Source of the DNA: Malacoraja senta | Lineage: Eukaryota | Assembly: GCA_038087875.1 (NCBI GenBank) | Contig: CM075979.1 | Span: 45,446,001-45,510,000 of the forward strand | DNA: 64,000 bases | Direction: 5' to 3' | Part shown: in pieces, positions 1 through 64,000 of the stretch | Layout of the letters: each line of letters starts with the position of its first letter | Position numbering within the stretch: position 1 is the first letter of the stretch | Translations under genes and position numbers: made by a program | Notes under the pieces: model-generated | Seen by the model: the letters and a program-made list of their open reading frames with translations, nothing else | Database searches by the model: none | What the model was told of the DNA's origin: nothing

Positions 1-180
1 CTCTAGTTTCTCTTTGACTGAGAGGGTAAAGACCCTTTGGGGTATGTGCTGAACTGGTGGCATGTTTTCTTGAATGAACTCTATTTTGTATCCCCGAACA
101 CTGTTAAGTATATAACTATCATTCGTGAGAGACCTCCATGCTTCAATGAACAGATGTAATCTCCCCCCTGTTAGTACAGT
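1..180 (-). CDS. DIRS pol (RT ORF) N-terminal fragment, truncated by window edge
   Basis: Manual translation TVLTGGRLHLFIEAWRSLTNDSYILNSVRGYKIEFIQENMPPVQHIPQRVFTLSVKEKLE. Confidence 0.7.
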
Positions 181-400
181 CCCCCACTTTTTATATGCTG
201 ATAGGAACCAGACCCACCTACCTCCATAGTTACGGGAGTGTTCATTGCTTCTGTTTCTTCATCCGCCGTTGTACTGCTGGATGTCCTGTTGGTTGGGGGT
301 GGCGCATTTTTCATGGGGTCCGCTCTGGGCCCTGGCCTAAAAAAGGCTTTCGGGGATGGAATGCGGACCCCGAGCTTTCACCAGTCCTGAATGTTTGTCG

Positions 401-1522
401 TCAACTGGTGGACGTGGTGGGGTACTGCTGTCTGGGTTGTGTGGGTCTGCTCGTTCTGGGGCCTGCCCTCATGAGGCCAAATGCTTTGGCCTCTTCCTCC
501 AGGTCTTTTACTTGTTTTGTTAAGTCCTTCCCGAATAACAGGATCTGTGGCTCTGAGGCCGGTGTTTTACACAGTCCTGCATACCTGGGATTGAGGGCAG
601 GTCTTATTATCTCCTTGCGGAGGTTGTTGATCTCGTATTGGGTGTTGCACAGCATAGCTAGAGTGTCTTGCTGGTCTGTGGTCATATCCACCCCATCCAC
701 GGAACGAGCATAGGATGTTATCCCTGTTGTCAGGAGCTTGAGGATGCGTTGTAATTTTAGCTCTTGGCTCCGGATACTCTGTCCAACATACCCCCAGATT
801 TGGCTGTTAACGGCCGGTACATTAAGCGAACTGCAGTTCTCCGGAGGCGAGTAGATTTCTAGTGCCTCATTAAGTACCTGATCTTGTAGGGGTTTGACAG
901 ACAGGTGGTTAATGCTGGCCGCCAGTTTTGGCTCCAATGGCCGCCCTGCTCGTGGTGTAGCCACGTAGCGATTCACCACACCCAGCAGCTCTTCCTGGTC
1001 CTGTACCCCAAGCGTACTCCCGATATCTTCAGCCAATGACCCCTGTTCTTGACCAGCCCAGTCCTGGTCGCCAATGCTGCCCTCGGCTGAGGGAGAAGCA
1101 ATGGCCAGTGCATTGTAAGGCACTGCTGTGGGAGTGCCTGAACCCCCTTTGCGAGACTGCTCCAGCTCCCGAAGCAAGTCTTGCTGGAGCAGTTGCTCCA
1201 TGAGCCTTTCCATTTGGCTCAGGCGGCTACCCCTTCCGCTCTCAGGCGGAGCCTCCTCATCGGAGTCAGACATAACCGGCCGGTCTGTTTTTTGTCTTGA
1301 TTTGCCTCCAGCCCGCTGCTGCTCCTCAGGCTGCGCTAGCGGTACTGGGCTCGGCTCGGTCTCGATGAGGGTGGACCGCAGCATGTGCGGTCCAGGTGCC
1401 GCCTCTCGCCCCCCACTGATGGGACCCTCTGGGTCTGTTGGAGTCGAACGGGGGGTGGTTTTCTTTGCTTGCCGTGCTTTACTCATTTTCCCAGTTTTAT
1501 CTGGAATTACAGAGCAGAGCAA
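401..1522 (-). pseudogene. DIRS gag-like ORF, 373 aa, ending at a probable premature TGA
   Basis: Motifs PPENCSSLNVPAVNSQIW, RKEIIRPALNPRYAGLC and LLFGKDLTKQVK. The frame stays open ~50 codons beyond the TGA at 401-403 (to ~243). Confidence 0.75.
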
Positions 1523-1692
1523 GCTTGCTATTATGACCTCAGAGTAAGTACTTACCTGATGGGCCGCTTTTTAAACTTGTAGCGGGAGCGCCTTGTACTC
1601 CCGTTCGTCGCTGTTGCACTGCGTGAACGCTCATGTCGTGCATGCGTGCTGGACGGGCTCTTCACGTAGTCACTCACGTGACTCCGAAGTAA

Positions 1693-4510
1693 AATCTGCA
1701 ATTTGAGAAGGAGAACGTTAAATCGGAAGTGGCAGTGATGCAGTTGAACAAAGGGGACTATGAAGGCATGAGAGGGGAGCTGGCCAAAGTAGACTGGAAA
1801 GGGATCCTAGCAGGAATGACGGTGGAACAGCAATGGCGGGAATTTCTGGGCATAATCCGGGAGACGCAGGATCATAGATACATAGATACATAGATACATA
1901 GAAAATAGGTGCAGGAGTAGGCCATTCGGCCCTTCGAGCCTGCACCGCCATTCAATATGATCATGGCTGATCATCCAACTCAGTATCCCGTACCTGCCTT
2001 CTCTCCATACCCCCTGATCCCTTTAGCCACAAGGGCCACATCTAACTCCCTCTTAAATATAGCCAATGAACTGGCCTCAACTACCCTCTGTGGCAGAGAG
2101 TTCCAGAGATTCACCACTCTCTGTGTGAAAAAGTTTTTCCTCATCTCGGTCTTAAAGGATTTCCCCCTTATCCTTAAGCTGTGACCCCTTGTCCTGGACT
2201 TCCCCAACATCGGGAACAATCTTCCTGCATCTAGCCTGTCCAACCCCATAAGAATTTTGTACGTTTCTATAAGATCCCCTCTCAATCTCCTAAATTCTAG
2301 CGAGTATAAGCCAAGTCTATCCAGTCTTTCTTCATATGAAAGTCCTGACATCCCAGGAATCAGTCTGGTGAACCTTCTTTGCACTCCCTCTATGGCTATA
2401 ATGTCCTTCCTCAGATTTGGAGATCATTTCATTCCAAAAAGGAAGAAAGATTCTAAGGGGAGTAGGAGGCAACCATGGCTGACAAGAGAAGTTAGGGATA
2501 GAATAAAACTAAAAGAAAAGATGTGTAACACAGCAAAGAGTAGCCGGAAGCCAGAGGATTGGGAAACTTTCATAGGACAACAGAAGGAAACAAAACGTGC
2601 AATACGGGCTGAAAAGATGAAGTACGAGGGGAAGCTGGCCAGGAATATAAAGAAGGACAGTAAAAGCTTCTTTAGATATGTTAAGGGAAAAAGAGTAGCA
2701 AAGTCAAATGTGGGTCCCTTGAAGGCAGACACGGGTGAAATTATTATGGGCAACAAGGAAATGGCAGAACAGTTGAATAGGTACTTCGGATCTGTTTTCA
2801 CTAAGGAAGACACAAACAATCTCCCAGATGTACTGGAGGACAGAGGATCTAAGGGGGTAGAGGAACTGAAAGAAATTTTCATGAGGCGAGAAATAGTATT
2901 GGGTAGGCTAATGGGACTGAAGGGTGATAAATCCCCTGGGCCTGATGGTCTGCATCCCAGGGTCCTCAGGGAGGTGGCTCTAGAAATAGTGGACACATTG
3001 GTGATTATTTTCCAATGTTCAATAGATTCAGGATCAGTTCCTGTGGATTGGAGGATAGCTAATGTTATCCCACTTTTCAAGAAAGGGGCGAGAGAGAAAA
3101 CGGAGAATTACAGACCAGTTAGCCTGACTTCGGAGGTGGGAAAGTTGCTGGAGTCAATTATTAAAGAGGTAATAATGGGGCATTTGGATAGCGGTAAAAG
3201 GATTAGTCCAAGTCAACATGGATTTATGAAAGGTAAATCATGCTTGACTAATCTTCTGGAATTTTTTGAGGATGTGACAAGTAAAATGGATGAAGGGGTG
3301 CCAGTGGAGGTAGTGTATCTAGACTTTCAGAAAGCCTTTGATAAGGTCCCGCACGGGAGACTGGTGACTAAAATTAGAGCACATGGTATTGGGGGTAGGG
3401 TGTTGCCATGGATAGAAAATTGGTTGGCAGACCGGAAGCAAAGAGTAGGAGTGAATGGGTCCTTTTCAGAATGGCAGGCAGTGGCGAGTGGAGTGCCGCA
3501 AGGCTCGGTGTTGGGGCCACAACTGTTTACCATATATATTAATGATTTGGAAGAGGGAATTAGGAGCAACACTAGCAAGTTTGCAGATGACACAAAGCTG
3601 GGTAGCAGTGTGAACTGTGAAGAGGATATTAGGAGGTTGCAGGGTGACCTGGACAGGTTGAGTGAGTGGGCAGATGTGTGGCAGATGCAGGATAATATAG
3701 ATAAATGTGAGGTTATCCACTTTGGCGGCAAAAACAAGGGGGCAGATTATTATCTCAATGGGGTTAGGTTAGGGAAGGGGGTGGTGCAGCGAGACCTGGG
3801 TGTCCTTGTATGCTGGTCACTGAAAGTTGGCGTGCAGGTACAGCAGGCAGTGAAGAAAGCTAATGGAATGTTGGCCTTCATAACAAGAGGATTTCAGTAT
3901 AGGAGTAAAGAGGTTCTTCTGCAGTTGTATAGGGCTCTGGTGAGACCACATCTGGATTATTGTGTACTGTTTTGGTCTCCTAATTTGAGGAAGGACATCC
4001 TTGTGATTGAGGCAGTGCAGCGTAGGTTCACGAGATTGATTCCTGGGATGGCGGGACTGCCATATGAGGAAAGATTGAAAAGACTAGGCTTGTATTCACA
4101 GGAGTTTAGAAGGATGAAGGGATATCTTATAGAAACATATACAATTATAAAAGAACTGGACAAGCTAGATGCAGGAAAAATGTTCCCAATGTTGGGCGAG
4201 TCCAGAACCAGGGGCCACAGTCTTAGAATAAAGGGGAGGTAATTTAAGACTGAGGTGAGAAAAAACTTTTTCACCCAGAGAGTTGTGAATTTGTGGAATT
4301 CCCTTCCACAGAGGGCAGTGGAGGCCAAGTCACTGGATGGATTTAAGAGAGAGTTAGATAGAGCTCTAGGGGCTAGTGGAGTCAAGGGATATGGGGAGAA
4401 GGCAGGCACGGGTTATTGATTGGGGGCGATCAGCCATGATCACAATAAATGGCGGTGCTGTCATGAAGGGCCGAATGGCCTCCTCCTGCACCTATTTTCT
4501 ATGTTTCTTC
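1693..4510 (+). mobile_element. CR1 LINE (ORF2 RT region to 3' tail), interrupted by a nested CR1
   Basis: ORF 2257-4242 has [36 protein letters not shown] and FADDTKLG. It stops early at 4240-4242 (LRIKGR*). CR1 3' UTR and ctatgtt-type tail at ~4500. Confidence 0.92.
1876..2421 (-). mobile_element. 5'-truncated CR1 nested in the CR1 above
   Basis: ORF 1980-2384 is the CR1 ORF2 C-terminus. Tail (tagataca)n at 1876. TSD GATCAT at 1870-1875 and 2422-2427. Confidence 0.92.
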
Positions 4511-5199
4511 TTTTCTGTTTGTTTCTGTCTCTGGGGAGCTACATGGATGGAAATGATGATTACACATCCGTTGTTGAGGGTCCACATACTCTTTTATCTC
4601 ACTCCCCAGATAACGGTGTTTCATAGGTAATACTGTCCTGAAGGCACAACAACTTGACAAAAGTTATTAAACGAGTTTACAATTGCTCCTATCCCTCACT
4701 CCTACACCTCCTGCGCAATATATTATTTTCTTTCTTTTCCCAAGTGCCATTCTAAATTCCTTTGAATTTGTTCGTTATCCTGACACCAGCTACTTTCTCT
4801 CTCTCTTGGTTCCTTTATTAATTTTGCTCCTTTCTATCAATGGGCTGTTTTTGATCCCGATTCTACCTTCTCTTCTATTTTCCTCCATCCAAGTTTTACA
4901 AGGGTTTCTCTCGTTCTAATTCTGGTTGCTATTTTCCCTTGGACCATCTCAGTGTTATGAGGAGGGTACTTTATCTTCTCAGAATCATTTCTGTCTTCTG
5001 AGGCAGGGGTCAGGTTATTCCATCCGCACTGTGGACTAGCTGGCAGATCAGGATTATAAAAATGGATTCGGCTGCGAGAAGGGTGATTGGTCTCCTGCCC
5101 CCTGATCCTCTGGACAGCGTACTCTCCTTCGATCTTCAGGCTCCCAAGTATCCATATATCCCCTAGGGATCCACCGACTTCTTGGACCTCGTGACCCTT

Positions 5200-6141
5200 T
5201 TCTTTGACCCCTTCCTCCTCTTTGATCCCTCATAGGGCAAGCTCTGCTCCAGTGCCCCCTCTCTCCACAGGCTTAACACTGGTTTGGCCCAACAATTTGG
5301 TACCCTTTCCCATAGAATTGAGGAAAATCAGGCTCTCAAATAGGCATGTCCCTAAGGTAGTCTGGAGGGTTCCAAGCCTCTTCTTTTGATCTAACTTCAA
5401 GTTTCTGTATTAATTTCACTGGTCCTTGGATGGATTTAATAAGAGTGGCAAAGATGGTCTCTTCCCTATCTCTTCCCTGTTGACTCCACTCGAGTGCCCT
5501 GTTCACAGGCTACACACGGTGCCTTGGGATCGGGAAAGTGAGAGGTCTGAGAGGAATACTGCGATTCTGTACCAAAAAGGTCTGCCCATCCTTTTAAATA
5601 TTGGTCTTCCTTCTCTTCAAGATCCACACTGACTGCTGCGCTCTTAATAAATTTAATCAATTTAATTTTTTCTGAGCCACTTCCCCTTTAAGAGTTGCTG
5701 GAATCAACTCCCCGGTAAGAGTTTCTACTCTTCTCTGTTCCTGCTCTCGATCTTTGATATCTCTCTCTCTTTTCTTTCAGAAATCTCCAGAGAAGGACCA
5801 GCTCTCACCACTTCTAGCTCTATTCCCAGCCTTGAAGCTGCCGTCCTCCACTTCCTAACAATTTCTTTAGTCACCTTCCTCTTCGTAAAATACATTTTCC
5901 ATAACCATATAAGCTAATTTCCTCTCTCACTATTCCCATACTTCCTAACAATTTTCTCGATATACATTATCCCAGTCACAGACTTTAGACCACCTATCGG
6001 CCATAATTCACTTCCTGGCTCTTTGTTCAATTTTCCCGAAGATTTCTGTAAGCTTTCAATTCTCAAAGGAAATTCATCCCACATTAATTGGATTGGGCTT
6101 TCAGAAAGTGTTGTTATGTCTTTCTCTAGATTATTTCCCAT
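5200..6141 (-). pseudogene. Degenerate retroviral gag-like ORF
   Basis: Starts MGNNLEKDITTLSESPIQLMWDEF...LWPIGG (Met-Gly, matrix-like). After an in-frame TAG at 5914-5916 it continues LIWLWKMYF. It ends with the knuckle C*ACGERGHWSRAC (CX2CX4HX4C with one stop) followed by an RGG-rich stretch. Confidence 0.6.
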
Positions 6142-6229
6142 GGTTTTTGCAGAAAAGAAACAACACAGCAATAATATAACTACAGATAAATTTCTGACTC
6201 ACCTACGCAATACAGATAATGATAAATCT

Positions 6230-7308
6230 GTGGCACACAAAAATGCTGGAGAAACTCAGCAGGTGCAGCAGCATCTATGGAGCGAAGGAAATAGGCAACG
6301 TTTCGGGCCAAAACCCTTCTTCAGACTGATGGGGGGTGGGGAGAAGAAAGGAAAAAGGCGGAGGAAGAGCCCGAGGGCTGAGGGATGGGAGGAGACAGCC
6401 CAAGGGCTGAGGAAGGGGAGGATACAGCAAGGGCTAACAAAATTGGGAGAATTAAATGTTCATGGCCCCAGGATGTAGACTGCCCAAGCGGAAAATGAGG
6501 TGCATTTCCTCCAATTTCCGGTGTTGCTCACTCTGGCCATGGAGGAGACCCAGGACAGAGAGGTCGGATACGGAATGGGAGGGGGAGTTGAAGTGCTGAG
6601 TCAGGTTGGTTATTGCGGACCGAACGGAGGTGTTCGGCGAAACGATCGCCAAGCCTCCGCTTGGTCTCACCGATGTAGATCAGCTGACATCTAGAGCAGC
6701 GGATGCAATAGATAAGGTTGGAGGAGATGCAGGTGAACTTCTGTCACACCTGGAAGGACTGCTTGGGTCGAATGGAGTCAAGGGGGGAGGTGAAGGGACA
6801 AGTGTTGCATCTCTTGCGGTTGCAAGGGAAAGTGCCCGGGGAGGGGGTGGTACGGGAGGGAAGGGAAGAATTGACAAGGGATTTACGGAGGGAGCGGTCT
6901 TTGCGGAAGGCAGACATGGGGGGAGATGGGAAGATGTGGCGAGTGGTGGGGTCCCGTTGGAGGTAGCGAAACTGACGGAGGGTCACTTGTTGTATGTGAC
7001 GGCTGGTGGGGTGAAAGGTGAGGACTAGGGGGACTCTGCCCTTGTTGTGAGTGGGGGGATGGGGAGAGAGAGCAGTGTTGCGGGGTATGGCAGAGACCCT
7101 GGTGCGAGCCTCATCTATGGTGGAGGAGGGGAACCCCCGTTCCCTGAAGAATGAGGACATTTCGGATGCCCTGGTGTGGAACGCCTCATCCTGGGAGCAG
7201 ATGCGGCGTAGACGGAGGAATTGGGCGTGGAGGATGGAGTCCTTACAGGAAGCAGGGTGGGAAGAAGTGTAGTCCAGATAGCCATGGGAGTCAGTGGGTT
7301 TATAGTGG
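6230..7308 (-). mobile_element. Penelope-like element (GIY-YIG end), 5'-truncated, inserted in the ERV leader
   Basis: ORF 6744-7160 (RVPLVLTFHP...FPCNRKRCNTC) continues into IYCIRC...YIGETKRRLGDRFAEH. 11-bp TSD ATGATAAATCT at 6219-6229 and 7309-7319. Confidence 0.9.
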
Positions 7309-7652
7309 ATGATAAATCTTTCTCACTATCACCTCTTCAATACTTTGCTCCTCCCTTTCACTTCCCAGATCTTGAACAATAGCTAACATCTCCCAAACAA
7401 TTGCACAGTTAATCTTCCCAATCTAATATTCAATCACTATATTTTATGTTCAATTGCTCTGTTCAATCTTTATTCAATCGCCCACTCCACTTTCTTATCA
7501 ATCTCCTCTCTCATTCACAATCACCCATTCAACTTCCAATCTGTAAACAGTTCCGACTCCCAGACTAAGGTACTTAATATTCAAATAGCAGCACTCTCCC
7601 ACTCAAAATACTTCACTTTAACAGAGACAAATAAATCCAAACCACGCAAGCA

Positions 7653-7806
7653 AAACTATACCTAACTCAGAAACTATACCTAACCCAGAAACTATACCTA
7701 ACCCAGAAACTATACCTAACCCAGAAACTATACCTAACCCAGAAACTATACCTAACCCAGAAACTATACCTAACCCAAAAACTATACCTAACCCAGAAAC
7801 TATACC
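7653..7806. repeat. 18-bp tandem repeat (aaactatacctaacccag) x ~8.5
   Basis: Directly visible near-perfect head-to-tail units with no spacers. Confidence 0.97.
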
Positions 7807-8807
7807 ACCCATTACAAGCAAACAATACACAACAATATAAACTATAAGCATTCACTTCCTATCGCCCACTAATAATTAAATCACCCACTATTTTAACGTC
7901 TCCTCGTGGTGTACTCGGTCAATGGAACAATCCCTCCTTCGAAACAATCAATTGGAAGGATACGAACCCCCGATCGAACAACCACGGATCGGTCTTCAAT
8001 ACTAACATAATCCAAACCAAACCGAATTAAATTCTTACACGTTGACTCTAACCCACTGTTATCCCAATTTTCTAAAAACCCAAACGCTTAAACAACACAC
8101 AATCAGTACTATATATCTATTTGCGATCTTAACACTTTACAAGTGCCTCTTACACGCAAAAAAGTATTTATATACAGTTTGGATGCAAAAGAAATATATA
8201 CTTGAGATTCACAAAATTCTATCACGATCAATACAATACACTATAACCGCAACACTATAACAGTAATTTTAATTCACAGTTTCAAAACCAATCACAATAT
8301 TTTGTCTCGCTGCTATCAACCAGTGAACTCTCCCTCCAATACAGAAGACTTTCCTTTCCTCGGTACTCTTTGCTGAGGGGTACTACTTCTTAATCAGCTA
8401 CTTTTCACCTTCAGATACTTTTCCTCTCGCTAAGACTCAACTTTTATTGGGGGACCTTTCCCTCCACTCTAAGTTCTCAGAATTAGGGGTACTTTTTCCC
8501 GTCCAGTTACTTTTCACTGAAAAATCAGTTTCCCCTTCTCTCAGTTACTCTTTGCTATTAGGTACTAATCAACAATCGATCAGAGGGGGTACAAACTCCT
8601 GGTTGATCAGCCATGATTCAAAATCAATCAGAAATACTCGATACAAACTTCGAAGTTATTATAATACACAGAATTCTGAGTACGTGCCAGATCCTCAATA
8701 TGAGAGTCTATATTTAGATACTTTCAAATCGATAAGTTTCAGTTTGCTCTGATCGGACCAATTAGAAATTTGGTGCGTAATTCGACGTACGCAAATGCAA
8801 ATTCTAA

Positions 8808-9340
8808 AGGGCCTGTCCCACGGGCAGACGATTCCAGGCGGCAAGCGGGGGTCGCGCGGCTGCCGCGCGGGTGCCACCGTATGGCCTGTCCCACGAGCAT
8901 GCGAATGCATGCGGCAAGCGCAACCTAACCGGAAGCGGTTGCCGCGCGGAGGCCGAGTGATTACCGTACGGCCTGTCCCACGAGCATGCGAATGCATGCG
9001 GCGAGCGCGGCATCGGGTGATGACGTCATTGTGCAACGCAATGCGCTAGCGTACTCCGTCGAGACGGTGCGCGCCATCCAGGCGGTGCGTGCGGCGTCCA
9101 GGCGGTGCGTGCGGCGTCCAGGCGGTGCGTGCAGCGTCGAGGCGGCAGGCCGTTGCCGCACGGGATTTTTGGACAGAGTCAGTTTTTCTGAGCCCCGCGC
9201 TGTGTCGGAACCAACTACATCCGGCTCCGGCTATCTACGTGGGGCCGACCCCGCGGCCCCCGGGGCGGTCCCCGCACGGCCTCCACTTCCTGCTAGGTCG
9301 CGCTTGCCGCCTGGAATCGCCTGCCCGTGGGACAGCCGCT
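8808..9340. mobile_element. PIF/Harbinger-type MITE
   Basis: TIRs AGGGCCTGTCCCAC / GTGGGACAGCCGCT and TSD TAA (8805-8807, 9341-9343). GC-rich and non-coding. Confidence 0.88.
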
Positions 9341-10030
9341 TAATTTAGTTCAGATAGAATTCTCGAATAAGTATTCTCAACCAATCTCTACTCTAACCAC
9401 CGAGCCCGATGCCTTTACACGGGAGTGTCCTCCCCCATCCTTTCAGAGATCCGGCGAGGACTCCAACCACATAGGCTCACCCTGTCAAAAAGGCTTTTTC
9501 CTTTCCACCTGCTTGGCACTGGGGCTCAGCGCGTAACCTCTTCACGCTGACAGTCGATGCCGATTTCTGGAGCGCGCCTCCAATCTGTGCCCCCAGCAAC
9601 AACACAGTGCTTTGCCTCTTAGCACTGACCAAAACCCAGTTTTGTCTTTCAATATCCCGTCAATCGGGTATCCAATTCTAGGCAGGGCCTCCAACCCAAC
9701 TTACCGAACGGAACAATGTTTTGGTTTTTGCCAGCAGTAGCAGCTACCAACTACGACTAGGTTTTAGGGGACATCAACCCCAAGGAGAGGGACTTCAACC
9801 CAACCCTAGTAGGGACTCCAACCCCAAAGGCGCTTTCGCCCCCAGTGCTTGCTAGACTCTGTTCTACGATCTCGTTGGGACCCTTCCCAAGTCCATGAAT
9901 GATTTATCTGCTCCGACTAGCGAAGTGATGAAAACAATGCGAAAACTGCACCATGGCACCGATTTCTGCACTCCTGATCGGGACAGCACAACACCGTTAA
10001 TCGCAAACTTGTGTTTGGTGGTCCGTTGAG

Positions 10031-10048
10031 ATCCCGGAAGAGCCCCCA
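10031..10048 (-). promoter_or_regulatory. Retroviral primer-binding site, tRNA-Pro
   Basis: - strand TGGGGGCTCTTCCGGGAT matches the canonical tRNA-Pro PBS TGGGGGCTCGTCCGGGAT at 17/18 positions and lies 1 nt after the LTR-terminal CA. Confidence 0.92.
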
Positions 10049-10049
10049 A

Positions 10050-10434
10050 TGTAAATTACCTCTTCTAAGCTTCTCCCCAGTCTAGTTCAGTCAATAAAAC
10101 ACTGATTCAAGCACTGGAACAACTAAACTTTATTTTTCCGATAGCACAACAAATTACCCTCTATGATACCTAAACCAACCGCAGGTTCGATCCTTGTATC
10201 TGCCTGGCCAAGCCCTTGAGCTCGTGCAAGCCGAGACACTCCAAAAGATCACGCAGTCCCAAGCACTCTTCCAGAAGATCGTCAAAGACCTTGTGGGGGC
10301 TGCCTTTTATAGGTCCCTAAACCTTGAGGGGCCAAACTACAGATGGGTGGTCTGTTTACAATCCAATCAACATAACAGATTACAACAATACAGTATTGAC
10401 AGTTACACAGAGCAATGACAAAATCTCATTTACA
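10050..10434 (-). mobile_element. ERV 5' LTR (385 bp)
   Basis: - strand termini TGTAAAT...ATTTACA form a perfect 7-bp inverted repeat. TATAAAA at 10305-10311 and AATAAA at 10129-10134 are in U3-R-U5 order. The PBS follows immediately. Confidence 0.85.
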
Positions 10435-10479
10435 TTGCTGCAGGAGAAGCACCACGGCCCAACCCTCTATCATAAAGGT

Positions 10480-10680
10480 CAGATGGAAGTTCTTGAATTA
10501 CTCGTTTTATTATGCTACTATATTACTTCGTTTGTTGTTTTTTGTGATTTCACACCGCTGCTTTGAAGATTGACATGCAGGCGCACTGGCGGGGTTCTTC
10601 TCACGTAATCACCAACGTAACTCCTCATAAAATAAAGATCAAACTTCAAACTGGTAAGTTCTTGTTTAATCTTACTATTA
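10480..10680. mobile_element. Possible DIRS terminal-repeat fragment
   Basis: gcaggcgcactggcggggttcttctcacgtaatcaccaacgtaactcc resembles the DIRS terminus at 1640-1690 (gcatgcgtgctggacgggctcttcacgtagtcactcacgtgactcc). Confidence 0.4.
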
Positions 10681-10815
10681 ATCCTGCTTATCTCTGAGCT
10701 CTTTATTAAGGCTGCTTATCAGGCCTAATTTACCTTTCACCTTATCCAGGTTGCCATCTGATTCCATTAATTCCTTCACACTATCAAACAGCCTCCTTAT
10801 CTTCATCCACAACGT

Positions 10816-11866
10816 GTTTGCCTCAGGGGTCTGTGTTGGGTCCACTGTTGTTTGTCATGTACATCAATGATCTGGATGATGGTGTGGAAAATTGGATTAG
10901 TAAGTATGCAGATGATACTAAGATAGGTGGTGTTGTGGGTAATGAAGTAGATTTTCAAAGTCTACAGAGAGATTTAGGCCATTTGGGAGAGTGGGCTGAA
11001 AGATGGCAGATGGAGTTTAATGCTGACAAATGTGAGGTGCTACATCTCGGCAGGACAAATCAAAATAGGGCGTACACGGTAAATGGTAGCGAATTGAGGA
11101 ATGCAGTTGAACAGAGGGATCTAGGAATAACTGTGCATAGTTCCCTGAAGGTGGAATCTCATGTAGATAGGGTGGTAAAGAAAGCTTTTGGTGTGCTGGC
11201 CTTTATAAATCAGAGCATTGAATATAGAAGTTGGGATGTAATGTTAAAATTGTACAAGGCATTGGTGAGGCCAATTCTGGAGTATGGAGTACAATTTTGG
11301 TCGCCCAATTATAGGAAGGATGTCAACAAAATAGAGAGAGTACAGAGGAGATTTACTAGAATGTTGCCTGGGTTTCAGCAACTAAGTTACAGAGAAAGGT
11401 TGAACAAGTTAGGTCTTTATTCTTTGGAGCGCAGAAGGTTAAGAGGGGACTTAATAGAGGTCTTTAAAATTATGAGCGGGTTAGACAGAGTGGACGTGGA
11501 TAAGCTTTTCCCATTGAGAGTAGGGAAGATTCAAACAAGGGGACATGACTTGAGAATTAAGGGACAGAAGTTTAGGGGGAACATTAGGGGGAACTTCTTT
11601 ACTCAGAGAGTGGTAGCTGTGTGGAATGAGCTTCCAGTGGAAGTGGTGGAGGCAGGTTCGATGTTATCCTTTAAAAATAGATTGGATGGGTATATGGACG
11701 GGAAAGGAATGGAGGGTTATGGTCTGAGTGCAGGTAGATGGGACTAGAGGGAAGTATTTGTTTTTAATTAAAAAAAATAAAAATTAAAAAAAATGTTCGG
11801 CACGGACTTGAAGGGCCGAGATGGCCTGTTTCCGTGCTGTTATGGTTATATGGTTATATGGTTATA
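10816..11866 (+). mobile_element. 5'-truncated CR1 LINE (second subfamily) with open ORF2 C-terminal part
   Basis: ORF 10818-11747 ([26 protein letters not shown]). Tail (gttatatg)n at ~11840-11866. Confidence 0.9.
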
Positions 11867-12861
11867 TCATGAGGGAAGTAATTTGGGTAAACGGGTTCCT
11901 TTACCCAGAGTAAGTTAGAGGACATAGATTTAAGGTGACAGGAATGTAAATAGTGTGGAAATGACAGACCTTGACGGAAGATATATGGACAGGAAGCGTT
12001 TAGAGGGCTAAGTGGCCAATGCAGGCAAATAGGACTAGCCCAGAATGCCAATCTGACCGGCATGGACAAGGAGAGCTGAAGAACATGTTTTTGTGCTCTA
12101 TGAATTGATAACTCTAAGTGATTGTCATTGCTTGTGCACCGTTCTGGCTTCCTATATGGTCCAAGTTCTCACAAGCATTTGAAAGACATTTGAAGGATAT
12201 ATAGATACTAAGGATTTAGAGGTTTATGGACCAAATATTGGCAAATGAGACTCGCTTAGATGGGGCAACTTGTCGGCATGGACAAGTTGGGCTGAAGGGC
12301 CTGTTTCTGTGCTATATGACTCTATGACGCTCCTGTTGATTCAACTCTTCACACGCTTGCTGAGTTCTCTTGAACCATTATGTAGCCAATAGCCCAGATG
12401 TTCATATCAATGAACTAAATTAATAAACTTCCCCTTTACAGTCAAAAAGCAAGCCACTCCCTCTCAGAAATGCAAAGTGGGGGATTGGCCATGAGCGGGA
12501 GGGGGGAGGGGAGAAAGGGGGAGAAGGGGAGAGAAGGGGGGAGAATGGGAGAGATGGTGGGGCAAAGGGGAGAGAAGGAGGGGAGAAGGAGTGGAGACAC
12601 TTTTAAGAAGCCAGACAACTTTTAATAAAGTTAAGCGGGCATTTAACATTACCGGTCGGTTTTCTTTGGTACTGAAAACTCGTGCTTACGTTTTTTTTCT
12701 CCCAATGAACCAATTAAAATGCCCTGTCAGCAATGGAGATTGCCTCCAGCTACCTCGACTACCTATAACTACATGGCGACCCCACTACCACTGCACTACG
12801 AGTTCAAAAGAACCATGCCGACCAATTTTTACTCGCTCAAATTTTCCTCGACCAAACTGAG

Positions 12862-13006
12862 GCTGCGAGTTTGCGGGAACTTCTCTCGAGCATGAAGGAG
12901 AGTTACAGTGACCTCCTAGGACCACGTGTCGACCATGCTGCGAGTTTATGGCGAGCGCAAACTCTTCTAAACTCGCAAATTAGGTTGCCATAGTGGGACA
13001 GGCCCT
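12862..13006. mobile_element. Harbinger MITE right end, about 200 bp upstream of the gene start
   Basis: TIR AGTGGGACAGGCCCT at 12992-13006 belongs to the same TIR family as 8808 and 17290. The left TIR was not found, so the start is approximate. Confidence 0.55.
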
Positions 13007-13081
13007 TTTTTACAATTGTTCTTGCCCTATTTAATTTCCTTATCACATGATCTTTATATTCTTCATTTAGCAAATCATTCA

Positions 13082-13096
13082 GTTACTTTCACTTCG
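13082..13096 (-). promoter_or_regulatory. Candidate IRF-binding element (IRF-E/ISRE-like) in the proximal promoter
   Basis: - strand GAAGTGAAAGTAAC, ~115 bp upstream of the ATG. An ETS-like GGAAGT lies at ~13128. Motif match only. Confidence 0.4.
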
Positions 13097-13209
13097 TATT
13101 GAATTGTACAAAGGTTGGTCTGGCCTAGGAAGTAAAATAGTGTTTCTACAATAACCAAACCGTTCATGGATATAACGGCCAGAAAATGGTGTGAAAGAGT
13201 GAAGCAAGG

Positions 13210-13258
13210 ATGAACATTCTGACTCTTTGCAGTGTGGTCTCATTTATTTCAGCATCAG
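13210..13258 (+). CDS. Exon 1, signal peptide [16 protein letters not shown]
   Basis: ATG, hydrophobic core and phase-1 donor G|GTGAAG. It sits in a non-repetitive island and joins in frame to the V exon (S-D-T-L-E). Confidence 0.75.
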
Positions 13259-16200
13259 GTGAAGTATTACTGATCACAGTTTGTCTTACCTTCTCTCTCT
13301 CTCTGTTACACTATACTCTGCACTCAGTTTTATTTCTCTTTTTGCACGACCTGTTACACTCATGTTTGGTATGTTTAGTTTAGTTTAGAGATACAGGGCA
13401 GAAACAGGCCCTTTGGCCCACCGAGTCCGCACCGTCCAGCGATTCCGTACATTAACACTATCCTACACACACTGTGGACAATTCTTTACACATACACCAA
13501 GCTAATGAACCTATAAACCTGCACATCTTGGAGTGTGGGAGGAGAGTGAAAATCTCGGAGAAAACCCACGCAGTCACAGGGAGAATGTACAAACTCCGTA
13601 CAGAGAACACCCGTGGTCGCGATGGAACCCGGGTCTCCAGCGCTGCACCACCGTATCGTACACACCTATGTGGTATGATCTTCCTGGATAGCATGCAAAG
13701 CAGAGCTTTGTGCTGTATCTCGGTACGCGTTAAACCAATACTAAAACCAATGCCGTTTTCCTTAAGAGGCATTAGAGGGGAACAAGCAGGAAATGGATGA
13801 ATATAGACCATATCCAGTTTAAATCGGCATTAATTTAAGGTAGCGGGAAGGAACTGCAGATGCTGGTTAACAACGAAGAGACGCAAAATGCTGGAGTAAC
13901 TCAGCGGGTCAGACAGCATCTCTGGAGAGAAGGAATGGAATCAATTTAACATAGTGATAAGGGGTGATCTTATAAGGGTGTACAAAATCACAAGAGAAAT
14001 GGATCAGGTAAATGCACAGAGTCTCTTGCCCGGAGGAGAGGAATCGAGAACCAGAGGATTTAGTTTTAAGGTGAGGAGGGAAAGATTTAATAGGAACCTG
14101 AGCGGGTTTTTCACACAAAGGGTGTTGTGTGTATGGAACAAGCTGCCGGAGGAGGTAGTTGAGGCAGGTACTATTGCGACATTTAAGAAACATTTAGACA
14201 GGTACATTGATAGGACAGGTTTAGAGGGAAATGGGCTAAACGCCGGCAGGTGGGACTAGTGTTGCTGGGACATGTTGGCCGATGTGCGCAAGTTGGGCTG
14301 AAGGGCCTGTTTCCACACTGTATCACTCTATGACTCTATCAAGATTGGCACAGACATTGTGGGCCAAAGGGCCTGTTCCTGCATTGTCTATCACAGTCAT
14401 ACTGCCATACAGCACAAAAACAGGCCCGTCGGCCTGACTCATCCACACTGATCTGGATGTCCCATCTACACTAGTCCCACCTGCCCGCATTTGGCCCATA
14501 TTCCTCTAAACCTTTTCCCATCCATATAACTGTCCAAATGTCTTTTACATTTTGTTTTGTAGTACCTGCTTCGACTACCTCCTCTGGCAGTTTGTTCCAT
14601 ACACCCACCATCCTGTGTGAAAAAGTTGCTTCTCAAGTTTCTATTAAATCTCACCCCCTCACTTAAACCTCTGTTCCCTGGTTATTGAAGATAGACACAA
14701 AATGCAGGAGTAACGCAACGAGACAGGCAGCATCTCTGGAGAGACGGAATGGGTGACGTTTCGGGGCAAGACCATTCTCCCTCTCCCCTGACATCAGTCT
14801 GAAGATACATTGATAAGGAAGTGTAAGGTGTGAAAATAGGACAAAGGGAATGTAGATCAAGGAAAATGTAGAATAGATCATTGTTAGCTGGAAGAAGGTA
14901 ACAACAAAGGAAACAGAGATAAAATGTAGTCGGAGATGTAAGACTGGTCGGAGAACTGGGAAGGGAGACGGATGGAGAGAGAGGGAAAGTAAGGGCTACT
15001 TGAAGTTAGAGAAGTCAATGTTCATACCGCTGGGGTGTAAGCTGCCCAAGCGAAATATGAGGTGTTGTTCCTCCAATATGCGCTGGGCCTCACTCTGACA
15101 ATGGAGGAGGCCCAGGACAGAAAGGTCAGTGTGGGAATGGGAGTGGGAGATAAAGTGATTCCCCTACTCTGGGTAAAAGACTCTGTGCATTCATCCTATC
15201 TCTCCCCCTCAGGATCTAATACACCTTTGTAAGATCACCACTCATCCTCCTGTTGTAGCCTGCCCAACCCCTCCCTGTAGTTCAAGCCCTGCAGTCTAGG
15301 TTCGATATTTGGTTAAGGGTTGCATTGTGGTGAAATAGTGGTGCACTGGAGTTCCTGGCTTGGATCCTGACTTCAAGATATGACAGTGGTGGTTAAGAGG
15401 CTTTTGGAGGGCACATGGATATGCAGGGAATGGAGGGATCACGTGCTGGCAGAGGAGATTAGTTTAATTTAACATCATATTCGTCACGGACACTGTGGCT
15501 GAAGGGTCTGTTCCCATGCTGTACTGTTCTATGCTCTATGTTTAAGTGCTGACTGTGTGGAGTTTGCATGTTCTCCTTGTGACTGTGTGGGCTGGTTAAT
15601 TGGCAACTACAAATTACCCCTCAGTGTAGGTGGGTGGCAGGAATACAGGGAGGGAGATGATGTATGTATTGATTAATAGATGATAAGGGAGGGGGGAATA
15701 CTGAGGCAGCATCCCTCCATACTGACAGCTTCGCTCTGTGCTAGCTGCCATAGACTCATGGACTGAATGGCCTTCTGCATATTGATTGATTGAAAGCTGC
15801 AGCCCTTTGGCCCACCGAGTCCATGCTGACCATCGATCACCCATTCACAGTAGCTCAATCCCACTTTAGCATCCATTTCCTGCACACCAGGGGCCAATTA
15901 ACCTCCAAGCCCGCACGCCTTGGTATGTAGCAATAAGTATTTGCATGACAAAGTACAAAATGAATGAAAGGTTGTACTGTCTATTTGTACATTTCTTATC
16001 AAAGTCCACTCTTTACTGATTGGCAAAGTTACAAATCAAGTGTAACATGATTTGTGATAAATGTCAGGACTTCATATTCAGATCCTGCAGTAACAATGGT
16101 AATGATAATAATGGAATGAGATACGAACAGTATAGCAGTGGTCCACAGAGACAGTTTACAGTCACCAGTTTGGCACTATTTCCAAGTCCCAGTTGTTGTG

Positions 16201-19200
16201 AGAGCAGGGTTCTTGACCCGACAATGAAGGCCCGTTGTGCTGACGGTGTTGCAGGGTCGACCTGGCCAAGTGTAGCCATGATGTTCTCCGCCACTGCTCC
16301 ACCGCTGTAGGCCGCATCCGGTCCACACGCTCCCCATCTTGGAGCGGCACCCAGTCCAACAAAGAGCAAAGAGTAGGAGTGAACGGGTCCTTTTCAGAAT
16401 GGCAGGCAGTGGCGAGTGGAGTGCCGCAAGGCTCGGTGTTGGGGCCGCAACTGTTTACCATATATATTAATGATTTGGAAGAGGGAATTAGGAGCAACAC
16501 TAGCAAGTTTGCGGATGACACAAAGCTGGGTGGCAGTGTGAACTGTGAAGAGGATGTTAGGAGGTTGCAGGGTGACCTGGACAGGTTGACTGAGTGGGCA
16601 GATGCGTGGCAGATGCAGTATAATATAGATAAACGTGAGGTTATCCACTTTGGCGGCAAACACAAGGGGGCAGATTAATTATCTCAATGGGGTTAGGTTA
16701 GGTAAGGGGGAGGTGCAGCGAGACCTGGGCGTCCTTGTCCTTGTACGGTCACTGAAAGTTGGCTTACAGATACAGCAGGCGGTGAAGAAAGCTAATGGAA
16801 TGTTGGCCTTCATAACAAGAGGATTTCAGTATAGGAGTAAAGAGGTTCTTCTGCAGTTGTATAGGGCTCTGGTGAGACCACATCTGGAGTATTGTGTACA
16901 GTTTTGGTCTCCTAATTTGAGGAAGGACATCCTTGTGATTGAGGCAGTGCAGCGTAGGTTCATGAGATTGATCCCTGGGATGGCAGGACTATCATATGAG
17001 AAAAGATTGAAAAGACTAGGCTTGTATTCACTGGAGTTTAGAAGGATGAGGGGATATCTTATAGAAACATATAAAATTATAAAAGGACTGGACAAGCTAG
17101 ATGGCAGGACAAATGTTCCCAATGTTGGGCGAGTCCAGAACCAGGGGCCACAGTCTTAGAATAAAGGGGAGGTCCTTTAAGACAGAGGTGAGAAAATACT
17201 TTTTCACCCAGAGAGTTGTGAATTTATGGAATTCCCTGCCACAGAGGGCAGTGGAGGCCAAATCACTGGATGGATTTAAGAGAGAGTTAAGGGCCTGTCC
17301 CACGGGCATGCGACTCCATGCGGCAAGCGGGACCTAACCGGAAGCGGGGGCCACGCGGGGGCCGCGCGGGGGCCGCACGGGGGCCGCGCGGAGGTCGAGT
17401 GATCCCCGTACAGGGCCGGTCGCACCAGCATGCGGCTGTATGCGGCAAGCGCGACCAAACCGGAAGCGGGGGCCGCGCGGAGGTCAATTGAGTGTCGCGG
17501 GAAGTACGCGACACTCAATTAGTGTGGCGTCAAGACGCTGTGTATGGCGTCGAGACGCTGCGTACGGTGTCGAGGCGCTGCGCACGCCTCGAAACCGTAC
17601 GTATTGCGTCGAAGCGGTGCGTACGGCGTTGAGGCGGGTGTGGGCTGGCAGGCCGTTGCCGCGCGGAATTTTTGAACACGGTCAGTTTTTCGGAGCCCCG
17701 CGCGATGTCAGGACCAGCTCCGCACAAATCCATACGGCTCCCGGCGATCGAAGTGGGACTGGCCCCGCGAGGCCGCACAGCTCAAGCGACCACGTTAGAT
17801 CGCGCTTGCCGCATGGAGTCGCATACCCGTGGGACAGGGCCTTTGGATAGAGCTATAGGGGCTAGTGGAATCAAGGGATATGGGGAGAAGCCAGGCACGG
17901 GTTATTGATAGGGGACGATCAGCCATGATCACAATGAATGGCGGTGCTGGCTTGAAGGGCTGAACGGCCTCCTCCTGTACCTACTTTCTATGTTTCTATG
18001 TTTCTATGTTTCTATGTTTCTATGTTTCTATGTAACCGAGCCCCAGGCTGTTGCAGGGCCTCCAGCGGCCCACTCCTCCATCGAGGCCGTGCACTCCATC
18101 CCGCAGCCCGCATGCTCACCGGCCCTCCTATCAGGGTGGGCTTTTCAGGCGGATTCACGTGGTGTGGGTTCTCGTGTTCCCTGTTCGTGTTCCTGGTCCG
18201 TGGGGTGGGTTCCTGTGTTCCCGATCTGTGGTGTGTTCCCGTGATCCCAGTCCATGTTCCCGTGATCCCAGTCCATGTTCCCATGTTTCCAGTCCGTGGC
18301 ATGTGTTTCCATGTTCCCAGTCCGTGTTCCCGTGTTGCCGGTCCGTGGCATGTGTTTCCGTGTCCCCAGTCCGTGGCATGTGTTTCCGTGTTCCCGGTCC
18401 GTGGCGTGTGTTCCCGTGTTCCCGGTCTGTGGCATGTGTTTCCGTGTTCCCAGTGCATGTTCCCATGTTCCCGGTCCGTGTCATGTGTTTCTGTGTTCCC
18501 AGTCCGTGTCCCCGGTCCATGGCATGTGTTCCCGTGTTCCCGGTCTGTGGCATGTGTTTCCGTGTTCCCAGTGCGTGTTCCCATGTTCCCAGTCCATGGC
18601 GTGTGTTTCCGTGTTCCCCGTCCGTGGCGTGGGTTCACGTGTGGACGCTGACAATGCTTCTCATAACTTTATATACTTTTATCAGGTCATCGGTATATAC
18701 GTCTTTCACAATTAATGTTTTTTATGCTTTTTTTAGATACCTTAGAGCTGGAGATATTTGCAAGTCCACTGATGGTATTTGTAAATGACAATGCGACTCT
18801 GAAATGCATGGTTACTGGGTCTGGAAACATTGACTTAAAAAAGATGGCAGTCAGATGGACCCTTAATGAGAAAACAGAAGTGTTTTCCTTTGAAGGAGGA
18901 ACTAAAGAGCGAAATCGATCTGGTGCCAATATTTCTGAGGCTGAATTACTGAAGGGAAATGCTTCAATTCATCTTCCAAAAGTCCAGATCTCTGACGATG
19001 GAATGTACACATGCACTGTGTTTATCGTTCCTGAAAGTGCCAGTCGCTTTTCAACAATGCACGTGTTAGGTAAGATTAACGATAACGTTCAGGAATATAA
19101 TTCCAAGAAAATGGTTTGGAAGTTTGAAACAAGGATGAACAGGGATTTAGATTCTTAGACCACTGGGATCTGCTTTGGGATAAGGGTGAATTGTACAAAA

Positions 19201-22200
19201 GGGACGGGTTGCACTTTAACAGGCGGGGAACCAGCATTCTGGCAGACAGGTTTGTCACTGCTACATGGGTTGGTTTAAACTAAATAATTGGGGGGGGGGG
19301 GGGGGGAGGAGAAAAATTGGAAATACAAGGATGGAGTTAAAGGGAGAGTACAGGAAAAGTTAAGAAAGACACCAGAATTAACGGGGCAGAAAGCTCACAA
19401 AGGGATAGGAGAGTATGGCCAAATTAAATAGGAATCGATGTGAAAGGTGAGGATAGCAATTGATTAAAAGTTTTATATATGAAGTATAAGAAGTAAAGTG
19501 GATGGGTTTGAGGCTCAGTTAGTGATTGGTAGATATGGCATTGTGGGGATTACAGAGACGTGGCTGCAGGAGGATCTGGCCTGGGAACCGAATATTCAGG
19601 GTTATACGTCCTATAGAAAGGACAGGCAGGTGGGCAGAGGAGGTGGGGTAGCTCTGTTGGTGAGGGATGAAATTCAGTCCCTTGCGAGGGGTGACATAGG
19701 GACTGACGATGTAGAGTCGCTGTGGATAGAATTGAGGAATTGTAAAGGTAAGAAGATATTAATGGGAGTTATCTACAGGCCCCCAAACAGTAGCCCGGAT
19801 GTAGGGTGTAAGTTGCAGCAGGAGTTAAAACTAGCATGTAACAAAGGTAATGCCACTGTGGTTATGGGAGATTTCAATATGCAGATAGACTGGGAAAATC
19901 AGGTTGGTTCTGGACCCAAAAAAGAGAGTTTGTGGAATGCCTCCGATATGGATTCTTAGAGCAGCTTGTACTGGAGTCAACCAGAGAGAAGGCAATTCTG
20001 GATTTGGTGTTGTCTAATGAACCAGATTTAAGAAGGGAACTCAAGGTAAAGGAACCGCTAGGAGGGAGTGACGATAATATGATTAGTTTTAATCTGCAAT
20101 TTGAGAGGGAGAAGTTTAAATCAGAAGTGTCAGTGTTGCAGTTGAACAAAGGGGACTATGAAGGCATAAGAGAGGAGCTGGCTAAGGTCGACTGGAAAAG
20201 GATCCTAGCAGGAATGACGGTGGAACAGCAAAAGCAGGAATTTCTGGGCATAATCCAGAAGATGAAGGATCATTTCATTCCAAAGAGGAAGAAAGATTCT
20301 AAGGGAAGTAAGAGGCGACCATGGCAGCAATGGAAGTTAGGGATGGAATAAAACTAAAGGAAAAGGTGTATAACATAGCAAAGAGTAGCGGGAAACCAGA
20401 GGATTGGGAAACTTTCAAAAGACAACAGATGGTAACAAAAAGGGCAATACGGGATTAAAAGATGAAGGAAGCTGGCCAAGAATATAAAGAGGAGAGTAAA
20501 AGCTTCTTTAGGTATGTTAAGAGATAAATATTAATAGGTGTGTCTGTCCTCTAGTAATATAACTGCCCAGTGACAGTGAATAGAACTGGTTCATATGACT
20601 CTCCATTAATGAAGCTTGATCATTGTGTTTTAATTCTTGTAATTTTTCTTTAAATCGTGTTTTTTAAAACAATTGTTACTTCACTCATTTTGATTTTCAA
20701 TGATGCAGACATTCCATGCGATGAATTCTCCCCTCTCTGCAACTTAACTGAACAGCGCAGGAACAAGCTATTCAGCCCACAATGTCTATTCTGAACATAA
20801 TGCCAAGACCATCTCTTATCTACCTGCACTTATGTGTAGTCCATATCCCTCCATTCCCTGCATATCCATGTGTTTATCAGTGCAGTAGATTTAGTTTATC
20901 GTCATATCAAGGTGTGCATTTTGTTGCTTTTGTTGTCTGCTAACCTATCAGTGGAAAGACAATTACAATTGAGCCATCTATAGTGTACAACTGGGTGAAG
21001 CAGGATCACCACGTACAGTTGGGAAGCAGTTGGGAAGGGGCGCGCCGCAGAAGCACAGAGGAAACACGCCGCGCGCGGGGCTCGGGCCACTTTGGCTTCT
21101 ACTGCGGTGCCCACCCAGCTTTGTCCCATATGCGGGCGAGCCTTCCGGGCCCAGATCGGACTCGCCTGTCACCTTGGGACCCACAAACAAAAACACTGAA
21201 GTCATGGACTTCTTCAACTACGAAGGACCAACAACAACAACAACAACAGATACATGATCAGAGAATAACATTTAGTGCAAGATAAAGCCAATAAAGTCCG
21301 ATCAAAGATAATCCGTGGATCATCAAAGAGGTAGATAGTAGTTCAGCACTGTTCCCTAGTTGGTGATAGGATGGTTCAGTTGCCTGATAACAGCTGGGAA
21401 GAAACTGTCCCTGAATCTGGAGATGTGCGTTTTCACACTTCTATATCCTTTGTCTGATGGGAGAGGGGAGCAGAGGGAGTGGCCAATGTGTGACTCGTCC
21501 TTGATTATACTGCTGGCCTTGCCGCGGCAGCGTGAGGTATAAATGGAGTCAATGGAAGGGAGGTTGGTTTGTGTGATGGTCTGGGCTGTGTCCACAATTT
21601 GCTGCAATATCGTGCGGTCTTGGTTCCAGCTGTTCCCAAACAAGGCGATAAAATGCTTCCCACGGTGTATCTGTAGAAGTTGGTGGGAGTTGCAGGGGAT
21701 GTTTTGGATGTACCTATCAAAAAGTCTCCTAAATGTCACAATCGTATCTGCCTCCACCACCACCCCTGTTAAAGTGCATTCCAGGCAAGTGTGTAAAAAC
21801 ACATCTCCTTTAAACGTTGCTCCTCTCACCTTAAAGCAGCGGCATCTAGTATTTGATATTTTCATCCTGGGAAAATGGTTCTGACTGTCTTCCCTACCTG
21901 TGCCTCTCATAATTTGATATACTTCAATCAGGCCTTTCTACAACCTCCGGCATTCCAGAGAAAACAATCCAAGTCTGTCCAAACTCTCCCTTAGTTAATG
22001 CCCTCGAATCCATCCATTCTGGTAAACCTCCTCTGCACCCTTTCCAAAGCCTCCAGACCCTTCCTGTAATGGGGTGACCAGAAGTGTGAAAACACACACC
22101 TCCAGATTCAGGGACAGTTTCTTCCCAGCTATTATCAGGCAGCAGAACCTTCCTACCACAAGTAGAGAGTAGTCCTGAACTACTATCTACTTCATTCATT

Positions 22201-25200
22201 TTGCACTAAGCATAATTCCCTTATCATGCATCTGTACACTGTGAATGGCTTGATTGTAATCATGTATTGTCTTTCCACTGACTGGTTAGCACGCAACCAA
22301 AGCATTTGATGTACCTCATCACATGTGACAATAAACTAAAGTGAACTGAAACAGAACTGCCCACAACAGTCTAAATACAGTTGAAACCATGTCCTATGAA
22401 GCTGAATCATGACTTCCTGACTCTTATACTCAATGACCCAACCAATGAATGCAAGCACACCATGTGCCTACTTTATCATATTAATGTCTTCAGATGCTAA
22501 TGGTGCTAACATTCCTAACTCTGATGAAGAGACCCCAGCTTGAAAAAATGACCCTGTTCCATTCCCTGCCAATATTTTGGGACCTGCTTAGTGCTTCCAG
22601 TATTGTCTGCTTTTATTTTCCATCTCCAGCACCTGCAGTCTCTTCCTCTAATATTTAAATGTACATTTTTTAATGCAGCTCGACCAAACGTCAGTATATC
22701 GACACAGTCCATCACAAATGAGAAAGGTTCAGAAGTTTCTCTGACATGCAAAGCCAGTGGATTTTACCCTCGACCGATAAACATCACCTGGGTGAAGATA
22801 ACAGGAAGAAGAAATGTTTCCATGAATAACTATACAACACAAATCACTGCCAATGGTGATCGCACTTTCAATGCTGAGAGTAAACTGAAGATTCACCCGA
22901 CATTGAACGATAATGTTGATCAATACAGATGCGTAGTGAGACATCAAACATTCCTGAATGGTCTCATAATAGAACCTTCTCTCACCGTGCCAGGTGAGTT
23001 GAACACAGTGGGAGAGTCTAGGACCAGAGGCCACAGCCTCAGAATAAAAGGACGCACCTTTAGACAGGAGATGAGGAGGAATTTCTTTAGTCAGATGGTG
23101 GTGAATCTGTGGAATTCATTGCCACAGACGGCTGTGGAGGCCATGTCATTGGGCATTTTTAAGACAAATTGTCAGATTCTTGGTTAGTATGGGTGTTGGG
23201 GTTATGGGAGAAGGTAGGAGATTGGGATTGGGTGGGAAAGATAGATCAGCCATAATTGAAAGATGGAGTAGACTTGATGGGCTGAATGGCCTAATTCTGC
23301 TCCTATCATATGAATTTGAACTTATCTAAGCATTTGGCCCATATCCCTCTAAACGTTTCCTATCCATGTACTGTACAAAAATCGTTTAAATGCTGTTATA
23401 GTACCAGCCCCAACTCCCTCCTCTGGCAGCTGGTTCCATTTACCCACAGCCCTCTGAGTGTGATGTTTCCCCTCAGCTTCCTATTAAATCTTTCCCCACT
23501 CACCTATGTCCCCTGGTTCTTGATTCCCCTTGGCTGGGGGGTAAAAGTATCTGCATCCACCCCATCTATTCCCCTCATTTAAGAATTAAATAATTAGAGG
23601 TGTCAGCCTTTTGTAATGAGCGCTGATGTACATCATCCTTGAATAAAGTGAGGGGTCAGATGTGAAGTGCATCAGGACCCTCAGCTCTGGAGATAACTGC
23701 TTCACTGATGGAGTCAGTGTGTGGCTCAGCGGCAAAATGGATTCAGGGCAATGAGCAGTGTTCCACAGTTGAATCACCACCGGTTCAATGCTTGTCTGGT
23801 TATGTCTGACAAGTCAGGTTCTAGAATATTAATCTAGATACATACAACTTTGCGGATTGCCACATGTCTAGAAACTTGTACATAAAGGACCTCTGGTCAT
23901 TCCCAGAGTCTGGAACAGCACAGAATTGCATCAAGTAGAGTTGCTGCTTCATAGCTCCAGAGACCAGGTTTCAATCCTGACCACGGGTGCCGTCTGTGTG
24001 GAGTTTGCCCATGCTCCCTGTGACCACGTGGGTTTCCTCCAGTTTCCACCAGCATCGCAAGGACATGCAGGATTGTAGGTTAATCGGCCCTCTGTAAATT
24101 GCCGTTAGTAGTGTGGGATAATATAGAACTAGTGTGAACGGGTGATCGATGGTCGGCGTGGTCTTGGTGGGCTTTAGAGTCTGTTCAATCAATTCAATCT
24201 CTCAATTCAATTCAATGCAATTCATCAAATCAAGGATTATTAACACATTCCTGACCATTTAAGTCAATCTATTGCTTCTTTTATTCAAAGTCTGTGCAAT
24301 TTTATATATTTAAAATTTACAACACCCAGAAATCAAATTACGCTTTAATTATAATCTGCATCATGGTGACGATATGTATAATCCTTGGAATCTTAAATGC
24401 TACGGCTGTTTTACACCTGGGAAATAAACACAATAGGTACCATTTATGTACAGAACCTAGAACAGTACAGCACAGGAGCAGGCCCTTCGGCCCACAGTGT
24501 TGAACATGATGCCAAGATAAACTCATGTCCTCTGCCTGTGTGTGGTCCATGTCCCTCCATTCCCTGTATATCCATGTGCCTATTTATAAACCTCCCAAAT
24601 GCCACTATCGTATCTGCATCCACCACACATAGCAGTACATTCTCGGTATCCACTCTCTGTTTAAAAACTTGCCCTGTACATCTCGTTTAAACATTACTCT
24701 TCTCGCCTTAAAACTATGCTCTCCAGATTCTCACTATTACATCCTGGGTAAATATTCTGACTGTCTACCTTATCTATGTCTCTCATAATTCTATATACTT
24801 CCATCAGTTCTCCCCTCCACTTGCGTCATTCCAAAGAAAACAATCCAAATCTGTCCAACCTCTCAGTGTAGCTGATACCCCCTAATCCAAGCAGGCACTC
24901 TGATAACCCTCTTCTGCACCCTTTCCAAAGCCTCCACATCCTTCCTGTTATGGGGTGACCAGAACTACACCAATTCCATAAGGGAATACACCAATCTGGT
25001 AAGTAGAATAAGTTAGTGATACATTCTGTGGAATATTGTACATAAATCAAATTGCTGGAGGAACTCAATGGGTCAGGCAGCATCTGTGGAAGGAATGGAG
25101 AGGTGATGTTCCCGACCATAAACATCGTCTGTTCATTCCCTCCACAGATGCTGCCTGACCCACTGAGTTCCTCCAGCACTTTGTGTTTTGCTCAAGATTC

Positions 25201-28200
25201 CAGCATCTGCAGATTCTAGTGTCTCTGATGAATGTTGTGAATGGCCAAGTATATTTATTATTCACGTTTTCATAGATCTATGCCTGTTTTAACAGAACAT
25301 GGAAAATCTGGGCTGATTATTGGAGGCATCTGTGGCATCGGCATATTTCTCTGTGTTGTGTGCGTAGTATTTTATACCTGGAAGAAGAAATGTAAAGGTA
25401 AACACTTTTCCATCTTATAGCGATCAACAAAAAAAGTGAAAATTCTGACTGTCTACCCTGTCTATGCCTCTCATCATTTTATATACTTCCATCAGATCTC
25501 CCCTCAACCTCTGGCATTTCAGAGAAAGATATATTGTCCAGAAAGCTGGAATTGATCTGTGTATTTTTATACTTTTTAAACTGGCACCTAGTCAGCTTGT
25601 TTCCTGGCTAATTGTCTTGTTTATGTTGTTCAGGACAGGTAAATACAACGGACGGTGAAGACCCAAACCATACACCACTTATCGCCAAGACGGGCTCACA
25701 AACTGCACGAGGTAATTGATTATAGTGATTAATTATAACGAATACATGATTCCTATTCTTCCCACGACACACACAATTAGATGAAGTTTTAAGCCAAGTT
25801 TAGAAACATTAGCACAAAACCACAGGTGCTGTCTGTATGGAGTTTGCACGTTCTCTCTGTGACTGTGCGCGCTTTCTCCATGTTCATAAGTTCATGGGTT
25901 ATAGGTTATAGAACTTGGCCATTCATAATCAAAGAGTCCTACAGTAATACAACTTGGAAACAGGCCCTTCGGCCCACCTTGCCCACACTGGCCAACATGT
26001 CCCAGCTACATTAGTCCCAATGAGGGTGAAAGGCAAGCAATGAATCTGAAAATCTGGCAATGTGCAGGAAAATGGGAAGGTAATGCTTTTACTGAAACAT
26101 CAAGTCAACATTATTTGTCACATACACATACAAGATGTCCTGTGAAATGAGAGTGGCAATGCTTGTGGGATTGTGCAAAACAACAGAAAAGAACAGAACA
26201 GAACCAGTATTTACATTAAAAAAAGTAGATGCAACAGCATTTACGCCCTGGTGAGACCAGAGTTTACAGACCTAATGGCCTGTGGGAAGAAACTCTGTCT
26301 CATCCTCTCTGTTTTCACAGTGTGACAGCGGAGGCGCTTGCCTGACCTCAGCTGCTGGAACAGTCCGTTGCTGGGGTGGTAGGGGTCCTTCATGATGCTG
26401 CTGGCTCTGGATCTGCACCTCCTGGTGTATAGGTCCTGAAGGGGGGGTGTAGGGGGGGGGGGAGTGTAGTTCCCGTGGTGCGTTTGGCAGAACACACTAC
26501 TCTCTGCAGAGCCTTCCTGTCCTGGGCAGAGCTGTTACCAAACCAGATAGAGATGTATCTGGCAGGATGCTTTCTACAGCACCAGAGTAGAAGGAATGAA
26601 GGATCCTCACAAAGACTCTGAATTTCCTCAGCTGCCTGAGGTGGTAAAGGCACTGCCTTGCCTTTCTCACCAGTGTGGCAGTGTGTGTTGTCCATGTCAG
26701 ATCCTCTGTGATGTGGACTCCCAGGTATTTAAAGCTGCTCACCCTATCCACAGTAGTCCCATTAATCCCCAGTGGCGTGTACGTCCTCAGTTGTTGTGCC
26801 CTCCTAAAGTCCACGATCAGCTCCTTAGTTTTTGTGACATTCAAGAGGAAGCTGTTGTCCTGACACCAGAGTGCCAGGTCAGCTACCTCCTCCAGGTAGG
26901 CCTTCTCATCGTTATCGGATTTCAGGCCCACCACCACTGTGTCATCAGCAAACTTGATGATGGAGTTGGAGCTGAACCTGGGCACACAGTCATGTGTGTA
27001 CAGGGAGTACAGTAGGGGGATGAGGACGCAACCCTGGGGGGATCCTGTGTTCAGGGTGAGGGGGTTGGAGGTATGTCTCCCCATCTTGACCACCTGGGGC
27101 CTGGCGGTGAGAAAGTCCAGGACCCAGGCCCACAGGGGAGTGTTCAGCCCCAGTTCCAGCAGTTTATCAGCAAATCTGGTGGGGACTATGGTGTTGAAAG
27201 CTGAACTGAAATCAATGAACAGCATCCTCACATAGCCCCCCTTCTGGTCAAGGTGAGAGAGAGAGTGGTGTGCAGAACCTGGGAGACCACATCATCCGTG
27301 GACGGTTTGCGAACTGCAGCGGATCCATGGTACGAGGGAGGAAAGCGCAGATGTAGTCCTTGATCAGTCTCTCGAAGTATTTCATGACCACTGAGGTGAG
27401 GGCCACTGGTCGGTAGTTATCAAGCAGGCTGGAGATGCATTCTTAGGCACTGGGACAATAGTGGATCACTTGAAGCAGGCAGGGACCACGGACTTGACCA
27501 GGGAGAGGTTGAATATTGTGGTGAACACTGGAGCTAACTGATTAGCTACTTTAGTACTTGCCCAGATATACCATCTGGACCTACAGCTTTCCTCATGTTC
27601 ACATGCATCAGAGCCCTCCTCATGTCGTGCTTGGACACCGAGAATGTGTGCATATCCCCAGCGGTGGAACTCACTCCAGCCGCGTTAGCCAGCGCGTTGA
27701 TGATGTTGTTGTTAGCCGGCGAGCTAGGGGTGATGTTGCCACCTCAAATCGTGCATAGAAAAAGTTCAGGTCATCAGCTAAGGAGGTGCCGGCACTCCCG
27801 GTTGAGGGGGGGCTACTCTGGTCATTTGTTATAGACCGTAGCCCCTGCAACAGGCGTCTGGTGTCACGCTGCTCCATCTCTGACTCCATCCTGTCCCTGT
27901 ACCTCCTTTTTGCGTCCTTCACCGCCCTTCACAGTCTATAGGACTCTGCCTTGTAGTCATCCATGTTGCCGGATGCCAGGCCAGAGTTGTAAGCAGCGGT
28001 GCGAGCATCCAAAGCAACGTGAATGGACCTTTCCACCCAGGGTTGTTGGTTAGGAAAGATGCTAACGCTCACCGTGGGGATGATGTTGTCGACTAGTGAT
28101 GCTATGAAGTCTGTGACAGCTTCCGCAAACTCACTGACGTCTCTTGAACTTGATTGGAACATATTCCAGTCAACGTCACTCAGTGCATCCTGTAGCATGG

Positions 28201-31200
28201 CCTCTAAATGGTCAGACCACCGCTTTACATCCTTCGTCACTGCCGCTTCCCGTACTATCCGTTGTTTATACTCCGGCACCAGGAAAATGGCAGCATGGTC
28301 AGATTTTCCAAAAGGAGGGAGAGAAACGGCTTTGTATCCTTTCTTGAACGGTGTGTAACAGTGGTCCATAGTTCTTTCCCCCCTGGTGACACACGTGATG
28401 AGTTGGCAGAAGTAAGGTATAATATTTTTGAGATTCGCCCTATGAAACCCCCCAGCCACCACCATAGCCGCGTCAGGATGCTTGTTCTGATGCCGACATA
28501 ACACATCGATGTCGGACCGATAGTGCCGCGTCAGTGTCTGCATGTGGTGGTATGTAGACGGCTGCTATGATGACTCAGCTGAACTCCCGGGGAAGGTAGA
28601 ATGGACGGCATGAGATCGTCAGATTTTCCAGGTCCGACGAGCAGGAACGGGAAAGCATCTTAATATCCTTATGGTTGCACCAGTTGTTGTTGGTCATGAA
28701 GCAAATCCCTCCACCCTTGGATTTTCCGGACTCTATCCGCACGAAAAACAGAAGGACGATCACTTGATCCAAGTGATGACTACTATGAAACATAGATCAT
28801 AGAACTGTACAGCACAGGAACAGGCCCTTCAGCCCACAATGTCTGTGCTGAACATGATGCCAAGAACATCAATTAGCTAACTGCACATAACCCATATCCC
28901 TCCATTCCCAGCATATCCGTGTCTATCCAAAAGTCTGTTAAATGCCACTATCATATCAGCCTCCACCACCACCCCTGGCCGTGCGTTCTAGTCAACCACC
29001 ATCCACTGTTTATAAAACCTACCCCACACATCTTCAACATTTGCCCTTCTCATCTTAAAACTGTGCCCTCTAGTATATGATTTTTCCATCCTGGGAAAAA
29101 GCTGCTGATAGTCTATCCACGATTAATTTTATTTACTTCTATCAGGAAAATTCGCAAATATGCCAAATTTACTGTTTGGATCCCCACACATTTATGCCTG
29201 GTACATCTGATCTGTCTCACCCGAAACATCACCTTTTTGGTCACGTCTTAAAAATACTCAATCAGATTTGTGAGACACAATCTCCCACATACAAAACCAT
29301 GCTGACTATCCCAAATCAGCCCTTGTCTGTCTAAATGTCTATATATCCTATCCCTCAGAATACTATCTGGTAACTTTCCAACTACAGATGTTAAGCTCAC
29401 TGCCCTATAGATCCCAGCATTTTCCCTGCAGCCCTTCTTGAATAGAGGCACCCTCCAGTCTTCCGGCACCTCTCCTGTATTTAAAGAAGACTCGTAAATT
29501 TCAACCAGGGCTCCCACAATTTCCTCTCTGGTTTCCCACAATGTCCGCGGATATATCTGATCAGGCCCTGGAGATTTGTCTACCTACATACACTACACAT
29601 TTGGCCCTTCAAGTCTACTCCGCCATTCAATCATGCTGATCTATCTTTCCCTCTCAACCCCAATCACTTGCTTTCTCCCCATAAACCTTGACATCGTTTT
29701 CTATGGTTTTCCTCACACATCCCTAAGACGTGTGGGTTTGTCAGTTAATTGGCCCTCTGGAAATTGCCCCTAGTGTGGAGGGAGTCGATGAGAAAGTGGG
29801 ATAACACAAAACTACTGGGTGATCGGTGGTCATTGTGGACTCAGTGGGTTACGTGCTGGCTTCTGTAAATGCCCCCAGTGTTTAGGATAGGACTAGTGTA
29901 TGGAGTGGTTACTGGTGGACATGGACTCTGTGGGTCGAAGAACTGTTCCCGTGCTGTATCTCTAAACTAAACTAAGTTTAAATGAATGAAGTTTGTAAAT
30001 TATATGCAAGGAATAATGCGTTGGACAATAATGGAGTAAAATGGAACATTACCTTTACATTGCATTTAATTTTGTTTGTGTCTATCTTTCAGCTCCTGCA
30101 ATTAGTGATATGAAGAATCAGTATGAAGTTGTACATGGTGAAACTGCTGATGTGAGCTGGGATGTGACCATGACTACTCTGGTGCCAATGGATATTGTTA
30201 TATCACTGAAGAGGACAGAGCAGAAAACAATTACATTATTTCACTGGCAGTTGTCAGCAGAACAATTGCAGGAACCAAAAAGGGTGACACAACCTCTAAC
30301 TAAACTGAATTCATGCAATCAAGATAAATCCTTCTCTGCAGATCAGCCTGAATTACAAACTACCCATCCGGGTCTTTCACACATTCACTGCTGTATTAAG
30401 GTGCAGCCTAATTTATCCACGGACGATGCCGCTCAGATCAATATTGAACACAAATCAAACACTCCAGACGCCACTTGGTCTGAAATGCATACTACAGTCC
30501 TCAAAGTTACCTCAGGTAATATCTAATAATGCCTTGTACATTCTCATCTAAACCATTGATATAGATAACAAACAGCAATGGGAGGCACACCACCAGACAG
30601 GGTCTCTAGTCCAAAAAAGGTCCCAACCCGAAAGATTACCTATCCATGTTTTCCACAGATGCTACTTGACCCACTTACTCCAACACTTTGTGTCCATGTT
30701 TTTGTAAACAAGCATCTACAGTTCCTTGTATCTGTCACTGTCACCCTCTGCTTCTGATGGGCTGAATGGCCTAATTCTGCTCCAAAAACGTATGAACTTC
30801 AGGCCAATTCTGCATCCTACACTAATCCAATTCTCTATTCCCCTTCATATACTTATACAAACTCGTTGCATTCTCCTTAATCTTCTCAGCCAAAGTGATC
30901 TCATGCCTTCTCTTCGTCGTTCCAATTTCCTTCCGAAGTAACTCCTACATCCCGATGCTCCTCCAGGGATTCACGTGATCCCAGCTCTTCTTTCTGGTCC
31001 ATTCCTCCTTTTCTCCAGCCGGAACCACAATATCTCTTGTATTCCAGGCTTCCCCAGTCCGTGCTGACCAGTGATCCCCATACATAGCACTATCCCACAC
31101 ATCAGGGACAATTTGTACCAAAGCCAATTAACCTACAAACCTGTACATCTATGGAGTGCGGGAGCAAACCAGAGCAGCCGGAGAAATCCCCACGCGGTCA

Positions 31201-34200
31201 CGGTGAGAACGTCCAAACTCGATACAGACAGCGTCCATAGTCAGAATCGATCCCGGGTCTCTGGCGCTGTAAGGCAACAACTCATCCACTGCTCCATCGT
31301 GCCATTCCTAATTTGCTTTTGGTAAAATTGTAAATAGTCATTAATGTGTAGGATAGTGTTAGTGTACGGGGTGATCACTGGTCAGCGCGGACTCGGTGGG
31401 CTGAAGGGCTGTGTCTCTAAAGTCTAAAGACAAATGAGGTTCATAATGAAGAAGAGTTGAAGGTATTTTCTGCAGGAGTGAGATACAGATCCTTCGGCAG
31501 ATGAAGACTTCACTGTGGGGAAGAATAATAAAGCTCCTCGAGGTGTGATCCAGCTTCTCACATACCTTGTCTCAGGCTGTGTTGCCATTATCACATCAGA
31601 GAGACTTTCTTTTGTTTAAATGCAGTGCCCAAGTCAGATGCTGCCACGGGGAGTTGTGATGAAGGTGAACAACAGATAGAGAGGCAGGATACCCAAAATG
31701 CAGGAGCAAGTGAAGGTAAGGCTTTTCTCAAAGCATCCAGAGTATTGTTGTCCTTTCAGTGGCATTTGATGTCCAGCCATTGTCTGCAGACTGTACATGA
31801 TTTATATTTAGTTACTCTCTGCAAATATTATATACAATATTCAGGTCAATGCTCAAATATGTGGAATTTTCTGTTTGGGACTACATGCATTCAAGTTCAG
31901 TTGTTGTCACCTTGCTGTGTTTTAATACAGCGCCTGATTCAGATGTCGCAACAAGAAGTATTGATGAAGGTAAAATGGAAAAAGAGAATCTGGAAAATCA
32001 AAGTGCAGGAAAACAGGAAGGTAATGCTTTTGCTGAAATATAGAACATAGAACAGTGCAGCACAGGAACTTCAGCCCACAATATCTGTGCTGGACATGAT
32101 GCCAAGACCATTACTTATCTACCTGCACATAACCCATATCCCTCTATTCCCAGCTTATCCGTGCATATCCAAAAGCCTCATGAATGCCATTATCGTATCT
32201 GCCTCCACCACCACCCCTGGCAGCGCGTTCCAGTCACCCACCACCCTCTGAGTATAAAACCTGCCCCACACATAGTCATAGTCACAGAGTCATAGTGTGG
32301 AACACTAGAGGGTGTGAGCTACAGGGAGAGGTTGAGTACTCTGGGACTCCATTCCTTGGTGTGCAGGAGAATGATGCGTGTTCTTGCAGAGGTGTATAGG
32401 ATCATGAGAGGAATATATCGGGTAGATGCACAGAGTCTCTTGCCCAGAATAGGTGAATCGAGAACCAGAGGACATAGGTTTAAGGTGAAAGGGAAAAGAT
32501 CTGAGGGATACATTTTTTACACAGAGGGTGGTGGGTGTATGGAACTAGCTTCCAGAGAAGGTAGTTAAGACAGGGACTATCAAAAAATTTAAGAAACTGT
32601 TTGACAGGTACATGGACAGGTTTGGAGGGATATTGTAACAATATCCATGTAATTTATGCGTAAGAGCTGTACTTATTCTTGCACATGCTCAGTAAATCAG
32701 TCAGTGACCTTTGACTTGGAAATAAATCATTTCTGTTTTTGATCCCAACACGAGTGTGTGTGCAGCCATCTTTCTCTGTATATTATGTGCTAGTTTAATT
32801 ATTTTGTAAGCAGACATATGTATGAAAATTATGCAGTGATAACAGAACTGGATAAGAAAGAGAAACCGTATCAAAAAGCAGTATTCCTGCATTCCTTTGG
32901 ACCGGAAGGACTGCAAATCTTCAATACCCTGACATTCGAAACGGTAGCAGATGAGACGGATGTGAAAGTCATCTTCGACAAGATGTCCATCATCATCATA
33001 GGAGAGATGAATGAAACGTATGAAAGATTCATTTTCAATAAACGAGACCAGAAACCAGGGGAAAGCATTGAATCGTATGTTGTAGAGCTGAAGGAGTTTG
33101 CTAAAACATGCAACTTCTGTGAGTGCCTGAGAGAAAGCCTCATTCGAGATCACATCGTCATTGGTATTGAGGACCAGTCAACTAGGAAGACACTCCTTCA
33201 GAAGAGGAATCTGACACTGCAAGGGATTGTGGACATATGTAGATCCTTGGAGGTAACAGCGGCAAGAATGCAGGTCATCGGCGAAGAGCCGACAATACAC
33301 AAGTTGGAACGATTCAAGGCAGTGTAAACTACTTGGCAAGATTCCTGCCAATGTTGTTGGACACATTCGAGCCATTGAGGAGATTGACCCACAAGGAAGC
33401 AGAGTGGGAATGGTCATCAGAACATGACATGGCAATGTCAAAGATCAAGGTGCTGTTGACAACGGCACCTATCCTGGCGTACTACACACCAGACGAACAG
33501 CTGACCATACAATGTGATGCAAGCAAGGCAGGTCTAGGTGCAACACTTATGCAGAAAGGACACTCCACTTACTTTGGTAAATATATATGCCCCTAACTTT
33601 GATAACCCCCACTTTTTCAATAAAATCTTCAATATAATTGCAGAGTCAAACTATCAAAATGTTATAATAGGCGGAGACTTTAACTGTGTTTTAGATCCGT
33701 ACTTAGATAAATCAAGTCAAAAACAGAGAGGGAATATGAAATCGAAAACTGGGGAACTCCTCAATACCTACATAAATAACACTAATATAGCAGATGTTTG
33801 GAGAATTGTGAATCCAACTGGCAGGGAATATTCGTTTTACTCAATGGTACATAAGACATACTCACGTATAGACTACTTTCTGCTGGATACAAAATTAATT
33901 CCCCAAACATCTAATGCAATATATCATACAAATTCAATTTCAGACCATTCTCCACTAACTTTCTTTTTAAAACTGGAAGGATTGTCTAAGAATAATTCAT
34001 TCTGGAGATTTAACTCTCAAATTCTAAAAGATCCACAAGCGAGTATATATTTAAAAGAACAAATGGAGGTCTTTTTTCAAACAAATGATACTTCAGATAT
34101 ATCGCCTACTTTACTTTGGGAATCTTTTAAAGCATACATTAGGGGTATTATAATTTCATATCAAGCTTTTCAAAATAAAAAGAATAAGAATGAACAAAGA

Positions 34201-37200
34201 CAGTTAGAAGAACTTATTAGACAAATGGATATAGATAATGCTAAAGATCCATCAATAGATAAACATAATAAAATAATAATTTTAAAATTTAAATTAAATA
34301 AATTATTATCTGCCAAACTTATAAGACTTTTTCAAATTACAAAACAAGAGCACTTTGAATTTGGGGATAAACCGCATAAACTTTTGGCTCGCCAGCTAAA
34401 AAAACGAGAAAAGGAACATACTATACCAAAGATCAAATCAGATAAAGGGGAATTATTAACAACACCGAAGGATATTAATAAAAGATTTGCGCAATTTTAC
34501 GAGAATTTGTATACATCTAAAACGATAATTGATTCCAATAATATCACAAAGTTCTTGGATACCTGTAATCTTCCAAAGTTAGAGCTGAAGGAACAAGCGG
34601 AACTGGGTGCACAAATTTCAATTAAGGAATTAGAAGATACAATAAACTCACTAAAAAATGGAAAAACACCAGGCCCTGATGGATTTACTAATGAATTTTA
34701 TAAAAGCTTTTATGATAAAATAATACCAAGATTACAAAAAATGTACCAATACGCTTTTAAAAAACGAATACTACCTGATACATTAGCGGAATCAACGATT
34801 ACATTAATACCTAAGAAAAATAAGGATTTAGAAGAACCTGGCTCATATAGAGCTATAGCATTGTTAAACACAGATCAAAAAATATTAGCGAAAACATTAG
34901 CCAGAAGATTAAGTAAATACATTAGTAAATTAATAAACCCAGATCAGACAGGGTTTATCCCTAAGTGATACTCCTCTAATAATATGAGACGTCTACTCAA
35001 CATAATGCACTCACACAAATCTGAAGATCAAGAATTATCAATTATTTCGCTGGATGCTGAAAAAGCATTTGATCAAGTAGAATGGAATTATATGGATAAA
35101 GTATTACAAAAATTTCAACTGGGAGAGAATTTTATTTTATGGATTAAGTTACTATATAACAAACCTACAGCTAGAATACTTACTAATAACATATTATCCT
35201 CGAAATTTCAACTATCAAGGGGAAATAGACAAGGATGCTCATTATCACCACAGCTGTTTGCTCTCATTATTGAACCGCTAGCAGAAAAAATTAGAATACA
35301 CCCTGATATTCATGGATATAATACTAAAGACTCATATAATAAAATATCTTTATACGCGGATGATATATTATTGTATATTACAAAACCTCAAATCACTATA
35401 CCAAATATATTAAATTTAATTGAAGACTTCGGATCTTTTTCTGGATATAGAATAAATTGGAATAAAAGTGAAATTATGTCAATAAAACCGAAAGATTCAA
35501 CACATCTTTTAAAATTCCCTTTTAAAATAGCTACAGAAAAATTTAAATATTTGGGAATCGAAATTACCAGAGCATATCAAGGTATGCTCAGGGCAAATTT
35601 TGACCCCCTACTTAATAAACTGAATACATTAATTAAATTCTGGAAAACGCTTCCGATGTCTTTAATAGGCCGAATAAACGCAATAAAAATGATCTTTTTA
35701 CCACAAATTTTATACCTATTTCAATCAATTCCTATATACTTACCTAAGAAGTTTTTTAAAAAACTCGACTCAGATATCACTAATTTTATATGGGACTATA
35801 AATCACATAGAATACAAAAAACCCATCTGAATAAATCTAAAGTATTGGGGGGTCTAGCACTACCTAATTTTATGTATTATTATTGGTCAGTAAATATTAA
35901 AAACATGATTCAACTGATGGATAACTCCGCCCAGCAAGTAGACTGGATTGTAATGGAGAAAGAGGATTGCTCCTCTAGAAACATTGGAGCGATCCTCCTC
36001 TCTCCAATGAAATTGAATAACATAAACTATAATAAGAACCCAATTATTCATAGTACAATCCGTATTTGGAAACAAATAAAACAAAATTTAAAATTAAGAA
36101 ACTTATCACTTTTATTACCTATAGTCAATAACCCTTCGTTTAGTCCTTCTATTATAGATAAAGCTTATACACAATGGGATAGACTAGGAATGAAAACGCT
36201 TGGTGACTTGTATGAAACTGGAAAATTACTTTCATTTCAACAATTACAAATAAAATATAAACTCGGAAATAATCAATATTTTAAATACTTTCAAATATGC
36301 GACTATTTGAAAAAATATATAAAAGATCATCATAATAACCCAGCAGATGTACTGGACGAGGCAATGCAGATAAAAGCGGAATCAGCAAACTTAATATCAT
36401 ATTTGTACAATATTATCTTAAATGCACAAATACCATCTACGGAGGGTATCAGAAGAGACTGGGAACAAGAGTTAGCTATTAAAATTTCAAAGGAAAGTTG
36501 GAATGAATACTTATTAAAAGTGCATAAATGCTCGATTAATGTAAGACACACTTTAATACAATTTAAAATTTTACATAGATTATATTATTCGAAAACTAAA
36601 ATTCATAAAATTTTCCCAAACGTATCATCTATTTGTGATAAATGTCAATCCCAAGAAGCAACTATAGCGCACTCATTTGTCTTCTGTACAAAAATTCAAA
36701 AATTTTGGAATGAAATTTTTGAAATCTTTACAAAGTTATTTAAAACAAGACTGATACCCAAAGCAGAATGGATTATCTTCGGAATAACGGAAGATGATCC
36801 AGAATTAAATGTGTTTCAAAAGAAATTAATGGATTATGGGTTAATAACTGGAAAAAAGCTAATTCTAAAATTTTGGAAGAAGGCTCCAATACCAACTATA
36901 AATATGTGGATTTCAAATATGTTTGAAACATTACACCTTGAAGAGATAAGACTCCTCCTAGCAGGTAAACCAGATCACTTCCACCTAACGTGGTCTGCAT
37001 TTATAGAATTATTACAAACATAGGGTGCAAAAGTACTTTAAAAAAAATAAAAAAAATTGAGGTCGGGTAAGGGGGGATGATAGTTGAAGAGTTGGTATGT
37101 CCTATTTACGTGATGCTCAAAAAAAAACATTTGTTTCTCTTTTTTTTCTCTTTCTCTTTTCTTTTCTTAGGGCCTATTTCTTAACTCTTTTTCTTTTTGT

Positions 37201-40200
37201 TTTTAATTTCGCTCTTATAGGGTCTTCGTCCTTTTTTGTTGTTACATTTTCTACACTTTTCTACACTTGCACTTTTTCCTTCACTTTCTTCTCTCTTTCA
37301 ATCTTTTCTTTCTCTAGTGTAAAAAAATAAATAAAGGGAGTACATTAATTGTAAGATGATATAAATGATGAGTATTAATGTATGTGGTTGTAATGTAATG
37401 TACTTCTAATAAATAAAAATTAAAAAAAAAAAAAAAAAAAAAAGAAAGGACAACCACTGTCCTATGTGAGTCGAGCATTGACACCAACCGAGCAGCGATA
37501 TGCTCGGATTGAGAAGGAGGCACTAGCAATAGTGTTTGCCCTCGAGCGCTTTCATCAGTACACCTACGGACAGTGAGTGATCGTGGAGAGTGACCACAAG
37601 TCGTTGGATGTCATCGTTAAAAAGCCTCTGCATAGAGCACCAAGACGTCTCCAGGGCATGATGATGACGATGCTACACTATGACATCGAGATCAAATGGG
37701 TAAAGGGAGCATACCTCCCTGACACCACAGGATCAACCAGATTCACTGATGGCAACGTAGTTGAGTCCTTGAGCATGGGAGAGGACAAGGTCAAACGTAT
37801 CCAAGCCCACACCAGGGAAGACGAAACGCTACAAACAGTTAAGATAGTAATCCAAAATGGATGGCCAGATCACAAGGCAGACGTCCCAGAGGCAGCACAA
37901 CCGTACTTCAATGTCAGAGACGGGTTGAGTGTGCAAGACGGCCTATTATTCAGAGGAGAGAGAGTTGTAATCCTTGTCACTCTACGTAGAGATATGAAGG
38001 AGACACACACTCTTTCGTTTCCTGCATAAAACTTTATAAATTTTGGAGTGATATTTTTGAAATATTTACAAAATTATTCAAGATAAAAATGGAACCTAAT
38101 ACTGAAATGATTATATTTGGAGTAATGGAAGATGGGAATAAATTGAACTCATCTCAAATTTATTTTAAAATTATGGTTTAATAATAGCAAAAAAACTACT
38201 TAAATTCTGGAAAATACCAATACCTATGCTTAAAATGTGGATTTCAAGCATGTTGGACACCGCACATCTTGAGGAAATGCGATTCCTCCTAATAGATAAA
38301 CCAGACCAATTCTTAACGAGTTGGTCTCCATTTGTCGTCTTTTTGGAATCATATGGTGCAACACAATTGTAGAAGCTAACTGTTCCAGGACGGTGAGGGA
38401 TGGTCAAGATTATAAATAATGATCTCCTTACTTTTCTTTTTTTATTTGCTACTCTCTTATTTCTATTTTCTTTTCTTCAATTTGCTTCTTTCACTATTTT
38501 TTTTCTTTTTCACACACTATATACCTCACGTTTTTCTATCTTTTATTATCTACTTTCTTTTACTTATTCTTCTTTATCATAATAAAACAAATAAGAAGCT
38601 GTACATAAAATGTTCGACAGGTACATGGACAGGTTTGGAGGGATATTGTGACAATATCCATGTAATTTTTGCGTATGAGCTGTACTCATTCTCGCACATG
38701 CTCAGTAAGTCAGTCAGAGTGACCTTTGACTTGGAAATAAATCATTCCTGTTTTTGATCCAGGGAAACCACCAGACGCGGGGAAGACTGTGAAACATTTG
38801 CAACCTCAGCTGACACAAAAAATACCAACACAACATGCATCACCAGAAAAAGATGCAACTCGTGAAACTCATAACAAAGAGAAATCGAAACAAAAACAAA
38901 GTGACACTAGAGAAGAAACTAGAAGTGATGCACAGAATGTACAGACTGAAAACAAGACACTTTTGAAAGAAACACCATCACAAAGACATGGGCAGGAAGA
39001 GCTGTCAGACCACCGGAGAGGTACGGCGAGTATGTCACGAAGTAATGTGTTTTGTTGCGATGTACCTACATGCTTATGAGTAGAAAGCATGTGAACATTA
39101 TTTTATGTTATTGAAATGTCACAAGTGTGACTATGATTGAAATTGTGAAATAAGATGGAACAGTTGTTTTATTTTGTTAAGTTAAACCATATTACTATGG
39201 TGTAATATTATGAAAAGTGTTTAAGTTTACTTTGTTTTGGATCGTTGGAAATGTAATCCCAAAATGTCAAAAAGGAAAGGATGTGACAATATCCATGTAA
39301 TTTATGCGTATGAGCTGTACTCATTCTCGCACATGCTCAGTAAATCAGTCAGTGACCTTTGACTTGGAAATAAATCATTCCTGTTTTTGATCACAACACG
39401 AGTGTGTGTGCAGCCATCTTTCTCTGTATATTATGTGCTAGTTTACTTATTTTGTAAGCAGACATATATCAAAACAGATATGGACCAAATCTGGGCAACT
39501 GGGACTAGCGTAGCTGGGACATGTTGGTCGACATGGGCAAGTTGGGCCGAAGGGTCTGTTTATACGCTGTATCACTCTATGACTCTATGACTCTAAGTGC
39601 ACTTGCCGAATTGTTTCAAATTATATTCCCTAGGTTGACAGAGAGACATTTTGTCCAGTGTGAATATCCCAGAAATGTTCATTCTGAAGTCTATTAAACA
39701 TTTGGCTTATAGCAGGGATGGGATCAGAGGAATTTTAATGTATAGAGAGATGTATTTAACTAAATAACAGTTGTACGTAACTTTTGCAGCAGCAACATGC
39801 AGATCTTTAGTCAGGTTAAGGCTTCTCTTTTGTGCTCTTAAATTATCGGTGGGAAACTACAAAAGTTCGAGACCTGTGATCCAGCTTCTCGGAATGTGTT
39901 GGGATACCTTATCTCAGGCAATGTTGGCATCATTACATGTGAGACTCCTTCTTGTGTTTTAATACAGCGCCGGATTCAGATGTCACCACAGGAAGTCCCG
40001 ATGAGGATGAAAATCAAGCAAGGAAACTGGAAAATCCAAGTGCAGTAAAACAGGAAGGTAATGTTTTTGCTGAAACATAGAACATAGGACAGTACAGCAC
40101 AGGAACAGGCCCTTCAACCCACAATGTCTGTGCTGAACATGATGCCAAGACCATCACTTATCTACCTGCACATAACCCATATCCCTATATTCCCAGCATA

Positions 40201-43200
40201 TCCGTGTGTCTATCCAAAAGCCTCTAAAACATCACTATCGTATCTGCCTCCACCAACACCCCTGGCGGCATGTTCCAGTCACCCACCACCCACTGTGTAT
40301 AAAACCTGCCCAGCACATAGTCATAGTCACAGAGTCATAGAGTGATACAGTGTGGAAACAGACCCTACAGCCCAACCTGCCCACACCGGCCAATACGTCC
40401 CAGCTACACAGAGAGGCCCGGGGAGCCGTTGGTGAGAGGAGGAGGAACCCAAATCTGCAGCGCTCCATCTCACTTCCAGAGAAGGGGTCTGGTGGAAGCC
40501 TCTGATTGGTGGAAGAGGACCAGAGGAAGCAGCCGATTGGGTGCAACCCCAGGTTTGCATTTCTGCTTTCAGGTTGAGGGTTCAGTGAGTTGAGGGTTCA
40601 GTGAGTTAAGGGGACAGTGAGTTAAGGGTTCTGTGAGTTAAGGGGACAGTGCTTTTTAGTAAAGGTACAGTTTTATAGGATAAAGATTTTTATAGTGTGA
40701 GGGAGTTGATTTAATTTGGGAGTAAGCTATGTCAGTGGAGATTGGCCCCGTGGTTTGCTCAGCCTGCAACATCTGGGAGATCAGGGATATGGTCGGTGTC
40801 CCTGGTGACTACGTTTGCAGGAAGTGTGTCCAGCTGCAGCTCCTGGCAGACCGCATTGAACGATTGGAGCTGCGGTTGGATTCATACTGGAGCATCCACG
40901 ATGCTGAGAAAGTCGTGAATAGTACGTACAGTGAGTTGGTCACACCGCAGGTAAAAGGTAAGAGGACAGAAAGGGAACAGGTGGCCAATAGCCAGCATAG
41001 CAGTAGGCAGGTAGTGCAGGAGTCCCCTGCGGTCATCTCCCTCCTAAACAGATATACCATTTTGGATACTGTTGGGGGAGATGGCTCATCAGGGGAAGGC
41101 AGCAGCAGCCAAGTTCATGGCACCATGGGTGGCTCTGCGGCAAAGGAGGGGAGGAAAAAGAGTGGAAGGGCAATAGTAATAGGGGATTCCATTGTAAGGG
41201 GAATAGATAGGCGTTTCTGCGGCCACAAACGAGACTCCAGGATGGTATGTTGCCTCCCTGGTGCAAGGGTCACGGATGTCACTGAACGGCTGCAGAACAT
41301 TCTGGAGGGGGAGGGTGAACAGCCAGTTGTCGTGGTGCACATTGGCACCAACGATATAGGTAAAAAAAGGGTTGAGGTCCTACAAGGTGAATTTAGGGAG
41401 CTAGGAGATAAACTTAAAAGTAGGACCTCAAAGGTAATAATCTCTGGATTACTACCAGTGCCACGGGCTAGTCAGAGTAGAAATAGGAGGATATTGCAGA
41501 TGAATACGTGGCTTGAAAAATGGTGCAAGGGGGAGGGATTCAAATTTTTAGGGCATTGGAACCAGTTCTGGGGGAGGTGGGACCAGTACAAACAGGACGG
41601 TCTGCACCTGGGCTGGAATGGAACCAATGTCCTTGGGGGAGTGTTTGCTAGTGCTGTCGGGGAGGATTTAAACTAATGTGGCAAGGGGATGGGTGCAACA
41701 GCAGAGAGGCAGAGGGGTGTAAAATGAGGGTAGAAGCAATAGGTAGCAAGGTGAAAAGTAAAAGTGGCAGGCAGACAAATCCAGGGCAAAAATCAAAAAG
41801 GGCCACTTTTCAACATAATTGTATAAGGGGTAAGAGTGTTGTAAAAACAAGCCTGAAGGCTTTGTATCTTAATGCAAGGAGCATTCGTAATAAGGTGGAT
41901 GAGTTGAATGTGCAGATAGTTATTACTGAATATGATATAGTTGGGATCACGGAGACATGGCTCCAGGGAGACCAAGGCTGGGAGCTGAACATCCAGGGAT
42001 ATTCAATATTCAGGAGGGATAGACAGAAAGGAAAAGGAGGCGGGGTAGCGTTGCTGGTTAGAGAGGAGATTAACGCAATAGAAAGGAAGGACATTAGCTT
42101 GGAGGATCTGGAATCGATATGGGTAGAGCTGCGAAGCACTAAGGGGCAGAAAACGCTAGTGGGAGTTGTGTACAGGCCACCTAACAGTAGTAGTGAAGTT
42201 GGGGATGGCATCAAACAGGAAATTAGAAATGAGTGCAACAAAGGTAAAACAATTATAATGGGTGACTTCAATCTACATATAGATTGGGTGAATCAAATTG
42301 GCAGGGGTGCTGAGGAAGAGGATTTCTTGGAATGTATGCAGGATAGTTTTCTAAACCAACATGTAGAGGAACCAACGAGAGAGCAGGCTATTCTAGACTG
42401 GGTATTGAGTAATGAGGAAGGGTTAGTTAGCAGTCTTGTTGTGCGTGGCCCCTTGGGCAAGAATGACCATAATATGGTTGAGTTCTTCATTAGGATGGAG
42501 AGTGACATTGTTAATTCAGAAACAAGGGCCCTGAACTTAAAGAAAGGTGACTTTGAGGGTATGAGACGTGAATTGGCCAAGATAGACTGGCAAATGATTC
42601 TTAAAGGGTTGACGGTGGATATGCAATGGAAGGCATTTAAAAACTACATGGATGAACTACAACAATTGTTCATCCCAGTTTGGCAAAAGAATAAATCGGG
42701 GAAGGTAGTGCATCCGTGGATAACAAGGGAAATCAGGGATAGTATCAAAACAAAAGATGAAGCGTACAAATTAGCCAGAAAAAACAGCCTACCAGAGGAC
42801 TGGGAGAAATTCAGAGTCCAGCAGAGGAGGACAAAAGGCTTAATTAGGAAAGGGAAAATAGATTATGAAAGAAAACTGGCAGGGAACATAAAAACTGACT
42901 GCAAAGGTTTTTATAGATATGTGAAGAGGAAAAGATTAGTTAAAACAAATGTAGGTCCCTTGCAGTCAGAAACAGGCAAATTGATCATGGGGAACAAGGA
43001 CATGGCAGACCAATTGAATAACTACTTTGGTTCTGTCTTCACTAAGGAAGACATAAATAATCTGCCGGAAATAGCAAGGGACCGGGGGTTAAATTAGATG
43101 GAGGAACTGAGTGAAATCCAGGTTAGCCGGGAAGTGCTGTTAGGTAAATTGAATGGATTAAAGGCCGATAAATCCCCAGGGCCAGATAAGTTGCATCCCA

Positions 43201-46200
43201 GAGTACTTAAGGAAGTAGCCGCAGAAATAGTGGATGCATTAGTGATAATTTTTCAAAACTTTTTAGATTCTGGAGTAGTTCCTGAGGACTGGAGGGTAGC
43301 TAATGTAACCCCACTTTTTAAAAAGGGAGGGAGAGAGAAAACAGGGAATTACAGACCAGTTAGTCTAACATCGGTGGTGGGGAAAATTTTTGAGTCAGTT
43401 ATTAAAGATGGGATAGCAGCACATTTGGAAAGTGGTGAATTCATTGGACAAAGTCAGCATGGATTTATGAAAGGTAAATCATGTCTGACAAATCTTATAG
43501 AATTTTTCGAGGATGTAACTAGTAGAGTGCATAAGGGAGCACCAGTGGATGTGTTATATCTGGACTTTCAGAAGGCTTTCGACAAGGTCCCACATAAGAG
43601 ATTAGTATGCAAACTTAAAGCACACAGTATTGGGGGTTCAGTATTGATGTGGATAGAGAACTGGCTGGCAGACAGGAAGCAAAGAGTAGGAGTAAACGGG
43701 TCCTTTTCAGAATGGCAGGCAGTGACTAGTGGGGTACCGCAAGGCTCAGTGCTGGGACCCCAGCTATTTACTATATATATTAATGATCTGGATGAGGGAA
43801 TTGAATGCAACATCTGCAAGTTTGCGGATGACACGAAGCTGGGGGGCAGTGTTAGCTGTGAGGAGGATGCTAGGAGGCTGCAAGGTGACTTGGATAGGTT
43901 GGGTGAGTGGGCAAATGCCTGGCAGATGCAGTATAATGTGGATAAATGTGAGGTTATCCACTTTGGTGGCAAAAACAGGAAAGTAGACTATTATCTGAAT
44001 GGTGGCCGATTAGGAAAAGGGGAGATGCAACGAGACCTGGGTGTCATGGTACACCAGTCATTGAAAGTAGGCATGCAGGTGCAGCAGGCAGTGAAGAAAG
44101 CAAATGGTATGTTAGCATTCATAGCAAAAGGATTTGAGTATAAGAGCAGGGAGGTTCCACTGCAGTTGTACAGGGGCTTGGTGAGGTCACACCTGGAGTA
44201 TTGCGTACAGTTTTGGTCTCCCAATCTGAGGAAAGACATTCTTGCCATAGAGGGAGTACAGAGAAGGTTCACCAGACTGATTCCTGGGATGGCAGGACTT
44301 TCATATGAAGAAAGACTGGATAGACTCGGCTTGTACATGCTAGAATTTAGAAGATTGATGGGGGATCTTATAGAAACTTACAAAATTCTTAAGGGGTTGG
44401 ACAGGCTAGATGCAGGAAGATTATTCCCGATGTTGGGGAAGTCCAGAACTAGGGGTCACAGTTTAAGGATAAGAGGGAAGTCTTTTAGGACCGAGATGAG
44501 AAAATCATTTTTTACACAGAGAGTGGTGAATCTGTGGAATTCTCTGCCACAGAAGGTAGTTGAGGCCAGTTCATTGGCTATATTTAAGAGGGAGTTAGAT
44601 GTGGCCCTTGTGGCTAAAGGGATCAGGGGATATGGAGAGAATGCAGGGATGGGATACTGAGTTGGATGATCAGCAGGCTCGAAGGGCCGAATGGCCTACT
44701 CCTGCACCTATTTTCTATGTTTTCTATGTTTCTATTACACTTGTCCCAGCTGCCAGCGCTTGTTCCATAATCCTCCAAACAAGTCCTATCCATTTACCTG
44801 TCTAACTGTTTCATAAATGTTGGGATAGTCCCTGCCTGAACTACCTCCTCTGGCAGCTTGTTCCATGCACCTACCTCCGTTTGTGTGAAAAAGTTACCCC
44901 TCAGATTCCAATTAAATCTTTTCCCCTTCACCTTAAACCTGGTCCTCGATTCACCTATTCTGAGCAAGAGACTTTGTGCATCTGTATATCTCCTTTAAAC
45001 ATTGCCATGCTCATCATAAAGCTGTGCCCTCAACCCTTAAAAGTGAAGTCAACCCTTAAATTGTGAAGTCAACACTTAAATTGAGAAATTTATCTCTTCT
45101 CTCACCAATCGCCAACAATCCCTCGTTTAAGCCGTCTATTTTAGACAAGGTGTTCACACATTGGGAAAGATTAGGAATTAAAAAACTGGGAGATCTTTAT
45201 GAGATCTTTATGACCCGGATGGTAGTTTGCCTCCCTGGTGCCAGGGTCTGGGATGTGTCTGAACGTGTCCAAGATATCCTGAAATGGGAGGGAGAGGAGA
45301 CCGAGCTTGTGGTACATATAGGTACCAATGACATAGGTAGAAAAAGGGAAGAGGTCCTGAAAGGAGAATTTAGGGAGTTAGGAAGAGAGTTAAGGAGAAG
45401 GACAGCAAAGGTAACAATCTCAGGATTACTGCCTGTGCCATGTGACAGTGAGAGTAGGAATGGAGCGAGGTGGAGGATAAATGCGTGGCTGAAGGACTGG
45501 TGCAGTGGGCAGGGATTCCAGTTTCTGGATCATCGGAACCTCTTTTGGGGAAGGTGTGACCTGTACAAAAAGGACGGGTTGCACTTGAACCCGAGGGGGA
45601 ACAATATCCTGGCGGGGAGATTTGCAAAGGCTACTGGGGAGACTTTAAACTAGAACGGTTGTGGGGAGGGACTTAAATAGAGAAAGATAGTAGACAGGGT
45701 GTGAGGCAGGAGGCAGAGAAGGGAAGCACTCAGATCCAACATGTAGGGGGGAAAGAAGAAAAAGATAATATACAGAGAATAAGAGGTGGTGGGTTTCTTA
45801 AATGTGTGAGCAGAGAGACAGAGGGGTGTAAAATGAGGGTAGAAACAATAGGTAGCAAGGTGAAAAGTAAAAGTGGGAGGCAGAAAAATCCAGGGCAAAA
45901 ATCAAAAATGACCATTTATCAACATAATTGTTTATGGGGTAAAAGAGTGTTGTAAAAACAAGCCTGAAGGCTTTGTGTCTCAATGCAAGGAGCATTCGTA
46001 ATATGGTGGATGAGTTGAATGTGCAGATAGCTATTAATGACTATGATGTAGTTGGGATCACGGAGACATGGCTCCAGGGTGACCAAGGCTGGGAGCTGAA
46101 CATCCAGGGATATTCAATATTCAGGAGGGATAGACAGAAAGGAAAAGGAGGTGGGGTAGCTTTGCTGGTTAGAGAGGAGATTAACGCAATAGAAAGGAAG

Positions 46201-49200
46201 GACATTAGCTTGGAGGATGTGGAATCGATATGGGTAGAGCTGCGAGACACTAAGGGGCAGAAAACGCTAGTGGGAGTTGTGTACAGGCCACCTAACAGTA
46301 GTAGTGGAGTTGTGGATGGCATCAAACAGGAAATTAGAAATGCGTGCAACAAAGGTAAAACGGTTATAATGGGTGACTTCAATCTACATATAGATTGGGT
46401 GAATCAAATTGGCAGGGGAGCTGAGGAAGAGAATTTCTTGAAATGTATGCGGGATAGTTTTCTAAATCAACATGTAGAGGAACCAACGAGAGAGCAGGCT
46501 ATTCTAGACTGGGTATTGAGTAATAAGGAAGGGTTAGTTAGCAGGCTTGTTGTGCGTGGCCCCTTGGGCAAGAGTGGCCATAATATGGTTGAGTTCTTCA
46601 TTAGGATGGAGAGTGACATAGTTAATTCAGAAACAAGGGTTCTGAACATAAAGAAAGGTAACTTTGAGGGTATGAGACGTGAATTGGCCAAGATAGACTG
46701 GCAATTGATTCTTAAAAGGTTGATGGTGGATATGCAATGGAAGGCATTTAAAGGCTGCATGGATGAACTACAACAATTATTCATCCCAGTTTGGCAAAAG
46801 AATAAATCAGGGAAGGTAGTACATCCATGGATAACAAGGGAAATCAGGGATAGTATCAAAACAAAAGATGAAGCATACAAATTAGCCAGAAAAAGCAGGC
46901 TACCAGAGGACTGGGAGAAATTCAGAGTCCAGCAGAGGAGGATAAAGAGTTTAATTAGGAACAGGAAAATAGATTATGAAAGAAAACTGGCAGGGAACAT
47001 AAAAACTGACTGCAAAAGTTTTTATAGATATGTCAAGAGAAAAAGATTAGTTAAAACAAATGTAGGTCCCTTGCAGTTAGAAACAGATGAACTGATCATG
47101 GGGAACAAGGACATGGCAGACCAATTGAATAACTACTTTGGTTCTGTCTTCACTAAGGAATACTTAATTAATCTGCCGGAAATAGCAGGGGACCGGGGGT
47201 CAAATGAGATGGAGGAACTGAGGGAAATCCAGGTTAGCCGGGAAGTGGTGTTAAGTAAATTGAATGGATTAAAGGCCGATAAATCCCCAGGGCCAGATAG
47301 GCTGCATCCCAGAGTAATTAAGGAAGTAGCCCCAGAAATAGTGGATGCATTAGTGATAATTTTTCAAAACTCTTTAGATTCTGGAGTATTTCCTGATGAT
47401 TGGAGGGGCGGGGGGGGGGGGGGGGGACGAGGGCAGGTATATCTCCACTTTTTTCCTCTTTTTTTTTCCCCTTTTCCTCTCTTATATCTTGATTCACTCT
47501 TTGACCACACTACTTTGGTAGTCTAGGGGTCCTATCTTTTCACCTTTCACTTTTTTCCTCTCTTGTTTTTTCTTTCCTCTTTTCCCTCATTTTCAGGTTA
47601 AAAACTAAAAAAAAACAAAAAACTGTGCCCTCTAGTATTTGTATCTCGTATCCTGAGAAAAAGGTTCTGACTGTCTACCCTATCTATGGCTCTTAGAATT
47701 TTATAAACTATCATGAAAATTCACAAAATGGCACATTATCTGTGTGCAACTCCACATATTCAAATTCAGTTGTTACTCTTTGTGTGCTCTGCTCTTTAAA
47801 ATCTTTTTTTCCACCTGCAAGTGTAGATCTTTTAAATCTTATTTTCTTCCTGTAAGTATAGAACTATATTCTGCACTTCATCTTCCCCTTTGACTTGATT
47901 GTATTTATGGCTGGTACACCTGATCTGGTGGGATTGCTGCAAAACGAAGCTTTTCACTGTACCTCGGTACATGTGACAATAATCAACCTGAAGCTAAACC
48001 ACATGATTTTACTAGAATAAAGATCTTCTGCCATGAGACACAAGTGCAGATGCTGAATTGTTTCAATCTATATTCCCTGGGTTGACAGAGAGGCATTTTG
48101 TCCAGTGTGAATATCCCAGAATTGTTCATTCTGAAGTCTAGTAAACATTTGGCTTGTAGCAGGGATGGGATAGTCATAGAGTCACAGAGTGATACAGTGT
48201 GGAAACAGGTACTTTGGCCCAACTTGCCCACACTGGTCAACATGTCCCAGCTACGCTAGTCCCAACTGCCTGCGCTTGGTCCCTATCCCTCCAAACTTGT
48301 CCTATCCATGTATCTGTCTAACAGTTTCTCAAACGATAGTAACAGCCTCAACTACCTCCTCTGGCAGCATGTTCCATACACCCACCACCCTTTGTATGAA
48401 AAAGTTATGCCACAGATTCCTATTAAATCTATTCCCCTTCACCTTAAACCTATGTACATAGAGTCCCAGCCTACTCAACCTCTGCTTATAGCTCTGACTC
48501 TCTACTACTGGCAACATCCTTGTAAATCTTCTATGTTCCCTTTCCAGCTTGACAACATCTTTTCTATAACACGGTGCCAAGAACTGAACACAATACTCTA
48601 AATGTGGCCTCACAAACGGCTTCTACAACCTCATCTTGTCTTCCCAACTTCTATACTCAATACTCCGGCTGATGAAGGCCAATGTGTCAAAAGTCGTGTA
48701 TGTTCTCATCCAAATCATTGATATAGATGACAAACAGTAACGGGCGCAGCACCGAACCCTGAGGCATACCACTAGTCACAGGTCTCCAGTCTGAGAAGCA
48801 ACCTTCCACCATCACCCTCTGCTTTCTTCCATGAAGCCAATTTGCTATCCATTCAGCTATCTCTCCTTGGATCCCATGCGATCTAACCTTCCAGAGCAGC
48901 CTACCATGCAAAACTATTTCGAATGCCTTTCTGAAATCCATGTAAGATCTGTGGAATTTTGATGTCTGGTGATGTATTTAACTAAATAACAATTGTACGT
49001 AACCTTTGCAGCAGCAACATGCAGATCTTTAGTCAGGTTAAGGTTTCTCTTTTGTGCTCCTAAAATGTTGGTGGGAATCTACAAAAGTTCGAGACCTGCG
49101 ATCCAGCTTCTCGGAATGTGTTGGGATACCTTATCTCAGGCAGTGTTGGCATTATTACATGTGAGACTCCTCTCGAAAGGTTACCTATCCATGTTCTCCA

Positions 49201-52200
49201 GAGATGCAAACCTGACCCACCGAGTTACTCCAGCACTTTGTGCCCATGTTTATGTAAACCAGCATCTACGGTTCATTGTGTTTTCCACCACCTGCTTCAT
49301 CCATCATTGAATGGCAGTGAATACTGATGGGCTGAATGGCCTAATTCTGCTCCAAGAACGTACGAACTTCAGGTCAATTCTGCATCCTATACTAATCCAA
49401 TTCTCTATTCCCCTTCATATACTTATACAAACTCGTTGCATTCTCCTTAATCTTCTCAGCCAAAGTGATCTCATGCCTTCTCTTCGTCGTTCCAATTTCC
49501 TTCTGAAGTAACTCCGACATCCCGATGCTCCTCCAGGGATTCACGTGATCCCAGCTCTTCTTCTTGGCCCATGCCTCTTTTTCTCCAGCCAGAACCACAA
49601 TATCTCTTGTATTCCAGGCTTCCCCAGTCCATGCCGACCAGTGATCCCCATACATAGCACCATCCCACACATCAGGGACAAAGCCAATTGACCAACAAAC
49701 CTGTATGTCTATGGAGTGCGGGAGCAAACCGGAGCAACCGGAGAAAACCCACGCAGTCACGGGGAGAACGTACAAACTCCATACAGACAGCGTCCATAGT
49801 CAGAATCGATCCCGGGTCACTGGGACTGTAAGGCAACAACTCATCCACTGCTCCAATGTGCCATTCCTAATTTGCTTTTGGTAAAATTGTAAATAGTCAT
49901 TAATGTGTAGGATAGTGTTAGTGTACAGTGTGATCACTGGTCGGCGCGGACTCGGTGGGCCGAAGGGCTGTGTCTCTAAAGTCAAAAGACAAATGAGGTT
50001 CATAATGAAGAAGTGTTGAAGGTATTTTATGCAGGAGTGAGATACAGATCCTTCGGCAGATGAAGCCTTCACTGTGGGGAATAATAATAAAGTTCCTTGA
50101 GGTGTGATCCATCTTCTCACATACCTTGTCTCTGGTTATGTTGCCATTATCACATTTGAGAGACTTTATTTTATTTAAATGCAGTGCCCAAGTCAGATGC
50201 TGCCATGGGGAGTTGTGTTGAAGGTGAACAACAGACAGAGAGGCAGGATACCCAAAATGCAGGAGCAAGTGAAGGTAAGGCATTTCTCAAAGCATCCAGA
50301 GTATCGTTGCCCTTTCAGTGACATTTGATGTCCAACCATTGTCTCCAGACTGTACATGATTCATATTTAGTTAATTCCTGCTAATATTATATACAATATT
50401 CAGGTCAATGCTCAAATATGTGGAATTTTATGTTTGGGACTATATGCATTCAAGTTCAGTTGTTGTCACCGTGCTGTGTTTTAATACAGCGCCGGATTCA
50501 GATGTCGCTACAAGAATTCTTGATGAAGGTAAAATGGAAAAAGAGAATCTGGGAAATCAAAGTGCAGGAAAACAGGAAGGTAATGCTTTTGCTGAAATAT
50601 TGAATATAAAATAGTACAGCACAGGAACAGGCCCTTCTGCCCACAATATCTGTGCTAAACATGATGCCAAGACCTTCAATTCACTGCCTGCACATAACCC
50701 ATATCCCTCCATTCCCAGCATAACCTGCCCAGCACATAGTCATAGTCACAGAGTATTAGATAGAGTGTGGAAACAGGTCCTTCGGCTCAACTTGCCCACA
50801 CGGCCAACATGTCCCAGCTACACTAGTCGCACCTGCCAGCGCTTGGTCCATATCCCCCCAAACCTGTCCTATCCATGTACCTGTCTTACTGTTTCTCAAA
50901 TGATGGGACAGTCAAAACCTCAACTACCTCCTCTGATGGCTTGTTCCACACACCCACCACCCTTTGTGTGAAAAAGTTTCCCCTCCGATTCCTCTTAAAT
51001 CTTTTCCCCTTCACCTTGAACCTATGTCCTCTGGTCCTCGATTCCCCTACTCTGGGCAAGAGACTGTGTGCATCTACCTATTCCTCTCATGAGGCTGGGA
51101 ATAGAGTCCCAGCCTACTCAACCTCTCCCTATAGCTCACACCCTCTAGTCCCAGCAACATGCTCATAAAGCTTTTCTGAACCCTTTCAAGCTTGACAATA
51201 TCTTTCCTATAACATGGTGCCCAGAACTGAACACGGGATTATTATGACGATTTAATTCAATTTATAAATCTTTCTATTCTTCAATTCTACAGCTGCGCAA
51301 ATACTTAGCAGAGAAAATAATTTTCAAATGTTTTAAATTTTCAAGCATGTTGCTGTGAACATGATTTAAAACGTGTGAGCAGGCAGATGGAAACATTATT
51401 TCTTGTTATACAGCCAAGTTCAGATATCAAGCATGCTCTTTCAATATTTGGAATGGTGTCCATCCTTGCCAAGAGAAGTAAAGAATTATTTTGTAGACAC
51501 AAGAGACTACAGATGTTCGAATGTTGAGCAAAAAGTAAAGTGCTGGAGCAACTCAGCGGGTCAGGCAACATCTGTAGTGGGAATAGACCAATGACGTTTC
51601 AGATCAGGACCCATCTTCAGACTCAAGTCTGAAACGTCGTCTGTCCCTTCCCTCCATAGATCCTCCCTCTGAGCTCCTCCACCACTTTGCTTTCTGCTGA
51701 AGAATTATTTTTCATAATGGACTTAACATTACCAACAAACTGTAACTTCTGTCCAGGAATTGGAACAGGAAGGACCATTATGTTCAGCACAGACATTGTG
51801 GACTGAAGGACCTGTTTCCACCATGCATCATTTTATGACTCTATGACCCTACATAGATCAGTACAGTACAAGAACAGGCCCTTCAGTCCACAATGTCCGT
51901 GCTGAACATGATGCCAAGACCGGCTCTTATCTATAATCCATCTCCCTCCATTCCCTGCATATCCACGTGCCTGTCAAAAAGTCTCTTAAACACCACTATC
52001 ATATCCGCCTCCACCACCACCCCTGGCAGTGCGTTCCAGGCACTCAACACCCTCTGAGCAAAAAACGTTGCCATGCACATCTGCTTTAAACTTTACCCCT
52101 CTCACCCTAAACCGATGCCCTCTAATATTTGACATTTTCATCCTGGGGTAAAATGTTCTGACTGTCTACCCTGTCTATGCCTCTCATCATTTTATATACT

Positions 52201-55200
52201 TCCATCAGATCTCCCCTCAACCTCTGGCGTTCCAGAGAAAGATATATTGTCCAGAAAGCTGGAATTGATCTGTGTATTTTTATACTTTTTAAACTGGCAC
52301 CTGGTCAGCTTGTTTCCTGGCTAATTGTCTTGTTTATGTTGTTCAGGACAGGTAAATACAACGGACGATGAAGACCCAAACCGTACACCACTTATCGCCA
52401 AGACGGGCTCACAAACTGATTATGGTAATTACATATATCGAATACAAGATTCCCATTCTTCCCATGACACTTTGAACACACACAATTAGATGAAGTTTTA
52501 AACCAAGTTTAGAAACATTAGCACAAAACCACAGGTGCTGTCTGTATGGAGTTTGCACGTTCTCTCTGTGGCTGTGCGGGTTTTCTCCATGTTCATAGGT
52601 TATAGGTGCATAACTTGGCCATTCATAATCAAAGAGTCATACAGTGATACAACTTGGAAACAGGCCCTTCAGCCCACCTTACCCACACCGGCCAACATGT
52701 GCCAGCTACATTAGTCCCACCAACCTGCGTTTGACCCATATTCCTCCAAATCTGTCCAATCCATGTATCTGTCTAACTGTTTCTTAAACAATGGGATAGT
52801 CCCAGCATCATCCTCGTAAATCTTCTCTGTACCCTCGCCAGCTTGACGACATCTTTCCTATAATATGGTGCCCAGAACTGAACACAATACTCTAAATGCA
52901 GCCGCTCCAACGTCTTATACAACTGCAACATGACCTCCCAACTTCTATACTCAATTCTTTGACTGATGAAGGCCAGTCTGTCAAATGCCTTTTTGACCAA
53001 ACGTTCTACCTGCGACTCCACCTTCAAGGAACCAAGAGAAACAGTAACAGGCCCAGCACCGAACCCTGAGGCACACCAGTAGCCACAGGCCTCCAGTCTG
53101 AGGAACAACCTTCCACCATCAACTTCTGCTTCATTCCTTGAAGCCAATTTACAGCTATCTCTCCTTGGATCCCATACGATCTAACCTTCCAGAGCAGCCT
53201 ACCATGTGGTACCTTGTTCAATGCTTTGTTGAAGTTCATATATACAACAACTGCAACTCTGCCCTCATCGACCTTTTTGGTCACGTCTTCAAAAGACTCA
53301 ATCAGATTTGTGAGGCACGACCTCCCACGTACAAAACCAGAGTGATGTATTTAACTAAATAACAGTTGTATGTAACTTTTGCAGCAGCAACATGCAGATC
53401 TTTGGTCAGTTTAAGGCTTCTCTTTTGAGCTCTTAAAATGTTGGTGGGAAACTACAAAGATCGAGTCCTATGATCCAGCTTCTCGGAATGTGTTGGGATA
53501 CCTTATCTCATGCAGTGTTGGCATCATTACATGTGAGACTTCTACTTGTGTTTTAATACAGCTTCGGATTCAGATGTCATCACAGGAAGTCGCGATGAGG
53601 GTGAAAGGCAAGCAATGAATCTGGAAAATCAATGTGCAGGAAAATGGGAAGGTAATGCTTTTACTGAAACATCAAGTCAACTTTATTTGTTACATACACA
53701 TACAAGATGTCCAGTGAAATGAGAGTGGCAATGCTTGTGGGATTGTGCAAAACAACAGAAAAGAACAGAACAGATCCAGTATTTACATTTAAAAAAGTAG
53801 ATGCAACAGCATTTACGCCCTGGTGAGACCAGAGTTTACAGACCTAATGGCCTGTGGGAAGAAACTCTGTCTCATCCTCTCTGTTTTCGCAGTGTGACAG
53901 CGGAGGCGCTTGCCTGACCGCAGCTGGAACAGTCCGTTGCTGGGGTGGTAGGGGTCCTTCATGATCCTGCTAGCTCTGGATCTGCACCTCCTGGTGTATA
54001 GGTCCTGAAGGAGGGGGGGGGGTGTAGTTCCCGTGGTGCGTTCGGCAGAACACACTACTCTGTCTGCAGACTGTACATGATTCATATTTAGTTAATCCCT
54101 GCAAATATTATATACAATATTCAGGTCAATGCTCAAATATGTGGAATTTTATGTTTGGGACTACATGCATTCAAGTTCAGTTGTTGTCACCGTGCTGTGT
54201 TTTAATACAGCGCCGGATTCAGATGTCGCAACAAGAATTCTTGATGAAGGTAAAATGGAAAAAGAGAATCTGGGAAATCAAAGTGCAGGAAAACAGGAAG
54301 GTAATGCTTTTGCTGAAATATTGAACATAAAACAGTACAGCACAGGAACAGGCCCTTCTGCCCACAATATCTGTGCTAAACATGATGCCAAGACCATCAA
54401 TTCACTGCCTGCACATAACCCATATCCCTCCATTCCCAGCATATCCGTGTGTCTAGCCAAAAGCCTCTTAAACGCCACTATCGTATCAGCCTCGACCACT
54501 ACCTGGCAGCGTGTTCCAGTCACCCACCACCCACCACCCACTGTGTCTAAAACCTGCCCAGCACATAGTCATAGTCACAGAGTATTAGATACAGTGTGGA
54601 AACAGGTCCTTCGGCTCAACTTGCCCACACGGCCAACATGTCCCAGCTACACTAGTCGCACCTGCCAGCGCTTGGTCCATATCCCCCCAAACCTGACCTA
54701 TCCATGTACCTGTCTTACTGTTTCTCAAATGATGGGACAGTCAAAACCTCAACTACCTCCTCTGATGGCTTGTTCCACACACCCACCACCCTTTGTGTGA
54801 AAAAGTTTCCCCTCCGATTCCTCTTAAATCTTTTCCCCTTCACCTTGAACCTATGTCCTCTGGTCCTCGATTCCCCTACTCTGGGCAAGAGACTGTGTGC
54901 ATCTACCTATTCCTCTCATGAGGCTGGGAATAGAGTCCCAGCCTACTCAACCTCTCCCTATAGCTCACACCCTCTAGTCCCAGCAACATGCTCATAAAGC
55001 TTTTCTGAACCCTTTCAAGCTTGACAATATCTTTCCTATAACATGGTGCCCAGAACTGAACATGGGATTATTATGACGATTTAATTCAATTTATAAATCT
55101 TTCTATTCTTCAATTCTACAGCTGCGCAAATACTTAGCAGAGAAAATAATTTTCAAATGTTTTTAATTTTCAAGCATGTTGCTGTGAACATAATTTAAAA

Positions 55201-58200
55201 CGTGTGAGCAGGCAGATGGAAACATTATTTCTTGTTATACAGCCAAGTTCAGATATCAAGCATGCTCTTTCAATATTTGGAATGGTGTCCATCCTTGCCA
55301 AGAGAAGTAAAGAATTATTTTGTGGACACAAGAGACTACAGATGTTGGAATGTTGAGCAAGAAGTAAAGTGCTGGAGCAACTCAGCGGGCCAGGCAACAT
55401 CTGTAGTGGGAATAGACCAATGACGTTTCAGATCAGGACCCATCTTCAGACTCAAGTCTGAAACGTTGACTGTCCCTTCCCTCCATAGATCCTCCCTCTG
55501 AGCTCCTCCACCACTTTGCTTTCTGTTGAAGAATTATTTTTCATAATGGACTTAACATTACCAACAAACTGTAACTTCTGTCCAGGAATTGGAACAGGAA
55601 GGACCATTATGTTCAGCACAGACATTGTGGACTGAAGGACCTGTTTCCACAATGCATCATTTTATGACTCTATGACTCTACATAGATCAGTACAGTACAA
55701 GAACATGCCCTTCATTCCCCAATGTCCGTGCTAGACATGATGCCAAGACCGGCTCTTATCTATAATCCATCTCCCTCCATTCCCTGCATATCCACGTGCC
55801 TGTCACAAAGTCTCTTAAATGCCACTATCATATCCGCCTCCACCACCACCCCTGGCAGTGCGTCCCAGGCACTCAACACCCTCTGTGTAAAAAATGTTGC
55901 CATGCACATCTTCTTTAAACTTTACCCCTCTCACCCTAAACCGATGCCCTCTAATATTTGACATTTTCATCCTGGGGTAAAATGTTCTGACTGTCTACCC
56001 TGTCTATGCCTCTCATCATTTTATATACTTCCATCAGATCTCCCCTCAACCTCTGGCGTTCCAGAGAAAGATATATTGCCCAGAAAGCTGGAATGGATCT
56101 GTGTATTTTAATACTTTTTAAACTGGCACCTGGTCAGCTTGTTTCCTGGCTAATTGTCTTGTTTATGTTGTTCAGGACAGGTAAATACAACGGACGATGA
56201 AGACCCAAACCGTACACCACTTATCGCCAAGACGGGCTCACAAACTGATTATGGTAATTACATATATCGAATACAAGATTCCTATTCTTCCCACGACACT
56301 TTGAACACACACAATTAGATGAAGTTTTAAACCAAGTTTAGAAACATTAGCACAAAACCACAGGTGCTGTCTGTATGGAGTTTGCACGTTCTCTCTATGG
56401 CTGTGCGGGTTTTCTCCATGTTCATAGGTTATAGGTGCATAACTTGGCCATTTATAATCAAAGAGTCATACAGTGATACAACTTGGAAACAGGCCCTTCA
56501 GCCCACCTTACCCACACCGGTCAACATGTCCCAGCTACATTAGGCCCACCAACCTGCGTTTGACCCATATTCCTCCAAATCTGTCCAATCCATGTATCTG
56601 TCTAACTGTTTCTTAAACATTGGGATAGTCCCAGCATCATCCTCATACATCTTCTCTGTACCCTCGCCAGCTTGACGACATCTTTCCTATAATATGGTGC
56701 CCAGAACTGAACACAATACTCTAAATGCAGCCGCACCAACGTCTTATATAACTGCAACATGACCTCCCAACTTCTATACTCAATTCTTTGACTGATGAAG
56801 GCCAGTCTGTCAAATGCCTTTTTGACCAAACTTTCTACCTGCGACTCCACCTTCAAGGAACCAAGAGAAACAGTAACAGGCCCAGCACCGAACCCTGAGG
56901 CACACCAGTAGCCACAGGCCTCCAGTCTGAGGAACAACCTTCCACCATCAACTTCTGCTTCATTCCTTGAAGCCAATTTACAGCTATCTCTCCTTGGATC
57001 CCATACAATCTAACCTTCCAGAGCAGCCTACCATGTGGTACCTTGTTCAATGCTTTGTTGAAGTTCATATATACAACAACTGCAACTCTGCCCTCATTGA
57101 CCTTTTTGGTCACGTCTTCATAGATACATAGATACATAGAAAATAGGTGCAGGAGTAGGCCATTCGGCCCTTCGAGCCTGCACCGCCATTCAATATGATC
57201 ATGGCTGATCATCCAACTCAGTATCCCGTACCTGCCTTCTCTCCATACCCCCTGATCCCCTTAGCCACAAGGGCCACATCTAACTCCCTCTTAAATATAG
57301 CCAATGAACTGGCCTCAACTACCCTCTGTGGCAGAGAGTTCCAGAGATTCACCACTCTCTGTGTGAAAAAGTTTTCCTCATCTCGGTCTTAAAGGATTTC
57401 CCCCTTATCCTTAAGCTGTGACCCCTTCTCTGCACTCCCTCTATGGCTATAATGTCCTTCCTCAGATTTGGAGACCAAAACTGTACGCAATACTCCAGGT
57501 GTGGTCTCACCAAGACCCTGTACAACTGCAGTAGAACCTCCCTGCTCCTATACTCAAATCCTCTTGCTATGAAGGCCAACATACCATTCGCTTTCTTCAC
57601 TGCCTGCTGCACCTGCATGCCTACTTTCAATGACTGGTGTATCATGACACCCAGGTCTCGCTGCATCTCCCCATTTCCTAATCGGCCACCATTTAGATAA
57701 TAGTCTGCCTTCCCGTTTTTGCCACCAAAGTGGATAACCTCACATTTATCCACATTATACTGCATCTGCCAAACATTTGCCCACTCACCCAGCCTATCCA
57801 AGTCACCTTGCAGTCTCCTAGCATCCTCCTCACAGCTAACACTGCCCCCCAGCTTAGTGTCATCCGCAAACTTTGAGATGTTGCTTTCAATTCCCTCGTC
57901 CAGATCATTAATATAAATTGTAAATAGCTGGGGTCCCAGCACTGAGCCTTGCGGTACCCAATTAGTCACTGCCTGCCATTGTGAAAAGGACCCGTTTACT
58001 CCTACTCTTTACTTCCTGTTTGCCAGCCAGTTCTCTATCCACATCAATACTGAACCCCCGATACCGTGTGATTTAAGTTTGTATCCTAATCTCTTATGTG
58101 GTACCTTGTCGAAAGCCTTCTGAAAGTCCAGATACAACACATCCACTGATTCTCCCCTATCCACTCTACTAGTTACATCCTCGAAAAATTCTATAAGGTT

Positions 58201-58781
58201 CGTCAGACACGATTTACCTTTCGTAAATCCATGCTGACTTTGTCCAATGATTTCACCACTCTCCAAATGTGCTGCTATCCCATCTTTAATAACTGACTCT
58301 AGCAGTTTCCCCACTACCGATGTTAGACTAACTGGTCTGGAATTCCCCGTTCTCTCTCTCCCTCCCTTCTTAAAAAGTGGGGTTACGTTTGCTACCCTCC
58401 AATCCTCTTCAATACCCTTCAAAAGACTCAATCAGATTTGTGAGGCACGACCTCCCACGTACAAAACCAGAGTGATGTATTTAACTAAATAACAGTTGTA
58501 TGTAACTTTTGCAGCAGCAACATGCAGATCTTTGGTCAGTTTAAGGCTTCTCTTTTGAGCTCTTAAAATGTTGGTGGGAAACTACAAAGATCGAGTCCTA
58601 TGATCCAGCTTCTCGGAATGTGTTGGGATACCTTATCTCATGCAGTGTTGGCATCATTACATGTGAGACTTCTACTTGTGTTTTAATACAGCGTCGGATT
58701 CAGATGTCATCATAGGAAGTCCCGATGAGGGTGAAAGGCAAGCAATGAATCTGGAAAATCAATGTGCAGGAAAATGGGAAG
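13210..58781 (+). CDS. NCR3LG1: B7-H6 / NCR3LG1-like type I membrane IgSF gene (leader-V-C1-TM-long modular cytoplasmic tail); 3' end not certain in window
   Basis: Join of 13210-13258, 18737-19069, 22679-22993, 25296-25397, 25634-25711, 30093-30515, 31626-31715, 31931-32020, 39968-40057, 50185-50274, 50490-50579, 52347-52424, 53562-53651, 54211-54300, 56176-56253, 58692-58781. All junctions are AG/GT and phase 1, with no stops (~725 codons if all are used). The symbol denotes family resemblance only; orthology was not tested. Confidence 0.8.
13365..13652 (-). mobile_element. tRNA-derived V-SINE-type element (similar copies at ~23930-24225 +, ~31060-31300 -, ~49680-49870 -)
   Basis: Conserved core (c)gtacggagtttgtacattctccctgtgactgcgtgggttttctcc on the - strand, with an (aaact)n-type tail. 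Confidence 0.7.
14692..15157 (-). mobile_element. Penelope-like 3' fragment
   Basis: Shares aatgttcat...ctgcccaagcg.aa.atgagg...cctccaa...ggaggaggcccaggacag with 6230-6600. Confidence 0.75.
16365..18032 (+). mobile_element. 5'-truncated CR1 LINE interrupted by a MITE, with (ctatgttt)n tail
   Basis: Frameshifted RT ORFs 16379-17337. The 3' end resumes at 17846. Tail at 17985-18032. Confidence 0.9.
17290..17842. mobile_element. PIF/Harbinger-type MITE inserted in CR1
   Basis: TIRs AGGGCCTGTCCCACGGG / CCCGTGGGACAGGGCCT and TSD TTA/TTG at the host site gagTTAgatag. Confidence 0.88.
18160..18640. repeat. Compound minisatellite (units such as gtgttcccagtccgtggcatgtgtttcc)
   Basis: Directly visible. 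It explains the spurious Cys/Thr-rich ORFs in all six frames. Confidence 0.93.
18737..19069 (+). CDS. NCR3LG1: Exon 2, IgV domain, B7-H6-like
   Basis: ttttttag| acceptor and G|GTAAG donor. Reads NDNATLKC...VRW...[33 protein letters not shown] with canonical C-W-C and DxGxYxC, and several N-glycosylation sequons. Confidence 0.95.
19140..20525 (+). mobile_element. CR1 fragment (ORF1 end, endonuclease part of ORF2), 3'-truncated
   Basis: ORFs 19498-20351: [22 protein letters not shown]. Confidence 0.85.
20900..21690 (-). mobile_element. Rex/L2-type LINE 3' fragment (host of the RTE insertion)
   Basis: - strand ...[45 protein letters not shown], which is paralogous to the C-terminus of the element at 26101. 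Confidence 0.6.
20990..21248 (+). mobile_element. RTE-clade LINE 3' end
   Basis: Manual translation ...[29 protein letters not shown] (RTE C-terminal zinc finger), followed by a short UTR and (CAA)n tail. Confidence 0.85.
22679..22993 (+). CDS. NCR3LG1: Exon 3, IgC1 domain
   Basis: aatgcag| acceptor and G|GTGAGT donor. Reads [17 protein letters not shown]...[12 protein letters not shown]...YRCVVRH (C1-set signature). Confidence 0.95.
25296..25397 (+). CDS. Exon 4, transmembrane [34 protein letters not shown]
   Basis: ttttaacag| acceptor and G|GTAAAC donor, phase 1-1. Hydrophobic helix with GxxxG followed by a basic stop-transfer KKKCK. Confidence 0.9.
25634..25711 (+). CDS. Cytoplasmic 78-nt exon T1, [26 protein letters not shown]
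   Basis: ttgttcag| acceptor and G|GTAATT donor. Open, phase 1-1, with conserved copies at 52347 and 56176. Confidence 0.8.
26013..26079 (+). pseudogene. Truncated pseudo-exon of the 90-nt family (acceptor deleted)
   Basis: Matches the 3' two-thirds of the exons at 53562 and 58692 including the donor, but is fused upstream to SINE sequence at AGTCCC. Confidence 0.85.
26101..28785 (-). mobile_element. Rex-Babar/L2-type LINE, 5'-truncated, decayed
   Basis: ORF 26497-27231 has [31 protein letters not shown] and [15 protein letters not shown]; endonuclease remnants run to ~28790. 8-bp TSD TGAAACAT at 26093-26100 and 28786-28793. Confidence 0.88.
30093..30515 (+). CDS. Cytoplasmic exon encoding a divergent Ig-like domain lacking the canonical cysteines (141 aa)
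   Basis: tctttcag| acceptor and G|GTAATA donor. 423 nt open, phase 1-1, unique sequence. [18 protein letters not shown] resembles [19 protein letters not shown] of the C1 exon. The Ig-fold call is by eye. Confidence 0.75.
31626..31715 (+). CDS. 90-nt cytoplasmic exon A1, [30 protein letters not shown]
   Basis: aaatgcag| acceptor and G|GTAAG donor; open, phase 1-1. Confidence 0.8.
31931..32020 (+). CDS. 90-nt cytoplasmic exon B1, [30 protein letters not shown]
   Basis: tttaatacag| acceptor and G|GTAATG donor; open, phase 1-1. Confidence 0.8.
33563..37442 (+). mobile_element. L1 (LINE-1) element, 5'-truncated, ORF2 with a single stop, inserted in the Gypsy RNase H
   Basis: ORFs 33538-34968 and 34984-37023 are in the same frame (EN: GGDFN, SDH; RT: [22 protein letters not shown]; C-terminal Cys motif). 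Poly(A) tail and 10-bp TSD AGAAAGGACA (33553-33562, 37443-37452). Confidence 0.95.
38004..38610 (+). mobile_element. Second L1 3' fragment (ORF2 end and pyrimidine-rich UTR)
   Basis: Sequence paralogous to the L1 ORF2 end at 36680-37020 ([12 protein letters not shown]...IIFG, then KFWK..IP..MWIS.M..T.HLEE). Confidence 0.75.
38611..38760 (+). repeat. Internal duplicate of the Gypsy 5' host flank plus partial LTR
   Basis: tgttcgacaggtacatggacaggtttggagggatat|TGTGACAATATCC... repeats 32598-32745. Confidence 0.9.
39968..40057 (+). CDS. 90-nt cytoplasmic exon B'', [30 protein letters not shown]
   Basis: tttaatacag| acceptor and G|GTAATG donor; open, phase 1-1. Confidence 0.8.
40729..41676 (+). 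CDS. CR1 ORF1 (zinc finger plus SGNH esterase), intact 315 aa
   Basis: CSAC...CRKC, GDSIVR, HIGTND and DGLHL motifs. Confidence 0.93.
   Translation: MSVEIGPVVCSACNIWEIRDMVGVPGDYVCRKCVQLQLLADRIERLELRLDSYWSIHDAEKVVNSTYSELVTPQVKGKRTEREQVANSQHSSRQVVQESPAVISLLNRYTILDTVGGDGSSGEGSSSQVHGTMGGSAAKEGRKKSGRAIVIGDSIVRGIDRRFCGHKRDSRMVCCLPGARVTDVTERLQNILEGEGEQPVVVVHIGTNDIGKKRVEVLQGEFRELGDKLKSRTSKVIISGLLPVPRASQSRNRRILQMNTWLEKWCKGEGFKFLGHWNQFWGRWDQYKQDGLHLGWNGTNVLGGVFASAVGEDLN
41676..44660 (+). pseudogene. CR1 ORF2 (APE endonuclease plus RT), one in-frame TAG at 43095-43097
   Basis: ORFs 41676-43097 and 43098-44660 are contiguous in frame. The paralogue near 47210 reads GSNEMEEL where this copy reads GLN*MEEL. 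Confidence 0.93.
45032..47622 (+). mobile_element. Composite retro-insertion: L1 ORF2 piece / CR1 ORF1 end / CR1 ORF2 5' half / L1-like 3' UTR with A-tail
   Basis: 10-bp TSD CTGTGCCCTC at 45022-45031 and 47623-47632 flanks all four segments. Confidence 0.8.
50185..50274 (+). CDS. 90-nt cytoplasmic exon A2, [30 protein letters not shown]
   Basis: aaatgcag| acceptor and G|GTAAG donor; open. Confidence 0.75.
50490..50579 (+). CDS. 90-nt cytoplasmic exon B2, [30 protein letters not shown]
   Basis: ttaatacag| acceptor and G|GTAATG donor; open. Confidence 0.75.
51293..51336 (+). CDS. Candidate terminal coding exon [14 protein letters not shown] (duplicate at 55122-55198 reads 11 codons further)
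   Basis: Good acceptor tctttctattcttcaattctacag| in a non-repetitive island, and phase-1 reading reaches a stop. There is no independent support. Confidence 0.3.
52347..52424 (+). CDS. 78-nt cytoplasmic exon T2, [26 protein letters not shown]
   Basis: gttcag| acceptor and G|GTAATT donor; open; paralogue of 25634. Confidence 0.7.
53562..53651 (+). CDS. 90-nt cytoplasmic exon B'2, [30 protein letters not shown]
   Basis: ttttaatacag| acceptor and G|GTAATG donor; open. Confidence 0.7.
53673..54060 (-). mobile_element. 3' end of the Rex/L2 LINE, cut by the tandem-duplication junction
   Basis: Same as 26101-26500 and 58803-59199. Confidence 0.88.
54211..54300 (+). CDS. 90-nt cytoplasmic exon B3, [30 protein letters not shown]
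   Basis: Splice sites intact; one synonymous difference from B2. Confidence 0.7.
56176..56253 (+). CDS. 78-nt cytoplasmic exon T3 (identical to T2)
   Basis: Splice sites intact; open. Confidence 0.7.
57121..58410 (-). mobile_element. Young 5'-truncated CR1 present only in duplication unit 2
   Basis: RT ORFs 57349-58431 and tail at 57121. The empty site gtcttca|aaagactc is seen at ~53290. One internal deletion at ~57424. Confidence 0.9.
58692..58781 (+). CDS. 90-nt cytoplasmic exon B'3, [30 protein letters not shown]
   Basis: Splice sites intact; open. Confidence 0.7.
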
Positions 58782-58802
58782 GTAATGCTTTTACTGAAAC
58801 AT

Positions 58803-61487
58803 CAAGTCAACTTTATTTGTCACATACACATACAAGATGTCCAGTGAAATGAGAGTGGCAATGCTTGTGGGATTGTGCAAAACAACAGAAAAGAACAGAA
58901 CAGAACCAGTATTTACATTAAAAAAAGTAGATGCAACAGCATTTACGCCCTGGTGAGACCAGAGTTTACAGACCTAATGGCCTGTGGGAAGAAACTCTGT
59001 CTCATCCTCTCTGTTTTCACAGTGTGACAGCGGAGGCGCGTGCCTGACCGCAGCTGCTGGAACAGTCCGTTGCTGGGGTGGTAGGGGTCCTTCATGATCC
59101 TGCTGGCTCTGGATCTGCACCTCCTGGTGTATGGGTCCTGAAGGTGGGGGGGGGGGGGGGGTGTAGTTCCCATGGTGCATTCGGCAGAACACACTACTCT
59201 CTGCAGAGCCTTCCTGTCCTGGGCAGAGCTGTTGCCAAACCAGATAGAGATGTATCTGGCAGGATGCTTTCTACAGCACCAGAGTAGAAGGAATGAAGCA
59301 TCCTCACAGAGACTCTGAATTTCCTCAGCTGCCTGAGGTGGTAAAGGCACTGCCTTGCCTTTCTCACCAGTGTGGCAGTGTGTGTTGTCCATGTCAGATC
59401 CTCTGTGATGTGGACTCCCAGGTATTTAAAGCTGCTCACCCTATCCACAGTAGTCCCATTAATCCCCAGTGGCGTGTACGTTCTCAGTTGTTGTGCCCTC
59501 CTAAAGTCCACAATCAGCTCCTTAGTTTTTGTGACATTCAAGAGGAGACTGTTGTCCTGACACCAGAGTGCCAGGTCAGCTACCTCCTCCAGGTAGGCCT
59601 TCTCATCGTTATCGGAGATCAGGGTCACCACCACTGTGTCATCAGCAAACTTAATGATGGAGTTGGAGCTGAAGCTGGCCACACAGTCATGTGTGTACAG
59701 GGAGTACAGTAGGGGGATGAGGACGCAACCCTGGGGGGATCCTGTGTTCAGGGTGAGGGGGTTGGAGGTCTGTCTCCCCATCTTGACCACCTGGGGCCTG
59801 GCGGTGAGAAAGTCCAGGACCCAGGCCCACAGGGGAGTGTTCAGCCCCAGTTCCAGCAGTTTATCAGCAAGTCTGGTGGGGACTATGGTGGTGAAAGCTG
59901 AACTGAAATCAATGAACAGCATCCTCACATAGCCCCCCTTCTGGTCAAGGTGAGAGAGAGTGGTGTGCAGAACCTGGGAGACCGCATCGTCCGTGGACGG
60001 TTTGCGAACTGCAGCGGATCCATGGTACGAGGGAGGAAGGCGCAGATGTAGTCCTTGATCAGTCTCTCGAAGTATTTCATGACCACTGAGGTGAGGGCCA
60101 CTGGTCGGTAGTTATCAAGCAGGCTGGAAAGGCATTCTTAGGCACTGGGACAATAGTGGATCACTTGAAGCAGGCAGGGACCACGGACTTGCCCAGGGAG
60201 AGGTTGAATATTGTGGTGAACACTGGAGCTAACTGATTAGCTACTTTAGTACTTGCCCAGATATACCATCTGGACCTACAGCTTTCCTCGTGTTCACACA
60301 CATCAGAGCCCTCCTCATGTCGTGCTCGGACACCGAGAATGTGTGCACATCCCCAGCGTGGAACTCACTCCAGCCGTGTTAGACAGCGCGCTGATGATGT
60401 TGTTGTTAGCCGGCGAGCTAGGGGTGATGTTGCCACCTCAAATCGTGCATAGAAAGAGTTCAGGTCATCAGCTAAGGAGGCACCAGCACTCCCGGTTGAG
60501 GGGGGGCTGCTCTGGTAATGTGTTATTGTCCGTAGCCCCTGCCACAGGCGTCTGGTGTCACGCTGCTCCATCTGTGACTCCATCCTGTCCTTGTACCTCC
60601 TTTTGGCGTCCTTCACCGCCCTTCACAGTCTATAGGACTCTGCCTTGTAGTCATCCATGTTGCTGGATGCCAGGCCGGAGTTGTAAGCAGCGGTGCGAAC
60701 ATTCAAAGCAACGTGAATGGACCTTTCCACCCAGGGTTGTTGGTTAGGAAAGATGCTAACCCTCACCGTGGGGATGATGTTGTCGACTAGTGTTGCTATG
60801 AAGTCTGTGACAGCTTCCGCAAACTCACTGACGTTTCTGGAACTTGATTGGAACATATTCCAGTCAACGTCACTCAGTGCATCCTGTAGCATGGCCTCTA
60901 AATGGTCAGACCACCACTTTACGTCCTTCGTCACTGCCGCTTCCCGTACTATCCGTTGTTTATACTCCGGCACCAGGAAAATGGCAGCGTGGTCAGATTT
61001 CCCAAAAGGAGGGAGAGAAACGGCTTTGTATCCTTTCTTGAACGGTGTGTAACAGTGGTCCATAGTTCTTTCCCCCCTGGTGACACACGTGATGAGGTGG
61101 CAGAAGTTAGGTATAATATTGTTGAGGTTCGCCCTATGAAAACCCCCAGCCACCACCATAGCCGCGTCAGGATGCTTGTTCTGATGCCGACATAACACAT
61201 CGATGTTGGACCGATAGTGCCGCGTCAGTGTCTGCATGTGGTGGGATGTAGACGGCTGTTATGATGACTCAGCTGAACTCCTGGCGAAGGTAGAATGGAC
61301 GGCATGAGATCGTCAGATGCTCCAGGTCTGACGAGTAGGAATGAGAAAGCATCTTAATATCCTTATGGTTGCACCAGCTGTTGTTGGTCATGAAGCAAAT
61401 CCCTCCACCCTTGGATTTTCCAGACTCTTCCGTTCTATCCGCACGAAAAACAGAGAAGGACGATCACTTGATATGATATGCCTACTA
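58803..61487 (-). mobile_element. Rex-Babar/L2-type LINE, duplicate of 26101-28785
   Basis: Same flanks, same breakpoints and shared frameshifts, so it was copied by segmental duplication rather than inserted anew. Confidence 0.9.
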
Positions 61488-62800
61488 TGAAACAGATCAT
61501 AGAACTGTACAGCACAGGATCAGGCCCTTCAGCCCACATTGTCTGTGCTGAACATGATGCCAAGAACATCAATTAGCTAACTGCACATAACCCATATCCC
61601 TCCATTCCCAGCAAATCCGTGTCTATCCAAAAGTCTGTTAAATGCCACTATCCTATCAGCCTCCACCACCACCCCTGGCCGTGCGTTCTAGTCACCCACC
61701 ATCCACTGTTTATAAAACCTACCCCACACATCTTCAACCTTTGCCCTTCTCATCTTAAAGCTGTGGCCTCTAGTGTATGATTTTTCCAACCTGGGAAAAA
61801 GCTGCTGATAGTCTATCCACGATTAAGTTTATATACTTCTATCAATTTTATATACTTCTATCCTATCATTTTAAATGTTGGGATAGTCCCTGCCTCAACT
61901 ACCTCCTCTGGCAGCTTGTTCCATTAACCAGAATCCTTTGTGTGAAAAAGTTACCTCAGATCTATTCCTCTCATGATTTTGTACACTTCAATACGATCAC
62001 TCCTCATCCTCCTGCACTCCAAGGAATAGTCTCAGCCTACTCAACCTCTCCCTATAGCTCAGACCATCTAGCCCTGGCAACATCCTTGTAAATCTTCTCT
62101 GTACCCTTTCCAGCTTGACAACATATTTCCTATAACATAGTGCCCAGAACTGAACACAATACTCAAAATATGGCCTCACCAACATCTTCTACAACTACAA
62201 CATGACCTCCCAAATTCTATACTCACTACTCTGTCTTAAGAAGGCCAATGTGCCAAACACCATTTTGACCACCCTATCTACCTGTGACCACCTTCAGGGA
62301 ACCATGCACCTGCACTCCTAGATCTCTCTGCTCTACAACACTTCCTAGAGCCCTACCATTCACTGTGTAGATCCTCCCAAACGTTAGACTTCACAAAATG
62401 TAACACCTCACAATTCTTTGTATTACATTCCATCAACCATTCCTCAGCTCACCTGGACACTTTTGTTCAAGATCCTGCTGCAATTTTTCACAACCATATT
62501 CACTATCTGCAAAACACCCCACTTTTGTATCATCAGCAAACTTGCTAATCTTGCCATGTGTGTTCTTATCCAAACCATTAACATAGATGACAAACAGTAA
62601 CGGGTCCAGCACCGAGCCCTGAGGCACACCACTAGTCACAGGCCTCCAATCTGAGAAGCAACCTTCCACCATCACCCTCTGCTTCCTTCCATTAAGCCAA
62701 TTTTCTATCCATTCAGCTATCTCTCCTTGGCTCCCATGCGATCTAACCTTCCAGAGCAGCCTACTATGCGGAACCTTGTCGAATGCTTCACTGAAGTCCA

Positions 62801-63553
62801 AGGGCACCGGGGAGATGGCAGCCCTGCCGGCAGTCTGTTCGTTTTTTCTTTCTTTTTGTTATTTTTCGTATGTTAAAAGTTTTGTTTTAATGTTCTTTGG
62901 TATGTTTTATGTTGGGGGGAAGGGGGGGGATCGGGAGAAACATTTGATTTCAAGTTCTTACCTTCCCGGAGATGTGATCAATTTTCGGATCACATTCTCC
63001 GGGCTCTGCGGCCTTCCATCGATGGAGCTGGAGGCCTCCTCGGACTGTCGTGAGCCCCACAGCGGGGCGCGGACTTAACATCGGAGCGGATCCCTTGCCT
63101 GGGATCGCTCCCACCACGACCACCGTGGACTTACCATCAAGGGCTCGCAGTCTCGGGAAAGGCTAAGTCAGGAGCTCCAACGTCGCGGAAGGCTCGACCA
63201 GCCCCGACGCGAGGTTCGATCGCCCGGCGCGGAGGAGCTGACGCTCCCCCCGATGCAGGAGCTGATCGCCTCGACGCAGGGGGCCCGAACGCCGCCGGCT
63301 ACGAGAATCAAGATCATCCCATCAACGGAGGGCTTGAGGCCCACGAACGAGGAAGAACAAAAGGAAGAACTTGAACTTTATTTCGTCTTCCATCACAGTG
63401 AGGAATGTGTAGGAGTCACTGTGGTGGATGTTCATGTTAAAATGTGTTTTTGAGTGATCTGTTGCTTTTTATTGTATGACTGACCTGGCCAATGAAATTC
63501 TTTGTATGTTGCAAAACATACTTGGCGAATAAAGTATGATTCTGATTCTGATT
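62801..63553 (+). mobile_element. GC-rich non-coding retroposon (SINE-like) with (tctgat)n tail, inserted in a - strand CR1 fragment
   Basis: Interrupts CR1 sequence (cactgaagtcca| ... |atatgaaacatccactgc). aataaa precedes the short-repeat tail. Confidence 0.55.
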
Positions 63554-64000
63554 ATATGAAACATCCACTGCGCTGCCCTCATCGACCTTTTGGTCACGTC
63601 TTCAAAAAACTCAATCAGATTTGTGAAACACAATCTCCCACGTACAAACCATGCTGACTATCGCAAATCAGCCCTTGTCTGTCTAAATGTCTATATATCC
63701 TATCCCTCAGAATACTATCTGGTAACTTTCCAACTACAGATGTTAAGCTCACTGCCCTATAGATCCCAGCATTTTCCCTGCAGCCCTTCTTGAATAGAAG
63801 CACCCTCCAGTCTTCCGGCACCTCTCCTGTATTTAAAGAAGACTCGTAAATTTCAACCAGGGCTCCCACAATTTCCTCTCTGGTTTCCCACAATGTCCAC
63901 GGATATATCTGATCAGGCCCTGGAGATTTGTCTACCTGCATACACTATACATTTGGCCCTTCAAGTCTACTCCGCCATTCAATCATGCTGATCTATCTTT

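Follow-up and report, generated by a model that had tools for sequence, protein, structure and literature searches.

A skate endogenous retroviral family lacking pol and env, with in-frame capsid losses and signs of selection on the rest of gag

Retroviral signals lie on the minus strand of a 64,000 nt stretch of Malacoraja senta DNA (GCA_038087875.1, CM075979.1:45,446,001-45,510,000; hereafter the window), where each was checked directly in the sequence. They raise the question of whether a retrovirus decayed in place here, or whether the element had multiplied after losing most of its genes. The sequence-only reading had placed the element at 4530-10434, and neither end held: a CR1 insertion begins at ~4506, with the element resuming outside the window past ~8.2 kb of nested insertions, and homology with other copies extends beyond 10434 to 10450. 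The layout of the broken element, in window coordinates except for the first line, is as follows.

L056:6313-4603, before the window start: rest of the element, with pol and integrase remnants, polypurine tract and the 3' LTR as far as position ~345
1..4506, no strand: window portion of a block of nested insertions, CR1 (+), CR1 (-) and DIRS-like, interrupting the element
4507..5053, minus: non-coding remains of pol, in which the reverse transcriptase (RT) start is briefly recognisable near 4660-4540
5054..5056, minus: gag stop following ...QPNPFL, at the same place as the gag/pro stop of pol-bearing copies
5237..5278, minus: single CCHC zinc knuckle with one internal stop
5279..5474, minus: end of the capsid N-terminal domain fused to the pre-nucleocapsid linker, reflecting family-wide loss of the capsid C-terminal domain
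5475..5479, minus: point of a ~650-bp deletion private to the window copy
5773..6141, minus: Gag matrix-like region from Met-Gly, with one stop; assigned to matrix by its position
6142..10030, minus: leader, ~2.1 kb without insertions
6197..6205, minus: donor-like TAG/GTGAGT; hexamer common, AG private to the window copy
6230..7308, minus: insertion of part of a Penelope-like element (GIY-YIG), duplicating 11 bp, AGATTTATCAT
7653..7806, no strand: 18-bp tandem expansion, 8.6 copies, private to the window copy
8808..9341, no strand: inserted miniature inverted-repeat element, TTA-flanked and presumably Harbinger-like; second copy at 17287-17843
9475..9483, minus: better conserved candidate donor AGG/GTGAGC, with GT at 9480
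10031..10048, minus: primer-binding site, 17/18 to tRNA-Pro, 1 nt past the LTR
10050..10450, minus: 3' half of the 5' LTR (distal U3, R, U5), ending ...TTTACA, 82-87% identical to full LTRs elsewhere
10451..10682, no strand: 230-bp element present in high copy number and containing a 78-bp inverted repeat

The signals at the 5' end are those of a retroviral LTR and its primer. The LTR had been read as 385 bp between TGTAAAT at 10434 and ATTTACA at 10050, and both motifs are there, as are the predicted TATA box (TATAAAA at 10311) and AATAAA (at 10134) on the minus strand, but 10434 is not the LTR end. Rather, this is only a 3' half: paired LTRs in other copies are ~770-810 bp long, starting after the polypurine tract, and the window retains positions ~384-767 only, of ~770-800. 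The absent LTR halves were not found in the window or in the preceding 30 kb, and the 230-bp element, which resembles the end of the neighbouring DIRS-like element, occupies the expected place of the 5' half. The LTR is multi-copy (40 scored of 2935 candidates, 87-91% identical) and occurs in pairs, as anticipated; among eight pairs scored for target duplications, six had an exact 4-bp duplication, one a 3/4 match, and one was unresolved. The tRNA-Pro assignment was borne out, with 10048-10031 agreeing at 17/18 positions with the 3' end of each of three tRNA-Pro(TGG) genes in the same genome, as the sole site with four or fewer mismatches on either strand of the window. This match is 18/18 in 4 of the 12 other elements with a detected primer-binding site. 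Paired TG...CA LTRs, primer-binding site, polypurine tract and 4-bp target duplication are all present in the family.

Further in, gag begins at the proposed ACCATGG Met-Gly start (ATG at 6141, minus strand), and the CCHC knuckle is also real: C*ACGERGHWSRAC at 5278-5237, minus strand, scores 20.8 bits against Pfam zf-CCHC, equal to the cut-off. The private ~650-bp deletion has taken the middle of gag from this copy, along with the greater part of the capsid N-terminal domain. Upstream, a coarse three-frame test gave no clear coding signal in the leader. The TAG/GTGAGT with GT at 6202 that had been called a splice donor is present, and its hexamer is common (GTGAGT or GTAAGT lies 44-62 nt upstream of ATG in 15/16 copies), but its AG is private to the window copy: G stands at -1 in only four of the 16 copies, and AG at -2/-1 in none. 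The candidate at 9480 has G/GTGAG in 13 of 14 aligned pol-less copies. Because there is no env downstream to splice to, the donor does not serve as the marker of retroviral class it was taken for.

The class of the element was instead decided by a partner. An env-less gag-pro-pol family in the same genome has its LTR, primer-binding site and 5' leader in common with the pol-less family, and one member, L011, whose LTR 3' half is 90% identical to the window copy's, carries RVT_1, RNase H, rve and MLVIN_C (Pfam). Its RT, with a YVDD motif, scores 213 bits against the murine gammaretroviral RT, compared with 139.5 for foamy virus, 116 for Ty3 and at most 72 in the remaining comparisons, spuma, class II and Ty3 being the alternatives considered, a ranking that upholds a class I, retrovirus-derived origin. 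Gag and pro are in one frame across a single TGA in all 12 pol-bearing copies where the motif matched; such a frame, split by a single stop, is the readthrough layout of class I endogenous retroviruses. The single CCHC knuckle and the MLV-type integrase C-terminal domain are both class I features. The 3' LTR begins 205-315 bp past integrase in 9 of 10 copies with both, making the partner env-less. Sister families in the genome carry env (TLV_coat) and fall in the same RT clade, and only in these does env lie between integrase and the 3' LTR, as in an infectious-type provirus.

As suspected from the window, the relatives are in sharks and skates: the RT is 56-72% identical to their proteins, annotated solely as 'uncharacterized', and at most 50% to all others. 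The RT forms its own elasmobranch clade, separate from the amniote gammaretroviruses, with mammal, snake and bird sequences bearing Gag_MA or p30 lying across a 99% branch, one turtle p30 sequence excepted. Under midpoint rooting, in a tree that had no named virus in it, the clade is placed with fish and amphibian sequences; these trees were 'quick' searches without named epsilonretroviruses. The description 'gamma/epsilon-like' stands as far as class I is meant, but not as a grouping with amniote gammaretroviruses. Epsilonretroviruses have accessory ORFs, either cyclin-like or a 5' ORF; it is in the capsid fold that epsilonretroviral matches come out ahead.

Derivation from a Ty3/Gypsy retrotransposon might be suggested by the lack of env, the 4-bp target duplication and the PDB fold matches of the partner's capsid model, headed by Copia at Z 11.0 (rmsd 7.0 over 151 aligned residues) in a tie with MLV at Z 10.2 (rmsd 5.8 over 194). 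However, score ranking and tree agree that the RT is not of Gypsy type, as the sequence-only reading held, and the MLVIN_C integrase tail, the in-frame gag-pro stop and the env-bearing sisters in the same RT clade all argue the same way. The capsid model itself has two domains, with a boundary near residue 128, and an N-terminal beta-hairpin, and its best retroviral fold matches are to a Rhinella marina endogenous retrovirus, WDSV and WEHV-2, such that a Gypsy origin can practically be discounted. At the sequence level, neither Pfam nor PDB yielded a Gag_MA, Gag_p30 or capsid match for the clade. The low-confidence matrix model (pLDDT 54.5) resembled no retroviral matrix clearly, with a best fold match of Z 5.9 and RSV matrix at Z 4.2.

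Comparison across copies answers the opening question. The window copy is old and broken, and it belongs to an LTR element that derives from a class I endogenous retrovirus and has neither pol nor env. The first pol-less set held only traces of the RT start and integrase, and none of 16 further pol-less copies contains RT within the element; two sister env proteins searched against 44 loci gave nothing better than E=0.04. The capsid-deletion junction was crossed by 139 of 150 scored matches, and the family counts at least 139 loci. Three pol-less types were distinguished, one with full capsid, one without the capsid C-terminal domain (the window copy's type) and one that has lost nearly all of capsid. 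In that order the types form a stepwise in-frame series, and matrix, nucleocapsid with its knuckle, and the gag stop are retained in every type. In 14 pol-less copies the knuckle lies 497-588 nt from the capsid start, versus 859-881 in 5 pol-bearing ones. In a matrix DNA tree, likewise a 'quick' search with a midpoint root, all 23 capsid-deleted sequences are on one side of a branch with SH-aLRT 100%, and the pol-less copies with full capsid fall between capsid-deleted and pol-bearing copies. Two LTRs, a kept gag frame, no RT, and dispersed copies with common deletions together make the pattern of a gag-only non-autonomous element.

The family's loss of pol, env and part of capsid predates its multiplication. 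In-place decay of an ordinary infectious provirus, which the sequence-only reading implied, would account for the primer-binding site, Met-Gly start, knuckle and donor-like sites, and env-bearing relatives do exist in the genome. It is nevertheless contradicted by the deletion junctions common to many insertions, as identical losses of pol, env and capsid recur across many independent insertions, and the two sister env proteins had no match better than E=0.04 in the 44 loci searched; we regard it as very improbable.

If the family multiplied in this reduced form, the question becomes whether the remaining Gag mattered. The first dN/dS estimates were not relied on alone, as non-coding controls gave 0.33-0.93 by that method, and zero-fold/fourfold counts took their place, controlled for frame and CpG and against integrase. 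The difference ratios were 0.53 for matrix, 0.63 for capsid and 0.52 for nucleocapsid, against 1.31 for the integrase remnant; without CpG sites they were 0.61, 0.76, 0.54 and 1.19, respectively. The pooled gag ratio without CpG sites was 0.66 (p=5e-5), capsid alone not being significant (p=0.07), and every frame-shifted control, CpG excluded, was at least 1.0. In the most-deleted group, where reference copies were picked for long open frames, the ratio was 0.69 (p=3e-4), against 1.08 in the +1 frame. All these p values overstate independence, since the compared copy pairs have inner branches in common. Judged from these substitution patterns, the rest of gag shows signs of having stayed under selection, unlike the integrase remnant.

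The same signal might arise in a non-autonomous element with an idle Gag protein, through recombination with helpers inside shared particles, through RNA signals for packaging or dimerisation, or because the RNA is stable only if the frame stays open. Recombination is suggested by the closeness of LTR 3' halves between types, as with L011, and exchange between competent and defective types is known in cattle ERVK, according to the available text of PMC10924933. Sampling was also confined to the best-scoring copies, ~60 loci of hundreds, such that a helper with gag near the pol-less type could be missed. Yet capsid-deleted matrix was nested among pol-bearing copies in 0/23 sequences, and dS between pol-less and pol-bearing types, ~2.2-2.5 in usable pairs, is near saturation. 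RNA structure does not predict a deficit that tracks the gag frame and is lost once the frame is shifted, and a much smaller deficit would be expected if only stops were selected against. We therefore consider an idle Gag unlikely, albeit a rival of some weight.

Our preferred explanation, which we hold to be somewhat more probable than all others combined, is a pol-less, env-less element mobilised by its env-less partner, with the short Gag serving as a cis adaptor. The element would have spread within germ cells by intracellular retrotransposition, with enzymes and particles supplied by the related gag-pro-pol family through complementation. The short Gag would be translated, may be myristoylated at Gly2, could bind the element's own RNA through its knuckle, and would co-assemble with helper Gag. 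Against myristoylation, Gag has E or D at residue 6, where the signal has S or T. A search by matrix alignment found no longer proteins carrying the matrix among 7990 scored candidates, which is weak evidence. By analogy with mouse IAP 1Delta1, the short Gag is likely to be a cis-acting adaptor that brings its own RNA into helper particles. Whether this describes a long-lived skate parasite lineage, its Gag turned into a capsid-less matrix-linker-nucleocapsid adaptor through in-frame shedding of capsid with the ends kept under selection, we put at slightly less than an even chance.

The short Gag might alternatively have been kept because it helped the host, blocking the pol-bearing family in a trans-dominant manner, for which Fv1 and enJSRV are the comparison. 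Capsid fragments can poison assembly, the Ty1 capsid-domain restriction factor is among the capsid fold matches, and Leucoraja erinacea has an annotated gene (P0122) for the same, most-deleted type of Gag. However, capsid is the very part lost, and the copies are many and scattered, each with target duplications of its own and each disrupted by stops and frameshifts, which points to selection during spread rather than after insertion. Host retention is accordingly improbable.

Divergence between paired LTRs (K2P) was 0.053-0.092 in 11 pairs and 0.029-0.092 in 9 more. At the 2.2e-10 substitutions per year assumed in the accessible part of PMC4422223, these correspond to ~65-210 million years, perhaps an overestimate. 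The measured shark rate, 7e-10, is per generation (PMC10587355), so we commit to no age. The window copy is undatable by this means, since its LTR halves do not overlap. An unnamed fish endogenous retrovirus is by itself routine, and the interest lies in a natural deletion series showing which parts of Gag a parasitic element drops and which it keeps. Were the cis adaptor correct, a membrane anchor and an RNA-grabber would suffice to place an element's genome in another's particle. Action in cis would also carry the IAP 1Delta1 result, so far a single case, over to class I elements and a capsid-less protein, and offer a possible explanation for the frequent retention of gag flanks in defective endogenous retroviruses. 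The family adds a case of env loss and expansion in cartilaginous fish, of a kind that env-requiring screens, as described in the available text of PMC4422223, miss by design.

Among the literature as far as its accessible text extends, our search found neither this family nor a capsid-less Gag in non-autonomous endogenous retroviruses described. Class I elements on the fish/amphibian side are nevertheless familiar as epsilon-like chondrichthyan retroviruses (CmiERV lineages II/III, clade Mu; available portions of PMC4422223 and PMC6001957), although CmiERVs are there defined by env, whereas the skate family is env-less with its own elasmobranch RT clade. An abundant defective partner with a competent family's LTRs and flanks is likewise seen in cattle ERVK D/C, ETn/MusD, VL30/MLV and MaLR/ERV-L, but those are described, in the accessible text of PMC10924933 and PMC6466679, as without intact genes, whereas skate gag keeps a frame-specific signal of selection. 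Plant TR-GAG elements also have two LTRs and gag only, and are mobilised together with a related autonomous element, but in the available text of PMC8704663 they are Copia-derived with a full-length Gag, whereas the skate element is retrovirus-derived with a capsid-deleted one. The closest resemblance in mode of action may be to IAP 1Delta1, which, in the accessible text of PMC6466679, is env-less and non-autonomous with an open partial-gag frame, needs helper gag and pol in trans, and encodes a gag-pol fusion that aids its own retrotransposition in cis. That element is class II and its fusion arose from one deletion, whereas the skate element is class I, its gag ends at its own stop, and over a long lineage its capsid was shed in-frame in more than one step, the action in cis being proposed here.

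The element, on the reverse strand of the window at about 4507-10450, is a broken copy of a family of endogenous retrovirus-derived LTR elements without pol or env, and a retroviral, non-autonomous origin for it is close to certain. Its parts, in 5' to 3' order of the element, are:

After the primer binding site (PBS), reverse strand: leader of about 2.1 kb, interrupted by three insertions or expansions
8808-9341: MITE inside the leader
Inside the leader: 18-bp tandem expansion
6230-7308: Penelope-like fragment inside the leader
6141 to a stop at 5056, reverse strand: gag
5479/5475: deletion of about 650 bp in gag, in this copy only
3' of gag: non-coding pol remnant
After the pol remnant: CR1 and DIRS-like insertions, about 8.2 kb
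L056:6313-4603 (stretch before the window start): continuation, with integrase traces, polypurine tract and the first ~345 bp of the 3' LTR

The motifs named in a sequence-only reading all lie where it placed them on the reverse strand, including the tRNA-Pro PBS, which matches three tRNA-Pro(TGG) genes of the same genome at 17/18 positions and is the window's sole site with four or fewer mismatches. The LTR, put at 385 bp, proved to be ~770-810 bp when the two LTRs of individual insertions were compared with each other, and the TGTAAAT at 10434, taken for its end, is internal, because the window retains LTR positions ~384-767 only. Paired LTRs of the family start after AAAAGGGAGGAA and finish in TTTACA; six of eight pairs are flanked by exact 4-bp target duplications. 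As that reading anticipated, the LTR is both multi-copy and paired (87-91% identity among the 40 best of 2935 genome candidates scored), with solo LTRs, flanked by full or 3/4 duplications, making up three of the nine top matches. At the proposed donor at 6202, the hexamer is common to 15/16 copies and the preceding AG to none, while a donor-like site at 9480 is better conserved (13/14 copies); judged from sequence, both are candidate splice donors. The CCHC knuckle is present, and interrupted by a stop in this copy.

At its 5' end (window 10050-10450) this copy carries LTR positions ~384-767, and at its 3' end (L056:4603-4948) positions ~1-347, near-complementary remnants with a gap of ~40 bp between them. 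They could reflect two unrelated truncations, or the insertion of a one-LTR circle opened inside its LTR; the remaining halves were absent from the window and the 30 kb before it. A 230-bp element at 10451-10682, usually adjoined in its copies by an inverted 78-bp repeat, is 95-97% identical to the 39 best other copies of 3422 candidates and shows 78% similarity to the terminus of the DIRS-like element located in L056. The ERV copy lies ~8 kb upstream, on the opposite strand, of immunoglobulin V-set and C1-set host exons (18667-19158 and 22552-23187, forward strand), the layout of which we putatively liken to B7/NCR3LG1-like genes; a complex minisatellite with 21/28/49-bp units occupies 17975-18650.

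Across 20 stretches taken around the best gag and leader matches (L043 being of the full-capsid type and L031 partial), the elements are mostly ~7 kb, ordered LTR-leader-gag-remnant-LTR, with traces of pol from the RT start and integrase only. A gag-junction protein query returned at least 150 matches (best 150 of 679 candidates scored), 139 of which span the deletion junction, and no RT was found inside the element in the 16 of these copies that were fetched. In two full-capsid copies, L111 and L115, traces of RT/RNase H survive in a badly decayed state (26-37% identity), which suggests that pol decayed before it was deleted.

L011, a copy of a pol-bearing partner family, has the 3' half of the LTR, the PBS and ~470 bp at the start of the leader in common with these copies. 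It codes gag-pro-RT-RNase H-integrase, disrupted by stops, frameshifts and one insertion, and its RT has at least 150 genome matches (best 150 scored), mostly at 70-93% identity. A Gypsy affiliation is contradicted by this RT, which scores far higher against the murine gammaretroviral RT than against those of foamy virus or Ty3; MLVIN_C ends the integrase. Gag and pro occupy one frame with a single TGA between them, as in all 12 pol-bearing copies with a motif match (among L011 and L071-L084); the corresponding MLV stop is TAG. In one pol-bearing copy (L011, L050/L051), the LTR 3' half and the window's share 89-90% identity and the 5' end is of another type, making LTR exchange between the two types likely. 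The 3' LTR starts 205-315 bp past integrase in nine of the ten pol-bearing copies showing both, and the ~1.1 kb between them in the tenth has no env similarity.

Shark and skate database relatives of the partner are 56-72% identical to it; those from other organisms do not exceed 50%. The suggested RT phylogeny (54 rows: 45 of 120 database matches picked for breadth and nine genome rows; midpoint-rooted, no named epsilonretrovirus among them) placed it in an elasmobranch clade with 100% SH-aLRT support, separated at 99% from the gamma-like rows of amniotes. The env-less family branches from within env-bearing sisters, which makes env loss in this family the simpler reading. Two such sister families (L086-L092) have RTs 59-63% identical to the partner's and an env Pfam-confirmed in a single copy per family; one of the two families differs by just a few percent from Leucoraja and Amblyraja proteins, which points to a skate as the likely host. 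TLV_coat has at least 78 matches genome-wide (853 candidates).

The loss of capsid was stepwise. The partner's modelled capsid (pLDDT 80.6) consists of two helical domains and a beta-hairpin at the N-terminus, and matches the capsids of Copia, MLV, RSV and lentiviruses (Z 8-11); against viral models, its top retroviral matches are to a toad ERV, WDSV and WEHV-2. Pol-less copies L102, L109-L113 and L115 keep the full capsid. The window's type, ~340 nt shorter, stays colinear over ~150 residues of the N-terminal domain, then passes to the pre-knuckle linker. In a third type most of the N-terminal domain is gone as well, yet four copies each retain one reading frame of 374-419 codons that passes through the knuckle and reaches the end of gag; this type is also annotated in Leucoraja erinacea (P0122). 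A tree of matrix DNA with 40 rows orders these groups as pol-bearing, pol-less with full capsid, C-terminal domain lost, and nearly all lost, the last nested within the group before it.

The shortened gag has nonetheless probably been under selection. In ten pairwise copy comparisons, restricted to top-scoring matches and with one reference serving twice because this copy is in two separated parts, the counts of differences at non-degenerate versus fourfold sites were 244/1614 versus 66/233 in matrix, 208/1263 versus 69/263 in capsid, 69/537 versus 26/105 around the knuckle, and 188/1439 versus 24/241 in the integrase remnant. Excluding CpG sites, the ratio of these rates was 0.66 for pooled gag (p=5e-5) and 0.76 for capsid alone (p=0.07), against 1.19 for the integrase remnant and 1.0-3.7 in shifted frames, with inner branches common to several pairs inflating the gag p values. 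The most deleted type (six pairs, with references chosen for long frames) gave 0.69 in gag (p=3e-4), 1.08 in the +1 frame and 0.90 in integrase. The main rival explanation is that recombination brought this signal in, or that constraint acted on the RNA; the constraint is specific to the gag frame, and, because the copies share deletions, the differences between them postdate the loss of pol and part of capsid.

A role for the short Gag as an adaptor acting in cis is slightly favoured. On this proposal, the LTR would drive transcription, and the translated short Gag would bind its own RNA through the knuckle, with matrix bringing it to the assembly site. The RNA would then be packaged together with helper Gag and Gag-Pol, reverse transcribed from tRNA-Pro, and integrated by helper integrase.

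Our literature search found nothing on this family or a capsid-less Gag, though paper supplements or repeat libraries could already list the former, which the sequence-only reading thought might be uncatalogued. Epsilon-like ERVs are described in cartilaginous fish (PMC4422223, PMC6001957, PMC10699275, PMC4977317, bioRxiv 10.1101/2021.11.23.469661), and work tying env loss to spread is cited there. The systems working most like the pol-less element are mouse IAP 1Delta1 (PMC6466679) and plant TR-GAG elements (PMC8704663); its pairing with the partner resembles that of defective and competent ERVs (PMC10924933).

What the first reader, a model, noticed from the sequence alone, without database searches (positions are those of the whole stretch)
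13210..58781. B7-H6-like receptor-ligand with a ~460-aa modular cytoplasmic tail built from 12 symmetric exons
Seen: a standard leader-V-C1-TM ectodomain followed by 12 open phase 1-1 exons of three kinds (78 nt x3, 423 nt x1, 90 nt x8) spread over 33 kb of repeats. Established: B7-family tails are usually short. Inference: an immune ligand whose intracellular part is expanding by exon duplication, where any subset of exons can be skipped in frame, giving combinatorial tail isoforms and copy-number alleles. This is the best candidate for an undescribed system here.
Basis: partly seen in the sequence, partly recalled or inferred. Interest (0 to 1): 0.9.

Follow-up and report, generated by a model that had tools for sequence, protein, structure and literature searches.

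The report
B7-H6-like gene with modular Ig tail
This skate gene encodes an immune-ligand-like surface protein (related to human B7-H6) whose unusually long inner tail is assembled from duplicated small exons, including an antibody-like domain that seems to sit inside the cell. It belongs to an old shark, ray and amphibian family for which I found no published description.

Summary
On the + strand, leader, V-set, C1-set and TM exons are followed by twelve AG/GT-bounded phase-1 exons (3x78, 1x423, 8x90 nt). They read through 725 codons without a stop. The frame is still open at 58781, and the duplication pattern shows the array runs past the window end.

The true TM exon is 25296-25397, not the hydrophobic ORF at 24330.

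The 423-nt exon folds (AF2 pLDDT 88) as an Ig-like sandwich. It is derived from the family's C1 domain and has lost the canonical disulfide.

The same V-C1-TM-[Ig-like]n-acidic-repeat layout occurs in 'uncharacterized' RefSeq models of 15 cartilaginous-fish species. Amphibians have a version with C1-like tail domains. One relative is an uninterrupted RNA contig. The family's ectodomain profile hits human B7-H6 best.

Tail exons lie in segmental duplications that are 90-98% identical, and their number differs between species. Within a species the tails look alike, while the ectodomains keep old lineages.

Two things are not shown: that this gene's mRNAs use all twelve exons, and that the tail is cytoplasmic.

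The scan had already flagged five sister genes elsewhere in this genome. I found no paper describing the tail.

The parts
13210..13258 (+). Leader exon: ATG plus a 16-residue hydrophobic signal peptide, with a phase-1 donor (CAG|gtgaag)
18737..19069 (+). IgV exon (333 nt, phase 1-1)
   Evidence: Pfam V-set E 1.3e-8. Best PDB hits are CD276 at 8.5e-19 and B7-H6 at 4e-11. It carries every invariant residue of the family V alignment.
22679..22993 (+). IgC1 exon (315 nt, phase 1-1)
   Evidence: Pfam C1-set E 2.5e-14. PDB hits: UrIg2 6.5e-15, B7-H6 4.6e-12. It carries every invariant residue of the family C1 alignment.
25296..25397 (+). Transmembrane exon (102 nt, phase 1-1): about 23 hydrophobic residues followed by KKKCK
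   Evidence: It is 58% identical in protein to the TM of Rhinoraja P0002. An RNA-library contig of X1 ends exactly at its two borders.
25634..25711 (+). 78-nt tail exon a (acidic stretch plus a PLI motif)
26013..26079 (+). Dead remnant of an S-type 90-nt exon: the 3' 64 nt plus the donor, with no acceptor and a 3-nt insertion
30093..30515 (+). 423-nt exon: a 140-aa Ig-like domain without the canonical disulfide
   Evidence: AF2 pLDDT 88, pTM 0.83. Z 11-12 to V-type Ig domains. hhalign to the family's own C1 domain gives 95% probability. Homologues found.
31626..31715 (+). 90-nt acidic exon K1
31931..32020 (+). 90-nt acidic exon P1
39968..40057 (+). 90-nt acidic exon P2
50185..50274 (+). 90-nt acidic exon K2 (copy of K1, 96.7% identical)
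50490..50579 (+). 90-nt acidic exon P3 (copy of P1)
52347..52424 (+). 78-nt tail exon b
53562..53651 (+). 90-nt acidic exon S1
54211..54300 (+). 90-nt acidic exon P4 (98.9% identical to P3)
56176..56253 (+). 78-nt tail exon c (identical to b)
58692..58781 (+). 90-nt acidic exon S2, the last exon in the window. The reading frame is still open here.
49174..64000 (+). Segmentally duplicated tail block. It repeats parts of 25443-32160 at 90-97% identity and contains an internal 3.8-kb tandem at 98%. It runs off the window end.

Best explanation
This is one gene of a clustered multigene family of B7-H6-like type I membrane proteins in a skate.

Shown:
- A signal peptide, an IgV domain, an IgC1 domain and one TM helix are followed, in a single phase-locked reading frame, by a tail of at least 459 aa.
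- The tail is built from three exon kinds: a 78-nt acidic linker exon, a 423-nt exon encoding an Ig-like domain, and 90-nt acidic exons.
- The Ig-like domain is derived from the C1 set. It has lost both canonical cysteines (Trp replaces the B-strand Cys, Ile/Val replaces the F-strand Cys) and gained an insert of about 35 aa that gives it a V-like topology.
- The array grew by segmental duplication and continues beyond the window.

Inferred:
- The ectodomain is displayed as a ligand for an NKp30/CD28-type receptor.
- The tail lies in the cytoplasm, as alternating folded Ig-like modules and polyanionic disordered spacers.
- Because every exon is symmetric (phase 1-1), skipping and unequal crossing-over change tail length in frame. 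This would produce isoforms and species-specific copy numbers.
- Tails are kept alike among paralogues within a genome by gene conversion or unequal exchange, while the ectodomains diverge.

What the tail binds is unknown.
For: Exon anatomy and open frame.

Domain identities.

Family ectodomain profile against solved structures: B7-H6 142 bits, CD276 4-Ig 129, 2-domain CD276 chains about 65-66, TAPBPR 94, PD-L1 61.

Same architecture in RefSeq models of Heterodontus, Rhinoraja, Scyliorhinus, Stegostoma, Mobula, Hemitrygon, Heptranchias, Cetorhinus, Mustelus and Callorhinchus, with 1-8 tail Ig-like domains.

The Rhinoraja gene has the same 102/78/429/90-nt AG/GT exons.

The Leucoraja isoform X7 model strings the end of the 423-nt exon to 11 exons of the 90-nt type.

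All 28 further relatives from amphibians and elasmobranchs, plus Heterodontus P0043 and the RNA-contig protein P0046, have one TM at about residue 90-300 (87 in one N-terminally short model) followed by hundreds of residues of tail, over 700 aa in most, matched by Ig-family Pfam models.

L002 is a 2754-nt RNA-run contig with an uninterrupted V-C1-TM-Ig-tail ORF.

An X1 RNA-library contig stops exactly at both TM-exon borders. X1/X16 contigs cover the 423-nt exon but not the unique intron.

Duplications.

Tail follows species while ectodomain follows lineage. In S. torazame, paralogues A and B are 49% identical in the ectodomain and 94% in the tail. The window versus Rhinoraja is 40% versus 80%.
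Against: No read or contig joins two exons of this particular gene. The RNA contigs are only 90-97% identical to the window, so they come from a paralogue or another species.

The tail exons show no short-range purifying selection. dN/dS against Rhinoraja is 0.83, and exon identity (about 90%) equals intron identity. Between copies inside the window there are 26.8 non-synonymous and 4.2 synonymous changes.

No terminal exon or stop codon lies in the window.

Cytoplasmic topology is inferred only from the signal peptide, the single TM and the positive-inside KKK.

Most relatives are computational gene models.
Confidence: 0.7

Rival explanations
1. Only the proximal tail exons (78a, 423, K1, P1, perhaps P2) are used. 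The distal block at 49-64 kb is a young, silent partial duplication whose exons look intact only because they are recent.
For: Distal copies are 90-98% identical to proximal ones, with near-neutral or excess non-synonymous change. One copy is already dead. Introns are filled with young LINEs. No RNA contig was seen on the 90-nt exon K1 (31626-31715), and only a trace (depth 2.9) on P1.
Against: No stop codon or terminal exon lies between P2 and the distal block, so a transcript must go on somewhere. All distal copies keep both splice sites and an open frame. The Leucoraja and Rhinoraja models use six to eleven 90-nt exons.
Confidence: 0.3
2. The gene models fuse two transcription units: a short-tailed B7-like gene and a separate downstream gene for a cytosolic protein made of Ig-like and acidic repeats.
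For: Tail-only RefSeq models exist (P0004, P0005, P0014 isoform X7). Phase 1-1 Ig-type exons are easily chained by gene predictors.
Against: The TM and 78-nt exons have no in-frame stop and end in phase 1, only 236 nt apart. The RNA contig L002 carries V-C1-TM and tail Ig domains in one ORF. The same junction is modelled in 30 proteins of about 25 species.
Confidence: 0.08
3. The main product skips the TM exon and is secreted, so the 'tail' Ig-like domains are extracellular.
For: Heterodontus isoform X3 lacks exactly the TM exon, in frame. Some Callorhinchus and caecilian tail domains keep both canonical cysteines.
Against: The TM exon is conserved and present in nearly all models. Most tail domains have lost the disulfide pair, which fits a reducing compartment.
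Confidence: 0.12
4. This copy is a decaying pseudogene within a live family.
For: The ectodomain sits on a long branch in the tree (0.64). Tail evolution is near-neutral. No RNA from this exact copy was seen.
Against: There are 725 codons without a stop, 16 canonical splice-site pairs, an intact signal peptide, and all invariant V, C1 and tail-domain residues.
Confidence: 0.1

Closest known systems
Human B7-H6 (NCR3LG1), ligand of NKp30
   Same: Signal peptide, IgV, IgC1 and a single TM. It is the best-scoring solved structure for the family's ectodomain profile. Its tail is also unusually long for a B7 protein (about 170 aa; from my own knowledge).
   Different: From my own knowledge, the human tail is a single gag-like stretch with ITIM/SH2/SH3-type motifs. 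Here the tail has no such tyrosine motifs (3 Tyr, none conserved) and is made of Ig-like modules plus acidic repeats encoded by many symmetric exons. Orthology and NKp30 binding were not tested.
'Uncharacterized protein' RefSeq models of sharks, rays and chimaera (for example Rhinoraja XP_078271721, Heterodontus XP_067902348, S. torazame XP_072322181)
   Same: Same architecture, and a homologous 140-aa tail domain (43-80% identity, E down to 1e-200 for the multi-copy proteins). The Rhinoraja gene has the same exon sizes and phases.
   Different: Numbers of tail domains (1-8) and of acidic exons differ. The acidic repeats differ in sequence between lineages. This window is the only batoid among the lineage-B ectodomains sampled.
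Amphibian and elasmobranch 'hemicentin-1-like / NCR3LG1 partial' proteins of about 1000-1100 aa (for example Geotrypetes LOC117352186)
   Same: V-C1-TM followed by an Ig array. In the one amphibian tested (Geotrypetes P0049), the first tail domain matches the skate tail-domain profile at E 2e-19.
   Different: Their tails are roughly six more canonical C1-like domains without acidic exon repeats.
Chicken BG and butyrophilin genes
   Same: From my own knowledge, these are B7-related IgV(-C)-TM proteins whose cytoplasmic tails are encoded by many small in-frame exons. Exon number and splicing vary between genes and haplotypes. BTN3A1 senses ligands with its intracellular domain.
   Different: BG and BTN use 21-nt heptad exons that form a coiled coil, and/or a B30.2 domain. 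Neither is present here: exons are 78, 90 and 423 nt, and no B30.2/SPRY hit appears in the precomputed Pfam lists for the relatives returned.
Intracellular Ig-like domains of titin, obscurin and filamin
   Same: Ig-fold modules that function in the cytoplasm without a disulfide.
   Different: Those are I-set or filamin-type modules of cytoskeletal proteins, not C1-derived domains attached to a receptor tail.

Membership tests
B7 family, B7-H6 (NCR3LG1)-like | Signal peptide, IgV, IgC1 and a single TM (type I layout) | tested here: met
B7 family, B7-H6 (NCR3LG1)-like | Ectodomain closest in sequence to B7-H6 rather than to other B7/Ig proteins | tested here: met
   Family profile: B7-H6 142 bits over both domains, 2-domain CD276 chains about 65-66, TAPBPR 94, PD-L1 61. 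For the window's V domain alone, CD276 scores above B7-H6.
B7 family, B7-H6 (NCR3LG1)-like | Orthology to bony-vertebrate B7-H6 by phylogeny with other B7 members | not tested
   The word-based searches returned no reference B7 sequences from bony vertebrates apart from the amphibian relatives. Only a within-family tree was made.
B7 family, B7-H6 (NCR3LG1)-like | Binds NKp30 | not testable with these tools
   This needs a binding assay.
Chondrichthyan B7-H6-like family with a post-TM Ig-like array | Homologous 140-aa tail domain directly downstream of V-C1-TM | tested here: met
Chondrichthyan B7-H6-like family with a post-TM Ig-like array | Tail exons all symmetric (phase 1-1) with conserved sizes | tested here: met
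   Window. Rhinoraja locus.
Chondrichthyan B7-H6-like family with a post-TM Ig-like array | Tail exons joined to V-C1-TM in mRNA | tested here: inconclusive
   Shown for a distant relative (RNA contig L002) and in RefSeq models. No junction was found for this gene.
Ig C1-set (for the 423-nt exon domain) | Ig beta-sandwich fold | tested here: met
   AF2 pLDDT 88. Z 11-12 over 108-117 residues to Ig V-type domains.
Ig C1-set (for the 423-nt exon domain) | Profile homology to C1-set domains | tested here: met
   hhalign against the family's own C1 domain: 95% probability, E 3e-8. Against the V domain: 8%.
Ig C1-set (for the 423-nt exon domain) | Canonical B-F disulfide, and a match to the Pfam C1-set model | tested here: not met
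   B-strand Cys is replaced by Trp22 and F-strand Cys by Ile/Val. No Pfam family matches at E up to 1.
Chicken BG / butyrophilin type tails | 21-nt heptad exons forming a coiled coil, or a B30.2 domain | tested here: not met
   Exon sizes are 78, 90 and 423 nt. No B30.2/SPRY appears in the precomputed Pfam lists of the relatives returned.

The most novel reading that the evidence does not exclude
The post-TM Ig-like modules are an intracellular sensing or docking array. They would bind cytosolic partners (stress or pathogen products, or a species-specific adaptor) and control how the B7-H6-like ectodomain is shown to NKp30-type receptors, much as the B30.2 domain does for BTN3A1. Exon duplication, in-frame skipping and within-genome homogenisation would tune the array. 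This would be a new class of inside-out immune ligand dating to the jawed-vertebrate ancestor.
Probability: 0.12. Interest if true: 0.9.

Novelty: new variant of a known kind. Interest (0 to 1): 0.65.

Why it matters
B7-H6/NKp30 is one of the oldest NK-type ligand-receptor pairs and is known to expand in cold-blooded vertebrates. If these ligands really carry arrays of Ig-fold domains on the cytoplasmic side, two things follow. First, a canonical extracellular fold was moved by exon shuffling (all exons are phase 1-1) into the cytosol and adapted there, losing its disulfide and filling the core with Trp. Second, the ancestral B7-H6 tail had a structured function that mammals lost.

The locus is also a clear case of a protein region evolving by exon-level birth-and-death and concerted evolution, while the adjoining ectodomain keeps lineages older than the shark-ray split.

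Tried and rejected
- The hydrophobic ORF at 24330-24410 was considered as the TM exon. It was rejected because entry in phase 1 from C1 gives a non-hydrophobic frame.
- Pfam on the 423-nt exon gave no hit. The weak PH_29, ZP-C and other hits on relatives have no individually significant stretch and were discarded.
- RNA evidence is thin. X12 and X17 cover introns too and are DNA. X8 and X22 are flagged as probably DNA. X1 and X16 gave only sparse 90-97% identical contigs and no exon-exon joint for this gene.
- The look-up of encoding contigs for the Leucoraja isoform P0014 found nothing on record.
- The two papers most likely to describe shark and Xenopus B7H6 tails (PMC3709836, PMC4594805) are not held. 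Four full-text searches found no description of Ig-like tail domains.
- A tyrosine-motif search of the tail found only one Yxx-hydrophobic site, inside a beta strand and not conserved.
- dN/dS was used to look for constraint. Short-range values are near neutral, so this neither proves nor disproves function.
- A phylogeny against other B7 members could not be built, because no reference sequences were obtainable through the tools.
Full report
OBSERVATION

There are three 78-nt exons (25634, 52347, 56176), one 423-nt exon (30093-30515) and eight 90-nt exons (31626, 31931, 39968, 50185, 50490, 53562, 54211, 58692). All have pyrimidine-rich acceptors and gtaa-type donors.

Upstream lie:
- a leader exon (13210-13258: ATG, hydrophobic signal, phase-1 donor);
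- a V exon (18737-19069);
- a C1 exon (22679-22993).

Pfam calls these two V-set (1.3e-8) and C1-set (2.5e-14).

The hydrophobic ORF at 24330 that looks like a TM segment is a decoy, because entry in phase 1 gives another frame. The real TM exon is 25296-25397 (102 nt, phase 1-1). It encodes about 23 hydrophobic residues followed by KKKCK, and lies 236 nt upstream of the first 78-nt exon.

Joined in order, the 16 exons give 725 codons with no stop. The ectodomain plus TM is 266 aa, with 8 N-glycosylation sequons ahead of the TM. The tail is 459 aa, with 87 acidic and 41 basic residues. The frame is still open at 58781, so twelve tail exons is a lower bound.

HOW THE ARRAY AROSE

Self-comparison shows the tail exons lie in nested segmental duplications:
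- 25443-26019 matches 52156-52719 and 55985-56548 at 90%. This block holds the 78-nt exon.
- 30629-32160 matches 49174-50725 at 90%. This block holds K plus P exons.
- 39744-40078 matches 53339-53672 and 58469-58802 at 90%.
- 50722-53291 matches 54551-57120 at 98%.
- 26013-29144 matches 58718-61844 at 96%, and 29227-29648 matches 63580-64000 at 97%.

The last pair means the window ends about 0.4 kb before the place where a second 423-nt exon is expected. One copy is already dead: at 26013-26079 only the 3' two thirds of an S-type exon and its donor survive. The introns are packed with LINEs, several with long open frames.

THE TAIL BELONGS TO A FAMILY

An exhaustive HMMER search with the 140-aa product of the 423-nt exon found 21 proteins. 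The strong hits are all 'uncharacterized' or misnamed RefSeq/UniProt predictions from cartilaginous fishes:
- Heterodontus, 1515 aa, seven nearly identical copies of the domain;
- Rhinoraja, 691 aa, 78% identity;
- Scyliorhinus, Stegostoma, Mobula, Hemitrygon and Heptranchias;
- Callorhinchus, up to eight diverged copies.

Full-length members read V-C1-TM, then a short acidic exon, the Ig-like domain (once or repeated), and acidic low-complexity repeats. The Rhinoraja locus (L001) has the same 102-, 78-, 429- and 90-nt AG/GT exons. It has two Ig-like exons and one 78-nt exon, against one (plus one expected) and three here.

The Leucoraja isoform X7 model begins in the end of the 423-nt exon (97% identical to the window) and strings 11 exons of the 90-nt type to a terminal exon.

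Heterodontus isoforms differ by exactly one 26-aa (78-nt) exon. One isoform lacks exactly the TM exon. This is model-level support for in-frame skipping.

WHAT THE 423-NT EXON ENCODES

With a 35-sequence family alignment, AlphaFold2 gives a confident beta sandwich (pLDDT 88, pTM 0.83). Foldseek and VIA-align match it to V-type Ig domains (antibody and TCR V, MPZ, Nav beta subunits) at Z 11-12 over 108-117 residues. Language-model features point the same way.

A profile-profile comparison ties it to the family's own C1 domain (95% probability, E 3e-8) and not to the V domain (8%). The A-B-C and E-F-G strands align. About 35 residues are inserted between C and E.

The canonical cysteines are replaced: Trp22 on strand B, Ile/Val on strand F. 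Some chimaera copies still have the B-strand Cys. So this is a C1-derived Ig-like domain without a disulfide. That is what one would expect if it works in the reducing cytosol.

A WIDER FAMILY

Ectodomain searches brought in more elasmobranch members, a caecilian protein and a Logan RNA contig. A search with the caecilian tail then found about 1000-1100-aa proteins in frogs, salamanders, caecilians and three elasmobranchs.

All 30 proteins scanned — the 28 hits with strong E-values in that search plus Heterodontus P0043 and the RNA-contig protein P0046 — have a single TM helix. It lies at about residue 226-296 in 29 of them, and at 87 in one N-terminally short model. It is followed by hundreds of residues of tail, over 700 aa in most, matched by Ig-family Pfam models. 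The first tail domain of the caecilian protein matches the skate tail profile at 2e-19.

L002, a 2754-nt contig from an RNA run, carries V-C1-TM and tail Ig domains in one uninterrupted ORF. It is therefore a spliced mRNA, not a prediction.

IS IT B7-H6-LIKE?

The window's V domain alone scores best with CD276 and next with B7-H6. Its C1 scores best with UrIg2 and IgA, and then B7-H6.

A profile of 16 family ectodomains scores human B7-H6 first over both domains (142 bits). CD276 4-Ig follows at 129, 2-domain CD276 chains at about 65-66, TAPBPR at 94 and PD-L1 at 61. NCBI names a chimaera member and a frog member NCR3LG1-like. So 'B7-H6-like' is fair. Orthology and NKp30 binding remain untested.

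LINEAGES AND CONCERTED EVOLUTION

A maximum-likelihood tree of V-C1 resolves three elasmobranch lineages. The window groups with S. torazame P0003 and Mustelus P0048 (support 100/98), away from the Rhinoraja gene.

Yet the window's TM exon, tail exons and flanking introns are about 90% identical in DNA to the Rhinoraja gene, while the V and C1 exons do not align at all at the DNA level.

Protein identities show the same pattern. In S. torazame, lineages A and B are 49% identical in the ectodomain but 94% in the tail domain. Same-lineage proteins of different species are 52-76% identical in the ectodomain but 40-64% in the tail. Tails therefore track the species and ectodomains track the lineage. 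I read this as gene conversion or unequal exchange among clustered paralogues.

The scan's own notes place five more B7-H6-like genes with post-TM Ig arrays in this genome. One lies 44 kb upstream and three lie 190-308 kb downstream. I did not check those loci.

WHAT IS NOT SHOWN

RNA evidence for this copy is thin.
- X12 and X17 cover introns and are DNA.
- X1 and X16 (RNA libraries) have low-depth contigs inside the 423-nt exon (96-97% identical). They have none on unique intron and none on exon K1.
- One 197-nt X1 contig matches exactly the TM exon from border to border (90.6% identical), with 72 and 19 unmatched letters on its two sides. That is the signature of a spliced paralogue or orthologue.
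- No exon-exon joint of this gene was seen.

The tail exons show no short-range constraint. dN/dS against Rhinoraja is 0.83, and exon identity equals intron identity. Between copies in the window there are 26.8 non-synonymous and 4.2 synonymous changes, which is not significantly different from neutral. Deep conservation of the domain core (V24, I34, R40, F49, W51) shows that the fold is maintained over long times.

Topology rests on the signal peptide, the single TM and the KKK motif. A TM-skipped, secreted form is possible.

VERDICT

This is one member of an ancient, clustered family of B7-H6-like proteins that, as far as I could find, is undescribed in the literature (the two most relevant papers are not held). 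The post-TM region is built from Ig-like modules and acidic spacers. In this skate it is being remodelled by exon-level duplication.

Noticed in passing
window 24886-32215 compared with L001 (Rhinoraja), and S. torazame P0003 compared with P0033: Tails (exons and introns) follow the species while ectodomains follow ancient lineages. In one shark, ectodomains are 49% identical and tail domains 94%. V/C1 DNA cannot be aligned between the two skate genes although the TM and tail DNA is about 90% identical. This points to concerted evolution of tail modules among paralogues.
   Followed up: partly
window 17985-18642: A GC-rich minisatellite (units of 21, 28, 49 and 118 nt, about 650 bp) ends about 95 nt upstream of the V-exon acceptor, inside intron 1. 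It produces long spurious ORFs on both strands.
   Followed up: partly
window 24330-24410: A 25-residue hydrophobic ORF preceded by an AG mimics a TM exon, but it is out of phase with C1. The real TM exon is 0.9 kb downstream.
   Followed up: yes
window 26013-26079: A 5'-truncated remnant of a 90-nt acidic exon. The donor is kept, the acceptor is lost, and there is a 3-nt insertion. This is direct evidence of exon death in the array.
   Followed up: yes
window 33538-37023: An AT-rich (about 30% GC) L1-like LINE with two long open frames (476 and 679 aa: endonuclease/RT) sits in the intron between P1 and P2. It looks young.
   Followed up: no
window 40729-44660 and 45063-47526: Two CR1-type LINE copies (94% identical over 1.6 kb) lie in the intron. 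The first has three long open frames (315, 473 and 520 aa). A related copy is 91% identical in the Rhinoraja locus.
   Followed up: no
P0024 (Heterodontus isoform X3): This RefSeq isoform skips exactly the TM exon in frame. It predicts a secreted form in which the tail Ig-like domains would be extracellular.
   Followed up: partly
78-nt exons (25634, 52347, 56176) and their shark counterparts: The short linker exon keeps an acidic cluster followed by a Leu-Leu/Ile pair (skates ...TPLI..., Heterodontus ...DRSLL..., Heptranchias ...KPLL...). This resembles acidic dileucine sorting signals, but the spacing is not canonical in most species.
   Followed up: no

What the first reader, a model, noticed from the sequence alone, without database searches (positions are those of the whole stretch)
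30093..30515. Intracellular, cysteine-less Ig-like domain
Seen: a 141-codon unique open exon downstream of the TM exon. It keeps C1-like spacing ([10 protein letters not shown] for [10 protein letters not shown]; [18 protein letters not shown] for [19 protein letters not shown]; ends LKVTS), but both disulfide Cys positions are replaced and ~35 residues are inserted. Established: the cytosol is reducing and cytoplasmic Ig domains lack the disulfide. Inference: an ectodomain exon recruited into the tail. I recall, without being able to verify it, that some amphibian B7-H6-like genes have cytoplasmic Ig domains, so novelty must be checked.
Basis: partly seen in the sequence, partly recalled or inferred. 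Interest (0 to 1): 0.85.

Follow-up and report, generated by a model that had tools for sequence, protein, structure and literature searches.

The report
Ig-like domain behind the membrane anchor
This skate exon encodes an antibody-type (Ig) domain placed after the membrane anchor of a B7-H6-like immune-ligand gene, so it should sit inside the cell. That is odd, but the same design is present, unstudied, in database gene models from sharks, rays, chimaeras and probably frogs.

Summary
The exon is real: 423 nt at 30093-30515, AG/GT borders, phase 1-1, open, and single-copy in the window. It lies downstream of the leader, V, C1, TM and short cytoplasmic exons of a B7-H6/B7-H3-like gene.

- **Fold.** AlphaFold2 gives a confident all-beta model (pLDDT 87.6). 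Every structural match is an Ig domain (Z about 12).
- **Ancestry.** Profile comparison ties it to the gene family's own C1-set domains (92.8%, E 3.9e-7), not to the V domains (2.8%). Both canonical cysteines are replaced and about 36 residues are inserted.
- **Correction.** It is not cysteine-less. It has three Cys, and one of them is kept in 28 of 31 family copies.
- **Distribution.** All 13 strong matches (E at or below 1e-10) are gene models from sharks, rays, skates and chimaera. The full-length ones read SP-V-C1-TM followed by 1-8 copies.
- **Location.** No second TM, chance-level glycosylation sequons and odd cysteine counts fit a cytosolic position.

Caveats:
- No splice junction was recovered for this species.
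- One horn-shark isoform skips the TM exon.
- dN/dS against a sister skate is 0.94.

The scan had already noted this design at three other loci of this genome. It is a further member of an uncharacterised but publicly recorded design.

The parts
13210..13258 (+). Leader (signal peptide) exon, [16 protein letters not shown], phase-1 GT donor
   Evidence: Scan for ATG + hydrophobic peptide + phase-1 donor. The peptide matches the N-termini of homologues, e.g. MNILTFGSVVSLISMS in P0003.
18737..19069 (+). Ig V exon, phase 1-1, B7-type
   Evidence: tblastn with P0001/P0002/P0008; borders. Best solved relatives are CD276 (8e-19) and B7-H6 (4e-11).
22679..22993 (+). Ig C1 exon, phase 1-1, with canonical Cys pair and FYP..I..W motif
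   Evidence: PDB sequence hits are C1-set domains, including B7-H6.
25296..25397 (+). Transmembrane exon ([22 protein letters not shown]) followed by WKKKCK, phase 1-1
   Evidence: Homologues have one TM at the same place.
25634..25711 (+). Short juxtamembrane cytoplasmic exon, phase 1-1
   Evidence: 67% identical to P0002 residues 266-292.
30093..30515 (+). The finding: tail Ig-like exon, C1-derived, 140 aa plus split codons, phase 1-1
   Evidence: Splice sites and frame are kept in Rhinoraja L001 34423-34851.
31626..31715 (+). First 30-aa acidic repeat exon ([16 protein letters not shown]...), phase 1-1. It follows the Ig exon in the sister-skate model P0014.
   Evidence: P0014 reads ...LKVTS|[16 protein letters not shown].
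31931..32020 (+). Second acidic repeat exon (APDSDV...), phase 1-1
39968..40057 (+). Third acidic repeat exon, phase 1-1. Further copies lie at 50185-50274, 50490-50579, 53562-53651, 54211-54300 and 58692-58781; whether those belong to the same transcript is not established.

Best explanation
The exon encodes a roughly 140-residue Ig-like beta-sandwich descended from a C1-set domain. It has lost the canonical B-F disulfide (W and I in place of the two Cys). It has also gained about 36 residues after strand C that form extra C'/C''-type strands, so the predicted shape resembles a V domain.

It belongs to the tail of a type I membrane protein of the B7 family (B7-H6/B7-H3-like): signal peptide, V, C1, one TM helix, a basic stop-transfer, a short linker, this domain, then 30-residue acidic repeats. 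With that topology the domain faces the cytosol.

The module arose before chimaeras split from sharks and rays. It has been amplified to as many as 8 tandem copies in some species.

Most likely function (inferred, not shown): a disulfide-independent protein-protein interaction or scaffolding module on the inner face of an NK/T-cell ligand. It would control the ligand's sorting, clustering or signalling, much as the B30.2 domain does in the related butyrophilins.

What is shown: exon anatomy, homology, predicted fold, gene order, and the architecture in relatives' gene models. What is inferred: splicing in this species, cytosolic location and function. This particular copy may be under relaxed constraint.
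For: Exon and gene context:
- Exon borders and phase.
- Gene order leader-V-C1-TM-cyt-Ig-acidic exons.

Relatives:
- phmmer against 1.84 billion representatives gave 13 matches at E 1e-10 or better, all chondrichthyan RefSeq or Ensembl models. The full-length ones read SP-V-C1-TM-(domain)n; several of the 13 are partial models that hold only the tail.
- One chimaera model is named NCR3LG1 (B7-H6)-like.
- The chimaera ectodomain's best solved relative is human B7-H6, at 3e-29.

Fold and ancestry:
- AF2 with a 31-copy alignment gives pLDDT 87.6 and pTM 0.81, all-beta.
- Foldseek PDB and AFDB hits are all Ig domains, TM-score by query up to 0.67.
- VIA-align gives Z about 12 over roughly 115 residues.
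- hhalign to the family's own C1 domains gives 92.8%, E 3.9e-7; to the V domains, 2.8%.
- Pfam C1-set hits occur in 10/31 copies. One chimaera copy scores 22.0 bits against a cut-off of 21.

Cytosolic signs:
- One TM only in every homologue.
- Sequon density is 0.60 per 100 aa, about chance, with no conserved sequon column. The V and C1 domains have 1.8-2.3 per 100 aa with conserved columns.
- Cysteine counts are often odd and the positions are not paired.
- Splice sites are kept and both indels are in frame against the Rhinoraja copy.
Against: - No RNA junction was found. Only three short, low-depth contigs lie inside the exon, from 'RNA?' runs of another species. No RNA run held the V exon.
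- All architectural support comes from predicted gene models.
- Heterodontus isoform X3 (P0024) lacks the TM exon, which would make the array secreted.
- dN/dS against the Rhinoraja copy is 0.94, and exon identity (90.8%) is only modestly above the introns (83.5% and 88.7%).
- This copy carries derived changes at positions that are invariant in the 11 other elasmobranch copies and unchanged in Rhinoraja (K41T, K46I, G60E).
- No partner, motif or function is known.
Confidence: 0.65

Rival explanations
1. The domain works mainly outside the cell. Because every exon is phase 1-1, skipping the TM exon gives a secreted V-C1-(domain)n protein. The TM-containing form would then be a minor or precursor isoform.
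For: Predicted isoform X3 of the Heterodontus gene (P0024) joins ...TDPVE directly to GKTIPKE... and lacks the 31 residues of the TM exon. C99 is nearly invariant, and up to 5-6 Cys occur in some copies.
Against: - The canonical Ig disulfide is lost in every one of 31 copies, across the chimaera-elasmobranch split.
- Cys counts are mostly odd and the positions shift.
- Sequons are at chance level, unlike in the ectodomains.
- The flanking acidic D/E/Q-rich repeats are typical of cytosolic disordered tails.
- Among the models that reach the TM region, only P0024 lacks the TM segment; the TM-less records are partial, tail-only models.
Confidence: 0.15
2. In this particular gene copy the exon is a drifting relic. 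The family's fold is old and functional elsewhere, but this copy evolves neutrally within a fast-turnover tandem gene cluster and may be on the way to loss.
For: - dN/dS is 0.94 (8.5 synonymous and 29.5 non-synonymous differences) against Rhinoraja.
- Differences seen in related species' DNA contigs show no third-position excess (8/11/8 by codon position, counted by hand).
- 14 of the 20 polarisable differences are derived in the window's lineage. They include three positions invariant in the 11 other elasmobranch copies and unchanged in Rhinoraja, and a codon lost from the basic KRK loop.
- An earlier scan note describes neighbouring copies as truncated or damaged.
Against: - The frame is open, both indels are in frame and the splice sites are intact.
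- All five family-invariant residues and the hydrophobic core are kept.
- Changes are fewer in conserved columns: 3 of 34 against 23 of 103.
- The leader, V, C1, TM and cyt exons of the same gene are all intact.
- High dN/dS is common in immune-ligand genes.
Confidence: 0.15
3. It is not part of this gene: either a chance open frame, or an exon of a separate downstream gene wrongly fused by gene predictors.
For: No junction-spanning RNA was obtained here. Some partial database models start inside or just before the domain, with a pseudo-signal peptide translated from the intron's pyrimidine tract (P0011, P0013, P0014).
Against: - Database matches reach E-values of 1e-200 to 1e-16.
- The borders are conserved.
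- Gnomon and Ensembl models both place it right after the TM. In chimaera only about 8 residues separate the two.
- No leader or promoter-proximal exon for a separate gene was seen between 25.7 and 30.1 kb. That stretch holds a reverse-transcriptase-bearing retroelement on the minus strand.
Confidence: 0.05

Closest known systems
Human B7-H6 (NCR3LG1; PDB 3PV6, 4ZSO, 6YJP)
   Same: Type I membrane protein with a V + C1 ectodomain. The chimaera family member's ectodomain matches it best (3e-29). The window's V and C1 exons match it at about 4e-11 and 4e-12. One chimaera model that carries the tail domain is named NCR3LG1-like.
   Different: To my knowledge (not tested here), the human tail has no Ig domain; it is described as gag-like with short signalling motifs. 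The window's V exon scores higher with CD276/B7-H3. NKp30 binding is untested.
Butyrophilins (BTN3A1/BTN2A1): B7-related V-C-TM proteins with an intracellular B30.2 domain
   Same: A B7-type ectodomain coupled through one TM to a folded beta-rich intracellular domain. It is the best functional analogy for an inside-out sensor or adaptor. BTN V domains are among the structural matches.
   Different: B30.2/PRYSPRY is a different fold with no sequence relation. Ligand sensing by the skate domain is pure conjecture.
Pfam C1-set (PF07654): constant domains of Ig, TCR, MHC, beta2-microglobulin, tapasin, SIRP
   Same: The motif pattern L-x-[C/W]-x-V-x-G-F-x-P...I, then GTF-x-V...P, then x-V-x-H-x-x-L is kept, especially in chimaera copies. 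hhalign gives 92.8% and 10/31 copies have weak Pfam hits.
   Different: The window exon gets no Pfam hit. The canonical disulfide and the C-strand Trp are lost. A 36-residue insertion gives V-like strand topology. It sits after the TM, whereas known C1-set domains are extracellular (my knowledge).
Cytosolic Ig-like domains of titin, obscurin, MyBP-C, filamin and lamin
   Same: A disulfide-free Ig sandwich working in a reducing compartment as a structural or interaction module (my knowledge).
   Different: Those are I-set or other classes in soluble or cytoskeletal proteins. They are not C1-derived and do not sit in the tail of an IgSF surface ligand. No sequence relation was found.
Xenopus laevis XP model P0034 (V-C1-TM-Ig-Ig, 480 aa), and AFDB cluster hit A0A1L8GI71
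   Same: The same design: Ig-like domains after the TM. PF00047 scores 21.9 bits and C1-set 17.8 bits in residues 250-480. The second tail domain also lacks both canonical Cys. A0A1L8GI71 is by far the best AFDB match of the skate model: E 3e-8, 17% identity, 147 aligned residues.
   Different: hhalign of the chondrichthyan profile against the P0034 tail gives only 3%, so orthology of the tail domains is unproven. The P0034 ectodomain is not specifically B7-H6-like. The sequence and organism of A0A1L8GI71 could not be read here.

Membership tests
Immunoglobulin fold (IgSF domain) | Two-sheet Greek-key beta-sandwich of about 100-140 residues | tested here: met
   AF2 pLDDT 87.6, pTM 0.81, 11 strands. 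All top Foldseek hits are Ig domains. VIA-align Z about 12, rmsd 2.4-3.0 A over 104-124 residues in the 50 matches shown.
C1-set Ig domain (PF07654) | Significant sequence-profile match to C1-set | tested here: inconclusive
   The window exon has no Pfam hit at E up to 10. 10/31 family copies hit C1-set, best E 1.5e-4. Chimaera copy P0027:581-716 scores 22.0 bits against a cut-off of 21. hhalign to the family's own C1 domains gives 92.8%, E 3.9e-7.
C1-set Ig domain (PF07654) | Conserved B-strand and F-strand cysteines forming the intradomain disulfide | tested here: not met
   The B-strand position is W in 27/31 copies and C in 4 chimaera copies. The F-strand position is V/I/L in all. In the window these are W22 and I117.
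C1-set Ig domain (PF07654) | Seven-strand constant-type topology without C'/C'' strands | tested here: not met
   An insertion of about 36 residues after strand C forms extra strands (E46-53, E65-67). The best structural matches are V-type domains: Nav beta4, MPZ, TCR V.
B7-H6 (NCR3LG1) family | V + C1 ectodomain most similar to B7-H6 | tested here: inconclusive
   For chimaera member P0030, B7-H6 is the best solved relative (3e-29). For the window's V exon, CD276 comes first (8e-19) and B7-H6 second (4e-11). The C1 exon matches generic C1-set domains, including B7-H6.
B7-H6 (NCR3LG1) family | Binds NKp30 and co-varies in copy number with NKp30 genes | not testable with these tools
NKp30 genes were not looked for in this window.
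Cytoplasmic domain of a type I membrane protein | N-terminal signal peptide, a single TM with a basic C-terminal flank, and the domain encoded 3' of the TM with no further TM | tested here: met
   Leader exon. TM followed by WKKKCK. One TM in each homologue that reaches that region; the other records are TM-less partial models or the TM-skipped isoform P0024. Sequons at chance level in the tail.
Cytoplasmic domain of a type I membrane protein | Exon shown to be spliced to the TM-containing mRNA, and the domain shown to lie in the cytosol | tested here: inconclusive
   Only three intra-exon contigs were found in RNA? runs of another species, with no junctions. The architecture is known only from predicted models. 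A TM-skipped isoform is predicted in Heterodontus.

The most novel reading that the evidence does not exclude
Cartilaginous fishes, and possibly early jawed vertebrates in general, equipped B7-H6-type NK/T-cell ligands with cytosolic C1-derived Ig modules. These would act as intracellular sensors or adaptors, letting the cell's internal state gate the display or conformation of the ectodomain. That would be an 'inside-out' system parallel to butyrophilin B30.2 signalling, and the first working C1-set-derived domain in the cytosol.
Probability: 0.12. Interest if true: 0.85.

Novelty: new member of a known kind. Interest (0 to 1): 0.5.

Why it matters
C1-set Ig domains are a hallmark of adaptive-immunity molecules and, as far as I know, always work outside the cell. 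Here a C1-derived domain has been kept for several hundred million years behind the membrane anchor of B7-H6-like ligands, and amplified to as many as eight copies.

That poses a concrete and untouched question: what does an Ig array do on the cytosolic face of an NK-cell ligand?

It also gives a natural example of an Ig sandwich that appears to have evolved to fold without its disulfide. The canonical pair is replaced by W and V/I.

For annotation, it shows that Pfam misses this subfamily, and that gene predictors produce spurious 'signal peptides' from the upstream intron.

This exon adds one more copy, possibly a drifting one, to a design already present in public gene models. The same design had already been seen at three other loci of this genome by this scan.

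Tried and rejected
- **Pfam on the exon alone.** No hit.
- **Word-indexed protein search with the exon.** Nothing, because the length window excludes full-length relatives. The same tool with chimaera queries returned only chimaera proteins plus one Xenopus protein.
- **RNA evidence.** Two run searches and two read layings gave no junction. The 5.6-kb stretch was swamped by repeats. The narrow stretch showed only three intra-exon contigs from another species, and the '?' runs proved to be DNA because their contigs cross the exon borders.
- **PDB sequence search with the family profile.** Only chance hits at E about 1.
- **Disulfide or zinc-site idea for the conserved cysteines.** Rejected as unsupported. 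Cysteine positions and counts vary and are often odd.
- **V-domain origin.** Rejected: hhalign gives 2.8%, despite the V-like predicted topology.
- **Orthology of the Xenopus P0034 tail domains with this family.** Not supported: 3%.
- **Literature.** Seven full-text searches found no description of post-TM Ig domains in B7-H6-like genes. The two most relevant papers (Flajnik et al. 2012, PMC3709836; Ohta & Flajnik 2015, PMC4594805) are not held. Prior description there cannot be excluded.
Full report
**What is at the coordinates**

The sequence shows ...tctatctttcag|CTCCTGCA... at 30093 and ...GTTACCTCAG|gtaatatc after 30515. The exon is 423 nt. The open frame reads through it with one base of a split codon at the 5' end and one at the 3' end, so it is phase 1-1.

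tblastn of related proteins onto the window gives a coherent plus-strand gene:
- leader exon 13210-13258
- V exon 18737-19069
- C1 exon 22679-22993
- TM exon 25296-25397 ([22 protein letters not shown] followed by WKKKCK)
- a 78-nt cytoplasmic exon 25634-25711
- the exon in question
- 90-nt exons encoding 30-residue acidic repeats, from 31626 onwards

All of these exons are phase 1-1 with AG/GT borders. The exon is the only copy of its kind in the window. The intron between 25.7 and 30.1 kb holds a reverse-transcriptase-bearing retroelement on the minus strand.

**Is it more than chance?**

Yes. phmmer of the 140-residue translation against 1.84 billion representative proteins returned 21 matches, 13 of them with E-values between 1e-200 and 1e-16. 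All 13 strong ones are gene models from cartilaginous fishes:
- sharks: Heterodontus, Scyliorhinus (two species), Stegostoma, Heptranchias
- rays: Mobula (two species), Hemitrygon
- skates: Rhinoraja, Leucoraja
- the chimaera Callorhinchus

The full-length models share one architecture: signal peptide, V, C1, one TM helix, then 1 to 8 copies of this domain. In elasmobranchs the copies are separated by acidic low-complexity repeats. In the chimaera they are joined head to tail.

The Leucoraja model continues ...LKVTS|[16 protein letters not shown], which is exactly the window's 30515>31626 junction. In the chimaera only about eight residues separate the TM from the first copy. One chimaera model carrying the domain is named 'natural cytotoxicity triggering receptor 3 ligand 1-like', that is, B7-H6-like.

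The chimaera ectodomain's best solved relative is human B7-H6, at 3e-29. The window's own V exon matches CD276/B7-H3 (8e-19) and B7-H6 (4e-11).

**Fold**

I aligned 31 domain copies (A1) and ran AlphaFold2 with the window's exon as target. The result was mean pLDDT 87.6 and pTM 0.81, all-beta with two short helical turns.
- Foldseek against the PDB and against Swiss-Prot models returned only Ig domains: Nav beta-4, myelin P0, TCR V, antibody V and a butyrophilin-complex chain. TM-score by the query reached 0.67.
- VIA-align gave Z about 12 over roughly 115 residues at 2.4-3.0 A.
- Protein-language-model neighbours are V-set clusters.

The Ig sandwich is therefore well supported. Its strand count is V-like.

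**Ancestry**

Although the shape is V-like, the sequence is C1-like. The family consensus reads PKITxI..P.EI.HGE...L.W.VTGFTP....IV.SLKRK...LFHW...SFTAEVP...GTF.V.C.I...PD.S.DDGAEL.V.V.H..L.

Four chimaera copies still have Cys in L-x-C-x-V-T-G-F-T-P, and chimaera copies keep the H-E-A-L motif.

hhalign gave these results:
- Against an alignment of the same proteins' C1 domains: 92.8% probability, E 3.9e-7, 97 columns spanning the whole domain.
- Against their V domains: 2.8%.

Pfam finds nothing in the window's exon. It does give weak C1-set hits in 10 of 31 copies, and one chimaera copy passes the gathering score at 22.0 against 21 bits.

In the alignment the B-strand Cys corresponds to W22. 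The F-strand Cys corresponds to V/I in the family profile, which is I117 in this exon by the A1 register.

'Cysteine-less' is not correct. The exon has C74, C99 and C100. C99, on the predicted E strand, is present in 28/31 copies.

**Inside or outside the cell?**

For the cytosol:
- Homologues that reach the TM region have exactly one TM-like segment after the signal peptide, and none has one downstream of the domain.
- The TM is followed by a basic cluster.
- N-glycosylation sequons occur in the tail domain at 0.60 per 100 aa (26 observed, 19 expected by shuffling), and no column is conserved. The V and C1 domains have 1.8 and 2.3 per 100 aa, about twice chance, with conserved sequon columns.
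- The canonical disulfide is absent from all copies. Cysteine counts are often odd and their positions shift.

Against, or unresolved:
- All of this rests on predicted gene models.
- The predicted Heterodontus isoform X3 skips the TM exon, which the uniform phase 1-1 structure allows. It would be a secreted V-C1-(domain)7 protein.
- I obtained no junction-level RNA evidence. No RNA run holds the V exon.
- Two small 'RNA?' runs of a different species contain three low-depth contigs at about 97% identity. These lie wholly inside the exon (30166-30283, 30290-30364, 30338-30472) and do not touch the unique intron flanks. That weakly suggests transcription but says nothing about splicing.
- The other runs are DNA, because their contigs cross the exon borders.

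**Selection**

The Rhinoraja locus (L001) is collinear with the window from the TM exon onwards. Against its full copy (L001 34423-34851):
- The exon is 90.8% identical, while the flanking introns are 83.5% and 88.7% identical.
- There are two in-frame indels, and the AG/GT sites are conserved.
- dN/dS is 0.94, from 8.5 synonymous and 29.5 non-synonymous differences.
- Replacements are fewer in family-conserved columns (3 of 34 against 23 of 103), but not significantly so; the only test run, a permutation test on column entropy, gave p = 0.16.
- 14 of the 20 polarisable replacements are derived in the window's lineage. They include K41T, K46I and G60E, at positions invariant in the 11 other elasmobranch copies and unchanged in Rhinoraja, and a codon lost from the basic KRK loop.

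Over deep time the fold is clearly maintained: five invariant and nine nearly invariant columns across chimaera, sharks and rays. This copy, however, may be under relaxed or diversifying selection.

By contrast, the ectodomain exons of the two skate genes are only 41% (V) and 33% (C1) identical in protein, while the tail domain is 78% identical.

**How it most likely works**

My committed reading is a disulfide-independent, C1-derived Ig module on the cytosolic side of a B7-H6-like ligand. It would act as an interaction or scaffold unit, possibly an inside-out regulator by analogy with butyrophilin B30.2. It is strung together with acidic disordered spacers.

The identity, fold, ancestry and gene position are shown. 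The location is inferred from topology rules and composition. The function is conjecture. The only invariant charged residue is R40, in the basic C-C' loop next to the invariant F49 and W51 of the LFHW motif. That is a candidate binding surface, but I could not map it because model coordinates are not exposed.

**Comparison with what is known, and novelty**

The design is not unique to this exon, or even to cartilaginous fishes.
- This scan had already noted B7-H6-like genes with post-TM Ig arrays at three other loci of the same genome (s1-140100, s1-140066, s1-140065). One follow-up stated that the design runs from chimaeras to turtles and is in the public record under the B7H6 name.
- I could confirm part of that claim. 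A chimaera model with the tail domain is named NCR3LG1-like.
- A Xenopus laevis V-C1-TM protein has two Ig-like domains after its TM (PF00047 at 21.9 bits, C1-set at 17.8 bits). The second of these also lacks both canonical cysteines.
- The best AlphaFold-DB cluster match of the skate model, by four orders of magnitude, is A0A1L8GI71: E 3e-8, 17% identity, a 147-residue aligned stretch. I believe from the accession series that it is Xenopus laevis, but I could not read the entry.
- I could not show orthology between the chondrichthyan tail domain and the Xenopus P0034 tail (hhalign 3%). I could not test the turtle claim.
- Seven full-text searches found no paper describing such domains. The two most likely sources are not held.

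I therefore rate this as a new member of a known, publicly recorded but functionally uncharacterised kind. The phenomenon itself is interesting. This copy adds little beyond a clean structural and evolutionary characterisation of the elasmobranch subfamily: the 36-residue insertion, the V-like shape, W in place of the disulfide, and the fact that Pfam does not detect it.

Noticed in passing
window 18737-19069 and 22679-22993 versus 25296-32020; L001: Between this gene and the Rhinoraja gene, the V and C1 exons are only 41% and 33% identical in protein and do not align at megablast level. The TM, cytoplasmic, Ig-tail and acidic exons with their introns are collinear at 84-91% nucleotide identity. 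The cause could be diversifying selection or exchange of ectodomain exons among paralogues.
   Followed up: partly
window 26497-28543, minus strand: Long ORFs with reverse-transcriptase motifs (e.g. ...[10 protein letters not shown]...) lie in the intron between the cytoplasmic exon and the Ig exon. This is a retroelement insertion, and it swamped the first read-laying.
   Followed up: no
window 50313-53672 and 54061-57078: A tandem segmental duplication, each unit carrying acidic repeat exons. Each unit also has a degenerate copy of the 78-nt cytoplasmic exon (52340-52417, 56169-56246) whose donor region differs from the original. It is unclear whether they belong to the same transcript.
   Followed up: partly
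window 30041-30092 (ORF 30041-30526): Translating the intron's pyrimidine tract upstream of the exon gives [17 protein letters not shown], which looks like a signal peptide. Some database models of the chimaera genes start in just this way (MFTSGLSFCFVV|PPKIT). These are probably artefactual N-termini that could mislead topology calls.
   Followed up: partly
P0024 (Heterodontus francisci XP_067902349.1): This predicted isoform lacks the 31-residue TM exon while keeping the signal peptide, V, C1 and seven tail domains. It would be a secreted form, if real.
   Followed up: partly
L001 28443-28850 and 34423-34851: The Rhinoraja gene has two copies of the Ig-tail exon. The alignment of the first copy starts at window position 30113, so its first 20 nt and the upstream intron have no match. 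The RefSeq model uses only the last roughly 31 codons of that copy (P0002 residues 290-324) before the full second copy.
   Followed up: partly
window 30283: One contig of an RNA? run (X2) matches 30166-30283 and then continues with 29 unrelated letters. The break falls just before GTGACA inside the exon. It could be a cryptic donor, a paralogue or an assembly chimera.
   Followed up: no
hits P0016-P0021: The weakest database matches (E 1e-7 to 1e-3) are mostly bacterial or metagenomic repeat proteins, where named (MBG domain, VCBS repeat, gliding-motility-associated), plus an insect hypothetical protein. This is probably generic beta-sandwich similarity, not homology.
   Followed up: no

What the first reader, a model, noticed from the sequence alone, without database searches (positions are those of the whole stretch)
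31626..58781. Eight intact paralogous 90-nt acidic exons in four subtypes
Seen: consensus xPDSDVxTGSxDEGExxxxxLENQxAGKxE. All eight are exactly 90 nt, stop-free and with intact splice sites, while the surrounding repeats carry indels and frameshifts. B1 vs B2 differ at 5 nt (3 nonsynonymous), and B2 vs B3 at 1 synonymous site. B-type copies share the same downstream SINE, so they duplicated after it inserted. Inference: a disordered, Ser/acidic (CK2-like) spacer under selection for frame and length more than for sequence.
Basis: partly seen in the sequence, partly recalled or inferred. Interest (0 to 1): 0.78.

Follow-up and report, generated by a model that had tools for sequence, protein, structure and literature searches.

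The report
Repeated acidic tail exons, skate B7-H6-like gene
The eight 90-base segments are real, splice-ready repeat exons that build a floppy, acidic stretch in the inner tail of a skate immune-ligand (B7-H6-like) gene; they multiply and turn over quickly, keeping only their reading frame and a few residues, which is a fairly ordinary way for such tails to evolve.

Summary
There are eight 90-nt, stop-free, AG..GT-bounded, phase 1-1 units at the stated coordinates.

The units lie downstream of V-set, C1-set, transmembrane, 78-nt linker and Ig-like exons of a B7-H6-like gene, so they encode cytoplasmic tail. The array grew by nested segmental duplications.

The same unit occurs only in two public skate gene models, from Leucoraja erinacea and Rhinoraja longicauda. 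In L. erinacea, eight predicted isoforms differ by whole 30-aa units. A 26-aa relative is detectable in Mobula.

- **Sequence:** exon substitutions run at the intron rate (29/630 vs 365/7682), and omega is about 0.8.
- **Frame and length:** among 29 full-length units in three loci there are no stops (6.8 expected), no indels (about 11 expected) and no lost splice dinucleotides (7 expected).
- **Structure:** models show no fold (pLDDT 21-29), and each unit carries a net charge of -3 to -5.

I obtained no RNA evidence for this window, because all four runs laid were genomic DNA. The CK2 idea rests only on a minimal motif. The scan noted this stretch before (s1-140099). This is a new member of a known kind.

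The parts
18712..19101 (+). V-set Ig exon of the host gene (approximate, tblastn-aligned part)
   Evidence: Pfam V-set E 2e-8 on ORF 18715-19158. tblastn to P0002 residues 10-141 at 41% identity.
22675..22953 (+). C1-set Ig exon (approximate)
   Evidence: Pfam C1-set E 1e-13 on ORF 22591-23187. tblastn to P0002 residues 130-223.
25253..25402 (+). Transmembrane exon (approximate). A hydrophobic span is followed by KKKCKGK, and the exon ends in phase 1.
   Evidence: tblastn to P0002 residues 218-269 at 58% identity. Donor read. AF2 places a helix at the equivalent residues 235-267 of P0002.
25634..25711 (+). L0: 78-nt juxtamembrane linker exon, phase 1-1
   Evidence: tblastn. AG/GT and length.
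26012..26076 (+). D0: ninth, dead copy of the 90-nt unit. It is D-type, its 5' ~26 nt and acceptor are replaced by repeat sequence, and it has a 3-nt insertion.
   Evidence: nhmmer E 1e-17 covering profile positions 41-126 only. The alignment shows the same breakpoint in L. erinacea.
30092..30515 (+). Ig-like exon of the tail, phase 1-1. Its last 31 codons are the sequence that precedes the first acidic unit in the skate gene models.
   Evidence: tblastn to P0002 residues 355-497 at 79% identity, E 1e-63. Splice sites read. The equivalent domain in the P0002 model has pLDDT 65-88.
31626..31715 (+). A1 unit ([30 protein letters not shown])
31931..32020 (+). B1 unit
39968..40057 (+). C1 unit. 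Its upstream flank is D-like and its downstream flank is B-like.
50185..50274 (+). A2 unit. It differs from A1 at 3 nt, all nonsynonymous.
50490..50579 (+). B2 unit
52347..52424 (+). L1: intact copy of the 78-nt linker exon inside the array
53562..53651 (+). D1 unit
54211..54300 (+). B3 unit. It differs from B2 at 1 synonymous nt.
56176..56253 (+). L2: second intact copy of the 78-nt linker exon
58692..58781 (+). D2 unit
30629..32160 (+). Segment holding A1 and B1. It is duplicated at 49174-50725 (A2 and B2) at 90.5% identity.
   Evidence: self-BLAST
50340..59207 (+). Tandem duplicate of a B-L-D triplet (B2-L1-D1 and B3-L2-D2) at 97-98% identity. The second copy carries a 1.3-kb LINE-like insert.
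   Evidence: self-BLAST rows 50722-53291 = 54551-57120 and 53287-54070 = 58417-59207. Family D2.
58718..64000 (+). Start of a second higher-order unit. It is a copy of 26013-29648 at 96-97% identity, which is the DNA leading up to the Ig-like exon.
   Evidence: self-BLAST. That a second Ig-like exon follows beyond the window is inference only.

Best explanation
The eight segments are symmetric (phase 1-1) cassette exons in the cytoplasmic tail of a skate B7-H6-like (V-C1-TM) gene. They lie after the transmembrane, 78-nt linker and Ig-like tail exons. Each adds 30 residues of a strongly acidic, unfolded peptide with net charge -3 to -5. The conserved core is [ST]4-D-x-x-T8-G9-S10-x-D-E-G-E, and the rest is free to vary. 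Because every tail exon is in phase 1, any number of units can be duplicated, deleted or skipped without breaking the frame. The array grew by nested tandem segmental duplications: an A-B doublet, a B-L-D triplet, and a ~32.7-kb higher-order unit. It turns over fast. Only A1, B1, C1 and the dead D0 are collinear with the Leucoraja erinacea locus, and the other five units are lineage-specific. Shown: exon anatomy, position in the gene, the duplications, presence of the same units in annotated proteins of two other skates, whole-unit differences between predicted isoforms, near-neutral sequence change with preserved frame, length and splice sites, and predicted disorder. Inferred: that all eight are spliced into mRNA in this animal. 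Also inferred: that the product acts as a length-tunable acidic linker or multivalent Ser/Thr-acidic docking stretch between and after the tail's Ig-like domains.
For: Anatomy. Host gene: V-set and C1-set exons. TM, linker, Ig-like and unit exons lie in the order of protein P0002. The ectodomain of P0002 is closest to human B7-H6 among solved structures, E 1e-23 against 1.9e-14 for CD276. A profile of the unit finds only two clusters among 1.84 billion proteins: XP_055505898.1 of L. erinacea with 11 units and XP_078271721.1 of R. longicauda with 7 units. All 7 units inside the R. longicauda gene model are in its protein. Isoforms X1-X8 of LOC129705962 differ by whole units. Duplications. Collinearity at ~92% with the L. 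erinacea locus. Exon rate equals intron rate, and omega is 0.82. There are no stops, indels or lost splice sites over ~157 substitutions on the tree of 29 units. The only small indel sits in the dead copy D0. Disorder. Conserved columns. A 26-aa relative in Mobula tails scores 19.2 in hhalign, and 0 of 150 column shuffles reach that.
Against: There are no RNA reads for this window. The four runs laid were genomic DNA, with contigs running through the introns. No transcript-derived protein fragments were found. No protein of the window's own gene turned up in the databases. In L. erinacea, the intact unit collinear with B1 is absent from all isoforms except X2, where only its last 15 residues are in the protein. 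So an intact unit need not be used. Five of the eight are young duplicates at 1-6% divergence, and their intactness alone is expected by chance. The terminal-branch tests are weak, with P = 0.08 for stops. The gene's 3' end was not found in the window.
Confidence: 0.72

Rival explanations
1. Only a few units are functional exons, for example A1 and C1. The rest are passengers of recent segmental duplication that look intact only because they are young, and they are mostly skipped or never recognised by the spliceosome.
For: A2, B2, B3, D1 and D2 differ from their nearest copy by 1-5 nt. That matches flank divergence: 12/360 in exons against 171/4816 in flanks. On terminal branches only 2.5 stops and 3.9 indels are expected. 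The L. erinacea unit collinear with B1 is intact but left out of seven of eight predicted isoforms. Six truncated dead copies exist across the three loci.
Against: None of the 29 full-length units in three loci carries a stop, an indel or a changed AG/GT. All 7 units within the R. longicauda model and 13 of 13 in L. erinacea appear in at least one predicted protein. The terminal-branch indel test is still P = 0.02.
Confidence: 0.2
2. The units are under diversifying selection, for example as a tail targeted by pathogens. On this view unit types are driven apart rather than drifting.
For: Between types, exons differ more than their shared flanks. C1 vs B3 is 20/90 against 36/343 (p = 0.007). 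C1 vs D1 is 14/90 against 15/199 (p = 0.055). D1 vs D2 is 3/90 against 0/270 upstream (p = 0.015). pN/pS is 1.1-3.4 among B, C and D types.
Against: Synonymous counts are tiny (1-4), so no pN/pS value is significant. Thirteen independent pairs give omega 0.82. Pooled exon and intron rates are equal. Mosaic flanks are equally explained by recombination or conversion with breakpoints near the exon: C1 has a D-like upstream flank and a B-like downstream flank.
Confidence: 0.06
3. The units are not exons of the gene at all. They are fragments of a dispersed repeat or transposable element that happen to be open.
For: They sit among SINE- and LINE-rich DNA, and a repeat abuts the donor of the B and C units.
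Against: nhmmer finds them nowhere else in the window. The peptide profile hits only the tails of these skate genes among 1.84 billion proteins. The units carry matched splice signals and one phase.
Confidence: 0.02

Closest known systems
Chicken BG genes (butyrophilin/B7 superfamily): cytoplasmic tails built from many tiny repeated exons
   Same: Both are B7-superfamily membrane proteins whose cytoplasmic tail is encoded by a long array of short, equal-length, in-frame exons. In BG genes these fall into sequence groups and number 13-36 per gene. There, as here, genes expand and contract dynamically (PMC4046983). Here the count is 8, 13 and 7-8 units in three skate loci.
   Different: BG exons are 21 or 24 nt and encode heptads thought to form a coiled coil. 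The skate units are 90 nt, acidic, and predicted to have no helix or any fold. No sequence similarity was seen. The ectodomain here is V-C1 and B7-H6-like, whereas BG has a single V domain.
Human B7-H6 (NCR3LG1), ligand of NKp30
   Same: The ectodomain of the skate homologue P0002 is closest to B7-H6 among all solved structures. The window gene has the same V-set, C1-set and TM exon order.
   Different: The profile of the unit found no mammalian protein. From my own knowledge, untested here, the human tail is short and has no such repeat exons and no Ig-like domains. Binding to NKp30 is untested for the skate gene.
Titin PEVK segment (from my own knowledge, not tested here)
   Same: It has about 28-residue units, each encoded by its own symmetric exon, multiplied by tandem duplication and alternatively spliced. 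They give an unfolded, charged segment whose length is tuned by exon number.
   Different: Its composition is Pro/Glu/Val/Lys-rich, it is a muscle spring rather than a receptor tail, and it shares no homology.
Acidic repeat units in tails of other elasmobranch B7-H6-like gene models
   Same: The place in the protein is the same, after the TM and between or after the tail Ig-like domains. These units are also acidic, Gln/Asn-rich and tandem, and the genes also have many predicted isoforms. The Mobula unit aligns with the skate unit in the register PDE-9 residues-NQ-6 residues.
   Different: The lengths differ: 26 aa in Mobula, 36 aa in Stegostoma and 43 aa in Hemiscyllium/Chiloscyllium. The shark units give no profile signal against the skate unit. 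So 'exactly 90 nt' holds only within skates.

Membership tests
Symmetric cassette-exon array | All units have the same length, divisible by 3, and the same intron phase on both sides | tested here: met
   The 8 of 8 window units and 29 of 29 full-length units in three loci are 90 nt and phase 1-1, with AG and GT.
Symmetric cassette-exon array | Transcripts differ by inclusion or skipping of whole units | tested here: inconclusive
   Predicted isoforms X1-X8 of L. erinacea LOC129705962 differ by whole 30-aa units. These are database predictions from another locus. No RNA reads could be laid on this window.
B7-H6 (NCR3LG1)-like gene | V-set plus C1-set ectodomain closest to B7-H6, followed by one TM | tested here: met
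   Pfam V-set and C1-set hits on window ORFs. The TM exon is seen. For homologue P0002 the best solved relatives are the three B7-H6 entries, E ~1e-23. The window's own V exon is only 41% identical to P0002.
B7-H6 (NCR3LG1)-like gene | Binds NKp30 | not testable with these tools
   This needs a binding assay.
Chicken BG-type tail | 21- or 24-nt exons encoding heptad repeats (coiled coil) | tested here: not met
   The units are 90 nt. AF2 gives no helix and pLDDT 21-29. The BG description comes from PMC4046983.
Chicken BG-type tail | Exon number varies between genes or haplotypes through expansion and contraction | tested here: met
   There are 8, 13 and 8 intact units plus 1, 4 and 1 truncated units in the three loci. 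Only A1, B1, C1 and D0 are collinear with L. erinacea.
Intrinsically disordered acidic linker | No predicted fold, high net charge and low hydropathy | tested here: met
   AF2 pLDDT is 21-29 with no secondary structure over residues 502-691 of P0002. The ESM model of P0008 has pLDDT 0.32. Every window unit falls below the charge-hydropathy boundary, with net charge -3 to -5. These are predictions only.
CK2-type phospho-acidic motif | [ST]-x-x-[DE] minimal consensus, conserved | tested here: inconclusive
   Ser10 fits the consensus in 6/8 window units and 20/29 overall, and is lost in B2 and B3. The invariant S/T4 does not fit, because its +3 residue is not acidic.
CK2-type phospho-acidic motif | Actually phosphorylated by CK2 | not testable with these tools
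   This needs a kinase assay or phosphoproteomics.

The most novel reading that the evidence does not exclude
The units are more than filler. On this reading they form a multivalent array of a conserved Ser/Thr-acidic motif ([ST]D..TGS.DEGE) that recruits a cytoplasmic partner to a B7-H6-like ligand, giving reverse signalling or trafficking control. Valency would be set by exon copy number and exon skipping. The rapid birth and death of units, and the excess exon divergence between types, would reflect conflict with pathogens that target the tail.
Probability: 0.12. Interest if true: 0.6.

Novelty: new member of a known kind. Interest (0 to 1): 0.34.

Why it matters
It is a clean, quantifiable case of exon-level birth and death. 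A 30-residue module has its frame, length and splice signals held while its sequence drifts at the intron rate. It sits in the tail of an ancient NK-ligand-type gene. It also shows that elasmobranch B7-H6-like genes carry long modular tails, made of Ig-like domains plus acidic repeats, that mammals lack. Those tails are unnamed in the databases I searched: Pfam has no family for them and the models are labelled 'uncharacterized protein'. For annotators, it explains why such loci get split or oddly named models such as 'ribosome-binding protein 1-like' and 'neurofilament medium polypeptide-like'. It does not open a long-standing question.

Tried and rejected
1. RNA evidence. Two run searches and the single read-laying run gave only genomic-DNA-like runs. 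Contigs crossed introns, repeat depth was huge, and the run marked 'RNA?' was re-labelled probably DNA. No junction information was obtained, and this says nothing for or against expression.

I did not try it another way. I used total tree length and independent sister pairs instead.

3. A search for short transcript-derived protein fragments with four units as query found nothing.

4. Neither Flajnik et al. 2012 nor Ohta & Flajnik 2015 on shark B7H6 is held. I therefore could not check whether the tail was described there.

5. Profile comparison with the shark 36-aa and 43-aa units gave no signal.

6. The ESM Atlas neighbours of the tail are unrelated low-complexity proteins scoring 0.80 or below, which is chance level.

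7. The transposable-element origin of the unit was rejected.

8. Purifying selection on the amino-acid sequence was rejected as a general statement. A few columns are nonetheless conserved.
Full report
**Observation**

Each copy is exactly 90 nt. Each is preceded by a pyrimidine-rich tract ending in CAG and followed by GTAAT or GTAAG.

The open frame is phase 1-1. The first codon takes its first base from the preceding exon. Every unit ends with a lone G, so consecutive units join as G+CG/CT (Ala) or G+TG (Val).

Pairwise differences confirm four types:
- A1/A2 differ at 3 nt.
- B1/B2/B3 differ at 1-5 nt.
- D1/D2 differ at 3 nt.
- C1 is 13-14 nt from D and 20 nt from B.
- A is 31-36 nt from everything else.

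It is D-type. Its first ~26 nt and its acceptor are replaced by repeat sequence, and it carries a 3-nt insertion.

**What the units belong to**

Upstream on the same strand, in order, lie these exons:
- a V-set exon and a C1-set exon (Pfam);
- a transmembrane exon followed by KKKCKGK;
- a 78-nt linker exon (25634-25711);
- a 424-nt Ig-like exon (30092-30515).

These exons match, in this order, the 691-aa Rhinoraja longicauda protein XP_078271721.1, here P0002. The TM, linker and Ig-like exons were checked and end in phase 1. The ectodomain of P0002 is closest to human B7-H6 among all solved structures, with E 1e-23 against 1.9e-14 for CD276.

The units therefore encode cytoplasmic tail of a B7-H6-like gene. 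I count the same 12: L0, the Ig-like exon, eight units, and two intact copies of the linker exon at 52347-52424 and 56176-56253.

**How the array arose**

Self-BLAST shows nested duplications:
- The A1-B1 segment (30629-32160) recurs at 49174-50725 at 90.5% identity.
- A B-L-D triplet is tandemly duplicated at 97-98% identity (B2-L1-D1, then B3-L2-D2).
- The DNA from D2 to the window's end copies 26013-29648 at 96-97% identity. That is the stretch from the dead D0 towards the Ig-like exon.

The last point suggests a ~32.7-kb higher-order unit, with a second Ig-like exon just beyond the window. This is inference only.

**Relatives**

A profile of the eight peptides was searched against 1.84 billion representative proteins. 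It finds only two real clusters:
- L. erinacea LOC129705962, with 11 matched units in isoform X7 and 13 in X1;
- R. longicauda LOC144602449, with 7 units.

Their loci hold 13 intact plus 4 truncated units (L002) and 8 intact plus 1 truncated unit (L001). All 7 units inside the R. longicauda gene model are in its protein.

The eight predicted isoforms of the L. erinacea gene differ by whole 30-aa units. They also differ by a 38-aa and a 45-aa cassette.

The window is collinear with the L. erinacea locus at ~92% identity through C1-set, TM, L0, D0, A1, B1 and C1. D0 has the same breakpoint in both. So the window is either the orthologue in another skate or a close paralogue, and I cannot tell which. 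The other five units have no collinear partner and cluster with their window neighbours in the tree. They are therefore lineage-specific duplicates.

Other elasmobranch homologues have tails of the same design but with other acidic units:
- 26 aa in Mobula;
- 36 aa in Stegostoma;
- 43 aa in Hemiscyllium and Chiloscyllium.

The Mobula unit aligns with the skate unit in hhalign with score 19.2. Column-shuffled controls average 8.2 +/- 2.1, and none of 150 reaches 19.2. The shark units give no signal.

**Selection tests**

*Exon against intron.*
- Recent within-window duplicates: 12/360 in exons vs 171/4816 in flanks.
- Collinear window vs L. erinacea: 17/270 vs 194/2866.
- Pooled: 4.6% vs 4.75%, odds ratio 0.97.

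*Coding pattern.* Thirteen phylogenetically independent pairs give 32.3 nonsynonymous and 13.7 synonymous changes. The neutral expectation is 2.9:1, so omega is ~0.82, with p = 0.5.

*Frame.* The ML tree of the 29 full-length units has length 1.74 substitutions per site, or about 157 substitutions.
- 4.3% of random mutations in these sequences make a stop. That gives 6.8 expected stops and none seen, P~0.001.
- Introns show 25 gap events per 365 substitutions. That gives 10.8 expected indels in the units and none seen, P~2e-5.
- About 7 changes are expected at the four splice dinucleotide positions and none is seen, P~0.001.
- The one small indel in the family sits in the dead copy D0.

*Caveat.* 64% of the tree length is on internal branches. 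On terminal branches alone the figures are P = 0.08 for stops and P = 0.02 for indels. So the family is clearly kept translatable and spliceable. The status of each young copy is not settled.

*Conserved columns.* A few columns are conserved across all 29 units: S/T4 in 29, T8 in 27, G9 in 26, S10 in 24, E13 in 26 and E30 in 27.

*Unexplained.* Between types, exons differ more than their shared flanks:
- C1/B3, p = 0.007;
- C1/D1, p = 0.055;
- D1/D2 against the upstream flank, p = 0.015.

This could be diversification, or flank homogenisation by recombination. The counts are too small to decide.

**Structure and chemistry**

An AlphaFold2 model of P0002, built with 19 homologues, gives these values:
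- pLDDT 65-88 for the tail Ig-like domain;
- a TM helix at 235-267;
- pLDDT 21-29 with no secondary structure across residues 502-691, which hold six of the seven units; the seventh (residues 325-354) lies in the other long low-confidence stretch, 267-352.

The ESM model of the L. erinacea tail has mean pLDDT 0.32. Each window unit has net charge -3 to -5 and lies below the charge-hydropathy boundary.

The minimal CK2 consensus fits only Ser10. It is present in 6 of 8 window units and absent from B2 and B3. This is a lead, not a finding.

**RNA**

I could not test inclusion in this genome. The runs found held the stretch as DNA. No transcript-derived fragments were in the protein collection. 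The only transcript-level support is indirect: database gene models from two other skate loci.

**Comparison and verdict**

The closest known system is the chicken BG tail. It is also a B7-superfamily protein, with 13-36 repeated 21- or 24-nt exons per gene and dynamic expansion and contraction (PMC4046983). The skate units work like that in genomic terms. They are not members of that family, because exon size and predicted structure differ.

The titin PEVK segment is a functional analogue, from my own knowledge. It is built from exon-sized disordered units whose number sets the length of the segment.

The units appear in public gene models but are unnamed there. They match no Pfam family: searches list none for the tail-only proteins.

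I rate this a new member of a known kind.

Noticed in passing
window 26012-26076: This is a dead ninth copy of the unit (D0). Its 5' truncation breakpoint is shared with the L. erinacea locus. The window copy has since gained a 3-nt insertion, the only small indel in the whole unit family.
   Followed up: yes
window 52347-52424 and 56176-56253: Two intact 78-nt phase 1-1 copies of the juxtamembrane linker exon (25634-25711) lie inside the acidic array. They would insert [26 protein letters not shown] between B and D units if spliced.
   Followed up: partly
window 58718-64000 vs 26013-29648: A higher-order duplication of ~32.7 kb at 96-97% identity. It implies that a second Ig-like tail exon lies about 450 nt beyond the window's end, so the gene probably does not end in the window.
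   Followed up: partly
window 3711-3836, 16639-16762, 43952-44077, 57614-57739(-); L002 isoform exon: The 38-aa cassette GYPLWRQKQVGRLISQW... in L. erinacea isoforms matches dispersed LINE-like copies in the window. It looks like an exonised transposon fragment.
   Followed up: no
window 18712-19101 vs 30092-30514: The V exon is only 41% identical to the R. longicauda protein and the C1 exon 33%. The tail Ig-like exon is 79% identical and the TM exon 58%. Either the tail is far better conserved than the ectodomain, or paralogues share tails.
   Followed up: no
L002 53801-53876, 60053-60128, 62361-62436: Three 5'-truncated B-type pseudo-exons lie about 450 nt after C-type units in L. erinacea. 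They were duplicated together with those units.
   Followed up: no
L002 1-6943 and 10001-79876: In L. erinacea the ectodomain part (a 293-aa V-C1 model) and the tail (LOC129705962, which starts at a Met inside the Ig-like exon remnant) are annotated as two genes. Where the window has 2 kb holding the Ig-like exon, that locus has only 0.9 kb.
   Followed up: partly
window 53292-53561 vs 58422-58691: The 270 nt upstream of D1 and D2 are identical, while the 90-nt exons differ at 3 sites (Fisher p = 0.015). This remains unexplained.
   Followed up: partly
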